This document shows positions 1-64,000 of a stretch of 64,000 bases of DNA, piece after piece. The translations under genes were made by a program, and so were the position numbers. Numbering within the stretch: position 1 is the first letter of the stretch; each line of letters starts with the position of its first letter. Source of the DNA: Pelagomonas calceolata (lineage: Eukaryota); assembly GCA_918797485.1 (NCBI GenBank), contig CAKKNE010000002.1:248001-312000 (forward strand), read 5' to 3'. The notes beneath the pieces are model-generated. The model was given only the letters and a program-made list of their open reading frames with translations. It did no database searches and had not been told where the DNA came from.

Positions 1-969
1 GGCAGACGAAATGTTTGCCGGCGGGGGCGCGATGCTTTGCTGGAGCTCACCGCAGAGCTCAAAGGCGCGGTATGCCTGAGTTCCTGTGAGGAGGAAAAGA
101 GCTGTGTGCAGCATGGGGCTCATTTCGCGGCTGCCCGGTGCTTCTTATCGTGCTGCAGCAGTAATAATAGGACCATTTGCAATAGCCATACCGCAGTATA
201 CAAGTGTGGCGTAGGTACGTGCCATACTGCGGTATCAATTGCTGGGCCAAGTGTTTTTTATTCTTTTTGTTGCAACTTAAATATCTCTTAAATATTAAAT
301 AACAATCTCGTAAGGGCCGGGCTAGGGTAAGAGCTTGGAGGGGGGGTTTGCTCGAGCTTGCGGCTCGCTGCGCAGCCCCATCGAATTCCAAACTCACGGG
401 CATTTGTTACGTATAGCAAATGTACACGAGCTAAGGATAGAAAAAGAAACGGGCTGCTACCTAGACTACCTCTACGCAATATGTGCATGACGCGTGCCCG
501 CGACGCTCATCAGTAATATTAAACAACAGAGTGCCCATCACACTTTCCAGCGCGGTCGCGGATTCGATCGGTCCTCCGCGGCCAGCCGCCGCCCCTCGCC
601 GCGGGTCACGCGGCGTCTGGGTACCGTCGGGGCGGTCGACGTGGCCGCGGCGCCTTCGCGTGCCGGCGCGCCGCCCGTTGGATAATGCGTCGTTCCAAAT
701 GTTCTCCAATGATTTCAAGCGCACGCCGGAGGCACAGCAGCTGCTGGACGCGGTCGGCGAGCAGGCCCTCCACGGGCGCACGGTGCAAGATGCTCTACGA
801 AGGAACATGAGTGGCGCTGTCGCCGAGAATGACCCGCCGCGGTCAGTCGAACCGAACGAGCAGGGCTTATCCCGGCGACGGCTCCCGCGCCCGCGGAAGC
901 CCCGGTCCGTCCATCGCGAGAAAAAAGGGACTTTAGGGGGCGGTGTTGTTCTGTGACGGTTGCACGCGT

Positions 970-1125
970 GTAAATAAATTAATTAATTAATTAATTAATT
1001 AACTTTAATTTATTTTTATTTAAAATAAAATAAATAATTAATCAAGGAAGGAATATCCTAAAGAAAAGGACATACACCAAGTATTTATTTATTTATTTAA
1101 GTATGCCAGTGTATTTATGTTTCTT
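970..1125. repeat. AT-rich low-complexity tract with (AATT)n and (TTTA)n runs
   Basis: aattaattaattaattaatt and tatttatttatttattta directly visible within otherwise ~70% GC DNA, 3' of the SGNH gene. Confidence 0.8.
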
Positions 1126-1127
1126 TA

Positions 1128-2537
1128 CTAGCACGTCAGGAGCGTGTAGAGCTTGAAGCGGCTGCTGGGCGGGCCCTTGAGGACAAACGTGACGTTGTGA
1201 AAGCCCGCCCTAAACCCGGGGACGTAGTGCCGGTTCGTCAATTTTTTTGACCTGCCGTGCCCGACGTTGATGTTCTTGGACGTGCCAAGCGCGAGGTAGT
1301 TTGTAACCCTCTGCGACGACTGGTCCTCCCAGTGCGAGCCGAGGTCGAGGAGGGGCCTCTTCCCGTCGATGATTATGCTCACTCGTCCGTCCCACGCGTA
1401 GCTCCGCAGGAACTCGAACGCGAGGAAACCCAGCCCAGAGAACTCGAGGCGGAATGAGATCCGGTCCGCCGACGACGAGCCTTCCTTGCCCTTGACGCCG
1501 AGCCACCCAAACTTGTCGGCCCGGTCGCCGGCGTCCGCGGCGGTGAATCTCCACGACGCACCCACAGCGGCCGGGGCGCCCAGCATTGCCTCCGCGCCGG
1601 CGGGCGTGGTGCCCGGCGGCGCTGAAGTGAGGAACGCGAGGGGCATGCCGCATGTCGGAAACATGGCGCGCTGGTCCGCTGGGAATAGCAGTTTCGGGAG
1701 AGGCGGCGGAGCCGCGGAGATCTCGTTGCAGTCGCCAGGACGCGTTGATAGGATCGCGTAGATCAGATCGCCGAGCGCCGTGTGGACCGTCGCGGGTGGA
1801 TGGCTCATCATTTTGGTATTGGTCCACCGGATCCGCTGCGAGTAGCTTGCCGTGACGGGGAGAGCACGGATCGCATCTCTATAGGAGATGACATCCAAGT
1901 CGTAGCCGGTCGCGACGGCCCGGTGCGCGCCGACAGGAGCACGGCCCTCGATGACGACGATGACCGGGGGACGGTCCATCGACAGGATCTCGCGGATGAA
2001 GACCTCCGTTGCCGCCCCTCGGAGGTCTCGGAAATTACCCTGGTGGTAGACGGCCTTGTGCGCATCCGCATCGTTGATGCCGTAGTCGAACAGCACCACG
2101 GACGCGTTCGGCGCGAGCGCGGCAAGCCGAGGCACGATTTGGGCGGTCACACAGCCGGTGCAGGTCGCTGAGATGGCGAGGTTGTGGACAACAACGCGCT
2201 GAGTACCGTTCCCGGCGGCGGTCGCCGCGCGCCGCGCAACGCGCAGCGGCCACGGGCAGTCGAGCCCCGCGCCGCCGGCCGCAGCCTTCTCATTGCAGAG
2301 GACGCCATAGGTCATGGACCCGCCGACGACGGCGACGTCCAGGGGCGCGGCGCTGCACCGGACCCGGTCCAGGCGCCGCGCCGCCGACTTGCGGACACGC
2401 GCAGCTTCCGCGCCGGCGCCGCTCGCGAATGCTTCCCACGCGGCACCGAGCGGTTCCAAGTCGGCCCAAGGCCGGGAGTTTCCCCCATCCGTGCAGGTGC
2501 AAGTACACAAAAGATACACGAGGCAGATCCGAGCCAT
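1128..2537 (-). CDS. Secreted SGNH/GDSL-hydrolase-like protein
   Basis: 469-aa ORF with a signal-peptide-like N-terminus, block I VVGGSMTYG, block III DYGIND and a His motif MMSHP. Confidence 0.7.
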   Translation of the reverse strand: MARICLVYLLCTCTCTDGGNSRPWADLEPLGAAWEAFASGAGAEAARVRKSAARRLDRVRCSAAPLDVAVVGGSMTYGVLCNEKAAAGGAGLDCPWPLRVARRAATAAGNGTQRVVVHNLAISATCTGCVTAQIVPRLAALAPNASVVLFDYGINDADAHKAVYHQGNFRDLRGAATEVFIREILSMDRPPVIVVIEGRAPVGAHRAVATGYDLDVISYRDAIRALPVTASYSQRIRWTNTKMMSHPPATVHTALGDLIYAILSTRPGDCNEISAAPPPLPKLLFPADQRAMFPTCGMPLAFLTSAPPGTTPAGAEAMLGAPAAVGASWRFTAADAGDRADKFGWLGVKGKEGSSSADRISFRLEFSGLGFLAFEFLRSYAWDGRVSIIIDGKRPLLDLGSHWEDQSSQRVTNYLALGTSKNINVGHGRSKKLTNRHYVPGFRAGFHNVTFVLKGPPSSRFKLYTLLTC

Positions 2538-2563
2538 CTAGCAAGCCTCGGGTGTGCTGTCGA

Positions 2564-2624
2564 GGCTGCCCGTGGCCCGTGGCAGCGCCAGGCTGCCCAT
2601 GGCCCGTGGCAGCGCCCGGCTGCC
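2564..2624. repeat. 27-bp tandem repeat, 2.3 copies
   Basis: ggctgcccgtggcccgtggcagcgcca / ggctgcccatggcccgtggcagcgccc / ggctgcc. Confidence 0.85.
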
Positions 2625-3009
2625 AACGACGAGCGCGAGGGTGAGCACGGTGCAAATTTGCATTTATGCGTACAGTATTGGAGACATAGATTGGTTTGGT
2701 TTGCCTGGACTAAACTTTAGAAAAGACCAGGAGGCGCCCCGCACGATGGTACTAGACAACATGACACATTGGCGCGGCGGACCACCTCTCGGACCGACCG
2801 ACCTCTCCAGTAGGGGGGTTACGGTCCTAGTAGGGGGGTCTTAGTAGGGGGGTAGGGTGAGGGGCCGGCGGCCGCGGCCTGCCAAAACCGCTATCTCAGA
2901 GAACTCGAGTTTTAAAAAATACACCTCAATGCAAAGCGGGATTTTTGAACTTGAAGTCAAAGTTGCACTTCAGTTTTACTAATGGACCGCATGCGGTACA
3001 TTAGTCCCG

Positions 3010-3051
3010 GGAGCGCAGAATAACATATCCCGACTGGATATGTTGCGCTCC
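3010..3051 (-). other. 3'-flank stem-loop (copy 1 of a shared hairpin)
   Basis: ggagcgc-(agaat bulge)-aacatatcc-cgact-ggatatgtt-gcgctcc; shares ATAACATATCCCG with 16043-16055. Confidence 0.55.
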
Positions 3052-3099
3052 AGACTTCCAAGGGCGACACTGCAACGAACTAGGAAACAGTAACACCAA

Positions 3100-4971
3100 C
3101 TAACTCAGAGCGCCACCGCTCAGGCCCGCGAGGACCTCGTCGAGGCCGTCGAGGCCGTCGTCGTCGTCGTCGTCGCTTTTGCTGGGATGTGGAGGGACAG
3201 CAGCGGTCGGCGGGTCGTCGAGGAAGGGCAGGCCCGGCCGGAGGGCGGCGAAAGCGGCGGCGGCGGCAGCGAGGTCGGCGGCGACGTCGAGGCCCGGCGC
3301 GCCGCGGTCGAGCACGGCGACGCCGACGACGCCGGCGAGCGCCGTCGGGCCGGTGGCGAGGGGCCAGGACGCCTCGAGGGCCCAAAGCTCGCCGACGCCC
3401 CGCGGCGCGCGCAACGCGGCCGACGCGCGCGCGAGCGCGGCGCGCCCCGCGGCGGGCGCGGCGTCGGTCGTCGCGAGGTGGAGCACCGCGAGCCGCGAGC
3501 CCTCGGGCGCCGCGCGCGCGGCCGCGTCGAGGCAGAGGCCGCGGACGGCGCTCGCGCCGGCGCGGCCCGCGTCGGGCGCGGCGACGACGGCGGCGCGCGC
3601 CGCGCCGGCCGCGAGCGCGCCGTCGACGACGGCGACGCGGCGCGTGACCCAGCGCGCCGGCGGCCGGACTCGCGCGGCCGCGTCGGGCCCGAGCACGCAG
3701 CGCGCACAGCGGACGAGCTGCGCGGCGCGGCCGCGGCGCGCGAAGAGCGCGCCGACGACGGCGCGGCGGCCGCCGGCGCCGGTCGCGGCGACGACGAGCG
3801 CGCGCGGCGCGCGGCCGAGCGCGTAGACGCCGCCGCGGACGGCGCACGCACGGCAGAGCGCCTCGGCGAGGCCCGCCGCGCCGTAGACGGGCGCGAGGAA
3901 CGCCGTGGCGCCCTCGGGCGCGCGCGCGAGCGCGCGGCAGTGCGCGCCGAGCGCGTCGAGGCCCGCGCCGCGCGGCACGTCCGCCGAGTCCGCGAGCGCG
4001 ACGGCGTACGCGACCGCGCGCGCGAGCGGCGGCGCGAGGCCGTCGTCGGCCGCGAGCGACGCCGCGAACGGCGCGGCGTCGTCGCCGGCGCGCGCCGCGC
4101 GCGACCGGTTCTGCGGCCGCCGGAGCGCGCGGCTCGCCGTCAGCGCGCGCTCGTTGAGCGTCGCGGCGGCGGCACCCTCGCCGCGGTCCTGCGCGGCCTG
4201 CATCACCCGCAGGAGCCGGCGCTTGTCGGCCGCGGCCACGTCCGGCGCCGCGAAGACGTCGCGTTTCGAGCACGGCACCGTCGTGGGCGCCGCGGCGCCG
4301 CCGTCCCAGTAGAGAAGCCGGGGGATGGGGAGGAAGTCGAGGTACGGTGCGACGCCCGCGCGCACGAGCGCGTCGACAGCGTCGCCCGCCGCGAGCAACG
4401 CGCGCGCGTCGAGGTCTATGTTGAAGCGCGCCGCGCCCGCGACCATGGCGCGCGCGGGCGCGAGAGCGCCGGCCGCCGCCGCCGCCGCGACGACGTCGCG
4501 CACGACGGCCGCCGCCGCCGCCGCCGCCGCGTCGGTGGTGGTGTTGGCGTCGACGCCGGCGCCGTGCGCGGCGCTGGGACCGGCGTCGGCGCCATCCGCC
4601 GCCGCCGCCGCGAGCGACGCCGCCGTCGGTAGCGGCGGCGCCGCGTGCACGACGGCGGCGTCGCGCGTCGCGAGCGGCACGACCGCGACGTCTGAGAAGC
4701 CCTCGGCGGCGAGCGCCGCGCGGTCCGCCGCGGTGAGTTGAACGCCCACCTCTTCGTCCGCGCGGGACTCCGCTCGCTCCGTTCGCTCCGCGGCCCAGGC
4801 TTGCAGCTTCCCGAGGCTGAACCCCGCGCCCGAGCCGCCGTAGTACGCGTTTCGATCGACGTGCAGCACGCGGTCGCCGGCGCGCGCCAGGGCGGCCGCC
4901 ACCGCGGCCTCGGCAAACGCCGTGCCCACGACGAGCGCGTCGACGGGCGACGGCAGGTCCTCTTCGGTCAT
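3100..4971 (-). CDS. REP: Rab escort protein (REP/CHM, GDI family)
   Basis: DALVVGTAFAEAAVAAALARAGDRVLHVDRNAYYGG, RFNIDL, VPCSKRDVF, FLAPVYGAAGLAEALCRACAVRGGVYAL motifs and the long REP-type insert. Confidence 0.9.
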   Translation of the reverse strand: MTEEDLPSPVDALVVGTAFAEAAVAAALARAGDRVLHVDRNAYYGGSGAGFSLGKLQAWAAERTERAESRADEEVGVQLTAADRAALAAEGFSDVAVVPLATRDAAVVHAAPPLPTAASLAAAAADGADAGPSAAHGAGVDANTTTDAAAAAAAAVVRDVVAAAAAAGALAPARAMVAGAARFNIDLDARALLAAGDAVDALVRAGVAPYLDFLPIPRLLYWDGGAAAPTTVPCSKRDVFAAPDVAAADKRRLLRVMQAAQDRGEGAAAATLNERALTASRALRRPQNRSRAARAGDDAAPFAASLAADDGLAPPLARAVAYAVALADSADVPRGAGLDALGAHCRALARAPEGATAFLAPVYGAAGLAEALCRACAVRGGVYALGRAPRALVVAATGAGGRRAVVGALFARRGRAAQLVRCARCVLGPDAAARVRPPARWVTRRVAVVDGALAAGAARAAVVAAPDAGRAGASAVRGLCLDAAARAAPEGSRLAVLHLATTDAAPAAGRAALARASAALRAPRGVGELWALEASWPLATGPTALAGVVGVAVLDRGAPGLDVAADLAAAAAAFAALRPGLPFLDDPPTAAVPPHPSKSDDDDDDGLDGLDEVLAGLSGGALS

Positions 4972-5055
4972 CTCAGATATATAGCTACCAGTGCATTTCT
5001 ATTCACACTACCGTACCTACAGCGACCTATACGCGGGAGCAGCAGAGAGAGCAAG

Positions 5056-5077
5056 CTAGTGTGTTACAGGCCGCTAG
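5056..5077. promoter_or_regulatory. CTAG-bounded upstream motif, copy 1
   Basis: CTAGTGTGTTACAGGCCGCTAG, 85-106 nt upstream of the REP ATG; near-identical copies precede other genes. Confidence 0.6.
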
Positions 5078-5388
5078 CCTCGACTACCGGGGCACAATGA
5101 AGAGCACTAAGGCTGGGGAGTCTAAGACAAAGCTAAAGATAAATCACTGGCGATCGAGCCCCGGGCCTCCTGAGCTCGCGGGTTTCTACGTCGACAGCGT
5201 TTGGGCACAATAAGCTTCTCTCTCTCTCTCTCTCCATTATTAATTTTGGACTTTGACGACGGGCGACACCCGGTACCCCACGTCCCACCATCTCTCTCCG
5301 TCTGCACATGCACCACATGCCTAGAGTACAACTCGACGCATCCTCGTGAACCTCCCCACTGCTTGCAGCTTGAAGGTCCGGTCGTTTG

Positions 5389-6782
5389 TTACCCAGCTCT
5401 CAAACCAGAAGCCAACCAGGCGAGCCACGCGTCGACGGCGTAGTCCGGCACGCCGGGCTGGGCGAAGTGCACGTCGTGCGCGGCGCATTTCTGAGGCGTG
5501 GCGCGCGGATAGTCGCGCGTGGGGGGCGCCAGGTTCTTCCGCCGGAACGCGTTCTTGAGCTGAGAAACGAGCGCGTCTTGGTAGACGCCGTCGACGGATT
5601 CCACGTGCAGCCCCTGGATCTGCTCCGCGCGGAGGAGCGCGGAGGACTTGAGGGCTTCGCTCTTCGACCGGTACGTCAACAGGATGTCCACGTTCTTCAG
5701 GGCTATCCCACAGGGCGCCTTCAGGCCCTGATCGCTTATTTTCCCAAATTGATATTTGTAGCACACTCGCAGACCTGGATCCCCTGGAAATTCGTAGATG
5801 CCGCCGTCCGCGGTGCCTGTGTTGAACGGTGAGTCATCTGGCTCACGGGTTGATTTCCACACAGCGCGGTACAGGTGAGCGGCCGTTGCACGGGCGGTGG
5901 TTGTTTATTGTGGGTCGGAGAGGGGTACCAGTTCGCCACGTCGTGTCGAACAAAGCCGGTGCACACCGCCGGTCGCGTCGCGTTGGGTTCGGATCGCACC
6001 GTATGTATCGGACGCCACTGGGGCTCCTCTTGCGCTGTTTTGATGCGCGTGCGGACCTTCGACGCGCCGCCGTCCAGGTACCGCGCGGCCTTGCAGCCCA
6101 GGGAGATGAAGGGCTGGCCCATGTACGACAAACCAAGCAAGACGAGCGTGAGCTTCCTGCCGGACCGCGGTCGCCTGTTCGTGAGGCGGAGGTAGCTCGC
6201 TGCGGCGAGCGCGGGGTCGCGCGTATCCGGCAAGGAGCACTTGCCCTGGGCGGCGTCTCGCACGGTCCAGTGCCAGGCCCAGACCGGCGGTGCGCCAGCG
6301 GCGCGGCCAACTCCCGCCGTCTTCGGTTCGCAGCCGGGCGCGGTGTGGTACCGCGCGCGCAGGATCCAGCAGTCGTGCGCATACGGTACTACTGCGTCGT
6401 CGCCTCGGTACAAGTACACGCCGTCCTCCCGCAACGTTTTTTTCGTCACCGCGCAGACTTCGCGGCCCGGTCGGAGCAGCGGCGCGACCTCGTCGGCGCC
6501 GGGCGCCGTCTGCTTTGCCCGCAGGAGTCGGGCGACCTCGTTTGCGGCGCGCGCGCCGAGCGTCGAGCCGGCGCGCTCTTCGTTCGCGACGAACAGCACC
6601 GCTTCATCAATGGCTTCCCGGCCCGCGGACGCCTTGCTTAGATTATACGCGTGCTCGATGGCGACGAGCGACGGCCGGCGCTGCCTACGGACGTTCTGTC
6701 CTCCTTTGGTGGACCGCGCACCGCGGGTGTTCCGAGCTGCGGCGGCTGCGACGGCGCACGTGAGGAGGCATAGCATCCTCAT
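5389..6782 (-). CDS. Secreted TBL/PC-esterase-like protein, 2 exons (intron 5817-5872)
   Basis: Signal peptide; LLGLSYMGQ (GDS-like) and DVHFAQPGVPD (resembles TBL DxxHWCLPGVPD). Splicing joins the two ORFs as RPLT-C-TADGG. Confidence 0.65.
5817..5872 (-). mobile_element. Introner intron (short, 56 nt)
   Basis: Element 5817-5864 (CTGTGTGGAAATCAA...CAACACAG on minus); TSD GTACCGCG/GCACCGCG; GT-AG; restores frame. Confidence 0.9.
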
Positions 6783-7003
6783 GCTACCGGCGCCTCACGG
6801 CTCGTTCCCACAGGTCACACGTCCACGGCATCGTCGTGTGCAGCGCTCGGCCCTACTCCAGACCCAGGCGCAGAGCTCGACTTGCTTTGTACACGGCACA
6901 GCGCGGTAGCCACAGCGCGGGGCAGCACCTGGTCGGCAGATGGTCGGCCGAGAATTGGCACCTGAGGTCACGCACGGTCGTGCGCGGGGAGCGCTACGCG
7001 CCG

Positions 7004-8684
7004 ATGCTGGGCCTGCGGCTATGCGCTGTCGTCGCGGTGCTCGCCGTCGTGGCCTCGTCGGCCGAGGGCGCTCGCAGCGCGCTGTGTTTGTCCCAGCGCG
7101 GCGCGTCGGCGCCTTCCGTGCTGGCCCAGGAAGCGCGGTTCAATCCGCCGAGTCGCTGCCGGGGATGGCCGCTCCTGCGGAAGCTCGAACACGGGGGCGA
7201 CGTCGTCGGCGTGGGGCCGCGCGTCACGGCGAATGGCACGGTGACCCTGGACGTAGTCGCGTGCGGCGCCAACGCCACCTGGCACCGGTCCCTGAGCGTC
7301 TTTCTCAGCGTCTACTCGGACCGCGTCCGCGATGCGGTGCTCGCGCGCGCGCCTCGCGGCGCGGGCGCGCTACGGCTGGCGTGGGCGGCAGTGCACAAAT
7401 CAAATTTCGCGGCGCTTCTCCGCCCACGGCTACATCATGACCTCCACGCCATCGACGCGACGCCTGTTCGACGGCGTGGCGGTGCCCGTTCCTCGGTGAC
7501 GCACTGGTTGATTCGCACACAGGTGGGCGGCGCCCGAGGCCGGCGAGTACACCTTCCTCCCGCGGCTGCACTTTTACGGCGACGACTGCGACGGCGCGCC
7601 TCCGGTCTACCTCGGCGGTTCCGAGCCGCGCTGCGCGCCGCGTCAAAAGTGCCGGACGCCGCGGCTCCAGGGCGCCTGCGACAAGCTCGCCATGGTGCCG
7701 CAGGCGGGGACGCGCGTCGCCGTCAATGACGTCCTCGCGCCGACGCGGCGTCCGGGGCGCCAGTGCCGCGACGGAGCGACGGCCGACGGCACGTGGGTCC
7801 GCTTCTCGCGCGACGGCCGCGGCGGGGCGGCGGGGGGGTACAGCGGGTCGCCGTGGTCGACGCTCGTCGAGCGGTCCGCCCACCGGCACGACCGAAAGAT
7901 GGCGCCGTGGCGCTTCTCGCGGCCGGACTGCGACTATCATTTCTTCGCCGCAAGCGAGGGCGCCGCGTGCCTTGACGATGTGTTCGTCGCCTACGTCGGC
8001 GACTCGCTCGTCCGCGGGCTCTACGCGACGACAGTGCGCCTCCTCGGCGGCGCGACCGACGACGACCGGATCAAGGCGGCCCAGGCGGCCACCGCGCAGA
8101 GGACCAGGGGCGGGGCTGGCTCCAATCCCGAGTCCCAGACGACCTTCACCGTCGGCGGAGCGCGGCTCGCCTACGCGAACATGTGGGCCGGATCGGAGCT
8201 CCCGAGCGTCCGGAGGGTCCTGGCCCAGGAGCTCAGGCGGCCGGGGCGGCCCTTCGCCCGCATCGTCGTCGTCGCCAACTGGGGCGCCGAGCACTCGGTC
8301 GCCGCCGCCTGCGACGCCGTCGAGGCCAAATTCGGCGAGCAGGCCCGGGCCGCGCTGCGCGCCGTCAGGCAGGTCGCCGGCGCCGGCCGGCCCCTGTCGC
8401 TCGTGCTCGCCACGCCGACGGCGCTCCTCGCGCGCCGCAACCCGGGCATGTCCACGACCAAGGCCCTCCAGCTCGCGTCCGTCCTCGAGCGCCAGGCGGC
8501 CGACGCCCGCGCGGCGGGCGTCGCGGATGCCAGGGTCCTCGATCTCTCGAACCTCACGCTGGCTCGCTTCGACGACGCGACGCTCGACGGCGTCCACTAC
8601 GGGCAGACCGCCGCAACTATGGGCGCGACCGTCCTCCTCAATATGCTCTGTCGCCGCCCGGAGCGTGAGCAGCAAAATGAATAA
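7004..8684 (+). CDS. Secreted PC-esterase/NXPE-like (GDS...DxxH) protein, 2 exons (intron 7381-7522)
   Basis: MLGLRLCAVV signal peptide; YVGDSLVR and DGVHY motifs. The spliced junction LRLA-WAAPEAGEY runs in frame into ORF 7692-8684. Confidence 0.75.
7381..7522 (+). mobile_element. Introner intron (142 nt)
   Basis: Perfect TSD GTGGGCGG (7381-7388 / 7523-7530); TIRs CAGTGCACAAATCAA / TTGATTCGCACACAG; GT-AG. Confidence 0.93.
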
Positions 8685-8810
8685 ATGAATAATTAGAAAT
8701 CGAGGACGGACTCGGAGGACACGAAATGGTCCACATCACTGCCGCTTTTCGCCCCCCCCCAGGCTACCTAAAAGACTAGATAATTAGAAAATGCACTGGC
8801 AAATCGTCGA

Positions 8811-9073
8811 CTAGGTTGCCACTTACCTGCTAATTGCCCGTTATTAACCTATAATTACCCCTCGGAGGGGATCCGGGGTTAATAACCCACTCAATAACCC
8901 GGTACCTTAAACGCCGCCAAAGCCTTCCTGACGACTCCCCCGGCGCCTAGCCAGTGGCCTATGGCCCACCCTCCCTACCCCTCTATAAGGTCGTGAGGTT
9001 AATACCCTGTAGTAACGGGTATTTACCCAGGCCGCGATTGGGGTTATAACCCCTCTAAGAAGTGGCAACCTAG
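8811..9073. mobile_element. MITE-like element with perfect 14-bp TIR
   Basis: CTAGGTTGCCACTT (8811-8824) and AAGTGGCAACCTAG (9060-9073); AT-richer interior with repeated GGGTTA(A)TAACCC-type palindromes. Confidence 0.7.
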
Positions 9074-9134
9074 CAAATCGAGCAAAGAAAAACGAGCCTA
9101 AGGATACTGGCACATAAAAATTACTTCACTTCCT

Positions 9135-10332
9135 TCACATCGTCCACGTCACCGGAAAGGCGTGGTCTGGGAGCGCGTTGCCCCCCGACGGGTCGCGGAA
9201 ACGGTGAGCGAGCGTCTCGTAGCCGTTCTCGGCGTCCCGGAATCGGGCGTCGGCGGGCACGAAGTGGATCCCGAGCCCTCGCCGCGGCTGCGTGCGCGAC
9301 CGATTCCTGCCGCTGCCGTGCCAGAGCCGCCCGTTGTGGATGCCGGCGCCGCCGGCGGGCACGTCGAGCCTCTCGACCACCAGCGACGCCTCCGGCGCGG
9401 CGATCCCCTCGCGGCCTGTGTGGAAATCAACCAGTGTGTCGGGTGCACCCGACAATTCTTCACTAAGTCATTTCTCGGCGATGACGCGGCTGTCCTGGCT
9501 CGGTCGAGCGGCGAGGAACCGGCATCGCCACGCCATCGAGCAGGCGTCGCGTCGAACGCGCCGTAAAATTTTGATTTCCACACAGCTCGCGGCGCGCCGC
9601 GTCGTACAGCAGCGCCGTCGGGTCGCGGCTATCGAAGAACTGCTCGGCCGAGCCCACCCGGCCGTCGCCCCACGCGTGCGAACCCTCGACGTACTCCAGC
9701 CTGTGTGGAGCTGACATTTCAGGAGCCCCGCGCGCGTGTCCCCGTGAGCGCGTCTGCTCGACGGCGCGACGGCTGGCGAGGTCTCTCGAAAATATTCCCG
9801 GGATCGTCGAGTTCCACGCGGGCTCCTGCGGCCCCAGCTCCTCGGTCATGGCGTCGAGCGCGATCCAGACGGTCGCGACGGCGGCCGGCACGAAGTCAAA
9901 GTACGGCGAGTCGCGGTGGAAGGTGAGCGCGGCGGCGCCGGGCGGCTTGCCCCACGCCTGGTCGTTCGCGACCCGGGCCCCGCGCCACCCCATGACCTCC
10001 GCCACGGCCCGCCCGAGCGTGGGCGACCGCACGAGCGCGGCGAAGGCGGCGTCCGCCTTCCAGCAGTTGATCACCTGCAGCGTCCGGGACGACGGCCCGC
10101 CGAGGGGCGGCGGCTTCTTGCCAGGCTTCGTCCGCGTTTCCGTTCGAAACGCGGGCACCTTGTCCGGCGCGCCGCCCGGGACGTCGTACTCGCCGCGCAG
10201 CAGCTTCTCGAGCCGGGCGTTGAGCAGGTCGCAGTAGTCGCGACTTATGATGGGCGCGCGCAGCACAACAAAGCCCCGCCGGGCGAACTCGGCGCGGGAG
10301 AGTGGCGGCAGGGCGCGGACCGGGTCCTCCAT
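9135..10332 (-). CDS. Phytanoyl-CoA dioxygenase (PhyH) family 2OG-Fe(II) oxygenase, 3 exons
   Basis: KPPG..TFHRDSPY, TVWIALD, GPLEYVEGSH (after splicing), IHNGRLWHGSGRN..RRGLGIHF. Confidence 0.88.
9416..9593 (-). mobile_element. Introner intron (178 nt, GC-AG)
   Basis: Element 9416-9585 with perfect 15-bp TIR; perfect TSD CTCGCGGC (9408-9415 / 9586-9593); spliced DAAR-REGIAA. Confidence 0.95.
9701..9829 (-). mobile_element. Diverged introner intron (129 nt, GC-AG, in frame and stop-free)
   Basis: Ends CTGTGTGGAGCT / GAGTTCCACGCGG; TSD GCAGGAGC/GCTGGAGT; removal restores the PhyH motif ELGPLEYVEGSH. Confidence 0.85.
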
Positions 10333-10703
10333 GAGAGCACTACACGGCCGCGGAGTGTAGCATTGCCATTGCTATAGCTACGCCTATTATTACAGGTATG
10401 CACACCACACACAGGCTCGTTCATGCTTTTTGTGTCAAAACGGGTTTTCTAAGCTTCCGCTCTATTCATCCCTGGGCTCCGGGATGCGTCCAGGGAGACG
10501 TATGTTCGCAGGGAGGAACACAGGCCGTCCTGGGCGGCGATGGCGGCACAGCAGCACTCCTTGAAACTCTCTTGCCCAGCGGAGCCTGTGCGACACAACG
10601 CAGCTCATTCGCTCGAAAATAGACGACCGGCGTGAACCTCGCGAAGCCGCTGACCCGTAACTACCAGTTGAGGAAGTAGGGAGAAAGCTAGCGGAGCACA
10701 ACA

Positions 10704-13109
10704 ATGCGCTCTGTCGCGGTACTCTCCCTCGCGGTGGGCACGTCGTACGGCTTCGCGCCGGCGCGGAGCCCGCCGCGGGCCCGCCGCGGCGCGCCGCTGC
10801 GCGCGGCCGTGGGCGGCGCGCCGCGGACGCTCTTCGACAAGATCTGGGACGACCACCTCGTCGTGCCCGAGGACGAGACCGGCGCGGCGCTCATCTACAT
10901 CGACCGCCACCTGATCCACGAGGTGACGTCGCCGCAGGCCTTCGAGGGCCTGCGCCTCGCCGGCCGGGCCGTGCGGCGGCCCGACTGCACGCTCGCGACG
11001 GTGGACCACAACGTGCCGACGTCGAACCGCGACGCCTTCCACGCGGGCAGCGAGGCCGTCGAGGCCTTCCTGGCCGACGTCGCGTCGCGGACCCAGGTGC
11101 AGGCGCTCGAGCGGAACGTCGAGGACTTCGGCGTCAAGTACTTCGGCATGGCCGACAAGCGCCAGGGCATCGTGCACATCATCGGGCCCGAGCAGGGCTT
11201 CACGCTGCCCGGCACGACCTGCGTCTGCGGCGACTCGCACACGGCGACGCACGGCGCGTTCGGCGCGCTCGCGTTCGGCATCGGCACGAGCGAGGTCGAG
11301 CACGTGCTCGCGACGCAGACGCTGCCCCAGAAGAAGGCGAAGAACATGCTCGTGCGCGTCGACGGCGCGCTGCGCCCGGGCGTGACGTCGAAGGACGTCG
11401 TGCTCCACGTCTGCGGCCGCATCGGCACGGCCGGCGGCACGGGCTGCGCCATCGAGTTCGCCGGCGAGGCCATCCGCGGCCTCTCGATGGAGGGGCGCAT
11501 GTCCATCTCGAACATGGCCATCGAGGCCGGCGCGCGCGCGGGCCTCATCGCGCCCGACGCGACGACGTACGCCTACCTCGAGGGCCGGCCCATGTGCCCC
11601 ACGGGCGCCGAGTGGGCCCGCGCCGTCGCCTACTGGGAGACGCTCGCGAGCGACGCCGGCGCCGCGTACGACGAGACGGTCGTCATCGACGCGGCCGACA
11701 TCGCGCCCACGGTCACGTGGGGCACGTCGCCGCAGGACACGGCGCCGATCGACGGCGTCGTGCCGGACCCGGCGGACGCGCCGTCGGAGCAGCGCGCGGC
11801 GGCGATGCGGCGCTCGCTCGCGTACATGGGCCTCGAGCCGGGCACGCGGCTCGCGGACGTGCCCGTCGACCGCGTCTTCATCGGCTCCTGCACGAACGGC
11901 CGCATCGAGGACATGCGCGCCGTCGCCGCCGTCGCCGCCGGCCGCACCGTCGCGCCGAACGTCATCGACGCCATGGTCGTGCCCGGCTCGGGCCTCGTCA
12001 AGGAGCAGGCCGAGGCCGAGGGCCTCGACGAGATTTTGAAAGCGGCGGGCTTCCAGTGGCGCGAGCCCGGCTGCTCCATGTGCCTCGCGATGAACCCCGA
12101 CAAGCTGCGGCCCGAGGAGCGCTGCGCGTCGACGTCGAACCGCAACTTCGAGGGCCGCCAAGGGCCCGGCGGGCGCACGCACCTCATGTCGCCCGCCATG
12201 GCCGCGGCGGCCGCCGTCACGGGCCGCCTCGCGGACGTGCGCGCGCTCGTCCCCGACGCGCGCGCGCTCGACGCGGCCATCGCCGAGCCGGCGGCGACGC
12301 CGACGCTCGACGCCTTCCGCGAGCAGGCCGTGCCGTCGGCCGGCGCCGTCGTGAACGCGGGCGGCGGCGCCGGCGCCGGCGGCGCCGCGGGCATCCCGCC
12401 GTTCACGACGCTCACGGGCCTCGCCGCGCCGCTCGACATCGAGAACGTCGACACGGACATGATCATCCCCAAGGAGTTCCTCAAGACCATCAAGCGGTCG
12501 GGCCTCGGCTTCGCGGCCTTCGCCGAGCTCCGCTACGTGAACGCCGTCGACGTCGCGACGACGGGCGACCCGGCCGTCGCCGAGCTCCGCGAGGACTTCG
12601 TGCTCAACCGGGCGCCCTGGAAGGACGGCGCGGCGAAGATCATCATCGCGGGCGACAACTTCGGCTGCGGCTCGTCGCGCGAGCACGCGCCGTGGTCGAT
12701 CAACGACCTCGGCGTGCGCTGCATCGTCTCGACGTCCTTCGCCGACATCTTCTTCAACAACTGCTTCAAGAACGGCATGCTGCCCATCACGCTCGCGCGC
12801 GACGAGGTCGAGGCGCTGCTCGCGCACGCCGAGGCCGGCGGCGAGGTCACGGTCGACCTCGAGGCGCAGACCGTGCGGCGCGCCGACGGCGAGGGGCCCG
12901 CCTACGCCTTCGACGTCGACCCCTTCCGCAAGAACAACCTGCTCAACGGCCTCGACGACATCGGGCTCACGCTGCTCAAAACCGACGCCATCGCCGACTT
13001 CGAGGCGCGCCGCTCGGACGAGTGGCCCTGGCTCGACGGCGCGACGACGCGCGTCCCCGACGACATGCTCGTGCCCGCGGCGGGCGGCGAGGTCGTGGCG
13101 GCGCGCTAG
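10704..13109 (+). CDS. LEU1: 3-isopropylmalate dehydratase, fused LeuC-LeuD, plastid-targeted
   Basis: [45 protein letters not shown], then Leu[10 protein letters not shown] and [13 protein letters not shown]; bipartite presequence SYG-FAP. Confidence 0.97.
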
Positions 13110-13284
13110 TCGGTCTGGCCTCCCGCCGCGTCCTTTGCCGTAAGCGGGGTTTCTGTATCTCTCGGTGAGTTACTTGGCGAGTTTGGGGGTCCTGAGGGAC
13201 GACCCGCACGGTCCGGTGTCCTAATCCGCCGCCAGGTCAACTGCCGCCTCCGATTCGATCCCCCTTCCGAGTCCTTCCTTCCTT

Positions 13285-13461
13285 CGAGCAGGGAGACTTC
13301 AGGCTCTTAGGAGCTTGTTCCTTATTTATTAGGTCTTCCTCAGGCTTATTTATTTGTTGTTGTTGTTGTTGTTGTTGCTTTGCTTAGAGCTAGGCCGCCT
13401 AGCCACCCGGCCGAAGACCCCGGCCCTCATACGCCGTCCCGAGGTGAGCTCGATTATTATG
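13285..13461. repeat. Dispersed non-coding repeat, copy A, including a (TTG)n microsatellite
   Basis: Blocks cgagcagggaga..aggctcttaggagcttgttcctt..taggtcttcct and gctttgcttagagctaggccgcctagccacccgg..ccccggccctcatacgccgtc recur on the reverse strand at 37948-38241. Confidence 0.85.
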
Positions 13462-13598
13462 ACCCGGGCCTTCGTCCCGCGGCCCAGGCGACCCGGGGGC
13501 GCGCGACACAAGCGAGGGGATTGACCATTGCAATGATTGCATAAACGAGACGATTCATATCTACTGGCGCCGCCGCCGGCGCCCGGCGGGCGGCCGCG

Positions 13599-15678
13599 CT
13601 AGGCGCAGCGGACGGCGGCGCCGGGGTTGAGGCGGAACCCGTGGCGCTCGGCGCGCGCCCACCAGCCGTCGAGCGCGTCGACGTCGATGGGCCCCGTCTC
13701 GTGCGCGCCGAGGTCGTCGCGCGCGTGCACGATCGCGGCGGCGAGACAGGCGGGCACGGTGCCCTGGACGTCGTGGCAGAACGTGAGGTCCGTGTCCTTG
13801 GCGTCGTAGACGAGCGCCGCGCCGTTCACGTAGGCGTACCTGGCCGACGGCCGCGGCACGAGGTGCGGCACCGCGTAGTCGACGACCAGCGCGTCGTCGC
13901 GGACGGCGCGGTGGATCGTGGACTCGAACGCGAGCTTGCCGAGGAGCCAGACGTCGGGCCGCAGCGCGGCGGCGTCGTCGTAGGTGTGCGCGCGCCGCAG
14001 CCGCGCGCCCGCGGCGCCCGCCTGGCGCACGAGGTCGGCGAAGCGGTCGGGCGCCGTCGTCAGGCAGACGACCTCGTGGCCGCGGCGCGCGAGCGCGATG
14101 GCGAGCGCGCGCCCGATCTTGGCCGTGGCGCCCGTGACGCACACCGTGTCCTCGGGCAGCGTCTTCCGCCGCACCGTCTCGAGCACGGCGGCCGCCGTCA
14201 GCGCGTTGCCGTGGACGATCTTCACGGCGTAGCCGCGCGCCTCGCAGCGCGCGCGCACGGCCTCGCCGCCGCCGTTGAGCCACTCGGCCTTGTTCAGCGC
14301 CGCGAGGCCGACGTAGCGGACGCCCGCGCGCTCCGCGGCGTCGACGGCGGCCTCGAGCTTGCGCTGGATCGCGGGCCGCTCGCCCTTGTTGAGGTAGAAG
14401 CGCGCGGCGACGGGCAGGCACCACGTCGCGACCTGCGTGCCGCGGTACTGGTAGCGCTGCATGACCGTCGCCGGCAGGAGCAGCTGCGCGAGGCGCGCCC
14501 AGACGTAGCACAGCGGCCAGAGCAGCGTCGCGACCCAGCCCGTCGCGTGCGTGACCGAGCAGAGGAACGGCGACACGAAGGGCACGTGCGTGACCATCGA
14601 GGGCACGTCGTGGCCGTGCGCGAGGAAGACGACGTCCGTCGGCCGGCGCCGGCGCGCGCGGTCCGTGACCTCGCGGTGGAGCGCCTGCGACGTCGGGTGC
14701 GCCGTGCCGCAGAGGTGGTCCCAGATGGGGCAGAAGAGGCAGTAGTTCCACTTGTACTTGGAGTGGTGCAGCGAGTGGTAGCACGACGTGTAGACGTAGT
14801 ACTTGAGCGGGCCCCACTGGGCCCAGCGCGGGAAGCACTCGAAGTTGCAGTGGCCCGCGCAGTTCATGACGTCGAACCTGCGCGGAAATCAGCCGGTGAG
14901 CGGGGGTAGCCTTCGTGCCCCTCCGCGGCGGCGACGTCGCGTCGACGGCGTGGGGCGCCCGACGTTGGCTTTCCGCGCGGCGTCCGAACCACACGAAGTA
15001 GAGCGGGATCTGGCCCAGGCTGAAGCGGCCGCACCAGGCCGGCACGAGGAACGCGAGCGAGAAGTTCGCGAGGTAGGCGACGCTCTCGTAGAGCGGGTGC
15101 GACGTGCCCGACACGGCCTCGGTGACGACGGACGCGTGGTGGTGGCCGTGCGACCGCCGGTAGGCCCAGTCGCCGTGGAGCCAGACGTGGAACGCGTAGT
15201 AGACGGGCTCGACGCAGGCGTAGTGCGCCGCGAAGAGCGCCGCCACGGACCGCGCGTCGCACGGCCCGACGCGGTCCGGCCGCAGCCACGGCGTCAGCAG
15301 GTCGACGAGCACGAAGGCCAGCGGCGACAGGATGACGGGCCCGTCCCAGTCGAGCTCGCGCTCGAGCTGCTGCGCGGGCGGGTTCTTGCGGTGGATGCGC
15401 CGCGGCTCGGCGAAGGCGTCCCACTTGGAGAGCGCCACGAACGCGTGGTTCACGACGTAGCGGAGGAGCGTCGCCTTGGCCAGGGCGGGCACGAGGTGCG
15501 CGCCGGCGCCCGTCGCCAGCGACAGCAGGTACGTGAACGCGTAGATGGCGTACTTGGGGTCGAGGATCCAGCGCTCGGCCGCGGGCTCGGGCGGCGCGAG
15601 CCCGGCTTTCGCCACGTCCCCGACGAGCGGGCTCTGCAGCTGCCTGAGCGACGGCGGGCGCTGGCCGCCGCGACCCAT
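13599..15678 (-). CDS. CER1/CER3-like protein (fatty-acid hydroxylase His boxes + WAX2 C-terminal domain), 2 exons
   Basis: HVWLH, HGHHH, SGTSHP, GHCNFE, YHSLHH, NYCLFCPIWD, LAALNKAEWLNGGG, VHGNALTAA, VTGATAKIGRA, VPACLA; spliced FVW-FDVMN. Confidence 0.92.
14878..14989 (-). mobile_element. Introner intron (112 nt)
   Basis: Ends CTGCGCGGAAATCA / TGGCTTTCCGCGCGG; TSD GTTCGGACG vs GTTCGACG (1-nt insertion in the intronic copy); GT-AG. Confidence 0.9.
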
Positions 15679-16042
15679 TTGTCACTTTCTCCGGCTGCTG
15701 GGCCGCGTGGGTGTCAGAGAGCTGAGCTGCAATGCAAATGAGCTGGTGGTTGCAGCGATTGCGAGCGTTGGCACTTCCCTGATCACGAGGTCGCACGAGA
15801 GCTTGATAAAAGCCAACGGGAGCCTTCCTAATGCTGCAGCAGAGACTTGGGTCGCTGGTATGAGCTGGATGCGACGAGCTGGCTTTGCGTACTACGCTAG
15901 TGGCTTCATCAACTCTCTCATACGCAAGTAAATGCAAGGCTCTGGATGCAAAGAAGCATCGGGACACGACTAGGAGGACCAATGGAAAATTTTAAGCTCA
16001 AAAGCACACGCGCGGGGGTCACATCTCGCTTTGAAGTGCCGT

Positions 16043-16071
16043 ATAACATATCCCGTCGCGGGACATGCTAT
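16043..16071 (-). other. 3'-flank stem-loop (copy 2 of a shared hairpin)
   Basis: Minus-strand RNA AUAGCAUGUCCC-GCGAC-GGGAUAUGUUAU forms a 12-bp stem with two G.U pairs that exist only on the gene-sense strand. Confidence 0.55.
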
Positions 16072-16109
16072 CGGGCCCGAGCGTCGTAGAGATATTCGAT
16101 GTTTACAAC

Positions 16110-16769
16110 TTAGTCCTCCCCGTCGGCGCCAGAGTTCGCCTCTTTGGCGCGGGCGTTCGACTCGGCGACGGCGGCCGCGCGCGCCTCGTAGGGCCTCGCG
16201 TCGGCGTCGTCGAGGAACTTCTGCTTCGCGACCTTCTTCTGTTTCTTGAGGTCCTCGTACTCGCCGGCCAGGACCAGCACGTACTTGCCGTCGTTCTTGG
16301 CGACGGGGACGAACCGCGAGAACGGCCCAAACTCGCCGCTCTGGCTGTTTTGGAACATCTGCAGCTCGACCTGGCGCGCGTTCTTCTCGGCGTTCGCCGC
16401 CGTCCGCCGCCGCAGCTCGGCGACGAGCGGCGACTCGAGCTCCTGCTCCATCCGCGCCTTCTGCGCGGCCGCCTTCTCCGCGCCCGCCCGCGCCGCCTGC
16501 GCCTCGTCCGCCGCGGTCGTGTCGCGCGGGGCCGCCGTCCGCGCGTCGAGGCAGGCGCCCAGCGGGCCCCGCCGGCCGCAGCCCGACTCGACGAAGAGCT
16601 CCGTCTTGTAGTCGGACAGCGCCGCGAAGGCGGGCGGCGCCTGTGCATGGGCGAGCCAGCAGCCGAAGAGACCGGTCGCGCGCAGCGCCCGGCGCCTCGC
16701 CAGCGCTGCGTGCGGGGCGTCGTAGGCGTGTGCAAGCATGGTCAAGACGGCGTAAAGTGCAAGCCTCAT
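16110..16769 (-). CDS. Putative thylakoid-lumen protein of unknown function
   Basis: Signal peptide, twin-arginine ARRRAL, A-x-A cleavage PAFA, coiled-coil body, typical GC3 bias. Confidence 0.65.
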   Translation of the reverse strand: MRLALYAVLTMLAHAYDAPHAALARRRALRATGLFGCWLAHAQAPPAFAALSDYKTELFVESGCGRRGPLGACLDARTAAPRDTTAADEAQAARAGAEKAAAQKARMEQELESPLVAELRRRTAANAEKNARQVELQMFQNSQSGEFGPFSRFVPVAKNDGKYVLVLAGEYEDLKKQKKVAKQKFLDDADARPYEARAAAVAESNARAKEANSGADGED

Positions 16770-16977
16770 GGTGCCCTAGCGTGGCTGAAGTTGATGAATT
16801 GCTGCGTTTTTGCAGTGTAGATTGATGCACAGCTGCTGGTTGAGTGGCACTAAGGTTACTACACAAGAACCGAGATTTTTTGTGACGATGTTGAGCTAAT
16901 ATATATCTCGCCCGTTGGACGTGGGCCACGCAAGGCCTTAATAGAGCTACAAGTTTGCCGGCTCCAGCTGGTCTGTG

Positions 16978-17000
16978 CTAGCGGCTTGTAAAGACACTAG
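16978..17000. promoter_or_regulatory. CTAG-bounded upstream motif, copy 2
   Basis: Reverse complement CTAGTGTCTTTACAAGCCGCTAG, about 210 nt upstream of ATG 16769. Confidence 0.55.
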
Positions 17001-17227
17001 CCCGCAAAGGAGCAAACTGCGCCATGCAGCCGTTTGAGTATCGCTCGGTTCGCTTATGGTCCAAAGAGATCAATGGGACACTTACTGGGGGCCGAAAAAA
17101 CTAATATCTTGATTCGCGGCGCCGAGGCGGACGAGGCCACAGGGCGGCCGCGCTGGTTTAATCCTGTCAATCCCTGTCGAACAGGTCTCCCTGGGGTCGC
17201 CTAGGGTCGGTACTATACACGTGCAAG

Positions 17228-17377
17228 CGCCTACGCCGCATGCGCCGCCGCTTCAAGCATTTTTGGCCGATTTCTCTCAGCAGCCCGCAGAGGAATAGCA
17301 GGTTTTGCCGAGGTCTCGCTTCCAGGGCGCTCTGAGAGCACTAGGCTGCCGCATCGACGGCGTATGCGGCACAGGCG
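17228..17377. mobile_element. Possible MITE with 23-bp imperfect inverted termini
   Basis: cgcctacgccgcatgcgccgccg vs cgacggcgtatgcggcacaggcg (19/23 complementary, all mismatches are transitions); no TSD seen. Confidence 0.4.
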
Positions 17378-18349
17378 ACTACCCACTACCAGACCTACCC
17401 CGAGAGGCCTCCAGGAGCCGATCTGCCCCCGAAAAAAGTGTGTAATTAGGGCCCGATGGCGCCCCGTTCCCGTAAAAAACGTCAATTACCCGAGGGCCCC
17501 CAGTAGACGCCGTAGCGGTCTCGTCGGACCCCATACTACTCCACCGATAGTCAACTACAAGTATATGACATCTACACGCCGAGAAGGGTGCTTTGGGCTG
17601 CCCACGCTCGGGACGTGAACATCTGCATCTGGAGCTCGCGTAAGTCGGTCGATCATGGAACAAATGATCGCGTTATGGTCCATGGTGAAGGTACACGCGC
17701 TGATGGTCGCAGGTCCAGGTATTTAGCCCATTTGTAGCAGATCGTGGGCTCGTGAGACCGACGACCCGCGCCGAGCATATTTGGGTCTCGGAGCAATTTA
17801 GTACACAATCAAGCCGGTTAGATGGCCCGTCCTAGAACTAAAGCGCCTGAAACGCAAATTTATTTCATAACTCACGGGTCTGGGGCCAATTCAGTGCCCC
17901 GCGTACGCACCGTCGTCCGCGGAGAACGGGCAAGTCGGTCGATTGTGAATAGAACAACGGCGTTATGGTCCATCGGGGTGGTGGCGTCGCTGATACTCGC
18001 GGATCTAGGTTCTGACCGGTATTTGGATAAAGGTGGGGTCGCGAAGTCGACGAATCGCGGGACTCTAACGGAGTACATGATCATGCTAGTTGGGTGTTCA
18101 ATCGGCCTAGATGGACTCTACCACTAACAAACGGAAGGAAACGAACATAAACTCGGGAGTTGTCTAGTAGAATTCTTTTCCCGCCCTCCGAGCGCGCGCC
18201 GTCGGCTCCGCTTCCGTCGATTATGTATGAAAATTGGGCTGGCGTTGATATGATGTACCATTTGGACGGTAGATGGCGCTGTCAATCGCTGGTGTACTTT
18301 GGCGAGCCGCAAGACCTAGTGATCTAGCGTATCGACATACTAGGAATCC

Positions 18350-18402
18350 GTACATATATATATACACGTATGTATATACATACATATAGTATACATGTAT
18401 AC
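18350..18402. repeat. (TA/CA)n low-complexity tract
   Basis: tacatatatatatacacgtatgtatatacatacatatagtatacatgtatac. Confidence 0.8.
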
Positions 18403-18601
18403 AGGCCTAGCCGGATGGCCTTTGAAAACAGACCTCTCCGACTGACCCCCGAATAGTGAAGTTCAGAGCTTAATTACCGCTCTGCCCACTACCTGGGCAG
18501 GGTATATACCCAAGTTGTTATGGGAACTTCGGAAGATCTCTCAAAAACGCGACCCCGTTTCGACGAATCGACAGCGGCAAAAATAAAGTACAAGCGGCTT
18601 A

Positions 18602-21600
18602 TTAGTCCCGAAGCTCATCCACCGCCGACCGGGCCCGCGCGATCGCCTCGTCGAGCGGCTCGGCGGCGGGCATGAGGAGCTGCGGTGACGAGGCGGCGGA
18701 GAAGTCGTCGTCGGCGCGGGACTCGGCCAGCACGAGCGAGTTCTCGACCAGCGCCGCCTTCGCGGCCTCGACGCGCTGCAGGGCCTCGCGCTCGCGCCGC
18801 GCCACGGCCTCCTCGAGCTCGGCCTCTTCGGCCTCCCTCTCCGAGCGGAGCTGCGCGCTCTGCGCCGCGGCGACGGCGCGCGCGCTCTGCGCTTTCTTCC
18901 GGCGCGCCGCGGCGGCCTCGGCGCTCTTCGCGGCGGCCTCGGCGCGATCGCACGCGGCGAGGCGCCGCGCCCGGGCACGCTCGGCCGTGATCGCCTGCGC
19001 GCGCCGGGCCGCGCCTGTGCATAAATCAACCAGTGAGTCGGGTGCGACAACGCCGCGCCATCGAGCTGGCGTCGCGTCGGTGGCGTGGAGGTCATGATTG
19101 AGCCGTGGCGGAGACGCGTCGCGACAGTTTGATTTATGCACTGGGCCGCGCCGTCCTCGGCCTGTTGGCGCGCCAGCGCGGCCTCCTCGGCGCGCGCGGC
19201 CGCCTCCTGGTCGGCCAGGAGCTTCTTCGCGGCCTCCTCCGCGGCCTCGGCGGCCCGCGCCTCGGCGTTCTCGGCGAGGCGCCGGTCGCGGGAGGCGCCG
19301 TGCTCGGCGGCGACTCGGCGGAACTCCGCGCGGGCGATGTCCGTCGCCTGCCGCGGCTCGTAGGCGAGCTTCGGATACGCGGCGACCGAGTCGCCCCGCG
19401 GCAGCGGCATGGGAAACCGATCGTTGGCCACGTTCGCGGCGCCGGCGATGCTGGCGAGGCCGCGCGCCAGCGCCGCCGGGCCCGTCGTCTTCGCGCCGTC
19501 GGGCTCGGCCCGCGCGAGGCGCGCGAGCAGCGGGTCCGCCGCGCACCGCCTCTCGAGCGCCCACAGCTCGGGCCAGACCGCACTGCCGCAGGCCAGGGGC
19601 GACCGGACGAGGCGGACGACGTCGTGGACGCTCTCGGCCGCGAGCATCGGGCCCCGCGCCGCGGTCGCGACGGCGACGGGCGCGAGCAGGAGCCGGTGGG
19701 GCCGGTCGGGCCGCGCCAAAATGTGGTCCCAGAGCCGGAGCCAGTCCTCCTTCCGCAGGCACTCCGACCTGCGCGGGAACCGGAGTTCGGGACGCTGTTC
19801 CCGTGACCGCGTTGCTTCAGACGAAGGCCGCGAAAGTCTTCCGATTTCCGCGCGCGTCGCGACAGGAACGACCGCAGCACCGGCCAGGCCCAGTCCGTCG
19901 GCGTGCAGCCCAGGGCGCCCAGGTGCGCGGCCACCTCGGCGTCGTAGTTCTGGAGGAGCCGCTCGACCGCGTTCAGCGCCGGCAGCGGCGGCTCGGGCCA
20001 GCACGCGAGCCAGCCGCGCGCCCACTTGCCGAGGAGGCATACGACCGTCTCGAAGGTGCACAGCGCGTCGCCCTCGAACGCGAGCGCGAACGGGTAGACG
20101 GCCGCCGGCAGCCAGTCCGCGTCGGCGAGCGCCGGGCACCAGCGCCCGAGCGCGCCGCAGCACTCGACGAGCGCCGTCGCCGCGTTGCTCCGCGGCAGCT
20201 TGGCCGCGCGCCTCCGGCACGCGGCCGCGGCCCGCGCGGCTGCGTCGACCGCCGCGCCCTGCCCGCCGTCGCCGCACCGGAGCGCGTCGAACGCCGCCTG
20301 CCTCTCCGGCAGGTCCAGGAGCGCGCGCCACGCTAGCGAGCGATGCTCGGCGGGAAACTCGCCCTCCTCGCCGAGGACCCGCCGCAGGCGCGCGGGCGTC
20401 AGTGCGTCGGCGTCGCACGGGCGCGCGACCCTGTGCAAGGGCGCGCCGCGGCGCGGCGCCGCCCGCCGCGGGCGCGGCGGCGGCGGGAGCGCGGGCGGGC
20501 CTTTGAAATCCCACGGCGCGGGCGCCGGCGCGGGCGCCGGCTCGGGCGCCGCGGGCTCGGGCGCCGGGAAATACCGCCGCAGCGGCGTCGGACCGACCGG
20601 CTGGCGGCGCCGCGCGACGGCCAGGTCGAGGAGCAGTAGCTCGCCGTCGGCGGTCGCGACCGCGACGGACGCCCCGGCGGCGGCGGCCGCGACGACGACG
20701 GCGCGCGGCGCGACGGCGAGCGTCGCGGCGGCGGCGCTGGTCTGGCTCACGTCCAGGGCGTTGAGCCGGCCGTCCTCGCCGAGCGCGAGCAGGTCGGAGC
20801 CGGCCCGGAGGAGCGCCACGAGCGAGCGCGCGCGCGGCGGCGGCGCGGACAGCCGCTCGAAGGCGCCGCCGGGGGCCCACTCGCAGAGGAGCGGCCCGCC
20901 GGCCACGACCGCGCCCCCGGGGAGCGCCGCGAGGCAACACCAGACGCCCCGCGACGGCGCCTCGCCGTGCTGCCGCGGCGAGAGCTGCGCCGTCGCCTGC
21001 CCGCTAGACGGGTCGACGAGGTGGACGACTCCGTCGCGGTCCAGGACGACGGCGTTCCCGTCGGTCCCGACCGCCGCCGCCGCGACCTCGGCCCCGGCGC
21101 CTTCGAAGGCGCTCTGCCGCAGCCAGTCGCCGTCCAGGGTCCAGAATCGCGCCGCGTCGCGTGCCGCCGTGACGACGAGGCGGTCGCGGGCGTCCAGGGT
21201 CGCGATCGAAGTCCCGGGGGCGTGCGCGGCGGCGACCTCGGAGAGAGTTCCCGTCGCCGCGTCGACGGCGACGAGCCGCGGAGCCCGCGGGTGGCAGACG
21301 GCGCACGCGACTCGGTCGCCGACCCACGCCAGCGCCGTCGCCCGCGCGTCCAGCGTCGCGACGCGCTCGAACCGGTTCCGCGCCGCGTCCACGACGACGA
21401 GCGCGCCGCGCTCGTCGCCCGCGGCCACGCGCGCGCCCGCGTCGACGGCCACGGCCGTGAAGCGCACGCGGGAGTCCGCGGAGGCCGGCCGATTTTGCAA
21501 CACGCACACGATGCCGTCGGCCGTCGGCCGCGGCGCGCGCCCGGGCGGCCACAGGCTGCCGGAGCAGGGCTGCTTGCCGCCCGGGACCGAAGTGGTCGAG

Positions 21601-21605
21601 GCCAT
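18602..21605 (-). CDS. TBC1D31: TBC1D31-like protein (WD40 + Rab-GAP TBC + coiled coil), 3 exons
   Basis: N-terminal WD-like repeats; GEFPAEHRSLAWRALLDLP, WLPAAVYPF, WAWPVLRSFL-SECLRKEDWLRLWDH (after splicing); C-terminal coiled coil. Confidence 0.82.
19015..19151 (-). mobile_element. Introner intron (137 nt, GC-AG)
   Basis: TIR CTGTGCATAAATCAA / TTGATTTATGCACTG; perfect TSD GGCCGCGC (19007-19014 / 19144-19151); spliced EDG-AARRAQ. Confidence 0.94.
19769..19863 (-). mobile_element. Diverged introner intron (95 nt)
   Basis: Ends CTGCGCGGGAAC / GATTTCCGCGCGC; TSD remnant GTCGCGAC vs GTCGGAGT; GT-AG; joins the two TBC frames. Confidence 0.82.
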
Positions 21606-22050
21606 TCGTGGCCTGGCTGCTCTCGTTTTTTTGGTACCGCAGGCAGGGCAGCCCGACTCTCGTGGTGCCGTCTCTCGCGCAGCGGGTGCATCAAAATTAA
21701 TTCAAAAAAGAACAATAAGGGTTTTGCGGCGACTTGTGGGGTAACGCTCTCGCTCGCTGGGGACCCGCCGCGATGGCTCGAGGTAACCGTGCGCCACAAA
21801 CGCGAACCCGAAGCCTGCCATGCCATCTCCTAGGATCCTGCCATCAGATAGTCCCGTCTGCTGGACTCGCGTAGCTGCCAGGCGACGCCGCTGGCCGCAT
21901 ACGGTACGGCTTGGTCCAAGCCCCACCCCCTCGTGGGAGCTGCACGCGCGGGCTGCTTTCGGGCCAGCCCAAAAGCTGCTACCACAGAAATTGGTGCATC
22001 TGAAGGAAAAGCAGGCTCACCGCGCCTAGGGTTATAAAGGCAGCGGGCAA

Positions 22051-22413
22051 ATGTCAGAGCCACTTCCGAGGGCGGCGGCCGAGCCCGAGAACCGATCGAC
22101 GCGCACCACGAGCGTCGAAGGCACCGCCCTCCAGGACCTCATCGCCGGCCAGGCCGCCGGCCATCGCATCATCGGTACCATAAATTTGCCCGTCCGGGCG
22201 CCGCCGTCGTCCGCTAAGGAGCCAGAGCCGGCGGCCCCGGTGGAGCGCCGCGCCGTCGCCCGCCGGACCGCAGCGCGAGGTCGGCAACTAGCCCGCGCCG
22301 CTTTCTTTCTGCTGACAGTGTCCGGTGGGCACCGGACACGATCCTCCGACCCCCTAAGTAATGTTGTCCCACCAGCATTAGTAGTTCACTTAGGTCTCAC
22401 GCGTCCGGCTTGA
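22051..22413 (+). CDS. Small hypothetical protein
   Basis: 120-aa ORF after TTATAAAG (about 22032); coding-like first half; overlaps the LysRS stop by 17 nt. Confidence 0.3.
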
Positions 22414-24031
22414 GGAGCGGGAAGGCGATGACGTCGCGGATCGACGGCGCGTTCGCGAGGAGCATGACGAGGCGGTCGACGCCGATGCCCAGGCCGGCGG
22501 TCGGCGGCAGGCCGTGCTCGAGCGCGCCGAGGAAGTCCTCGTCGACGCCGCACGCCTCCTCGTCGCCGGCGGCCTTCTTCGCGGCCTGGGCCTCGAAGCG
22601 CGCGCGCTGGTCCACGGGGTCCGTGAGCTCCGAGAAGGCGTTCGCGAGCTCGCGGCCCACGACGAAGAGCTCGAAGCGCTCGACGAGGCCCGGCTCGGAC
22701 CGGTGCGGCTTCGCGAGCGGCGAGACCTCGACGGGGTAGTCGATGACGAACGTCGGCTGCCGCAGCGCGCCCTCGCAGAGCTCCTCGAAGCCGACGTTGA
22801 GCAGCTCGCCGACGGACCGGCCCTTGGCGCAGAGCGCCTCGGGCACGCCCTTGGCGGCGAGCGCCGCGCGCGCGCCCGCGACGTCGCCCGCCGCCTGGAG
22901 CGCGCGGAAGTCGGCGCCCGTGGCCTCGTCGACGAGGTCGCGCATCGTCGCGCGGCGCCAGGGCCGCGCGACGTCGATGGTCTCGTCGCCGTAGGGCAGC
23001 GTCGTCGACCCGACGAGCTCCGTCGCGAGGCCCTCGACGAGGCTCTCGGTGAGCTCCATCATGCTCTCGTAGTCCGCGTAGGCCTCGTAGACCTCGACGG
23101 ACGTGAACTCGGGGTTGTGCCGCGTCGACACGCCCTCGTTGCGGAAGATGCGCCCGAGCTCGTAGACGCGGTCGAAGCCGCCGACGACGAGCCGCTTCAG
23201 GTGGAGCTCCGTCGCGATGCGCAGCGTGAGGTCGAGGCCCAGCGCCGCGTGCTTCGTCTCGAAGGGCTTGGCCTCGGCGCCGCCGGGCTGCGAGTGGAGC
23301 GTCGGCGTCTCGAGCTCGAGGAAGCCGCGGTCGTCGAGGAAGCGCCGGATCCGCGACGTCGCGCGGGCGCGCAGCTCGAACGTGCGGCGCACGTCGGGGT
23401 TCGCGATGAGGTCGAGCTCGCGCTTGCGGTAGCGCGTCTGCACGTCCGTCAGGCCGCGGAACTTGTCCGGCAGCGGCGCCAGCGCCTTGGTGAGCATCTC
23501 CCAGTCGTCGACGTACACCGAGAGCTCGCCCTTCTCCGTGCGCTTGGCCGTGCCGCGCGCGCCGACGATGTCGCCGGCGTCGACCCAGTCCACGAGGTTC
23601 TTGAACGTCTTGGCCGCGTCCTCGTTCGCGTTGAGGCGCTTCTTCTCGAGGAAGAGCTGGATCTCGCCCGTCGCGTCGCGGAGGCCGAGGAAGGCCAGCT
23701 TCTTGCCGAAGACGCGCTTCGCGACGACGCGGCCCCGCACGGCCAGCCGCTCGCCCTCGGCCTCCTTGCCGTTCTCCAGCGCGGCCCACTGCGCCTGCGC
23801 CTCGGCCGCCGAGTGCGTCGCCGAGAACGCGTACGCGAACGGCTCGACGCCCGCCGCGCGCATCGCGTCCGCCTTGGCGACGCGCGTCGCGCGGAGCTCG
23901 TCGTACGCCGCCGTGACGTCGGGCTCCGCCGTCGCCGCGCCCCGCGCCGGCGCGCCCGCGCGCCGCGCCAGCGGCGCCCGCAGCGCCCGCGCGGTCCGCG
24001 CCAGCAGGAGCATGACCGTCGATCGTCGCAT
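22397..24031 (-). CDS. lysS: Lysyl-tRNA synthetase, class II, organellar
   Basis: OB fold, [70 protein letters not shown]; Arg/Ala-rich transit peptide from ATG 24031. Confidence 0.97.
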
Positions 24032-24575
24032 TTGCAGAGTGACGAGTGGCAGCGCGCGGGTCTGCAGCGGTGCTCTCTTGGGTGCAGTCGCAGGTGTTTG
24101 GCAACGCGAGCACTCCCGTTCTATTTGTCTCGCGATGCGTCCACAGAGTGTGTTGCAATAGCGATCACCACTTGACAGGGTTTGCCGACCACCTTCGCGC
24201 TCTGGCCTCGCCTGGACTGCTACTGCAGCTTTTGCACGCCGGCTGGCCGCCCTCGGCGCTGGGGCTACAAGAAGTCTCGAGCGAAAATTACAGAAGCAGA
24301 GAACTGATTTAAGACGTACAAAAAAAATCGCACGGGTTTCTCCGGCCATAATCGTTTTTTTATTTTCGCCTTGCAAGAGCTCCTCGCGATTTTACTTGGC
24401 GGCAAATAGCAGTTAGTTTTTGCTTAGAGCGATACGCGCAGTAGCGCGAAGAACGCAACTGAACGAGGCGCGCTAGCGACGGCAGAGATGATCAGGCCAA
24501 ATTGGGCTGCGGCTACGGCTGCAAGATAGGTGGCGCGTGTTAAATGTACGTGTTTTGGAACGCACAAGAGTCCGC

Positions 24576-26059
24576 ATGAGTGCCGCGGCCGAGTGGCGCG
24601 CGCTCCTGCAGGAATTCCCGGCGAGGTGCGTCACCTCGGCGGCCTTACGTCGTAGGAAGCGCTGGCGGAAGAAGTGCGCCCGCCTGTGCGCCGCGCAAAA
24701 CGGGCTCCCGCCCGAGGTCCGGCGCGACGTCTGGGCGCGCATGCTGGCGGCCGCGGCCGAGGCGGCGCCGCGCATCACCGACGCCGCGCCGGCGCCGGCG
24801 CCGGCGCCGGCGAACGACGCGGCCGCGCCGCGCATCGTCGGCAGCTCGTCGCGGTCCCTCGTGCCCGCGAACGAGGACTCGCCGCGCTGGGCGCGCGCGC
24901 GCCGGCGGTCGGACGACGGCCGCATCGCCGAGAACATTCCGCGCGAGATCGCCCTCGACGTGCCGCGCACGCTGACCGGCTCCGGCTCCGCCGACGAGGC
25001 GACCGAGGACTGCGGGGCGGGCGCGAAGCGGCTGCGCCGGCTGCTCACGCACTTCGCGCGGACGGCGCCGCCGGACCAGGGCTACTGCCAGGGCCTGAAC
25101 TTCCTCGGCTCGACCCTCTTGCGCGTCTTCGACGCGAACCGCGACCCGCGTGCGACGACCGTCGACGCGCGGGGCGCCCTGGCGTTCCGCGGGCTCGTGG
25201 CGCTCGTGGCGCCGCTCTACGCGCCGGACTTCCGAGGGCTCCGGGAGCTCGTCGCCGTCGCCGGCGCCGTCCTGCCGGCGTACGCGCCGCGCCTCGCGGC
25301 GCTCCTCCGCGACGAGCTGTGTGGGAATCAAGCAGTTAGGTTATCCCGAGGAACCTCCACGCCATCGAGCAGAGGCTGTGACGGGGACAACGTCGCATCG
25401 ACGGCGTGGGGCGCCTGAAGTTTGATTTCCACACAGGCGACGAGGACCTGGACCTGATGCCGATCGTCTCGAGCTGGGTCCTGGCCCTCTTCGCCGCGAC
25501 GCCGATGCCGCCGCAGAACGTCCTCGTCTGCTGGGACCTGCTGCTCCTGGGCACGCCGAGCCGCCGCGAGCTGAGCCTCGAACGCTGCGCGGGCGGCCGG
25601 CCGCGCGACCGCGACACGGGCTCGGGCTCCGACGACGCCGCGGGCGCGCCGGCCCTGTTCGCGCGGCCGCGCGCGGCCGCGCGACGGTTCTTGCGGCTCG
25701 GGAGCATCGAGGACGCCGCGGCCGAGAAGATGGGCGCGTCGGCGAAGCGCCACGTGGTGCTGCTGCGCCTCTGCCTGGTCATGCTGCGCGTCGGCGAGGA
25801 ACGCATCGGCGACGCCGCCGACGGCCTCGACGCGCTCAGCCGCCTCGGCGCGGCCTGGTTCCCCGCGACGCCGCCGGACCTGTGCTCGCGGTTCCTCGCG
25901 TGCGAGATCCGCTCGAAGCCGATCCGCGCCGCCGCCAGGAGGCACCGGCGCGACCGGGCGCGTGAAAAACGCGCGAAGCAGGGTCTGCCTCCGCGCCCCC
26001 CCGGCGCGCTCGCGCGGCTCCGCGCCCTGCTTTCGCCGGACCCGGGCACGACGCTCTGA
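24576..26059 (+). CDS. Rab-GAP TBC-domain protein, 2 exons
   Basis: GLPPEVRRDVW, IALDVPRT, GYCQGLNFL, SSWVLALF, LVCWDLLL; spliced LR-DEDLDL. Confidence 0.85.
25309..25436 (+). mobile_element. Introner intron (128 nt, GC-AG)
   Basis: Perfect TSD GCGACGAG (25309-25316 / 25437-25444); TIR CTGTGTGGGAATCAA / TTGATTTCCACACAG. Confidence 0.95.
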
Positions 26060-26147
26060 ATTTTGCTGCTACTCTACTAACGACTACGACCATTCCTGTT
26101 CTACAATTCCACAAGCTTACAACACACACCAAAAAAGAAGAACCGAG

Positions 26148-27044
26148 TCACGTCAGGTACCACACGTCGCCGAAGCGGTCGACGGCCTTGTCCTTGCTGG
26201 GCCGCGGCTTCGACGAGAACACGCCCTTGAGCCCCTCCCAGACGCTCCGCCGCCGCGGGGGGACGGGCATGCCGCAGGGGCTCTCCCACACGACCGGCTC
26301 CTTCGGCTCGTCCGGCTCGGCGGGGGGGATGGGCATGCCGAGCGCCGCGGCCGCGTCGGCCGCGGCGGCGGCGGCGGCGGCCGCGTCGGCCAGGTCCGCG
26401 TCGTGCGCGCGGAAGAGCGCCGCCAGGGGCACGGGCTCCGCGAGGGGCGACGGCGGCGCGGGCCCGAGGGGCGGCGGCGGCGGCGCGGTCTTGATCGCGC
26501 GGCGGAGCGTCTCGACGACCTCGGCGAAGCGCGCGTCGCGGTCGCGCGAGTCCATGGCGTAGTGGCCGCCGTCGGCCATGAGCGCGACGATGTGGTCGCC
26601 GTCGACGCCGTAGACCCAGACGCCCTGCGTCGCGCCGACGCACTGGAAGAGCGGCGCGCGGATCTGCGGCGGCGCCTGCTCCCGGAGCTTGAGCAGGAGC
26701 GGGCGGTCGAGCGCCGTCGCCACGAAGCGCCGCGAGACGCGCACGGCCATGGCGACGCCGACCATGAGCTCGCGGTACTCCATCTCGCCGCCCGTCATCT
26801 TGTCGTCCAGGTCGCGCAGCTCCTTCGGGATGTCCTCGAACTCGCGGTCGTCGAAGTCGGGGTTCACCGGGTGCTGCGTCTCGCGCGGGAGCCGCGCGAT
26901 CGGCTCGCCGAAGCGCGTCGCGAGCACGGCCACGTAGACCGACGGGAACACGGTGGCCACCGTGCGCAGCGGCGCCTCGTAGTGCAGCTGGCTCGGCGTC
27001 GGCTTTTTCTTTTTCTTCGGCTTGCCTCCGCCGCAGGGGAACAT
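26148..27044 (-). CDS. Hypothetical protein with N-terminal Cys/polybasic segment
   Basis: 298-aa ORF with strong GC3 bias; starts MFPCGGGKPKKKKK; no family recognised. Confidence 0.7.
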   Translation of the reverse strand: MFPCGGGKPKKKKKPTPSQLHYEAPLRTVATVFPSVYVAVLATRFGEPIARLPRETQHPVNPDFDDREFEDIPKELRDLDDKMTGGEMEYRELMVGVAMAVRVSRRFVATALDRPLLLKLREQAPPQIRAPLFQCVGATQGVWVYGVDGDHIVALMADGGHYAMDSRDRDARFAEVVETLRRAIKTAPPPPPLGPAPPSPLAEPVPLAALFRAHDADLADAAAAAAAAADAAAALGMPIPPAEPDEPKEPVVWESPCGMPVPPRRRSVWEGLKGVFSSKPRPSKDKAVDRFGDVWYLT

Positions 27045-27586
27045 GGTTTTTCAAGCGTGCGCTGGACAGCACCTCTGAGTCCAGCACTGTGGCTGTACGC
27101 TGGCTGTAGTCGCGCGTTAATAATAGGTGCGGGCTTTCGTTGGCCGCAGTCGCGCCTGTGACGTTGTGGAAGGTGCACGAGCTCGTTGCTGCAGTCGCGT
27201 GTGTGCGCACGTTAAAAGGTGCGCGGAGCTCGTTGGCTGCAGTCACTATGTGCGCACTGGAGGTCAAATCCTCGGCAAGGGGGTTAAGTAAACCCAAGCG
27301 GCCACAGCTTGAGCAACTCTGTATATTTATAAGGTACCTTGCTAGCAAGTACCAAGTACCAAAGCGCCAGCAACAAAACAATCCGCGGGGCCCTCGGAAT
27401 ATATCACGCCAACGCAAAACTTGTGCGTGGAGGTCCGCACCGCTCGTTGGTTCTAGCGTGCATAAACCCCACCAGTGCTGACAGCTTTTAGCATTCGAGA
27501 GAGGACCTCTTAAAAGCAATCAGAATTCAGGCTTAGGCTCCTACGTCGTGGGTCCCGCTACCAGATATCATAGCTGAAGAGAAATA

Positions 27587-28827
27587 ATGTACCGCCACGC
27601 GTTCCGAGTCCTCGCCCAGCGCGCGCCGGTCGCGACGGCCGCGGCGGCGACGGCGCTCGTGGTCGCGCCGCCGAGCCGCTGCGACTGGTGGTCGTCGAAG
27701 ACGCCGTCGGCGCCCGCGCCCGCGGCGGTGGCGGCGCCGCCCGTCGTCGAACCCAAGACCGGCGTCGAGTTCCCCGCGGAGCAGGGCGGCCTCAAGCTCG
27801 CGGGCTGCGGCGTGCGCGTCTGTGTGGAAATCAAAATTTTATGGCGCGTCGACCTCCACGTCATCGACGCGACGCCTGCTCGATAGCGTGGCGGTGGTGG
27901 TTCCTCACCGCTCGACGGAGCCAGCACGGCCGCGTCATCGCCGAGAAATGACTTAGTGAAGAATTGTCGGGTGCACCCGACGCACTGTTTGATTTCCACA
28001 CAGGTGCGCGTCAAGTACGGCTTCATCAAGGTGTACGCCGTCGGCGTGTACCTGTGTGGAAATCAAATTCGGGCGCCCCACAGATGTTGTCTCCGTAGCT
28101 GCGTCTGTGCGATGGCGTGGCGATTCCACGCCATCGACGCGACGTTGTCCTTGTGGCTGCGCCGGTTCGATGGCGTGGAGGTCCACGAAGGTCCACGCAA
28201 TATTTCTCAGGATAACCTAGCTCACTGCTTGATTTCCACACAGGCGTGTACGTGTCGCCGCGCGTCGCGCTGGACAAGCGCGCGGCGTCGCCGCTCGCGG
28301 CGCTGCGGACCGCGCGCCGCGACGGCGCCGTCGTCGAGCTGCGCCTCACCATGGCGCGCGACGTCCCCAAGAAGACGTTCGTCGACGCGCTCGCCGAGCA
28401 GATCACGCCGCGCGCCGGGGCGCCCCAGAGCGACACGTTCGCCGCGGCGATCACGGGCGGCCTGCGCGACCCGACGCCCGAGGGCTCGACGACGACGATC
28501 CGGCTCGATCCCGACGGTACGATCCTGTGCGCAAATCAACCAGTGAGTCGGGTGCACTCTTACTCTGCTGCAGCGCGGCCGCGAAGACTGAATCGAGGGG
28601 CGCAAGACCCACACCGCCACGCCGTCGAGCTGGCGTCGCGTCGAGTCGCGCCGCGACAATTTGATGTACGCACAGGTACGATCTCGGTCCTCGACGACAC
28701 GGGCCTCGTCACCGCGCACGTCGTCGTGCCGGCCGTCTGCGACGCGTTCCTCGACATCTACCTCGGCGCCGACGGCATATCGCCGACGACCCTCGAGGCC
28801 GTCAAGGCCGGGCTCGAGAAGTTTTGA
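27587..28827 (+). CDS. Chalcone-isomerase-fold fatty-acid-binding protein, 4 exons
   Basis: VVEPKTGVEFP..LAGCG-VRVKYGFIKVYAVG-VYV..VCDAFLDIYLGADGISP, reconstructed by removing three introners. Confidence 0.9.
27812..28003 (+). mobile_element. Introner intron (192 nt)
   Basis: Perfect TSD GTGCGCGT; perfect TIR CTGTGTGGAAATCAAA / TTTGATTTCCACACAG; GT-AG. Confidence 0.96.
28044..28243 (+). mobile_element. Introner intron (200 nt, GC-AG)
   Basis: Perfect TSD GCGTGTAC (28044-28051 / 28244-28251); perfect 15-bp TIR. Confidence 0.96.
28517..28675 (+). mobile_element. Introner intron (159 nt, in frame and stop-free)
   Basis: Perfect TSD GTACGATC; TIR CTGTGCGCAAATCAA / TTGATGTACGCACAG; spliced PDG-TISVLDD. 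Confidence 0.93.
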
Positions 28828-28865
28828 GCGCGGCCCCCTCGGGCAGAATATAAGGTCTCGTCTGC

Positions 28866-30730
28866 TTAGGGTTCTTCACTAGTCGGCCGCGCGGCCTCGT
28901 CGTCGACGACGTCGAGCGCGGCCGATATGTGCGCCGCGGCGAGGAGCGAGTTGTCCCAGAGGTGGAAGAGGTGGAGGAGGAAGTTGTGCCGCAGGTTCTG
29001 GCCCGCGATCTCGGCCGCGTGCGCGCGCGCGAAGGCGACGACGGCCCGCGGCACGTCGCGGTCGGCCTGGATGGGCCGCGCGAAGATCCAGCGGTTCCAG
29101 AGCTTCATGAACGCCTTCTCCGGCGGCGTCACGTCCTCGAACTCGTCCAGCAGCACCTCGGCGCGCCGGAGGCGCCAGCCCTCGTCGACCTCGTCGTCGC
29201 TGTCGTAGCCGCTCTGGAGGAGCCGCGGGTGGATCGGCTGGCCCGTGCGCGCGTGGTAGTACTGGCGCGTCGGCGCGGTCGGGCGCGGCGTGCCGAGCGG
29301 CAGGTCGGCCTGCGCGCCCGCCGCGGCCGCCGCCTGGCGCACCACGTACTGGTCCTTCGAGCAGCACTTGACGACGCCCGGCGGCGGCGGCGCCGCCACG
29401 ATGAGGGGCGGCGCCGCGTCGTCGTCGTCGTCGTCGCCCGCGAGGGCCCCGGCCCGCCGCGCCGCCGCGGAGACCGCCCGCGGCGTCGCGACGACGTGGA
29501 GGCGGTCCCGGTCGTCGAGGAGGCACTCGAAGCGGAGCGCCGGGCTGTGGCTCGCGCGGAGGTGCTGCGCCAGCGCCCGGCTCGTCCCGGCCTGGAAGCC
29601 GCACCACGCGCACGCGGCCTGCGTGGACATAGACTCACCGGGCGCTCGCCGCGAAATTGGACTTCGACGCCGCGCGCGACGGCGTCGGTGCGCGACACGC
29701 GCGAGGCAAGCGCCCGCGTCGCCGCGTCCCAATACACGAGGTGGTAGAAGACGCACGCCGGCACGGCGTCGCCCGCGGGCGCGCCCGGGGGCGCCGGCGT
29801 CGGCGCGGCCGCCACGGCGCGGGCGGCCGCGAGCGACGCGGTCGTCGCGCCCGCCGGCGCGCAGGCCCACGCGGCGCCGACCCGCACCGTGTAGGCGCCG
29901 GCCGCCTTGCGCTGGGCCTTGAGCTTGACGGCTTCGAAGCCGCCGCGCGCGGCGGCGGGCGCGTCGGCGAGGCCGAGGATGCCCCGCGTCGCGTCGCCCG
30001 CGAACGTCTTGTGGACGTCGACGAGCGCGCCGTGCGACGCGCGGCCCAGCGGGCCCGGCAGGCCCGCCTGCGTCACCGCGTGCTGCTCGAGCGCCTCCTT
30101 CTCGCTGAGGGTCGCGGCCGAGAAGGTGCAGGCGTCCGGCCAGCGGAGAAAGGCGCCCTCGTCGGCGGCGCCGTCGCCCGCCGCGTCGAAGACCTGCAGC
30201 GCGACGCAGGCGCGGCGCGTGCCGTCGAGCATCGCCGACGCCTCCGTGTCGAAGCAGAGCCAGACCTCGTCGCCCGGCGGGGCCTCCTCCTGCGTCTTGC
30301 GCTTCTTCGACGCCGGGGGCTTGCTTCCGGCGCCGGCCGCCTTCTTCGACGCCGGAGGCTTGCTGCCGCCGGCGGCCGCCGGGGCGGCCGTCAGGCGCAC
30401 GGGGCGCGCGGCCTCGAGCGGCGCGAGCGTCCGCCCCCGGCGCTCGTAGAGCGTCGCGCACAGGAGCCGCGCCCCCGCCGGCGCCCCGGCCGCGCTTAGC
30501 GCCGCGGCGGGGAGCCGGAGCCGGAGGTAGCGCCCCACCGCGCGGTCGGGCGCGGGCGCGGGCGCGGCCGGGCCGCCGATCGTCGGCTGGCCGGGCACGA
30601 AACTCAGCGTGCGCCTCAAAAACAGCGGATTCTCCCGCTGGCGGCGCGCGAGGTAGGCGTGCCAGAGCGCGGCCGGCTCGTGGGCGGCGCGGTAGCGGGC
30701 GTCGTCGTCGTCTCCATTCGTGGTGGCCAT
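28866..30730 (-). CDS. SUZ12: Polycomb PRC2 subunit SUZ12/EMF2-like (C2H2 finger + VEFS box), 2 exons
   Basis: NPLFLRRTLSF, CAWC..LAQHLRASH, RQYYHARTGQP, DSDDEVD, LDEFEDVTPPEKAFMKLWN, FLLHLFHLWDNSLL. Confidence 0.9.
29619..29680 (-). mobile_element. Decayed introner intron (62 nt)
   Basis: 3' end ATGTCCACGCAG; TSD GTCGCGCG/GCCGCGTG; spliced TDA-AACAWC joins the two frames. Confidence 0.75.
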
Positions 30731-30897
30731 TTTGGCTTCCTGCTTTCGCGCTGCTCTCTTAGGCGGACGGCGTATGCGCTATCGGGTGGAGCAGCGCTGC
30801 TGCGGTGGAGCTACGGGACAGCGATGCCTTTGCTAGCAAGACTGCGCTCTATGAACCTTGCGCGCGCCGCCGCGCGAGAGCCGCTTTGCAGAGATGC

Positions 30898-30917
30898 CTA
30901 GTGTCTTACAGCGCTAG
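30898..30917. promoter_or_regulatory. CTAG-bounded upstream motif, copy 3
   Basis: CTAGTGTCTTACAGCGCTAG, about 170 nt upstream of the SUZ12 ATG. Confidence 0.55.
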
Positions 30918-31100
30918 CGCGCGGTAATGGATCGAGTTGAACGCGGGGGACGTAATAGCCCGAGCCTGACCCGGTCTCGAAGCATGTCTCGGATTGTCCT
31001 TCGGTCTGGAACCTCTCGAGTCTCGGCGGCCCGTCTTGATGACGAAAAGCAACACACGAGGACACATGCGAGTAAAAGTAAATTAACCCAAACTTAGGCC

Positions 31101-31853
31101 TCACGCGTCGGCGGCGGGCCAGCTCCCCGGCTTCTCCGTGCCGTCGAGCGCGAGCTCGCCGCAGGCCGCGATGACGACCTTCTTCGACGTCTCGCCGCCC
31201 TGCGAGCCGACCTTCTCGATCGCCTCGACGACGTCCATGCCCTCGACGACCTTGCCGAAGACGACGTGCTTGCCGTCGAGCCAGGGCGTCTTGGCCGTGC
31301 AGAGGAAGAACTGGGACCCGTTCGTGCCGGGGCCCGCGTTGGCCATGCTCAGCACGCCGGCGCCCGTGTGCTTCAGCCGGAAGTTCTCGTCCTCGAACTT
31401 CTCGCCGTAGATCGACTTGCCACCCGTGCCGTTCTGGTTCGTGAAGTCGCCGCCCTGGCACATGAAGCCGGGGATGACGCGGTGGAACGGGCAGCCCTTG
31501 TAGCCGTAGCCCGGCTCGCCCGTGCAGAGCTGCCGGAAGTTGTCGGCCGTCTTCGGCACGATGTCCTTGCGCAGCTGCATGACGATGCGGCCCGCCGCCT
31601 CGCCGTCCATCGTCACGTCGAAGAAGACCTTGGGGTTGCCGCGCACCGCCAGCGCCTGGCTCTTCGTCTTCGCGCACTGCTTCGCCATCCACGCGTCGAG
31701 GTCCGCGCGCTCCGGATGTTTTTCTTTGATTTTTTCCCCAGCCTCCCACGCTTTGACCTTGGCCGCGCGCCAGGTCTCGCAGTCGGCCTCGTCCTTAGCA
31801 GTCCAGAGGGCTTCCAGCGCCGCTTCGTCGGCGGCTGCTACCTGCTCTGCCAT
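31101..31853 (-). CDS. Cyclophilin-type peptidyl-prolyl isomerase with N-terminal extension
   Basis: [65 protein letters not shown]. Confidence 0.97.
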
Positions 31854-32354
31854 TTTTTTGGAGTGTTGTTGGCTTCGGGGGCGAGCGGAGGGTCGGGATC
31901 TGCCACCTGGCCCAGTGGCAACACTTTAGTTAGTAGTTATTGGCTTCGCCGAGACTGCTGTTCGTTTCGCGACTACTGACGATGACACGCTGCAAATGCA
32001 ATTTTACAGCAGGCTGCGTGAAGGCGTTTAGACCTCGATCGAGACCGCGTACCTCGAGGTATGCATAGAGCTAGGGGGGGGTTTCAGGTCGGAATAGATA
32101 TGCGGCGTTTTGGTTAACTTTTCCGTGGCCCGTGGCGTCGAGGCAATTCTCTTAGACGGAAGTGTGCTATTAAGAAAGTACGACCCGCCACCGACGAACC
32201 GGCAAAGCGCGGCCGCCGCGCGAAACCGTCGAATGTCGAAAGCCGCGCCCGGGCACCAGTCTCATCACGATGGTTTTCGTGAAATACTTGTATAGGTATG
32301 TCCGAAGACAGGCGCGCATATATTCTTTTCGATTGAAGTACACACTACTACTAC

Positions 32355-35228
32355 CTACTGAGCGGTGCCCATCGCCGCGGCCAGGGCCTCCGCGAGCGCC
32401 CCGGCGCCGACGCGTGGCGCGTCCATCGGCAAAGACAGGTGTATATCTCCGTCGCGAGATAGCTCTGGAATGTGGGCTTCGGGCGTGCCCGGCGGCTGGA
32501 CAGCGCCCGAGAAACCCCAGCCCAAGGAAACCTTGCTGTCGAGTGCGGTCCCCGATTCTCGCGAAAGAATGGCCAGACAGCAGCGCGAGCGCGGCGGAAT
32601 TACGTCCTGGGACAGAAGCGAGGTCCCTCGCGACGAGACGAAGCCGCGAGTCTTCTCGGTCGCGTCCAGTCCGATCAATACCGGATTTGGACCATGGTTG
32701 ACAGCGACGAAGGCAATGCCCGCTTCGTCCTCGATAGTCAAAATCTCGACGATGGGCCGTTTGAGCGAATCCTCGAGGAGCGGCGCGCGCTTGCCCGAGT
32801 CCTCCGCAATCTGCGCGAGCGCCGCCGCCACGACGGAGGGCTCGCAGCTCACGACGCCGACCTCGCAGACCAAGTCGCTGTGGACGACGGCTCGGAACCG
32901 CCGCGGCTCGACGGAATGTCGGTGCCCGAAGCACAGAGGCACGACTAGGTAGCGCGTAGTAGGGTCGTCGTCGTGCTCGAGGGTCAGGTGGCACGCCGCG
33001 CCGGCGCGGTGCGCGACGCGCGGCGCGGCCGCGACGAGCCGGTGCGTCCGCGGGTCGTCGCCGGCGACGGCGCGGTCGCTGCGCGAGGCGCACTTGACGA
33101 CGACGCAGCCGAGGTCCAGCGCCGTCGCCGCGCCGGCCTCGCCCTGGCGCACGGCGTGCGGCTCCTGGTAGAGGGCGACGTCGAGCCGCGTCCGCGCGTA
33201 GGCCTCGACCGCGACGCACTCCCCGCCGTTGAACGCGCTCCCGAGCCAGCCCCCGACGCGCGCGTCGACGCGGTCCCGCAGCACGCGGCACACCGTCAGC
33301 TCGACGAAGTACGCCAGGAAGTCGTCGACCGCCATCCAGAAGACGCCCGGGTCCTCGCGGTCGAGCCCCAGCGCCTTGCGCGCCGCGAAGGTCATGCGCT
33401 CCGCGTCCTCGCGCGACCACTTGCCCTTCCAGAGGGCCACGCCGTTCGGGTTCCGCAGCTTGAAGAGGTGCTCGCCGTCGTAGACGCGGCACTCGAGCAG
33501 GCCGTACGCGTGCCGCGTCTGCAGCCCCTTGGCCTTCATCTCCTGGCCGAACGGCGTCGCCGGGTCCGTGAACGTCGAGGCGCCGACGGCGAAGCCGCTC
33601 TCGAAGAAGCTGAAGACGCGCGCGAAGCACTCGACCTCGGCCTCGTCGGCGCCGCCGGGGAACCGCTTGTCGAAGGCCTCGCGGAAGACCGCCCCGTCGT
33701 CGCCTGCGGCGGCGGCGCCGCGCGCGCGCGCGGCCGCGGCCCAGGCGCCGCCGTCGCGCGTGTAGCCGTGGAGCCGCTCCTGGTCGACGGGGAAGCCCGT
33801 CAGCGTGTGGAAGGCCTCGGCGAAGGTGCCGCCCGCCAGCGCCTCGTACGAGCCGTGGAGCTTGGCCGCGGCCTTCTCGAGGAGCGGCGCCCAGAGCGCC
33901 CGCCGCGCCGCCTTGACCTGCGTCGAAACCAAGCGGTTGGGTCGGGGCGCCGCGGCGACGTCCGCGCGGGCGGGGACGTAGGCGAGCATCTCGAGGGCGT
34001 TGCACGGCAGCAGGTCGTCCACGAGCAGCGTGCGCCACTCGCCCGCGAGGCAGAGCCGCAGCTTGTAGGCGCCCGCGGGGTTGTACGCGCGCGTGACGAC
34101 GCAGTTCTTGAGCGTCTCCGGCGCCGCCTCGGCCAGGATGGACAGCGCGCAGACGTACCAGCAGTTGCCGACGCCGCCCTGGCGGATGTCGTCCGCGCGC
34201 GGCTCGCCCCGGAAGACCTCCCACGGCACGTCGCTCGTGAGGCCCGTGACGTCGTCGCGCAGGTCGCCCGGCCGCAGCCAGGCCGACGGCCGCATGGCCA
34301 CCTCGAGGACGGGGTGCTCCCGGCCGCAGGCCGCGCACCGCACCAGGGGGAGGTCGCCCCGCCGCTGCCGCTGCATGAGCGCGAGGACGGCCTCGCGGCC
34401 GTTCGCGTCGGGCGGCACGGCGTTCCGCGCGCCGCACTGCGCGCAGCGCCACGAGTCGCCGTCGTTGCCGCCGCCCGCATAGAGGCTCGCCTCCGCGGGC
34501 GGGAAGCCCGGGTCGACGAACTGGATGCCCTCCTCGCGGTAGAGGACGTTCAGGACCCCCATGGTCTCCTCCGCGACCTTCTCGCCCTCCTCCAGGCGCT
34601 TGAACGACGTCGCGCCCGCCGGCGCCGGCGCCGGCGCCGCGGCGGCCGGCGCGGGCGCCGGCGCGGCCGGGGGCGCGGCGCGCTCGGCCGTCGCCCGCCG
34701 CAGCGCCGCGGCGGCGGCGTCGTTCGGCGTCGTGCCGCCCGCCGCCATCAGCTCCGCGAAGATCTCGCCCACGCGCTTCTGGAAGCGCGCCTTCGCGTCC
34801 GGCGCGGGCGCCTCCGGCACCGGCGGCGGCGGCGGCGCGGCCGCCGGCGGCGCCGCCGCCTCGCGCGACATGGCGAGGGCGCGGGCCAGGTCGTCGTCGT
34901 CGTCGTCCGTCTCCATCGGCGCCGGGCCCCGCGCCCGCTCCACCTCGCCGTCCGACATGGCCAGGCGCGCGTCGACGAGGCGCAGCGCGGCGTCGACGCC
35001 GTCGGCGCCCTCGCGCGCGCAGAGGTCGCCGTCCGCGGCGAAGCCGAGCGCGCCGAGGAGGGCGCCCGCGTCGCCGAAGCGTTCGCGAAAGAGGCGCGAG
35101 GACGTCTTCAGCCTACGATACTTAATTTCGTCGGGGTTCGTTGCTATCTTGGTCAGGAGCTTGTGGACGTGGGTCACTGTGGACGTGGGCGCCTTCAGCA
35201 ACTCTTGCTCTATATTGCCTTCGTCCAT
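32355..35228 (-). CDS. Calpain (SOL/calpain-15-like) with PUB domain, UIM and Zn finger, 2 exons
   Basis: PUB: LLTKIATNPDEIKYRRLK..LGALGF; UIM: DDDLARALAMS; WRCAQC..CAAC; catalytic QGGVGNCW, RHAYGLL, LRNPNG. Confidence 0.9.
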   Translation of the reverse strand: MDEGNIEQELLKAPTSTVTHVHKLLTKIATNPDEIKYRRLKTSSRLFRERFGDAGALLGALGFAADGDLCAREGADGVDAALRLVDARLAMSDGEVERARGPAPMETDDDDDDLARALAMSREAAAPPAAAPPPPPVPEAPAPDAKARFQKRVGEIFAELMAAGGTTPNDAAAAALRRATAERAAPPAAPAPAPAAAAPAPAPAGATSFKRLEEGEKVAEETMGVLNVLYREEGIQFVDPGFPPAEASLYAGGGNDGDSWRCAQCGARNAVPPDANGREAVLALMQRQRRGDLPLVRCAACGREHPVLEVAMRPSAWLRPGDLRDDVTGLTSDVPWEVFRGEPRADDIRQGGVGNCWYVCALSILAEAAPETLKNCVVTRAYNPAGAYKLRLCLAGEWRTLLVDDLLPCNALEMLAYVPARADVAAAPRPNRLVSTQVKAARRALWAPLLEKAAAKLHGSYEALAGGTFAEAFHTLTGFPVDQERLHGYTRDGGAWAAAARARGAAAAGDDGAVFREAFDKRFPGGADEAEVECFARVFSFFESGFAVGASTFTDPATPFGQEMKAKGLQTRHAYGLLECRVYDGEHLFKLRNPNGVALWKGKWSREDAERMTFAARKALGLDREDPGVFWMAVDDFLAYFVELTVCRVLRDRVDARVGGWLGSAFNGGECVAVEAYARTRLDVALYQEPHAVRQGEAGAATALDLGCVVVKCASRSDRAVAGDDPRTHRLVAAAPRVAHRAGAACHLTLEHDDDPTTRYLVVPLCFGHRHSVEPRRFRAVVHSDLVCEVGVVSCEPSVVAAALAQIAEDSGKRAPLLEDSLKRPIVEILTIEDEAGIAFVAVNHGPNPVLIGLDATEKTRGFVSSRGTSLLSQDVIPPRSRCCLAILSRESGTALDSKVSLGWGFSGAVQPPGTPEAHIPELSRDGDIHLSLPMDAPRVGAGALAEALAAAMGTAQ
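33918..33977 (-). mobile_element. Decayed introner intron (60 nt, in frame and stop-free)
   Basis: 3' end TTGGTTTCGACGCAG; 5' CCGCGCGGAC after 8-nt GTCCCCGC (vs exonic GTCAAGGC); removal gives LAY-VKAARRALW. Confidence 0.75.
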
Positions 35229-35337
35229 AGTCGGGTCAGTCGCGTCAGTTGCGGTCTAGCTCTAAGCAAATCAATGCAAGTACGCGCTTTTTTATCGCAG
35301 CGCTGTCCAAAACGGGCTGTTCCGCAAAGTCTGGTGA

Positions 35338-35359
35338 CTAGCGGTTTGTAAGACACTAG
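35338..35359. promoter_or_regulatory. CTAG-bounded upstream motif, copy 4
   Basis: Reverse complement CTAGTGTCTTACAAACCGCTAG, 110-131 nt upstream of the calpain ATG. Confidence 0.6.
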
Positions 35360-35661
35360 GAGTACTGGAGGTACTAGTGCGTAACTAGCCTGAGCCTGAC
35401 TAGTAATTATTATGGGCCGGGGAGGGGGAACGCTGGGGGGGAAGGCGCGTTAACCCCCCCATGTTGAATTGAATTGAAATTCGCTTACTTTTGACTATCG
35501 TTCGTTGGGTGATGATAGAGGGTAATGCTCCACGGAAATCGATGCGGTTGGCTGCGCAATGACTAGAAGATTAAAGGGAAGATCACACGACACACCCGAG
35601 CGAGCAGCACAATCCACACGTCGACGTCCAGGTACTTACGAGCCCCCGAACACAACTACTA

Positions 35662-36840
35662 CTACCGCGCCACGCACTCGAGCAGCGCGCGCGCGCCGAG
35701 GACGTCGCCCAGGAGCGACGTCCGGTCGTCGAGCACGACGCGGTCGCCCGCGGCCTTGCGCACGACGAACGCCTCCAGGTCGACGCCGCGCACGTCGCAC
35801 CAGTCGAGGACCTCGCCGGCCGGCGCGTCGGTGGCGAACTTGCGCGTCGCGGTCGAGCCGTCGGGGCAGCGCAGCTTCACCAGGACGCCGGGCCCGTCGG
35901 GCTCGGGCGCCAGCGCCTTTTCGAGCGCCGCCCGTCGCGTCAGGTCCGCGGCCGCGCGGCGCTCGGCGGCGAGCGCCGCCTCGGCCTCGGCCGCGGCGGC
36001 GGCCGCCGCCGCGGCGCGTGCTGCCGCCGCCTCCGTCGCGGACTTCCGGTCGCTGCTCTTGGCCTCTGCGAGCTCGCGCTTCTGCTCCGACGCGAGCCGG
36101 TGCTCCGCGGCCGCCCGCTCGAGCGCGGCGAGGTCGTCCGCCGCCGTCTCGCGCGCGCGCGCGAGCCAGCTCTCGCCGACGCCCGTGCCGCGGTAGACGG
36201 CCACGTAGCGCAGCTGGCCGGCGCCCGCCGGCACCGCGAGCGCGCAGAACGGCGCGTTCTTCGGCAGCGCCGCGGGCATCGCCGCCGACGCGAGCCTCGC
36301 GGCGCGCGCGTAGGTCTGCGCCGTGCGCGTCGCGTCGAGCAGGACGGCGTCGCTGCCCAGCGCCTTGACCGCCGCGGCGAGCTCCTCCGCGGCCGCCGAC
36401 GCCGGCGGCGCCGCGACGACGAGCACCGGCCGGCCGGTCGCGAGCGCCCGCCGGGCCGCGCGCGCCGCCGTCGCGAGCGCGCCGGGGCAGGCCGCCTCGA
36501 CCGCCGACGGCGCGTCGGCGCTCGCGCTCGTGCCGCTCTTGCCGCTCTTGCCGCTCGAACCGCCGCCGCCGAAGAGCGAGGCCAAGGCCCGTCGGAGGGC
36601 TCGCGCCGCCGAGGCGAGCGCCTTGAGCGGGTCGAAGTGCACGTCCAGATACACCTCGCCGTCCCTGTCCTCCTCCGGCGCCTCGACGACGTCGCGCGGC
36701 GCCGCCTCGACCACCGCGGCCTCGTCGCCGTCGTCGTTGGCGCCTCCCCGCGGCACGAGGCGCAGCGGCAGCGGTCTCGTGCAGCTCGCAGCGGCTGTGA
36801 TTGCTAAAAGCAGCGCTTGAGCTGCGACTGCACGCCGCAT
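35662..36840 (-). CDS. UBX-domain protein (FAF-like coiled coil + UBX) with signal-peptide-like N-terminus
   Basis: LAPEPDGPGVLVKLRCPDGSTATRKF..VLDWC C-terminal UBX-like domain; EQKRELAEAKSSDR coiled coil. Confidence 0.75.
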   Translation of the reverse strand: MRRAVAAQALLLAITAAASCTRPLPLRLVPRGGANDDGDEAAVVEAAPRDVVEAPEEDRDGEVYLDVHFDPLKALASAARALRRALASLFGGGGSSGKSGKSGTSASADAPSAVEAACPGALATAARAARRALATGRPVLVVAAPPASAAAEELAAAVKALGSDAVLLDATRTAQTYARAARLASAAMPAALPKNAPFCALAVPAGAGQLRYVAVYRGTGVGESWLARARETAADDLAALERAAAEHRLASEQKRELAEAKSSDRKSATEAAAARAAAAAAAAAEAEAALAAERRAAADLTRRAALEKALAPEPDGPGVLVKLRCPDGSTATRKFATDAPAGEVLDWCDVRGVDLEAFVVRKAAGDRVVLDDRTSLLGDVLGARALLECVAR

Positions 36841-37232
36841 GGCCGCAGCACTCGCGAGACAGCAGCACTGCAGCGCTACCACAGCAGTCGGTACGAAAGA
36901 CGATTTTTGCAACTCCTGCGCTACCAACGCGTACGTTTGTAGTTTTTTGGGCTTCAAGGCTAACTCTAGTGCCTCTATACGACTCTAGCTGCGGCGCCAG
37001 CGCTGGGAGCGAGTTGCGGGCTCGCTCGCGCATAAAAACCCCACACGGGCTTCGCTGATACCTTCACCAAGCCACCGCGGCCGCTGCTTGCGCGCTTGCG
37101 CCGTTCCACAGCTCTCCTGCGAGCCGGCGCCGCCGCGGGGCGCTGCTAGCGCGACCTAAATTATTAGCGGCACCGGCCAACGTCGTGGCGGACTTTGCGA
37201 CGGGTAGAGCGTAAAAGAAACGGCTGCGAAAC

Positions 37233-37775
37233 ATGGTCCGCGTCGCAAATGAATACCTGGCGTGCGCCTGCCGCGTGCAGCAGGACAACCCCAAGAAGAA
37301 CATGAGCGCCGACCGCTACGAGCGCTACAAGGCGGCGAGGACGCTCCAGCAGGTGCTGGATCTGGGGGGTTCGCGGGGCGACATCGCCAACGACATGCTG
37401 CGGGGTTACATCGTGGTCGAGGACCGCGAGATCCACGAGGCGATCCTCATGACGGCGAACGAGAGCGAGCGCCGCCACCTGCCCGCGCACCTCCTGGGCC
37501 GCCTGCCGCCGGCGGGCTCGGGCTCGGACCCGCGCTCGCGGCCCCGCGCGCCGCGCCCGCCGCCGCCGCCGCGGTCGCGCGCGCCGCCGCCGCCGCCTTT
37601 GCCGCGCAAGCTGGCGCCGCCGCCGCGCGACCTCTACGACCGCAAGCGCCCGCGCGACGCGACCGACAAGTCGTCGATGCGCAAGCGCGCCGTCGAGTGC
37701 GTCAAGCGCCGCGCCAAGATCTTCGGTCGCAGCGTCGGCAAGGGCCGGCTCCTGCCTGTGTTCGATGACACGTAG
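37233..37775 (+). CDS. Hypothetical protein with QxNPK..RYExYK domain and proline-rich tail
   Basis: 180-aa ORF with GC3 bias; QQDNPKKNMSADRYERYKAARTLQQVLDLGGSRGDIANDMLRGYI. Confidence 0.65.
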   Translation: MVRVANEYLACACRVQQDNPKKNMSADRYERYKAARTLQQVLDLGGSRGDIANDMLRGYIVVEDREIHEAILMTANESERRHLPAHLLGRLPPAGSGSDPRSRPRAPRPPPPPRSRAPPPPPLPRKLAPPPRDLYDRKRPRDATDKSSMRKRAVECVKRRAKIFGRSVGKGRLLPVFDDT

Positions 37776-37947
37776 TAGGAGCATGTGGGCACTAAACGTA
37801 TTCCAAGTAACCTTGCCAGTAGTGGGCGTTTGCTTGAGCTGGGCCACATATAGAGGCCAGCCACGAGGCCGACGCGCATGACCCAAGATTGGTTTATGCT
37901 CCCGGGCCCTCGCCGCCGTCGCCTCCGAGCTAAATAGATAAACTTTG

Positions 37948-38241
37948 AATAAATAAATTAAGGAAGACCTAAAAAAGGAACAAGCTCCTAAGAGCCTTCT
38001 CCCTGCTCGGTCAGGATGCCCAACCGGAGCTTCGAAATAGCAATAAGATATCTGTATACCGTATTCTAAGTCTCTAACACTCGGGGCGACCGTCACGGCC
38101 CCGGCGACGGCGTATGAGGGCCGGGGGCGGGGCGGGCGTGCGGTCACGCAGACCCCGCGCCGGGCGGGTGCCTAGGCGCCCCGGGTGGCTAGGCGGCCGA
38201 GCTCTAAGCAAAGCACTTATGTCCGGACGACCATAATCGAG
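37948..38241. repeat. Dispersed non-coding repeat, copy B
   Basis: Reverse-complement homology to 13285-13461 with the blocks in a different order. Confidence 0.85.
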
Positions 38242-38268
38242 ATAGTTCCTAATTAACAGGCGCCAAGG

Positions 38269-39899
38269 TCACCACCGCATCGACGCCGCGCGATCATCCG
38301 CGAGGGCGGGCCGTCCCACTTCGAGGCCCAGCTGCTGAGTGGCCAGCTTCGGGCGCGGCGGCGGTTGGCGCGCGCCGGCCGATGCCGGCCTTGGGACGCG
38401 CTCGGCCCCGCGAGAGTGTGAAGAAGAGGACGCGGAACGGCCTTCGCCGTCCGAGAACAGGCTCAAATAATCAAAAGACCACGAGGCGCTCTCGTCGACG
38501 GTGCGGAACCGGTCCGCGGGCGTCGGCGCCGCCGGTTTCGCGGCCCTGTCGCGGCGGAAGGCGATCGCCGCGTCGGTCTTGGCGGTGCCGCGGTAGTGCG
38601 GCCGCGGCGGCCGCTTCGGGGGCGGCGCGCCCTCGTTGTCGGCGAGCGCGGCTGCCGCAGCGCGTCGCCGCGCCGACCCCGGCCGCCGGGTGGCGTGATC
38701 CGGCCGCCGCGAGGCGTGCTCCGGCGCGGCCGGGCCCGCGCGCGGCTTGCGCGGCGAGAGCTGGACGGCGGCCTTGACGACCGACACGGCGGACCGGAGG
38801 AGCGACTTCTTCGGAGACGCCGCCGCAGGTCTCGGCTCGCGCGGCGGCGGCACGAGCGCCCTCGGCGGCCCGAGGGGGCAGTGCTCGTAGAGCTTGCGCA
38901 CGGGCAGCTGCGCGGCGCGCGCGAGGAGGCAGTCCGAGAAGCGGAGGCACTCGAAGAGCGGCAGGTACGCGTCGCTCTTCTCCTTGGCGGCCTGCGCGGC
39001 CTGCGCAGCGCGCGCGTTCGTCCAGCCAGCGTCGGCGTCGGCCGCATCGTAGCCTGCGTGGAAATCAACCAGTGAGTCGGTTACGACGCTGCCGTGCTGG
39101 CTCCGTCGAGCGGTGAGGAACCGGCACCGCCACGCTATCGAGCAGGCGTCGCGTCGATGACGTGGAGGTCGACGCCGGCGGTTCAGGACGAACGCGTCGC
39201 GAATTTTGATTTCCACACAGGTCGTAACGGAACGGCGGCGGCGGCCACGCGCGCGAAAAGCCGCCGCTCCGCGCGCGCCGGAGCTCGTCCTCGGCGTGGC
39301 AGACGACGTCCCAGTCGTCCGGGCCGAGCCGCTCGAGCGCGACGTCCTCGGGCCGGCCCGAGCGGCGCCAGGCGTCCTGCTGCGCGCCCGCGCCGCCGGC
39401 CGGCCGCGCCGGGCCGCCGGCGCGCGACCGGTCGAGGCGGTCGCGGCGCGCGGCGCGCGCCTCCTTGCGCGCGGCCTTGGTCGAGAAGGGCCGGAAGCCC
39501 GTCGTGTGGAAGACGTCGGCCACGAGGCGGCCCTTGATGCGCCGGTCGAGCACCGAGTTGCCCATGAGCGACGGCGAGATGTTGACCTCGATGAGCCAGG
39601 GCCGCAGGTCCGCGTCGAGCAGCACGTCGAAGCCGAAGAGCTCGTAGCACGGCCGCCGCGGCGCCGGCGGCGCGCCGGCCGGCCGCGCGGCCCGGCACGC
39701 CTGGACGTTGTGCGGCGTCAGCTCGGCCTCGGCGGCGATGAGCGTCTTGACGACGAGGTCGTGGCAGCGCGCGCGCACCGCCGCCGCGTCGTGGCCGTGC
39801 GCGTCGAGCCAGCGCCACAGCGCCTGCAGCGGCCACTTGAAGGCGTCCTCGGGGTCGGCGCCGCCGGCCGTCGGGTCCGCGGGGCCCGCGGCGGCCTCC

Positions 39900-39935
<36 letters not shown>

Positions 39936-41107
39936 CCGCCGTCGTCGTCGGCGTCGGCGGCCTCGGCGCCGTCGCCGTCGGCCTCGACGTAGCGCTTCGA
40001 CTTCTTGTTCACCGAGTAGTTCGTCAGGTGCACGTAGCGGCAGCGCAGGTTGCGCATCGTGTACGCGTGCGTCGAGAAGCGCACGAGGCCGTCCTCGTGC
40101 ACGTAGACGACGAGCGGGTCGACGGACGTGACCAGGGCGTAGAGCCGCAGGTCGAACTTGCGGCCGTTCACGCCGAGGAAGGGCGCGTCGACGTAGCGCT
40201 GCACGACGTATTTCTTCTCCTTCGGGAGCGTGCCCGCCGTCAGCTCGCGCGACGTGGCGAGCCGGATGCCCCGGCCGCACGAGCTCGCCGGCGGCTTGAC
40301 GATCCACACGGCGTGCTTGTCCAGCTTCGCCTTGCCCTCGAGCGCCCGGGCCTCGCCCGGCAGGATGTAGCCCTCGGGCATGAAGGCGTAGGCCTTGGCC
40401 GCGGTGCCGCCGCGGCTGCGCGCGCGGCCCAGGCAGCGCAGCAGCCGGTCCTTCCGCCCGATGCACCACGACCCCGGGAAGTGGTTCACGCGCTGGTGCC
40501 GCCGCTGCGTCGCGTAGACCTCGGCCCCGGGGTGCTTGGTCCACGACGCGCACCACGGCAGCTTCGTCACGTGGGCGTCGAGGGCCTTCTTGCCCTTCTT
40601 CTTGCCGCCGGCCGCCCCGGTCGGGGCCAGGCCGAGGAGGCCGCCCACGAAGTCCGCGAGCCCCGAGCCGGATCCGTCCGGCGACGCCTCGCCCCGGACG
40701 CCCTTGAGGGCCCGCAGCTCGGTGCCGTCCTTGACGCGGCGGAAGCCCGCGAGGCTGAAGGCGTTCTTGATGCAGTTCCGCTCCCACGTGCACCGGTAGG
40801 CCAGCCGCCGCGTCCCGAGGTCCGCCGCGACGGGGAGCGGGCCCGACCGCTCGAGGTTCACGTCCTTCTGCGGGTAGGGGAAGTAGACCGTCGCCTCGCG
40901 CGCGTCGGGCCACAGCGACGGGCACATGCGGACGACGCGGCTCGCCGGCTGCGCCGGCGCCTCGACGACCGTGATGTCGACGACGCGCCGCGCCGACGCG
41001 TCGTCCTCGTCCTCGTCCTCGGCCGCCGGGAGGTCATCGATGTCCGAGTCCTCCGAGGGGCCCACCACCGCAGCCCGCGAGCTCAGTGCGCTGATTGCGG
41101 CGCGCAT
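38269..41107 (-). CDS. Tubulin-tyrosine-ligase-like polyglutamylase (TTLL4/5-like), 2 exons
   Basis: VNHFPGSWCIGRKDRL, WIVKPPASSCGRGI, RKFDLRLY, GLVRFST, HLTNYSVNK, YELFGFDVLLD..PWLIEVNISPSL. Confidence 0.93.
39054..39228 (-). mobile_element. Introner intron (175 nt)
   Basis: Element 39054-39220 with TIR CTGCGTGGAAATCAA / TTGATTTCCACACAG; TSD GTTACGAC/GCTACGAT; spliced PFR-YDAA. Confidence 0.94.
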
Positions 41108-41286
41108 CCCTTTATCAAGGTTGGATGTGTCTGTCTCCGGGCGCCGGGGCAGCCCGCCGCGCCGCGGCTGCTTTCCTCGGCTCCTCGGGCGACTACCTCG
41201 ACCACTTCCAGTCCGTGCAGTCCCGCTCGATGATCAGTTGGATGGAACCAAACCAAAACCCGAACATCCGGTGATCTGATCGATAT

Positions 41287-41344
41287 CTTGATCGATCAAG
41301 GAGCTCTAATTCTAGTTGTACTGAGCTCTAATTCTAGTTGTACT
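41287..41344. repeat. 14-bp palindrome followed by a 22-bp tandem duplication
   Basis: CTTGATCGATCAAG then (GAGCTCTAATTCTAGTTGTACT)x2. Confidence 0.85.
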
Positions 41345-41555
41345 TAGTACCTCTTGATCTGATCTTGCAAAACAGAAGAAGGAAGTATCACGTAGAGGTG
41401 CTTGGGCGCGCGTCACGAGCTAAGTGCGTTTGATGACCTTTTTGTGGGCCAATGGTATCATTGGCATCAAGCCAGAAGGTCCCGAGCCAGGAGGTGTCAA
41501 GGTGAGCCATAAAATGATTAACAAGCCGGCAGTCGTCGGGGTTGGGACTCATGAA

Positions 41556-44254
41556 TCAGAAGAACCGCCGCGGCTTCGCGTTCTCGGCGCCCGGCGGCGG
41601 CGGCGGCGCGTCGGCCTGCGCCGCGGCGAGGCGCTTCTGCTTGTCGGCGAGGGCCTTGTGCGACGCGAGGGCCTTGGACTTGGCGAGGACCTGGGAGTCC
41701 GTGGCGTTCGCGCGGCGGCCGCCCTTGAGCGCGAAGGCCCGGTCGACGGCCGACTGCGCCGACGCCGACAGCGCGACGCGGGGCCGCGCGGGCGCCGGCC
41801 TGGGCGCGGCGGCGGCCGCGGCGGGCGCGTCCCGGGCGGGCCGCGCGGTGCGCGCGAGCACCGGCCCGGCCGCGTCCGTCCGCGCGCCGCGGATCCGCGC
41901 CGCGGGCGCGGGCGCGGGCGCCGCCGGGTCGGCCTTGGCCGCCGCGGCCGCCGCGCGCTTGGCGTTGCGTTCCTTGGCGGCGAGCTTGCGCCGGAGCTTG
42001 TCGCGGCTGCGGCGGACCTCGGACGCGAAGCCGTCCAGCGCGCCGAAGACGAGCTTGAGCGCGGCCGCCGCGGGGCCGCCCGTGGCGCCGAAGTAGGCCC
42101 GGCACTTCTTCGTCGCCGCGTCGAGGGCGGCGATCTTGGCCTCGAGGCCCGCGACGGCCTTGGCCGCCTCGTCGACGCAGCGGCCGGCCTCGACGACGAA
42201 GCGCACGGTGGCCTGGGCGTCCAGCGCCGCCCGGCCCTTGGCCGTCGCCGGCGCGGCGGGGCTCGCGACCTCGGGCGCCGGCGCCTCGCCGCTCTTCTTC
42301 CGGAGGGCCGCCGCGCGCTTGCGGTCGGCCGACGACAGCGACGCCTCCGCCGCCTTGGCCTCGGCCTGGACCTGGGCCAGCCCGCTCCGGAGCTTGCGCA
42401 GCGCGCCGCGCGTGTGGTCGTCGTCGACGTAGCGCGCCGCCTCGGCGAGCGACGGCAGCGCGTCGACGAAGTCGAGGTCCGCGGCCTGGCCCCGCTCGGC
42501 GAAGATCTCGGCCACGTAGTCCACGAGGTTCGCGCCGCCCTTGCCCCGCGCCGTGGCGAAGGCCCCGAGCGAGCCCAGCGCCACGCCGGCCGCGTCGCCG
42601 CTCGCGAGGCCCGAGTTCAGCGCGTTGCCGGCCTTGAGCAGGTAGCGCAGCACGCGGCCGAGGCCCTCGGACCCGACGAGCGCGGCGACGGCGGCCGCGA
42701 CCTTGTCCGCCGCGCGGCACGCGTCCCACGCCTGCTCGTCGAACTCCGCGCGGAAGCACGCGGCCTCGACGCGCGCCGCGAAGCGCGGCCACCGCAGCGC
42801 CGCCGCGAAGAAGCGCTCGGGCCGCGCGAGGCGCGCGGCGTCGTTCGCCGCGTCGTCGACGTACGACCGCACGAGGGCCTCCTCCTCGGGCGTCGGCAGC
42901 TGCACCTGCAGGCTCCGCAGCTTCGGCCCGTCGAGCCACTCCGAGAGCGAGGCGACGGCCCGGCACAGCGCGTCGTCGTCGCCGCGGTACTGCCGCGAGA
43001 AGTACTCGAGCCCGATGGCCACGTTCGCGGCGCGGCGCGAGTCCTCGAGCAGCGACACCTTCTTGAGCGAGGCCGGCTCCGCGGCGCCGCCGGCGGCGGC
43101 GGCGCGGTCGGCGGCCCGGGCCTTGGCCGGCGGCGGCTTGCTCGCGAAGATCTCCTCGAGCAGCGCGAGGTCGTCGTCGGCCTCGTCCGCCGGCGACGCG
43201 GCACCCCAGACCGTCGCGCCGACGTCGACGGACGCGTCGAGCTTCGTCCAGTGCAGCTGCTTCGTCTTGCGCGGCGCGGGCGTCCGCGCGGGCGCCTTCG
43301 CCGCCGTCGCCGGGGGCGCGGGCGGCGCGGCGGCGCCGCACACGGCCGCGACGTCGGCCTCGGACCGGCCCTCGCGGCGCATGCGGTCGCCCACGGCGCC
43401 CGGCGGCACGCGCATGCGCAGCATCTTGCGGTAGGGCTCGAGCGCCGCGGCGTCGGCCGCCGGCGCCGGCGCCGGGGCGGCCGCGGCGGCCGCGGCGGCC
43501 GCGCCGGGGTCGAGCGTGCTCGCGAGCGCGTCGGCGACGCCGTCGCGCCGCGCGGCGGCCTGCGCGCGCGACTCGACCGGTGAGAGGCGGGGCCGCGAAA
43601 CTGGAGATTTCCGCGCGGGCGCCGCGCCGCGGCCGTGCTGGGCGGCACGCCCATCTTGACCATCTTGCGGTACTTGGCCAGCGGGTCGTCCCCCGCGTCC
43701 GCCGCCGCCGCCGCGGGCGTCTCGAACGCGACGCGGCCGCGGCACTGGCGCGGCGTCACGCCGCGCCGGACGTCGTAGCGCGGCAGCGGCGAGTTCGCGC
43801 CCAGCAGCTTGCGCGCGGCGCGCTCCTGCTCGTCGTCGAAGGCGCGCTCGCCGAGGCCGCTCCGCTTCAGCTTCGCGCGGATCGCCGCGAGCGCCTCGTC
43901 GCGCAGCTCCGGCCGGACGCCCGACGCCGCGAGGCGCTCGCCCACGACGTCCAGCGGCACGTCGTGGATCACGTGCATCGACAGCGCCGCGCCGAGCACC
44001 TTGTCCCGGTTCCGCAGCAGGCGCTCCGCGTCCTCGGGCGTCAGCGTCTCGCGGCGCCGGCGCAGCTCGAAGGACCGCCGGCGCGACCGGTCCAGCGGCG
44101 TCAGGTAGCACGGGGCCGTCGCGTTCGTCGGCGTCGTCACCGCGGCGGGCTGCGCGGCGCCCGCGCGCTTGGCGAGCATGGCGTTCAGGGCGTCCGGCTT
44201 CGGCTTTCCGGCGCGCTGCGCGAGCATGGCTTCTAGGGCCGCGTTTTTGCCCAT
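41556..44254 (-). CDS. Formin (FH2 domain), 2 exons
   Basis: KTKQLHWTKL..TVW, VSLLEDSRRAANVAIGL, LPTPEE, LARPERF, LLKAGNALN; two YRKMxxMxVPP repeats upstream. Confidence 0.9.
43560..43627 (-). mobile_element. Decayed introner intron (about 68 nt, GC-AG; donor could also be 43630 or 43633)
   Basis: 5' CCGCGCGGAAATC TIR remnant; 3' CTCAC..GCGCGCAG; donor 43627 gives the same VPP-to-G spacing as the second repeat copy. Confidence 0.72.
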
Positions 44255-44979
44255 TATTTTTCCTCTTGTACGCTCTGCGGCGCGCGCGCGTTTTTAGTGC
44301 TGCCGGCGCCCACCAAGCGGCGGCTGTGGCAGCAGCAGGTCTCCAAGTCTTCCGGGCACTGCACGAGAGCAGTGATTACGCGGGCACGGCTCAGCGGCCC
44401 CGCGCGCTGCGCAAACTGCCTTGACGAGCGGGACGAAACCCGCACTAAAAGGTTCAGCTTTCAGGGCCACAACAAGTGATTAAGCATGAACCCACGCGTG
44501 TCCCGTCTCGCCGCCCGTCTCGCGCTTTGCGTCGGCGCACTAGACTGAGCCTCTGAGACGGCGTCTGCGAGGCAAAAAATCAGCCTATTAGCGCGCGCTA
44601 CAGCGCTGCTCCGAAGCTTTGGGCTTCTCCGGGAGCCTATCCAGCGAGGACTGCTCGCCGCTGCGCTGCGCCAGCTCTCAGCGCGCCGCCGCGGCTCTCC
44701 TGAGCCAGCACAGCTGTGTTTCTGGCTGGGCTCCATAGGACGACACGGCGCCGCCGTCACACGGCCCACGATCACTTAGTATGTCCGTCCGTGATTCACG
44801 CCGCTGGACTTTGCTTCCTCTTGGGTGACAATGTTTACCTGATAACCGGGTGATCACGTGGCCGTCGGAAAAGTGGTCGGGCTGAGTGGCGGTGGTCTGC
44901 TCCGAAACGTTCTCATGGACGCGGCCTGCGGGGTACACAAGGTCGTGAGCTGCGTACCGCTGTGCGGCGCACCTCAAAT

Positions 44980-47581
44980 GGCCTCGACGACGTCAGACGC
45001 CGGCCGCACCGTCCTTCTCAAGGTCGCGGCGCTTCGAGGGCTGCTTCTTAGTTGTTCTGGTGCGTGACCTGCGCCGTCGCGACCACGGGCGACGACGGGT
45101 CCTCCAGTTCGTGATCTAATGCTGATCTCGCGCCTCGACGCGGGCCGCGCCGTCCTGGACCAGGTCAAGGCGCTTCGAGGGCGGCGTGTTATGTGATCGT
45201 GACCTGTACTCGGCGTCGCCGTGAGCAAGGGCGACGTCGGATCTACCAAGTCGTGATCTCTCGCTGATCTTGTGCCTCGACGCGGGCCGCGCCGTTCTGG
45301 ACCAGGTCAAGGCGCTTCGAGGGCGGCGTGTTACATGATCGTGACCTGTACTCGGCGTCGCCGTGAGCAAGGGCGACGTCGGATCTACCAAGTCGTGATC
45401 TCGCTGATCTTGTGCTCGACGGGCGCGCCGTCCTGGACCAGGTCAAGGCGCTTCGAGGGCGGCGTGTTATGTGATCGTGACCTGTACTCGGCGTCGCCGT
45501 GAGCAAGGGCGACGTCGGATCTACCAAGTCGTGATCTCTCGCTGATCTTGTGCCTCGACGCTGGCGCGCCGTTCTGGACCAGGTCAAGGCGCTTCGAGGG
45601 CGGCGTGTTACATGATCGTGACCTGTACTCGGCGTCGCCGTGAGCAAGGGCGACGTCGGATCTACCAAGTCGTGATCTCTCGCTGATCTTGTGCCTCGAC
45701 GCGGGCCGCGCCGTCCTGGACCAGGTCAAGGCGCTTCGAGGGCGGCGTGTTACATGATCGTGACCTGTACTCGGCGTCGCCGTGAGCAAGGGCGACGTCG
45801 GATCTACCAAGTCGTGATCTCTCGCTGATCTTGTGCCTCGACGCGGGCCGCGCCGTCCTGGACCAGGTCAAGGCGCTTCGAGGGCGGCGTGTTATGTGAT
45901 CGTGACCTGTACGGCGTCGCCGTGAGCAAGGGCGACGTCGGATCTACCAAGTCGTGATCTCGCTGATCTTGTGCCTCGACGCTGGCCGCGCCGTCCTGGA
46001 CCAGGTCAAGGCGCTTCGAGGGCGGCGTGTTACATGATCGTGACCTGTACTCGGCGTCGCCGTGAGCAAGGGCGACGCCGGATCTACCAAGTCGTGATCT
46101 CGCTGATCTTGTGCCTCGCGCGGGCCGCGCCGTTCTGGACCAGGTCAAGGCGCTTCGAGGGCGGCGTGTTACATGATCGTGACCTGTACTCGGCGTCGCC
46201 GTGAGCAAGGGCGTCGGATCTACCAAGTCGTGATCTCTCGCTGATCTTGTGCCTCGACGCGGGCCGCGCCGTCCTGGACCAGGTCAAGGCGCTTCGAGGG
46301 CGGCGTGTTATGTGATCGTGACCTGTACTCGGCGTCGCCGTGAGCAAGGGCGACGTCGGATCTACCAAGTCGTGATCTCGCTGATCTTGTGCCTCGACGC
46401 GGGCCGCGCCGTTCTGGACCAGGTCAAGGCGCTTCGAGGGCGGCGTGTTACATGATCGTGACCTGTACTCGGCGTCGCCGTGAGCAAGGGCGACGTCGGA
46501 TCTACCAAGTGGATCTCTCGCTGATCTTGTGCCTCGACGCGGGCCGCGCCGTCCTGGACCAGGTCAAGGCGCTTCGAGGGCGGCGTGTTATGTGATCGTG
46601 ACCTGTACTCGGCGTCGCGGTGAGCAAGGGCGACGTCGGATCTACCAAGTCGTGATCTCTCGCTGATCTTGTGCCTCGACGCGGGCCGCGCCGTCCTGGA
46701 CCAGGTCAAGGCGCTTCGAGGGCGGCGTGTTATGTGATCGTGACCTGTACTCGGCGTCGCCGTGAGCAAGGGCGACGTCGGATCTACCAAGTCGTGATCT
46801 CTCGCTGATCTTGTGCCTCGACGCGGGCCGCGCCGTTCTGGACCAGGTCAAGGCGCTTCGAGGGCGGCGTGTTACATGATCGTGACCTGTACTCGGCGTC
46901 GCCGTGAGCAAGGGCGACGTCGGATCTACCAAGTCGTGATCTCTCGCTGATCTTGTGCCTCGACGCGGGCCGCGCCGTCCTGGACCAGGTCAAGGCGCTT
47001 CGAGGGCGGCGTGTTATGTGATCGTGACCTGTACTCGGCGTCGCCGTGAGCAAGGGCGACGTCGGATCTACCAAGTCGTGATCTCTCGCTGATCTTGTGC
47101 CTCGACGCTGGCCGCGCCGTTCTGGACCAGGTCAAGGCGCTTCGAGGGCGGCGTGTTACATGATCGTGACCTGTACTCGGCGTCGCCGTGAGCAAGGGCG
47201 ACGTCGGATCTACCAAGTCGTGATCTCGCTGATCTTGTGCCTCGACGCGGGCCGCGCCGTCCTGGACCAGGTCAAGGCGCTTCGAGGGCGGCGTGTTACA
47301 TGATCGTGACCTGTACTCGGCGTCGCCGTGAGCAAGGGCGACGTCGGATCTACCAAGTCGTGATCTCTCGCTGATCTTGTGCCTCGACGCGGGCCGCGCC
47401 GTCCTGGACCAGGTCAAGGCGCTTCGAGGGCGGCGTGTTATGTGATCGTGACCTGTACTCGGCGTCGCCGTGAGCAAGGGCGACGTCGGATCTACCAAGT
47501 CGTGATCTCTCGCTGATCTTGTGCCTCGACGCGGGCCGCGCCGTTCTGGACCAGGTCAAGGCGCTTCGAGGGCGGCGTGTT
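44980..47581. repeat. Tandem array of a 142-bp unit, about 17.4 near-identical copies (45108-47581) plus one degenerate copy
   Basis: Anchor GGATCTACCAAG found 17 times (45239 to 47488) at spacings of 136-142, mode 142. Confidence 0.98.
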
Positions 47582-47639
47582 CATTGAGCTGGTGTGTGAC
47601 CGACGCCGCTGCTCTGAACTGCAGCTCGCCACCGCGCAA

Positions 47640-49580
47640 TTAGATGTCCATCGATTTAGGGGCGGCGTCATAGGCGGTGAGCGCCTTCGCATTAAACGCG
47701 GCCAATGCGTCCCTAAAGTCGGATCTATTACCGACCGAGAACTTGAGTTTGAGCTCGGCGAATGACGCGTCGAGCTCGGCAGCAGGGTCGGCCGGCGGCG
47801 CCGCCACGGGTGCTGCTGGTTGTTGTACTAAGGGCGCCGAGCCGCCGCCGTCCACGGCCGCTACGGACTCCGGCACCGCGTCGGCGGCCGGCGCCTCGGT
47901 CATCGGAGTGTTCTCATCTTCCGACTCGAGCGGCGGCGGCGCGGTCTGTTCTACTACATCGGGCGGCGGCGGCTGCTGCAAAGCGTCGTCGTCGCCTAGC
48001 GCCATCGGCATGCCCACGGCGGCGTCCGCCGGCGCCTCGACGCTCGCCTCCTCAACGGTCTCGGGCTCCTCGTTGTCGGATTCATCGTCCGACGACGACT
48101 CATCCTGGCGCGGCTGCACGCGCGCTCTCATGACTTCGAGGGTCTCTTCGTCATCGCTCTCAGAATCGTCGGCGGCGGCCGACGGCGCCTCGGCGGGCGC
48201 CTCCTCAACGGTCTCGGGTAATACGGAGTCGCACGGCTCGGTGCACTTCCGACCCCCGTCTGCACAGGTCCAGTGTGCGCCTTCAACTACTACGGTGCCT
48301 TTCTCGCGGAGGCGCCACTGTCCACACTTGTCGCAACAGGACCATGGCCTGTCCTGTCCTGTTTGGTAGAAGTAGTTTTTGACCTGGTTGTCGGTGCGGC
48401 CGTTGCCCAGCCGCTGAGCGATCTTCGGCCACTTTCCCCTCGTGTTGCGGAACTTCTCCTCCAACACGACTATCATGCGCTTCTCGGGTTTGGTCAGGGG
48501 CGTTTGGTTCGACTGGAGAGACTCGTAGTGCTCCGTGACGTACCTTCGTTCCCACTCCTTTCCACCCTTTCGCGGCACGCCCAGCTAACGCATGGCCTCC
48601 GCGCTCGCGCATGCGATGGTCGAATAGTGGGCGTTTCTCTCGAGGAGCGCCCGGACATGCGCTTCGACTCGCAGCGGCGCCACGATATCATCTCCATTGT
48701 ACATGCCCTGCCGAGTGTGGTCCATCGCGCGCGGGTTACTTGGATCGACGTGATATTTGACGTCTTCGTTGATGAGCTCGTGTCGGAACTCCGTCATGTG
48801 GCCGTGGGCCGTTTTGCACGTGTGCGCGACCGACGAGGCGAACCCGACGAATTCGAGGACTAGAGCAGCTTCACGCTTCTGAAGGGCTAACAATGGCGAC
48901 ACCGGCGGTCGCGGCTGCGGCGGCAGCTGGTGCGTCGGCGCGGCCGGCGGTGGTTGTCTGGCGTCCGGCGTCGGCGACTGGGGCCGCGGCGGGCCGGTCG
49001 ACGGCGCCGCGGCGGCGTCGTCGAAGTTGAGGACCGTCGCGTCGCGCGCGGCGTCCGACGTGCGCGAGACTTTGGCCGGCGGCGGCCGGCGCGCCGGGCT
49101 CTTCTTGGATACGACCGGCACGCTGCGCTTCGTCGAGCCGGGCGGCGCCTTGTTCTCGGCGAGCGGCGGCCGCGACGCGCCGCTGCGGCGCGGGCAGTCG
49201 TCACACGAGGGAGGCGGCGGCCCGTCGGGCAGCGGTGCCGTCGTCGCCGGGGGTGCGGTAGTATGGGTGTAAATCGAATGATCATCGGAGAGCGCTCGGC
49301 CGAGTTCGTCGACCCTCGTCACGTCGCCCCTCAGCACCATCTTCGTGTTGTAGAATCCAGCGAGGTCCTCTCCTTTTTCGTTGATGAATCGGACGCAGAG
49401 CTTTCCGTCGTCGGCGACGTATAATACGCGCGCAAAGCGACCTCGGTAACAGACCGGCTCCAGGCCGCCGGCGGCCATGGCCGCGGCGAAATTTGCCGAC
49501 TGGCGCTCCGCTTCCGGCGCCCAAGCAAAAAGACCGAGGTCGTCGATCTCAGGCGGCTCGATGTAGGTTGTTTCCGCCAT
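47640..49580 (-). CDS. Myb-repeat + CW-type zinc-finger protein interrupted by an in-frame TAG at 48585-48587 (pseudogene or recoded)
   Basis: KWPKIAQRLGNGRTDNQVKNYF (Myb); WSCCDKCGQWR..WTC..C (CW finger); the two ORFs share a frame and the TAG falls in a degenerate first Myb repeat. Confidence 0.65.
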
Positions 49581-50230
49581 GGCGAGTGGCGACTGGACAC
49601 GCAGCGGCCGTGACGAGCCCGCGTCTGCCGGCAAAGACGAGTCGAGCGTGGATTTCGCGGCGCCGCCCGCGTTTAGAGCGATGCGACTGAGCACGTGTGA
49701 GGCGTAGCCCTGCTCTGCGTCCGCTAGCGGGCGAGCTAGTCGAGCTTGTAAGTCCTAGCAGCACTCGAAAAGAGGTTTCGAGGAGGTTTTTGGTGCTCGT
49801 TTCTATGTGAGGCTAACGATATTGATTGATAATTGCGAAATTCAAGCAATACTATAGGATTCTGCAAGCTACAGTCTCGACTGAGCTTCAAAAATCGATG
49901 AGCAGGCGGCTCCCTAGTATCTTACTGTCGCTAGCACCAAGCCCAACGATGGCCACACGAGAGGACAAGCGTGCGTTCACGGGTCCTCGACAGGCTCGTC
50001 GTTTGATTTGCCTCCAGGGCTTTCCCAACTTAGCTGCTTCTTTGGACCCGATGGCGCCCCGTCGCCGTCGAACGCGCGGCGTCTCCCCTAGGCTAGTCCT
50101 AGCACGAAGCCTCGGAAATCAACGTCAAAGATCGGCTTTTCCCATATGTGGAGTTACGGCGGTCCGGAGGCCAAAAAAGCAATAGCAAAAGAGGCAACTG
50201 GCGTGTAAATAAAAACGCAACCGGATAATA

Positions 50231-51982
50231 TTAGAGCCGCCGCGCGATCCGCGCCGCGATCCGCTTCTTCGCCCAGGCCGGCAGGACGCGCTGCGCGACG
50301 GCGCCGCACCGCTCGCGCGTCCGCCGGCCGACGGCGCGCCAGAGGTCCCGGAGCCGCGGCTCGCCGCCGGAGTCCTCGGCGGCCTGCGCCTCGGGCCGCG
50401 CCCAGGGCGGCGGCAGGCCCGGCTCGCGCTCGCGCGCGGCCTGCTCCCACGCGTCGGCGAGCGAGTAGTTCACCTCGAGCTTGGACGCGATGCCGCGGAT
50501 GATGACGGCCGCGCGGCCCATGAGCACGAGCGCCTGGGGGAAGGACTTGAGCCGCTTCAGGGGCGAGTCCGCCGAGAGCTCGTCGGCCGAGTAGCCGCCC
50601 GGGATCTCGTCGACGGACTTGTCGCCGAAGAGCGTGACCGCGATGGCGGCGAGGCAGGCGTCGTCGTCGAGGTCCGCCGCCGCCTTCGTCGGCTCGTAGA
50701 GCTCGTCGACGTCGCGCGGCCGCAGCTCGACGCCGTACGCGCGGACGGCGTCGCCGAGCGCGGCGAGCGCGGCGCGGTCCGAGGGCGCCGCGCGGTAGGC
50801 CTGGAGCCGCGCGATGACGGCGCCGAGGCGCTCGACGTCCGCGGCCGACAGCTGCTTCGTCTGGCCGCAGTCGAGGAGCGCGACGTCGCCGCCCGGCTGG
50901 ACGAAGACGTTGCCCGGGTGCGGGTCGCCGTGCACGAAGCCCGCCCCGAAGATCATGCGCGCGTAGGCCTCGCCCAGGGCCCGCACGATGCGGCTCCCGA
51001 GGATCTTGGCCTCGGGCGAGCCCGGCTCGACGCCCCGCTTCTTCGCCTCCGCCGCGAGGTTGTTGAGCGACACGCCCTCGACGAACTCCATGACCAGCAC
51101 CTTCGTCGTCGCGAGGCCGGGCACGGCGCGCGGCACGCGGAGCGGCGCCGGCGCCGCGCGGCCGTCGGGCCGGAAGCGCACCGCCGCGTGCAGCTTCTCC
51201 ATGGCCTGGGCCTCCTGGAGGAAGTCGAGCTCGCCCTCGAGCACGTCCCCCAACTCCGAGAAGACGACGTAGTAGTCCACGGGCAGCGCGTCCGCCAGCA
51301 GCTTCGCGAATCGCTTCAGGTTCGCGACGTCGGCGCGCAGCAGGGGCTTGGCGCCCGGCCGCTGCACCTTGACGGCGACGCGGCGGCCGTCGAGCAGCGT
51401 CGCGGCGTGCACCTGCGCGATCGACGCGCAGCCGAGCGGTTTTTCTTCAAAGTCACTGAAGAGCTCATCGAGAGTGCCGTCGCCGCAGAGTTCCCGTCTC
51501 ACGACCTCCTTGACGACGTCCGTCGGGATCGGCGCGAGGCCCTCCTGGAGCACCTGCAGCTTGTCGCAGTAGGGCTTCGCGAAGAGGTCGACGCGCGTCG
51601 ACAGCACCTGGCCGCTCTTCACGTAGAAGCCCTGCAGCTCGAGGATCGCGTCGCGCAGCTTGTCGCTGCCCCACTCGTCGAGCTCCGAGTACTCGGCGGA
51701 GCACTCCTCCTCGTCGGCACAGCGCTGCTCGAGGTCGAGCTCCGCCAGCTTGTACCGCGCGAGGATGGGCAGCACGCGCGAGTAGAACGTCAGGCTCCGG
51801 CTCAGGCGCTCCGTCACGCTCAGCGCCTTGCGCTCGCCGACGTCGAGCGGCAGCACGTCCTCCGCGGCCTCCGGCGGCGGCGCGAGCGTCGACGCGGGGA
51901 CGGTGCCGCTCCGCGTCGGTGCCGGCGCCTGCAACGCTGCGACGCCGACGAGCACCAGCGCTATTTGCAGCATGATTTTCAT
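50231..51982 (-). CDS. ABC1/UbiB atypical kinase (ABC1K), probably plastid-targeted
   Basis: GFYVKSGQVLSTRVDL, PLGCASIAQVH, VAVKVQRP, ELDFLQEA, VLVMEFVEG, FVHGDPHPGN, LLDCG. Confidence 0.95.
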   Translation of the reverse strand: MKIMLQIALVLVGVAALQAPAPTRSGTVPASTLAPPPEAAEDVLPLDVGERKALSVTERLSRSLTFYSRVLPILARYKLAELDLEQRCADEEECSAEYSELDEWGSDKLRDAILELQGFYVKSGQVLSTRVDLFAKPYCDKLQVLQEGLAPIPTDVVKEVVRRELCGDGTLDELFSDFEEKPLGCASIAQVHAATLLDGRRVAVKVQRPGAKPLLRADVANLKRFAKLLADALPVDYYVVFSELGDVLEGELDFLQEAQAMEKLHAAVRFRPDGRAAPAPLRVPRAVPGLATTKVLVMEFVEGVSLNNLAAEAKKRGVEPGSPEAKILGSRIVRALGEAYARMIFGAGFVHGDPHPGNVFVQPGGDVALLDCGQTKQLSAADVERLGAVIARLQAYRAAPSDRAALAALGDAVRAYGVELRPRDVDELYEPTKAAADLDDDACLAAIAVTLFGDKSVDEIPGGYSADELSADSPLKRLKSFPQALVLMGRAAVIIRGIASKLEVNYSLADAWEQAAREREPGLPPPWARPEAQAAEDSGGEPRLRDLWRAVGRRTRERCGAVAQRVLPAWAKKRIAARIARRL

Positions 51983-52442
51983 CTCTCTGGCCTTTCAAGC
52001 AATCTCTTGCAAGAAGTCGTTGCACAACGCACGACTGAGCGATGCAATTTTGATCAATGCACAACAAGTTGTTCAGCAATTGCATATATCGCGCGTATGC
52101 GCGTCAACAAAGCCACGACACAAATCTCGCAAGCTGCGCCCGGGTTTTTGGAATCCTTCTCGTCTTCCTCTCGAGTGTTGATTAGCCTAAAAGTATATCC
52201 TTCTCGCTTTCAGACAGGTCAAAAACCTGATTTCCCAAAGCCAAAAGAGAGAGCTTGGCAAACAGCCTGATTATCAAGCGCTCAGGCCAAGCCGCTGCGC
52301 GCCCTTTTGCGGCGTATAGCCTTGACTGCTCCTCGCCTCGCCCGCCTCAGCAACAACAGGCAAAGGCTGTTTGTTCGATCCCGTCTGCTAGCGGGTCATC
52401 TGAGCAGCCCAGCGGTTTCCACGCGCGCGCTCACGCGCAAAT

Positions 52443-54809
52443 ATGGCCGACGTCAAGGAACTCTTCGAGACCTTCGACGCGGACGGCTCCGGCCGCATCT
52501 CGACGCAAGAAGTCGCCGGCCTCCTGGCCAAGCTCGGCGCCCCGAAGCCCGCGGCCGCGGTGGCCGCGCTCGTGGCCCAGGTCGACACCGACGGCGACGG
52601 CGAGGTGTCGTACGCCGAGTTCGAGGCCATGCTCAGGTCGCAGGCGGACCTCGCGCACATCGTCCAGGACAAGCGCCAGGCCATCAAGCAGCTGCACGTG
52701 CGCCAGGGCGCGGGCAACTCGCAGCACTCCTTCTCCTCCGAGGAGGCCGAGGCCTTCACCGAGGTCCTGAACTCGCGCCTCGGCGGCGACGCCGCGCTCG
52801 CTTCGGTCCTGCCGCTGGCCCAGGACGCGGCGGACCCGCCGCTCTTCGCCGCGTGCGCCGACGGCGTGCTCCTGTGCAAGCTCGTGGCGCTGATCGACGG
52901 CGACGCCGTGGACCTGCGGGCCGTGAACATGGGCGCGCTCGGCCGCGCCGCGGACCGAAAGGCCACGTTCAAGGTCGTGGAGAACTGCAACCTGGCGATC
53001 AACGCGGCCAAGGACGTTGGCTGCCGCGTGACGAACATCGGCCCGCGCGACATCATGACCGCGCGGCCGCACCTCGTGCTCGGGCTGCTCTGGCAGGCTA
53101 TCCGGCTGCTGCTGACGCAGAAGATCTCGCTCAAGGAGCACCCGGGCCTCGTGGCGCTGCTCGAGGGCGACGAGACGCTCCAGCAGCTCCTGGCGCTGCC
53201 GCCCGAGCGAATCCTCGTGCGCTGGCTCAACTACCACCTCGCGCGCGCCGGGTCCGCGCGCCGCGTCGCGGGCTTCGGCCGCGACCTCATGGACTCGGAG
53301 GTCTACGCCGTGGTCATGCAGCAGCTCTACGGCGCCGAGGTCCAGCCCGTGGACCTGACGACGCCGGACCTCGAGGCGCGCGCGGCGCGGGTCCTCGCGA
53401 ACGCGGCGGCCGTCGGCGTGGCGCCGTTCATCAAGCCCCGCGACGTCGCGGCGGGCAACGCCAAGCTGAACCTGGCCTTCGTGGCGCAGCTCTTCAACGA
53501 CCGCCCGGGCCTCGAGGTCGTCGCGGACGAGGCCGTCGCGCGCGAGCTCGCCGGGCTCGACCTCGACGACGCGGGCGACACGCGCGAGGCGCGCACCTTC
53601 AAGCTCTGGATGAACTCGCTCGAGGCGTGGGCCGGGCCCGACGCGACGGACGCGGTGCAGATCCGCGACCTCTTCGCCGAGTGCCGCGACGGCGTGCCGC
53701 TCCTGGCGACGATGGACGCCGTCCGGCCCGGCTGCGTGCCCTGGAAGAAGGTCCGGCTCGCGCCGAAGAACCGGCACCACGTCGTCGAGAACGGCAACCG
53801 CGTCGTCGCCGTCGGCCGCGGCCTCGACCTCGTGCTCGTGAACATCGGCGGCGTCGACATCGCCGACGGCAACAAGAAGCTCATCCTCGCGGTCGTCTGG
53901 CAGCTCATGCGTTAGCAGACCGTCGACATGCTCAAGCAGCTCAAGGGCGACGGCACGGCCGTCGACGAGGCGGACCTCGTCGCGTGGGCCAACGCCAAGG
54001 TCGCGGCCTTCGCCGGGGCGACGCAGCCGCCCATCCGGTCGCTCAACGACAAGAAGCTGGCGACGGGCCGCTTCTGCGTCGAGCTCTGCGCCGCCGTCGG
54101 CGGCGACGTCGTCGACTGGGACCTCGTGACGCCGGGCGCGACGGACGAGGACCGGGCCCTCAACGCCAAGTACGCGCTCTCCATCGCGCGCAAGGTCGGC
54201 GCGCGCGTCTTCTGCACGCCCGACGACATCGTCGAGGTCAAGCCGAAGATGATCCTCCTCTTCATCGCGGCCCTCTGGCAGGCGGAGCTCTCGGGCGCCA
54301 CGCGCCCGTCGCTCGGGTCCGAGCCCACGCGCTCCACGCCGGCGTCGCCGCCGCAGCTCGTCGCGAAGACGCCCGTCCAGCCGCCCGCGGCGACGTCGTG
54401 GATCAAGCCCAAGCCGCCGAGCCAGCCCAAGCCGGCCGCCCCGGCGCCGCCGCCGCTCGGCGCGCGCGCCGCGGCGCCGCCGCCGCCCGTGCCCCGGCGC
54501 GCGCCCCCTCCGGCGCCGCAGCGCACGGCGCCGCCGCCCGTGCCGCAGCGAGCCGCGGCGCCCGCGCCGCCGCGCCCGGCCGCCTCGTCGGGGCGCAAGC
54601 CCCTCCCGCCCCGCAAGCCCGGCGACTGCGCGGGCGTTTCCCGAGCTCCGCCGCCCCCGAAGCCGGCCACGACCTTCAACGACGACGACGAGCACGTCGT
54701 CAAGTACGCGGCGCCGGCGCCGGCCGCGTATGGCTTCAAGAGCGTCAACGGCACCGGCGAGACGGGCGCGGTCGAGTCGAACGACGTGGACGAGGACGAG
54801 TGGAACTGA
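52443..54809 (+). CDS. Fimbrin/plastin (2 EF hands, 4 CH domains, proline-rich and acidic tail) with an in-frame TAG at 53913-53915
   Basis: DADGSGRIS, DTDGDGEVS, HSFSSEE, DGVLLCKL, PHLVLGLLWQ, PERILVRWLNYHL, NAKLNLAFVAQLFN, KKLILAVVWQLMR*QT..NAKYALSIARKVGA..DIVEVKPKMI. Confidence 0.92.
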
Positions 54810-54896
54810 GTGCGCGCGTCCCCTGTGCCTCTGTGTAACAGCCACCAAGGGCTATCCTATATCTATCACAAAGCTTACACACTACTACTAGGCCTT

Positions 54897-55043
54897 CATC
54901 GTCCGCGCTTCGGGCACGCTTGTAGGCGAGCTGCGCCGCTTTGGAGCCAGCACTACGCATGCATCGTCCGCGCCTCGTTCCACGTCGTCAGGCCGCGCTT
55001 CGGGCAGACGTCCCGCTTGTAGGCGAGCTGCGCCGCTTGCAGC
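54897..55043. repeat. Partial, internally deleted duplication of the glycosyltransferase 3' end
   Basis: ccgcgcttcgggca and cgcttgtaggcgagctgcgccgctt occur at about 54903-54941 and again at about 54993-55038. Confidence 0.8.
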
Positions 55044-56386
55044 CGCGGCAGGACGTTGCAGAGGACGTACGCGTTGCGGACGGCTTCCCGGCTCCCGGCA
55101 CCGATAGCCGCGGCGGCCGCCTTGCCGGCGTCGAAGGCGAAGACGCCTCCATCACACGAGAAGGCGTTGTGCGGCACGGAATGCTTGCCGAACTTCTGAC
55201 CACCCGCCGGGTACCGCTGGCAGAAGTGCACCACAGCGGGCGCCGCCGGACCCGGCGGGTGGATATCGTTCGAGAAGGGCAGCGACGGATCGAAGCGCGT
55301 CGCCAGCGGCGGCGTACTGTCCGCGGCGCCGCCGCAGATCTGCTCCCGCGGTACGCTGTCGACCCAATCCCAGCCCTCGCCGCCGGCCTGGGCGTTCGAT
55401 ACCATGAGGTGGTGGACCTGGGCGTGCGGCAACGACAAGTTCGCCGCAGCCATGCTGTAACCATACATCTCGGCCAACAAGTACGGATACTGCGCGTGCA
55501 CGTCGGGCACGGCCCGCAGCCACGCCTTCGCGAGCGGCACCGCGTCGCGCGCGTGGATCACGTAGGGCGGGCCGACGGCGTAGGACTGCGCCGCCTCGCG
55601 GACCGTCGTGCGGGAACAGGGGCCGTCGCCGCAAACTCGACCGCGGTCGAAGCTGCGCCACGACTTGCCCGCGGTGGGCTTCCCAGCATCCCCCCAGGCG
55701 CCGCCTAGCCCATACTCCTGGCCGGCGGCGACGCCGGGCGCGACGCGCTCCGCGATCCCGTCCAAGTTGTGGCCGAGGACGCGCGGGACGCCGTCGGCGT
55801 CCACGAGTTCGCCCTTGCGCGGCGACGGCCGCAGGCCCGCTCCCAGCGCCGCGGTGATCGGCCGCAGCAGCATCTGGTCGGGATCGATCAACACGACGAT
55901 CCCGCGGGACGGGTCCACGAAGGGCGGCGGGCGGGCCGTCGTGAGCCAGTGATACAGGCCAGACGGCTTGTTGGAATACTTGTACGTGCCGCCGCGAAGA
56001 GCGCCCGCGGGAGCAAAGTGGGCGCGAAACGTGCCCGTGGGGTCGATCTCGAGCCACTCCGCCGCGACTTTGCGCGCCTCCTCCGCGGCGCAGCCGCTCG
56101 CGATGCGCGTCACCGGCCCGCGCTGCCCTACCGCCCGCGCCGAGTACCAGACGTTGATCGACTGCCAGTGCTGGTACGGCGAGCAGTCGGTGCTGAAGAC
56201 GACGTGGACCTCGGTCTCGCCCGCGGCGAGAACGTATGGTGCCTCCGGCACCGCCGGTTTCTCGTGCATTGCCCGTAGCGCCGCGAGATGCACGAGCGCG
56301 AGCAGGCCCGTCGCAGAGAGCGCGCAGCAGAGCACGCAACTCTGCAGCCGTGGCCGGCGCCGGTTGCGGCCGCTGGTGCGGCGCAT
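54953..56386 (-). CDS. Peptidyl-serine alpha-galactosyltransferase / HPAT-like type II membrane glycosyltransferase
   Basis: TM anchor; HVVFSTDCSPYQHWQS, GPVTRIASGC, YSNKPSGL, LIDPDQ, VGPPY, LLAEMYGYSMAAA, VVHFCQRY. Confidence 0.88.
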   Translation of the reverse strand: MRRTSGRNRRRPRLQSCVLCCALSATGLLALVHLAALRAMHEKPAVPEAPYVLAAGETEVHVVFSTDCSPYQHWQSINVWYSARAVGQRGPVTRIASGCAAEEARKVAAEWLEIDPTGTFRAHFAPAGALRGGTYKYSNKPSGLYHWLTTARPPPFVDPSRGIVVLIDPDQMLLRPITAALGAGLRPSPRKGELVDADGVPRVLGHNLDGIAERVAPGVAAGQEYGLGGAWGDAGKPTAGKSWRSFDRGRVCGDGPCSRTTVREAAQSYAVGPPYVIHARDAVPLAKAWLRAVPDVHAQYPYLLAEMYGYSMAAANLSLPHAQVHHLMVSNAQAGGEGWDWVDSVPREQICGGAADSTPPLATRFDPSLPFSNDIHPPGPAAPAVVHFCQRYPAGGQKFGKHSVPHNAFSCDGGVFAFDAGKAAAAAIGAGSREAVRNAYVLCNVLPRLQAAQLAYKRDVCPKRGLTTWNEARTMHA

Positions 56387-56807
56387 CAGTGTATATTGCT
56401 GCTGCTAGACGTGCTGCAGGCTGTGCAGCCGAGTTTCTTGCTGCTACTAGGCTGTTGGCAGCTTAAAAAAAAACCAAGCACTGCATGCAGCGCGCACAGT
56501 GAAAGAAAGCATGCGAGACAAAAAATATGCCTGGGCACAGAGAAAAGCGTTTTAATCGGGTTTTATACTGGCCCTTTCTTCTCTTTCTTTTCTACGAGTC
56601 TAGTCGGGCTCTCAAAGGACGTCTCGTTTCGGGGTAGGAAGTTTGGCGGGAGAGCGATTTTGCCTTTTGGCATTGGGCTGTAGGATTCCACAGCTCGACT
56701 GGCAGACCGAGCCACTGTAGCAACGCGCCGGATCGTTTTGGCACACGTTTGCGCGAGCCTGAGCCAAACGGCGAAACAGCAACGGAGAAACTGGGCTGTA
56801 ACACACC

Positions 56808-59000
56808 ATGCAGCAGCTTGCTCTCCTTGTTGCTGCCTCGGCGGCGGCGGCCTTCGCGCCGACGCCAAACCAACGCATAGACACCCGCCTACACTTCAAT
56901 TTCGGCAACTTCGGCGGCAAGAAGGTCGATGAGAAGGAGGCCGTGAAGCTCGCCGAGACGGTCGACGTCGTCGGCGCGCTCCCGACGGAGATGGCGGGCC
57001 TCACGCCGGAGCTCGACGGCTTGCGCAAGGCGAATGCCTTGTTTAATCAGGGGCTTATTAGTATGGACGAGATCGACGAGTACGCAGACACGCTCGCCGC
57101 GGCGAAGCGGAAGGAGGTCGCGGAGAAGGAGCGCGACGCGCGCGAGGCGGCCGAGCGCGAGGCCCGGGCGCGCGAGCGGACGCGCGCGGCCGCCCGCGCG
57201 GCGACGGGCGCCGTCGGCGGCCTCGTGGGCTTCGTGGGCCGCGGCGCGGGAATCAAATCGTCGCGGCGCGGCTCGGTTCCGCCAGCACGGGCGCGAGAAC
57301 GCGTGCCCCCGACTCGCTGATGGCGCGTCCGGCGTGGCGGTGTGGTCTCCCACCGCTCGGCTCCGCCAGCACGGGAGAACGCGTACCTAACTCACCGATT
57401 GATGTGCGCACAGGTGGGCCGGGGCCTCGCGGGCGCGGCGGGCGCGGCGGCGGGCGCGGCGGTCGAGGGCGCCAAGGGCGCCGCGGTCGCGGCCGCGACG
57501 GGCGCCGTCGAGGGCGTCAAGGCCGGGACCATCGCCGTCGGCAAGGGCGTCGTGGACGTGACCATCGTGCGGCCGGCCAAGGCCGTGGGCGACGCCGCGC
57601 TCAACGTCGCGACGGCGCCGGTGCGCGCCGCCGAGGCCGCCGCGCAGAAGGCGGCGGCGGCGCCCGGCGAGGCGGCGGCGCGCCTCCGGGCCGAGGCCGA
57701 CGCCGCGCGCGCGGCCGCGGACGCGGCGGCCGCGAAGGCGAGCGCCGACGCGCAGGAGGCGGCGCGGCTCCGGCGCGAGGAGCTCGAGCGCGAGGCGACG
57801 GCGCGCGTCGACGACGTCAAGGCCCGCGTCGCGGCGGTCCAGGACGCCGTCGCGACCGCGCCGGACCGCGTCCGCGACGCGACGACGACGGCCGGCCGCG
57901 CCGCGGCGACGCTGCTCCGCGGCGCGGCCGCGAACGTCGCGGCCGTCGGCGCCGAGGACGCCGCGGCCGAGGCGCGCGCGGCGACCGTCGACATGCCGGC
58001 GCCGCCGCCGACGGCCGGCGAGTGGCGCGCGGCCTGCGACGCGGCCGTCGTGTCGCACTACGACTTTGGCGTGCGCGCGACGGAGGCCGCGCGGCGCGCG
58101 CAGTTCACGGCGCAGGAGCCCGAGGACATCTTTGAGGGCCTCGCCGAGGACGACATGGGCGCGCGCTTCTCGGCCGTCGTCGTCCAGGCCTCGAAGAAGT
58201 TCGCGGCCGAGTTCCCGCCGCTCGCGCAGCGGACGGTGGCCACGACGCTGCGCGTTCCGCGGCGTCCCCTTGTTTGATACAAAACGCCGTCGCGCGTCGT
58301 TCCGAGGCGGGCCGGGACCCACGGCCCCGCGTCTATTTTAGCGCGACGGAGAGCGACCCCCGGGCCGCGCGCGCCGCGGTCGACCGAGACCGCCGGCCCG
58401 CGCGCCCCGGCACATGACGTAAACCGTCGCAGGTCGAACGCGACGGCGTCGTTCGAGGCGGCGGCGGCGCGCGAGGCCGTCGAGAAGACGGCCGCGGTCG
58501 CCGCGCGCGAGGCGATCCGCAAGAAGCGCGAGGACGACCTCAAGCGCCAGGACTTCAAGCTCGAGGAGACCGCGGCGACGGTCGAGCGCGAGGCGCTGCT
58601 CGCCGCGCGCAAGGTGCTCGCGATCCCCGACGACGAGTACTTCGGCGACGCGACCGCGCTCGCGGACCCCGCCACGGCCCAGGCCGTCGCGGACACGCTC
58701 AAGGCGCGCACGGACGCGCTGCGGGCGGAGCGCGACCGGCGGCTGCCAGCGCCGTCCGTGCGCGCGCCGAAGCGGCCGCCCGTCGCGCCGCTCCGGCCCC
58801 TCGACGACAAGGCGGCGACCGCGCGCACGGACGCGGCCGCCGCCGACGCGCTCGCGCGCGACCGCCTCGCGCGCGCCGCCGAGGCCCTCGTCGTCGACGC
58901 GGCCGTCGGCGACGAGGCGGAGCGCGAGCGCATCGTCGCCGCGCTCCAGGAGAAGCTCCTCTCGACGACGTCGGAGAAGTCCGCGAAACAGCGGGAGTGA
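56808..59000 (+). CDS. Plastid-targeted Ala-rich protein of unknown function, 3 exons (introns 57234-57413 and 58250-58432)
   Basis: MQQLALLVAASAAAA-FAPTP bipartite signal; three same-frame ORFs joined by two introns. Confidence 0.7.
57234..57413 (+). mobile_element. Introner intron (180 nt) with an internal ~30-bp duplication
   Basis: Perfect TSD GTGGGCCG; ends CGGCGCGGGAATCAA / TTGATGTGCGCACAG; gctcgg(t/c)tccgccagcacggg..gagaacgcgt occurs twice. Confidence 0.9.
58250..58432 (+). other. Ordinary GC-AG intron without introner TIR (183 nt)
   Basis: CT|GCGCGT ... CGCAG|G gives TTL-SNATASF and removes the stop at 58275-58277. Confidence 0.6.
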
Positions 59001-59211
59001 ATATTATGCTTGGCTCGGGGCCGCTCCTAAGGGTGGTCTCTTGCTTTTCGAACGGTCCTAGGGCGAGTGGACTTTACGCGTAGTAGGCGACTCGGACCCG
59101 CCTGGTCTCTGCTAGTACTCTTCCGACAGGGCATGCTTACTTGTGGCGCGGCGCCCACGCCCCCGGAGAGGAAGCGGTCGCGCGCGCGTCGGGGGCGGGT
59201 CTGTGATGCAC

Positions 59212-59275
59212 CTGCGCGCGACGTCGTCTCGGTGACTGCGTTTACACACTGGTTGATTTCCACACTGACCCGCGC
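59212..59275 (-). mobile_element. Orphan introner remnant in apparently intergenic DNA
   Basis: Minus strand reads GCGCGGGT-CAGTGTGGAAATCAACCAGTGTGT...CGCGCGCAG. Confidence 0.6.
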
Positions 59276-59761
59276 TCGCGCATGGTGGCTTGCGGGGGGT
59301 GCTTGCGAAGAGAGAGAGGAGGGAGGCGAAGGGATCCGAGGGTGAGTCGGACTTGACCTGCGGGCATACGCGTTTATTCCTCATCGACAGGCGAGCTCTA
59401 GATAGGCGAGGGCGTGCCGTTGTGAACGTGGCGTGGTGTGGCGTGGGTATGGGCCTCAGGCGCGCGCGCGCGGCCGTGTGTTTTGATTGGGGTGGCGGTT
59501 AATAGGCTTTGCTCCTTTGGTTGGACGAGGTACCGCCGGCCATGCGGCTCACGACCAATAGGGGTCAGTCTGAAGGCGAGGAGAGCGCGAGGCGACCGCG
59601 CGCGTTTCTCAGGCGCCGCAATTTGACCGTGTTTGTGAATTGCGCGGCAGGCCCAGACGGCGCAGGCGCGCCTCAAGCAAAGTACCACTCCCCACCCCTT
59701 ACACGTCTCTAGATTGCATCCAGGGGGAAAAAAGGGGGATCGTTTGCCGGTTTTCGTTTTG

Positions 59762-59783
59762 CTAGTGACTTACAGGCCGCTAG
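59762..59783. promoter_or_regulatory. CTAG-bounded upstream motif, copy 5
   Basis: CTAGTGACTTACAGGCCGCTAG, 66-87 nt upstream of the ABCD ATG; 20/22 identical to copy 1. Confidence 0.6.
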
Positions 59784-59848
59784 CTCAGCTTTTGCCGGCT
59801 CTCCCACCAAACCACGCACATCGGTAACAAAGCCTATAGGCAAAGCAT

Positions 59849-61994
59849 ATGCATCGTCCACTGATGCTGCTGGCCATAGCCATAGCTCTGCAGCACGCTA
59901 TCGCATTTGCACCGCCGCCGTATCGACCTGTGCCAGTGCCAACACGTGCGCCACAGGCTGCCAGCAGCCTCCGGCGCCTCAGGGCTGAACCGAGCAGCAG
60001 CAGCAGCGACAAAGATGCCCTGACGGTGGACGACAGCGCTCTGGGCGTCAACGCGACGATCCAAGAACGCCTCGACCTCTTCCGGCGGCTCGCGGTGCCG
60101 TACTTCCAGCAGGCCGAGGGCGCGAAGCTGCAGTTCGGCCTCCTGCTCATCCTCGTGCTCTGCCAGAGCGGCGTCTCGGTGATCTTTAGCTTCGTGGGCC
60201 GCGACTTCTACAGCGCGCTGTCGGCCAAGGACCTGGCCGTCTTCCAGGAGAAGACGGCCAACTACGCGGTGGGCCTCGCGGTCGCGACGCCGCTGACGGT
60301 GCTCTACAAGTTCCAGCGCCAGCGCCTGGCCCTGAGCTGGCGCCAGTGGATGACCAGCGAACTCGCGAAGCAGTACTACCAGGACCGCGCCTACTACCGC
60401 GTCGAGCTCGACCGCGACGCGAACGCCGGCGCGGAAATCTCACGTCGATCGCGTGGAGGTGACGCGGTCCCGCGCAGATCGACAACCCCGACCAGCGCCT
60501 GACCGAGGACGTCGCCGCCTTCACGAAGGTGTCGCTCGACTTCTTCATCACGGTGCTCACGGCGGTCATCGACCTCGCGAGCTTCTCGGGCATCCTCTAC
60601 TCGATCTACCCGAACCTCTTCTACGCCATCTTCGCCTACGCGACCTTCGGCTCGCTCACGACCGTGGCCCTGGGCAAGACGCGTCCCGCGCCGGCGTCCT
60701 TTTTTTCTTCTTCTCTTCTCGCGCGCGCGAACCGAGTCGCGGCCACCGCGCAGTCGTCGGCCAGAACGCGCAGCAGCTGCTCAAGGAGGCGGACCTGCGC
60801 TACAGCCTCGTGCGCCTGCGCGAGAACGCGGAGTCGATCGCGTTCTACGGCGGCGAGGCCCGCGAGGCCGAGGAGGTCGGCGCGCGCCTCGACCGCGCCG
60901 TGGCGAACAAGCGCGAGATCCTGGGCACGCAGCGGAACCTCGAGTTCTTCACGACGGCGTACACGTACCTCGTGCAGATCCTGCCCGTGCTCGTCGTCTC
61001 GCCGCTCTACTTCGCGGGCACGATCGAGCTCGGCGTCGTGACGCAGTCGGCGGCGGCGTGAAAATCAACGGCGCGTCGATGGCGTGGGACACGTTGGGTC
61101 GCGCACAGGTCGGCGGGCGCCTTCAACCACGTCCTCAACGACCTGAGTCTCATCGTGAACCAGTTCGAGGGCCTGTCGTCGTTCTCGGCGGGGCTCGGCC
61201 GCCTCGCGACGTTCGTCGAGCGCATGGAGAGCTACTGCGACGCGAGCGAGTGCGCGACGGACGCGAACGCGACCTTCGTGCTGCGGGACGAGCCGCGCGC
61301 CGCGCCGGCGCGCCGCGTCGAGGCGACCGAGGCGGCGGCCGCGGGCGGCTCCGTGCTCGCGATCGACGGCCTCCGCCTCGAGACGCCCGACGGCAACCGC
61401 GAGCTCTTCGGGGACCTCTCGCTCGAGGTCCGCGGCGGCGACCACCTGCTGGTGACGGGCGCGTCGGGCGCCGGCAAGTCGTCGCTGCTCCGCGCCGTCG
61501 CGGGCCTCTGGGACCGCGGCGAGGGCTCCGTCGTGCGCCCCCCGCGGAACGAGACCGTCTTCCTGCCGCAGCGGCCGTACGCGACGCTCGGCTCGCTGCG
61601 GCAGCAGCTCGTCTACCCGAAGACGGTCGCCGAGGCGGCCGCGCGCGACGAGGACCTGCGCGCCGCGCTCGAGACGTGCCGCCTCGGCCGCCTCGCGGCG
61701 TCGGACCTCGACACGGTGCGCGACTGGGGCGACGAGCTCTCGCTCGGCGAGCAGCAGCGCCTCGCCTTCGCGCGCGTGCTCGTCGCGCGGCCGCGGCTCT
61801 GCGTCCTCGACGAGGCGACGTCGGCGCTCGACCTGGCGAACGAGGCGGCCATGTACGGCGCGCTCGCCGCGGTCCCGGGCCTGACCTACGTCTCCGTGGG
61901 CCACCGGCCGAGCCTCGTCGACTTCCACGCGCGGCGCCTCGACGTCAAGGGCGGCGACCGCTTCGAGGTCCAAGAGCTGGCACGGAGCCGGTAG
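59849..61994 (+). CDS. ABC transporter subfamily D half-transporter, plastid-targeted, 4 exons
   Basis: AIA-FAP presequence; WRQWMT, IDNPDQRLTEDV, EADLRYSLVRLRENAESIAFYGGE, GASGAGKSS, LSLGEQQRLAFAR, LDEATSALD. Confidence 0.95.
60419..60477 (+). mobile_element. Decayed introner intron (59 nt, GC-AG)
   Basis: GC donor exactly 8 nt before the CGGCGCGGAAATC TIR remnant; 3' CCCGCGCAG; spliced DRD-IDNPDQR; TSD no longer recognisable. Confidence 0.78.
60683..60753 (+). other. Ordinary GT-AG intron (71 nt) with pyrimidine tract
   Basis: C|GTCCCG...CCGCGCAG|TC gives LGKT-LVGQNAQQL and joins the two frames. Confidence 0.75.
61046..61108 (+). mobile_element. Short introner intron (63 nt)
   Basis: Perfect TSD GTCGGCGG; ends CGGCGTGAAAATCAA / TTGGGTCGCGCACAG; spliced TQ-SAGAFNHV. 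Confidence 0.9.
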
Positions 61995-62044
61995 TCGGTA
62001 GTCCAGGTATAAAACTTCAAAGTTACACGCAGCACATACAAATA

Positions 62045-63019
62045 TCAAACAAAGAGCACCGCCGCGGCCGCCAGGCAGCCGACCATGGCTCTGCCGACGA
62101 CGCGGCCCGCACCCCCGCGCATCGCGGCACTGGTGCTCAGGGCGCCGGTGCAGTTGCCCTCGCTCGCGAGAAAGCACGGCGTCCCGTGGCCTTCGACGTT
62201 CGAGCCGCGCGAGTCCCAGCAGGGGCATTCCAGGGTAAATGGACCGGAACCGTGGACGGTTTCGATGACGACCGGCTCGTCTTGACACGCGTCGTAGAGA
62301 CTCCTGCACTGGTCCACCGTCACCGGGTAGGTAGACGCGTCGCCGAAGCAGCCCATCGTGAACGGGGGCGCATCCGTCAGCGTGTAGTAGTACACCGGCT
62401 CTCCTCCGCTGTCCGGCGTCACGCCCACCCGCCCGCCGCAGGCGTCCAGGTCGTCGGGTTCGACGCCGCCATCAACGTGTTTGCCATAGAGGCCGTGGCC
62501 GTCGAGCGCCGTTCCGATGCGAGTGGAATGGCCCGTCGTCGCATCATCTTCGTAGAGGCAGCTCATCTTCTCGTGGTAATGATAGGGCGTGGCGTGGCCG
62601 CCGCAGAAGTCCAAAATCTCTCGGTCCTCGCAGCCGTCGATGGCGTGAAGCATGGCCTCGGCGAGTCGCGTGTCCATGCCCGCCGGCACGACGACATTTC
62701 CCAGGCACTCATGATTCTCGCTCGTGAACCCGGCCTCCATCGGACCGTAAATATTAGTCGCGGGCCGCGTCCCGCCGCGCCGATTCTCGACGGTCGGTCG
62801 CGTCGCGAGCGGACCCGCGTCTACGCAGCCCACATTTCCCCGCACTGGGATTGGCTTCAGGCCGGCGCCGATGTAGTCCGAGTCGCCAGCGAACCCACCT
62901 GCGTCTGGGCACTCAAAATGCGGGTTCCCACCACCACCACCCATGCCACCGTTGCCTCCTGGCTGGGCAAGGATCATGGGTGCGACCACGCCCAGCAATT
63001 TGGTGGTTCTGCATCCCAT
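62045..63019 (-). CDS. YHYH-domain secreted or membrane-anchored protein
   Basis: LDFCGGHATPYHYH, HSTRIGTALDGHGLYG, DLDACGG, YYYTLT..PFTMGCF; hydrophobic C-terminus. Confidence 0.85.
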   Translation of the reverse strand: MGCRTTKLLGVVAPMILAQPGGNGGMGGGGGNPHFECPDAGGFAGDSDYIGAGLKPIPVRGNVGCVDAGPLATRPTVENRRGGTRPATNIYGPMEAGFTSENHECLGNVVVPAGMDTRLAEAMLHAIDGCEDREILDFCGGHATPYHYHEKMSCLYEDDATTGHSTRIGTALDGHGLYGKHVDGGVEPDDLDACGGRVGVTPDSGGEPVYYYTLTDAPPFTMGCFGDASTYPVTVDQCRSLYDACQDEPVVIETVHGSGPFTLECPCWDSRGSNVEGHGTPCFLASEGNCTGALSTSAAMRGGAGRVVGRAMVGCLAAAAVLFV

Positions 63020-63320
63020 GATGCCGTTGGGCAGCCAGCGCAGCCAGGTGACCTGGCAGAGCACAACACGCCCGTGTGACGGAGAGCTGAGTTGGGGTGC
63101 TGTTTTTTTTTTTTGGAAGGGGGCAAAAGAGGGGAGTTCGGGAGCCCATCCGTCGGGCTAGGACAACGCCAGGCGGTCGCGATATCGATCCTGCCGTATT
63201 TTTACAGAATTCCGAAGTTCGATCGTGCAGCGATTCGTGCTCGCGGCGCCCAGCCATAGGAAGGAAGGAATGTCGACACATCCCGCGCCGTTCGACGTCT
63301 ATCCTAATACTTTATAACTA

Positions 63321-64000
63321 CTACAATTCGCGCGATCCGCCGTCGCGCAGGATGCCGAGGTTCTCGGCCGCCTCGGCCTTCTGGGCCTTGATCAATTCCC
63401 GGCGCTTGCGCTCGCGCCGCGCGCGCTTCTTCTGGAACTCGGGGTACTTGCTGGCGATGGGGCAGTTCGCGCAGCCGTTCGAGGGGCAGTTGCCGCAGCG
63501 CGTCTTCCGCCGCTCCGTCGACACAGCGAACATGGGGCAGTCGGGGCACTGGTTCGTCGGGCAGTTCTGGCAGCGCATCGCGTGGTTCGTCGAGATGTCG
63601 AGCAGCGCCCGGCCCGCGCCCTGCGTCGACGTGAGGCCCTCGTTGCCCACGAGGCGGCCCTTGAAGTTGTAGGTCGTCATGACGCCCTCGCGCTCGCGCT
63701 CGAGCTTCACGAGCTCGTCCCACGGCACGTAGTGGATGCAGTCGACGGGGCACGTCGCGATGGCCTCGGCGACCGTGTCGTCGTCGTCGCCCTCCTGGTT
63801 GAAGCTCCGCGCCCGCCCGTGGGCGTCCTCCATGAGGAACGTCAGCGGCGCGATCGTCGCGCACGACGTGCACCCGATGCACGTGACCTCGTCCACAAAG
63901 ACGTGCCGCGTCGCCGTCGTCACGGGGTCGCCGTCGTCGTCCACCTCGATGAGCTCGTGGCTCATGACGACACCTAAGCGCTCATCCACGTCGGCCTCCT
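63321..64000 (-). CDS. Ferredoxin (Fer4_13-type) domain protein of the DnaJ-Fer/CDJ3-5 family, 5' end beyond the window
   Basis: VFVDEVTCIGCTSCA..AP.TF..GRAR..QEGD..AIATCPVDCIHYVPWDELVKLE; open frame to the window edge; the J domain itself is not visible. Confidence 0.85.
   Translation of the reverse strand, partial: EADVDERLGVVMSHELIEVDDDGDPVTTATRHVFVDEVTCIGCTSCATIAPLTFLMEDAHGRARSFNQEGDDDDTVAEAIATCPVDCIHYVPWDELVKLEREREGVMTTYNFKGRLVGNEGLTSTQGAGRALLDISTNHAMRCQNCPTNQCPDCPMFAVSTERRKTRCGNCPSNGCANCPIASKYPEFQKKRARRERKRRELIKAQKAEAAENLGILRDGGSREL

Follow-up and report, generated by a model that had tools for sequence, protein, structure and literature searches.

The question raised by this locus is whether the inserts that interrupt its genes are transposons that are removed as introns. 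The window analysed here is a stretch of 64,000 nucleotides from Pelagomonas calceolata, and a first-pass annotation had assigned 18 of the 20 introns that it counted to a single introner family.

Terminal repeats and family membership

We recovered 18 inserts between positions 5817 and 61108. Twelve were found by a mechanical scan for pairs of terminal inverted repeats (TIRs) with at most eight summed mismatches, flanked by an 8-bp repeat with at most two mismatches; the other six, which are decayed, were spotted by eye and by frame tests. The scan bore out the 15-bp TIR, and its 12 TIR pairs with a flanking repeat (nine of these repeats perfect) compare with none in each of 100 block shuffles. 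A consensus-free scan for a target site duplication (TSD) plus TIR was drowned in GC-rich chance pairs, and a direct-repeat search of the window returned just GC-rich families and one tandem array.

The 8-bp repeat that the first-pass annotation had placed at every insert is perfect at nine of the 18. It is degraded at seven (one or two mismatches at four, a 1-nt insertion at one, and three or four mismatches at two) and unrecognisable at the introns at 43560 and 60419. Read on the strand of the host gene, all 12 scanned pairs start with GT or GC within the TSD and end with CAG within the TIR, as had been claimed for the whole set; since GT and GC together make up 0.20 of the dinucleotides in the window, the chance of such a start in 12 of 12 pairs is about 0.2^12. 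Over the 18 inserts the donor is GT in 11 and GC in seven, with the terminal CAG on the acceptor side, the donors of the six decayed inserts having been picked as frame-keeping GT or GC, so that their starts are no independent test.

Membership of one family is firm for 10 inserts, weakly supported for six, and based on decayed ends for two; the first-pass observation as a whole is confirmed in part. A profile built from the nine best copies gave strong matches (E 5e-6 or better) to these copies and to intron 1 (5817), weak matches (E 0.016–0.92) to the inserts at 14878, 9701, 60427 and 61054, and no match to the four decayed inserts at 19769, 29619, 33918 and 43560. The insert at 29619 is recovered for the family by an allele with a one-mismatch TIR, and that at 33918 by an exact empty site. 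Those at 19769 and 43560 are assigned through an 11-mer at element ends, selected post hoc, which occurs four times (always at ends) against 0.17 expected; with one mismatch allowed, its eight occurrences against 4.67 expected are within chance. The nine copies are spread over seven genes and are 58–94% identical in pairs, and similarity is weak for the eight decayed inserts. Eleven elements have a subterminal end that can be scored for orientation: eight point one way and three the opposite way. Nearly all family copies or fragments of the window (18 of 19) sit in genes; the lone intergenic fragment (59216..59267) ends in a CAGTG-type TIR, and neither a partner TIR nor a TSD was found for it.

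Summed contig depth inside the element of intron 9 (27820) was 296,016 in run X2, against 113–189 on unique contigs. This gives a hint that copies may number in the order of a thousand, depth itself being no copy number.

Host genes and predicted splice junctions

A transcript-derived open reading frame (ORF) is exact over two of the junctions, and public annotation follows two more. The first two belong to a PhyH-family dioxygenase gene on the minus strand, which carries intron 3 (9416..9593, 178 nt, perfect TIRs and TSD, GC donor) and the decayed intron 4 (9701..9829, 129 nt, GC donor, TSD with two mismatches); the latter is stop-free and a multiple of three in length (3n). Removal of intron 4 restores ELGPLEYVEGSH, and the model spliced at both introns is exactly CAH0367126.1, the same sequence as an MMETSP transcript ORF. 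The second two lie in a chalcone-isomerase-like gene on the plus strand. Here CAH0367134.1 uses the predicted junctions of intron 9 (27812..28003, 192 nt, perfect TIRs and TSD, GT donor, element at 27820) and intron 10 (28044..28243, 200 nt, perfect TIRs and TSD, GC donor, element at 28052), and retains as coding the predicted intron 11 (28517..28675, 159 nt, 3n, stop-free, perfect TSD, GT donor, element at 28525, reversed).

P0008 agrees with all three junctions of an ABC-D transporter gene on the plus strand. Two are family introns: intron 17 (60419..60477, 59 nt, GC donor, TSD unrecognisable), whose removal restores DRDIDNPDQR, and intron 18 (61046..61108, 63 nt, perfect TSD, GT donor), whose removal restores TQSAGAFN. 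The third is a GT-AG intron of 71 nt outside the family (60683..60753), and a second non-family intron, with its acceptor end at 58432, is probable. On the minus strand, removal of the predicted intron 5 in a CER1-like gene (14878..14989, 112 nt, GT donor, TSD with a 1-nt insertion) restores FVWFDVMN, and removal of the predicted intron 15 in a formin gene (43560..43627, 68 nt, GC donor, TSD unrecognisable, membership weak) re-establishes the spacing of a motif that recurs within the same formin protein. All five motifs that had been quoted as restored by cutting were indeed restored.

Further predicted introns are, on the plus strand, intron 8 in a Rab-GAP TBC gene (25309..25436, 128 nt, perfect TSD, GC donor, element reversed), where contig breaks in run X9 coincide exactly with the TSD edges, and intron 16 (57234..57413, 180 nt, perfect TSD, GT donor, TIRs moderately decayed). 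Intron 7, on the minus strand (19769..19863, 95 nt), is heavily decayed, with a GT donor, four mismatches in its TSD, and weak membership. Intron 13 (33918..33977, minus strand, 60 nt, GT donor) is a decayed, stop-free 3n insert predicted in a calpain gene.

Some inserts, chiefly the stop-free 3n ones at 9701, 28525 and 33918, might instead be kept often or always in the mRNA and translated in frame, a reading that we consider unlikely but worth weighing. CAH0367134.1 and CAH0367136.1 keep the inserts at 28525 and 33918, respectively, as coding sequence, and in the orientation of 28525 the CTCAC motif of the element, which we take to be branch-point-like, falls on the wrong strand. Against this, the insert at 9701 is missing from two MMETSP transcript ORFs, though it is read through in 28 environmental records among the matches listed, and a stop-free 3n insert can therefore be spliced. 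Introns of this kind tend to be overlooked by gene callers, and those in the two annotated proteins are probably mis-annotated as coding. One RNA mapping of positions 18900–34200, run with loose settings, gave no splice-junction reads among the 15 of 940 joint rows listed, all of which were repeat noise; its junction rows were filled by cross-mapping repeat copies, and it bears neither way on splicing.

Empty sites in ocean DNA and decay of the copies

Orthologous sites were examined in metagenomic DNA contigs (L001, L002 and L003) and environmental records, which together covered eight of the 18 sites. The conspecific contig L001 (3237 nt) contains two genes and intergenic DNA and is filled at the predicted intron 12 of a SUZ12-like gene (29619..29680, minus strand, 62 nt, decayed, GT donor); because it keeps this intron, it is genomic. 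Three of its four sites (introns 9, 10 and 11) are empty, with exactly one copy of the 8-mer TSD left. L003, a syntenic relative that is mostly 85–92% identical, is empty at all six sites covered, again exactly and with a single TSD copy. The search for empty sites that the first-pass annotation had proposed as a check thus came out in its favour.

The sites of introns 10 (28044) and 11 (28517) are empty in all three contigs, and L003 bears its own related insert 4 nt upstream of the intron 10 site. The site of intron 9 (27812) is empty in L001 and L003 and filled in L002 by a variant copy, and environmental records vary at intron 3 (9416), some being filled and some empty. The site of intron 12 is filled in L001, L002 and run X9 and empty in L003. 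Intron 13, which is read through by the annotation CAH0367136.1, is exactly absent from L003; this empty site rules out an alternative 43-nt intron with another donor. At the predicted intron 14 of a TTL-family gene (39054..39228, minus strand, 175 nt, near-perfect TIRs), both TSD copies are one base off the L003 empty site. Four haplotypes occur at one gene, with no insert, the first only, the third only, or all three.

Precise intron loss would produce empty sites that, taken alone, look identical to absence of insertion. The introns could accordingly be old, their empty alleles arising by precise loss via reverse-transcribed mRNA and their likeness by gene conversion; this we regard as very improbable. 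Loss yields the same junction, and the four haplotypes call for recombination, loss or gains in parallel. In L002, the copy at 27820 is also nearer to the copy at 9416 (97%) than to the window's own copy at 27820 (92%), which may reflect an assembly chimera. Set against these points are the relative L003, empty at six of six sites and with an insert of its own at another position, and the fact that the variable copies are the freshest ones, the decayed copies being common to conspecific contigs. We infer that young copies segregate in wild populations; old copies look fixed.

Greater TIR decay goes with a shorter insert (rho −0.74, p 0.0004, n = 18), and 87 of 115 base changes in the TIRs are from AT to GC; TIR decay showed no significant relation to inner G+C (rho 0.44, p 0.07). 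Among old copies there are three cases of a donor change from GC to GT. Intron 12 has a GT donor against the GC start of its empty site; one of the TSD changes at intron 14, relative to L003, is GC to GT at the donor; and the predicted intron 1 (5817..5872, minus strand, 56 nt, made up of the element at 5817–5864 and one TSD copy), for which the evidence is the frame test, has one truncated TIR and a GT donor where the exon copy starts with GC. Fixed copies would shorten, become richer in G+C at their ends and shed their TSD until they resemble ordinary introns.

Origin of the inserts and their relation to known introners

Very probably, the inserts are introners of Pelagomonas calceolata, namely non-autonomous DNA transposons of the cut-and-paste type, and would be spliced exactly, because the terminal CAG likely serves as 3′ splice site and the GT or GC with which the 8-base duplication begins as 5′ splice site. 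The transposon reading of the first-pass annotation is supported by what was observed directly: the TIRs, the duplications of 8 bp, insertion in either orientation, empty sites that are exact and hold a single 8-mer, and spliced models identical to public proteins. A transposase from elsewhere in the genome would mobilise the elements in trans. The survivors would be insertions whose target begins with GT or GC on the coding strand, because splicing takes out the element together with one of the TSD copies, which gives back the old mRNA.

The window had been described as free of transposase, and none was found in the 78 of its 233 ORFs that were scanned. In the species' gene table, made from a repeat-masked genome, the part that could be searched holds no match to the hAT transposase (PF05699), and the only transposase in that part is Tc1-like. 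The proposed likeness to hAT elements holds for the 8-bp TSD and the short TIRs, which non-autonomous hAT elements share; it does not hold for the consensus end, CTGTG, which differs by one base from the YARNG terminal motif given for hAT elements in PMC3014272, namely the base that makes the AG. Three variant ends start with CAGTG and are compatible with YARNG (7389, 19143 and 59267). CAGTG variant TIRs lie at the donor ends of the predicted introns 2 (7381..7522, plus strand, 142 nt, perfect TSD, GT donor) and 6 (19015..19151, minus strand, 137 nt, perfect TSD, GC donor). The idea of a virus as vector was set aside, since exact searches with 21-mer and 19-mer element ends found no match in viral contigs, and the one prokaryotic match, of 33 nt, lies at the extreme end of a bacterial contig without a transposase-like ORF and is likely a chimeric end.

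An RNA route by reverse splicing of excised introns and reverse transcription, as proposed for introner-like elements of Micromonas and fungi, with the flanking repeats as repair by-products, would suit both the negative transposase search and the location of 18 of 19 copies or fragments in genes, yet it is highly implausible here given the fixed 8-bp TSD and 15-bp TIRs, the two orientations relative to the gene, the donor outside the element and the intergenic fragment. Simmons et al. (2015, PMC4540971) discuss a reverse-splicing model; the RNA model for Micromonas rested on insertion in the coding strand only, which sets those introners, from a different lineage, apart from the present inserts. 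Common to both are presence–absence polymorphism, seen there among cultures as well as in environmental DNA, and what may be hot spots of insertion.

The transposon plan itself has a precedent in another pelagophyte genus. The introners of Aureococcus anophagefferens studied by Huff, Zilberman and Roy in 2016 are reportedly non-autonomous DNA transposons with TIR and 8-bp TSD, inserted in both orientations, that are said to bring along the 3′ splice site and to recruit the other. The inserts here follow this plan: they have TIR and TSD, bring one splice site with them, take the second from the TSD, and occur in both orientations. The likeness is one of design. Family 4 of A. anophagefferens, likewise with TSD and TIR, has 1744 copies with a mean of 200 nt (Gozashti 2022, Table 6); about 3% of its annotated donors are GC, against seven of 18 here, a gap that may reflect annotation bias.

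Both the introner class and its presence in Pelagomonas calceolata are already published, and our result is a confirmation. Guerin et al. (2022; PMC9481584; 10.1101/2021.10.25.465678) took introns defined by transcripts, looked for those that overlap repeats, and so reported 956 putative introner elements in the same species and assembly, with an intron length peak near 210 bp; these share GT or GC donors, AG acceptors and conserved TIRs with the present inserts. The searchable text of that paper makes no mention of TSDs, empty sites, polymorphism or decay, and a literature search mostly outside subscription papers found nothing on TSDs, polymorphism or transposase of Pelagomonas introners. 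What is added here are the exact empty sites, the presence/absence variation that this very abundant alga shows in ocean DNA, the relative's insert 4 nt away, and the decay series. With these, the rate of fixation, selection on GC donors and insertion hot spots become testable from existing metagenomes.

More tentatively, the family may be a hAT-type MITE that was turned into an intron generator by one base change, from CAGTG to CTGTG at TIR position 2, by which the CTG of the far end would become CAG, a ready acceptor. The family would still be segregating in wild Pelagomonas, would have inserted independently at the same few bases in a sister lineage, and would mature into ordinary introns through shrinking and GC-to-GT donors. 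If this scenario is true, ocean metagenomes contain a complete time series of intron birth.

Anatomy of the inserts

A consensus scan of the window, which has a G+C content of 69%, gave a mechanical count of 12 terminal inverted repeat (TIR) pairs with a flanking 8-bp repeat (the target-site duplication, TSD) containing at most two mismatches, nine of them perfect; the same count gave none in 100 block shuffles. Six decayed inserts were added by sequence inspection and frame tests, making 18 in total. The predicted introns are 56–200 nt long (n = 18), and as the first-pass annotation had described, all 18 begin with GT (11) or GC (7) and end in CAG. The 18 family inserts proposed there were all recovered, although a profile built on the nine best copies matched only 10 strongly and four weakly, and gave no match for the other four. 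The accompanying claim that every insert is flanked by an 8-bp TSD is too strong: the TSD is perfect in nine, degraded in seven (one or two mismatches in four, a 1-nt insertion in one, three or four mismatches in two), and not recognisable in two. Relative to the gene, eight of 11 scorable elements lie one way and three the other. Outside the family, the intron at 60683–60753 is backed by homologues, and a further intron, ending at 58432, is probable.

Several other features were noted. A tandem array at 45087–47581 (142-bp unit, 17.7 copies, 95% matches) adjoins a lower-G+C region in which a Myb-domain ORF (47643–49754) is interrupted by a stop. A fimbrin/plastin-like gene with EF hands and calponin-homology (CH) domains (52444–54810, + strand) has an in-frame TAG at 53913–53915, between CH domains and with the frame open on either side, possibly representing an assembly error, a nonsense allele or read-through. 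Fused large and small isopropylmalate dehydratase subunits (LeuC–LeuD) are encoded without introns at 10704–13109 (+ strand).

Splicing model and public proteins

The proposal that cutting out the element plus one TSD copy restores the protein is borne out by database sequences. Removal of both inserts (9416 and 9701) from the PhyH-family gene gives a 296-residue protein identical to CAH0367126.1. This sequence is also an MMETSP transcript ORF, from a strain that may or may not carry 9416, and a second MMETSP ORF differs from the model at two residues. Among 32 PhyH homologues there is no break across the 9701 junction in 30 and across the 9416 junction in 28. The spliced model of the chalcone-isomerase-like gene, which contains three inserts (27820, 28052 and 28525), is 229 residues long, with 222–224 identical to database proteins of 230 residues; CAH0367134.1 is exactly what this gene would encode if only 27820 and 28052 were removed, at the predicted junctions, and 28525 stayed in frame. 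In the ABC-D transporter (inserts between 60419 and 61108), eight of 120 listed homologues were inspected: one, P0008, is identical over all three junctions, and seven of the eight cross the first junction without a gap. No splice junctions in mapped RNA reads were found among the 15 joint rows listed of 940, and support for the predicted splicing comes from transcript-derived protein rather than from reads.

The stop-free inserts at 28517–28675 and 33918–33977, whose lengths are multiples of three, are annotated as coding in CAH0367134.1 and CAH0367136.1, respectively; the latter additionally joins a calpain gene to a downstream cyclophilin.

Empty sites and polymorphism

Seven loci were fetched for comparison, three of them close. 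The conspecific environmental contig L001 covers two genes together with intergenic sequence and retains the intron at 29619, and is therefore genomic. It lacks 27820, 28052 and 28525, and a single TSD copy remains at each site, which is the exact empty state that the first-pass annotation had suggested looking for. In a second such contig, L002, the copy at 27820 is a variant, and 28052 and 28525 are missing; its copy of 29619 is less decayed, with one TIR mismatch. The contig of a relative, L003, shows synteny across about 14 kb, for the most part with 85–92% identity, and all six covered insert sites are empty. It has its own 85-nt insert (L003 8135–8219, orthologous to window 28040–28047), whose duplicated target begins 4 nt upstream of the 28052 target. 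The family profile gives a weak hit to this insert (E 0.007), and a full 229-residue protein results when the insert is removed. Alleles with an intact exon copy of its TSD occur among database proteins. The SUZ12-like gene (window 29886–30730, L003 8923–10630) is inverted relative to its neighbours in L003.

At 9416, eight are filled and 13 empty among 21 scorable proteins that read through the old 9701 insert (45 listed of 261 cluster members, whose records may or may not be DNA). Judged from the table rows of a metagenome DNA run (X9), contig pieces would end at 25316 and begin at 25437, which are the TSD edges, and the leftover length of one contig would agree with 28525 being missing and a break falling at 28243. 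At the 28525 site of the environmental protein P0143, the TSD and the initial TIR bases are followed immediately by a different read-through sequence, which may come from another copy or allele. The terminal 33 nt (L008 2643–2675) of a bacterial genome-bin contig match the end of the introner element, likely a chimeric contig end.

Ageing, possible origin and relation to published introners

Copies with more TIR mismatches are shorter (rho −0.74, p 0.0004, n = 18). AT to GC changes make up 87 of 115 TIR changes, the consensus being A or T at 9 of 15 positions; TIR decay shows no significant link with inner G+C (p 0.07). In three of five imperfect-TSD inserts with an exon copy beginning GC (5817, 29619 and 39054) the donor copy is GT, and the empty state in L003 is GC for 29619 and 39054. 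These three cases amount only to a lead towards a GC-to-GT donor change.

The first-pass description of the family as hAT-like holds in part. Elements of the hAT superfamily share 8-bp TSDs and a terminal YARNG motif (PMC3014272); the TSD length agrees, but the consensus end here, CTGTG, is one base off YARNG. Three variant ends read CAGTG, two at the intron donor side and one intergenic. The base at which CTGTG departs from YARNG is the base that creates the acceptor, which suggests a possible one-step origin of the family from a hAT MITE. No transposase family matched any of 78 ORFs, picked for low arginine from the 233 ORFs of at least 130 residues in the window, in agreement with the earlier statement that the window encodes none. 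In the searched part of the P. calceolata gene table a single Tc1-like gene turned up, while PF05699, PF10551 and PF00665 were absent.

Insert anatomy, insertion in both orientations and exact empty sites are established here. We infer that a transposase acting in trans would make cuts staggered by 8 bp at the target. Each TIR has CAG at a 3′ end, so an acceptor would be available in either orientation; if the coding strand of the target begins with GT or GC, the element and one TSD would be spliced out and the message restored.

Guerin (2022, PMC9481584) gives 956 putative introners (IEs) in P. calceolata that have TIRs and use GT or GC donors and AG acceptors. P. calceolata is the species of the window; Aureococcus served the first-pass annotation as an analogy. 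Gozashti (2022, PMC9860276) lists 3099 IEs in A. anophagefferens, describes introners whose 3′ splice site is supplied by the element itself, and reports small IE families in two Pelagomonas MAGs, with neither TSD nor TIR resolved in the tabulated one. Micromonas IEs are reported to be polymorphic and to have possible hot spots (Simmons 2015, PMC4540971). We found no literature report of TSDs or polymorphism of Pelagomonas introners, although the Guerin supplement may contain TSD data. The inserts are a real and well-supported instance of a published phenomenon, already reported in P. calceolata; the parts worth following are the polymorphism, the near-parallel insertion, the decay series and the idea of a one-base origin.
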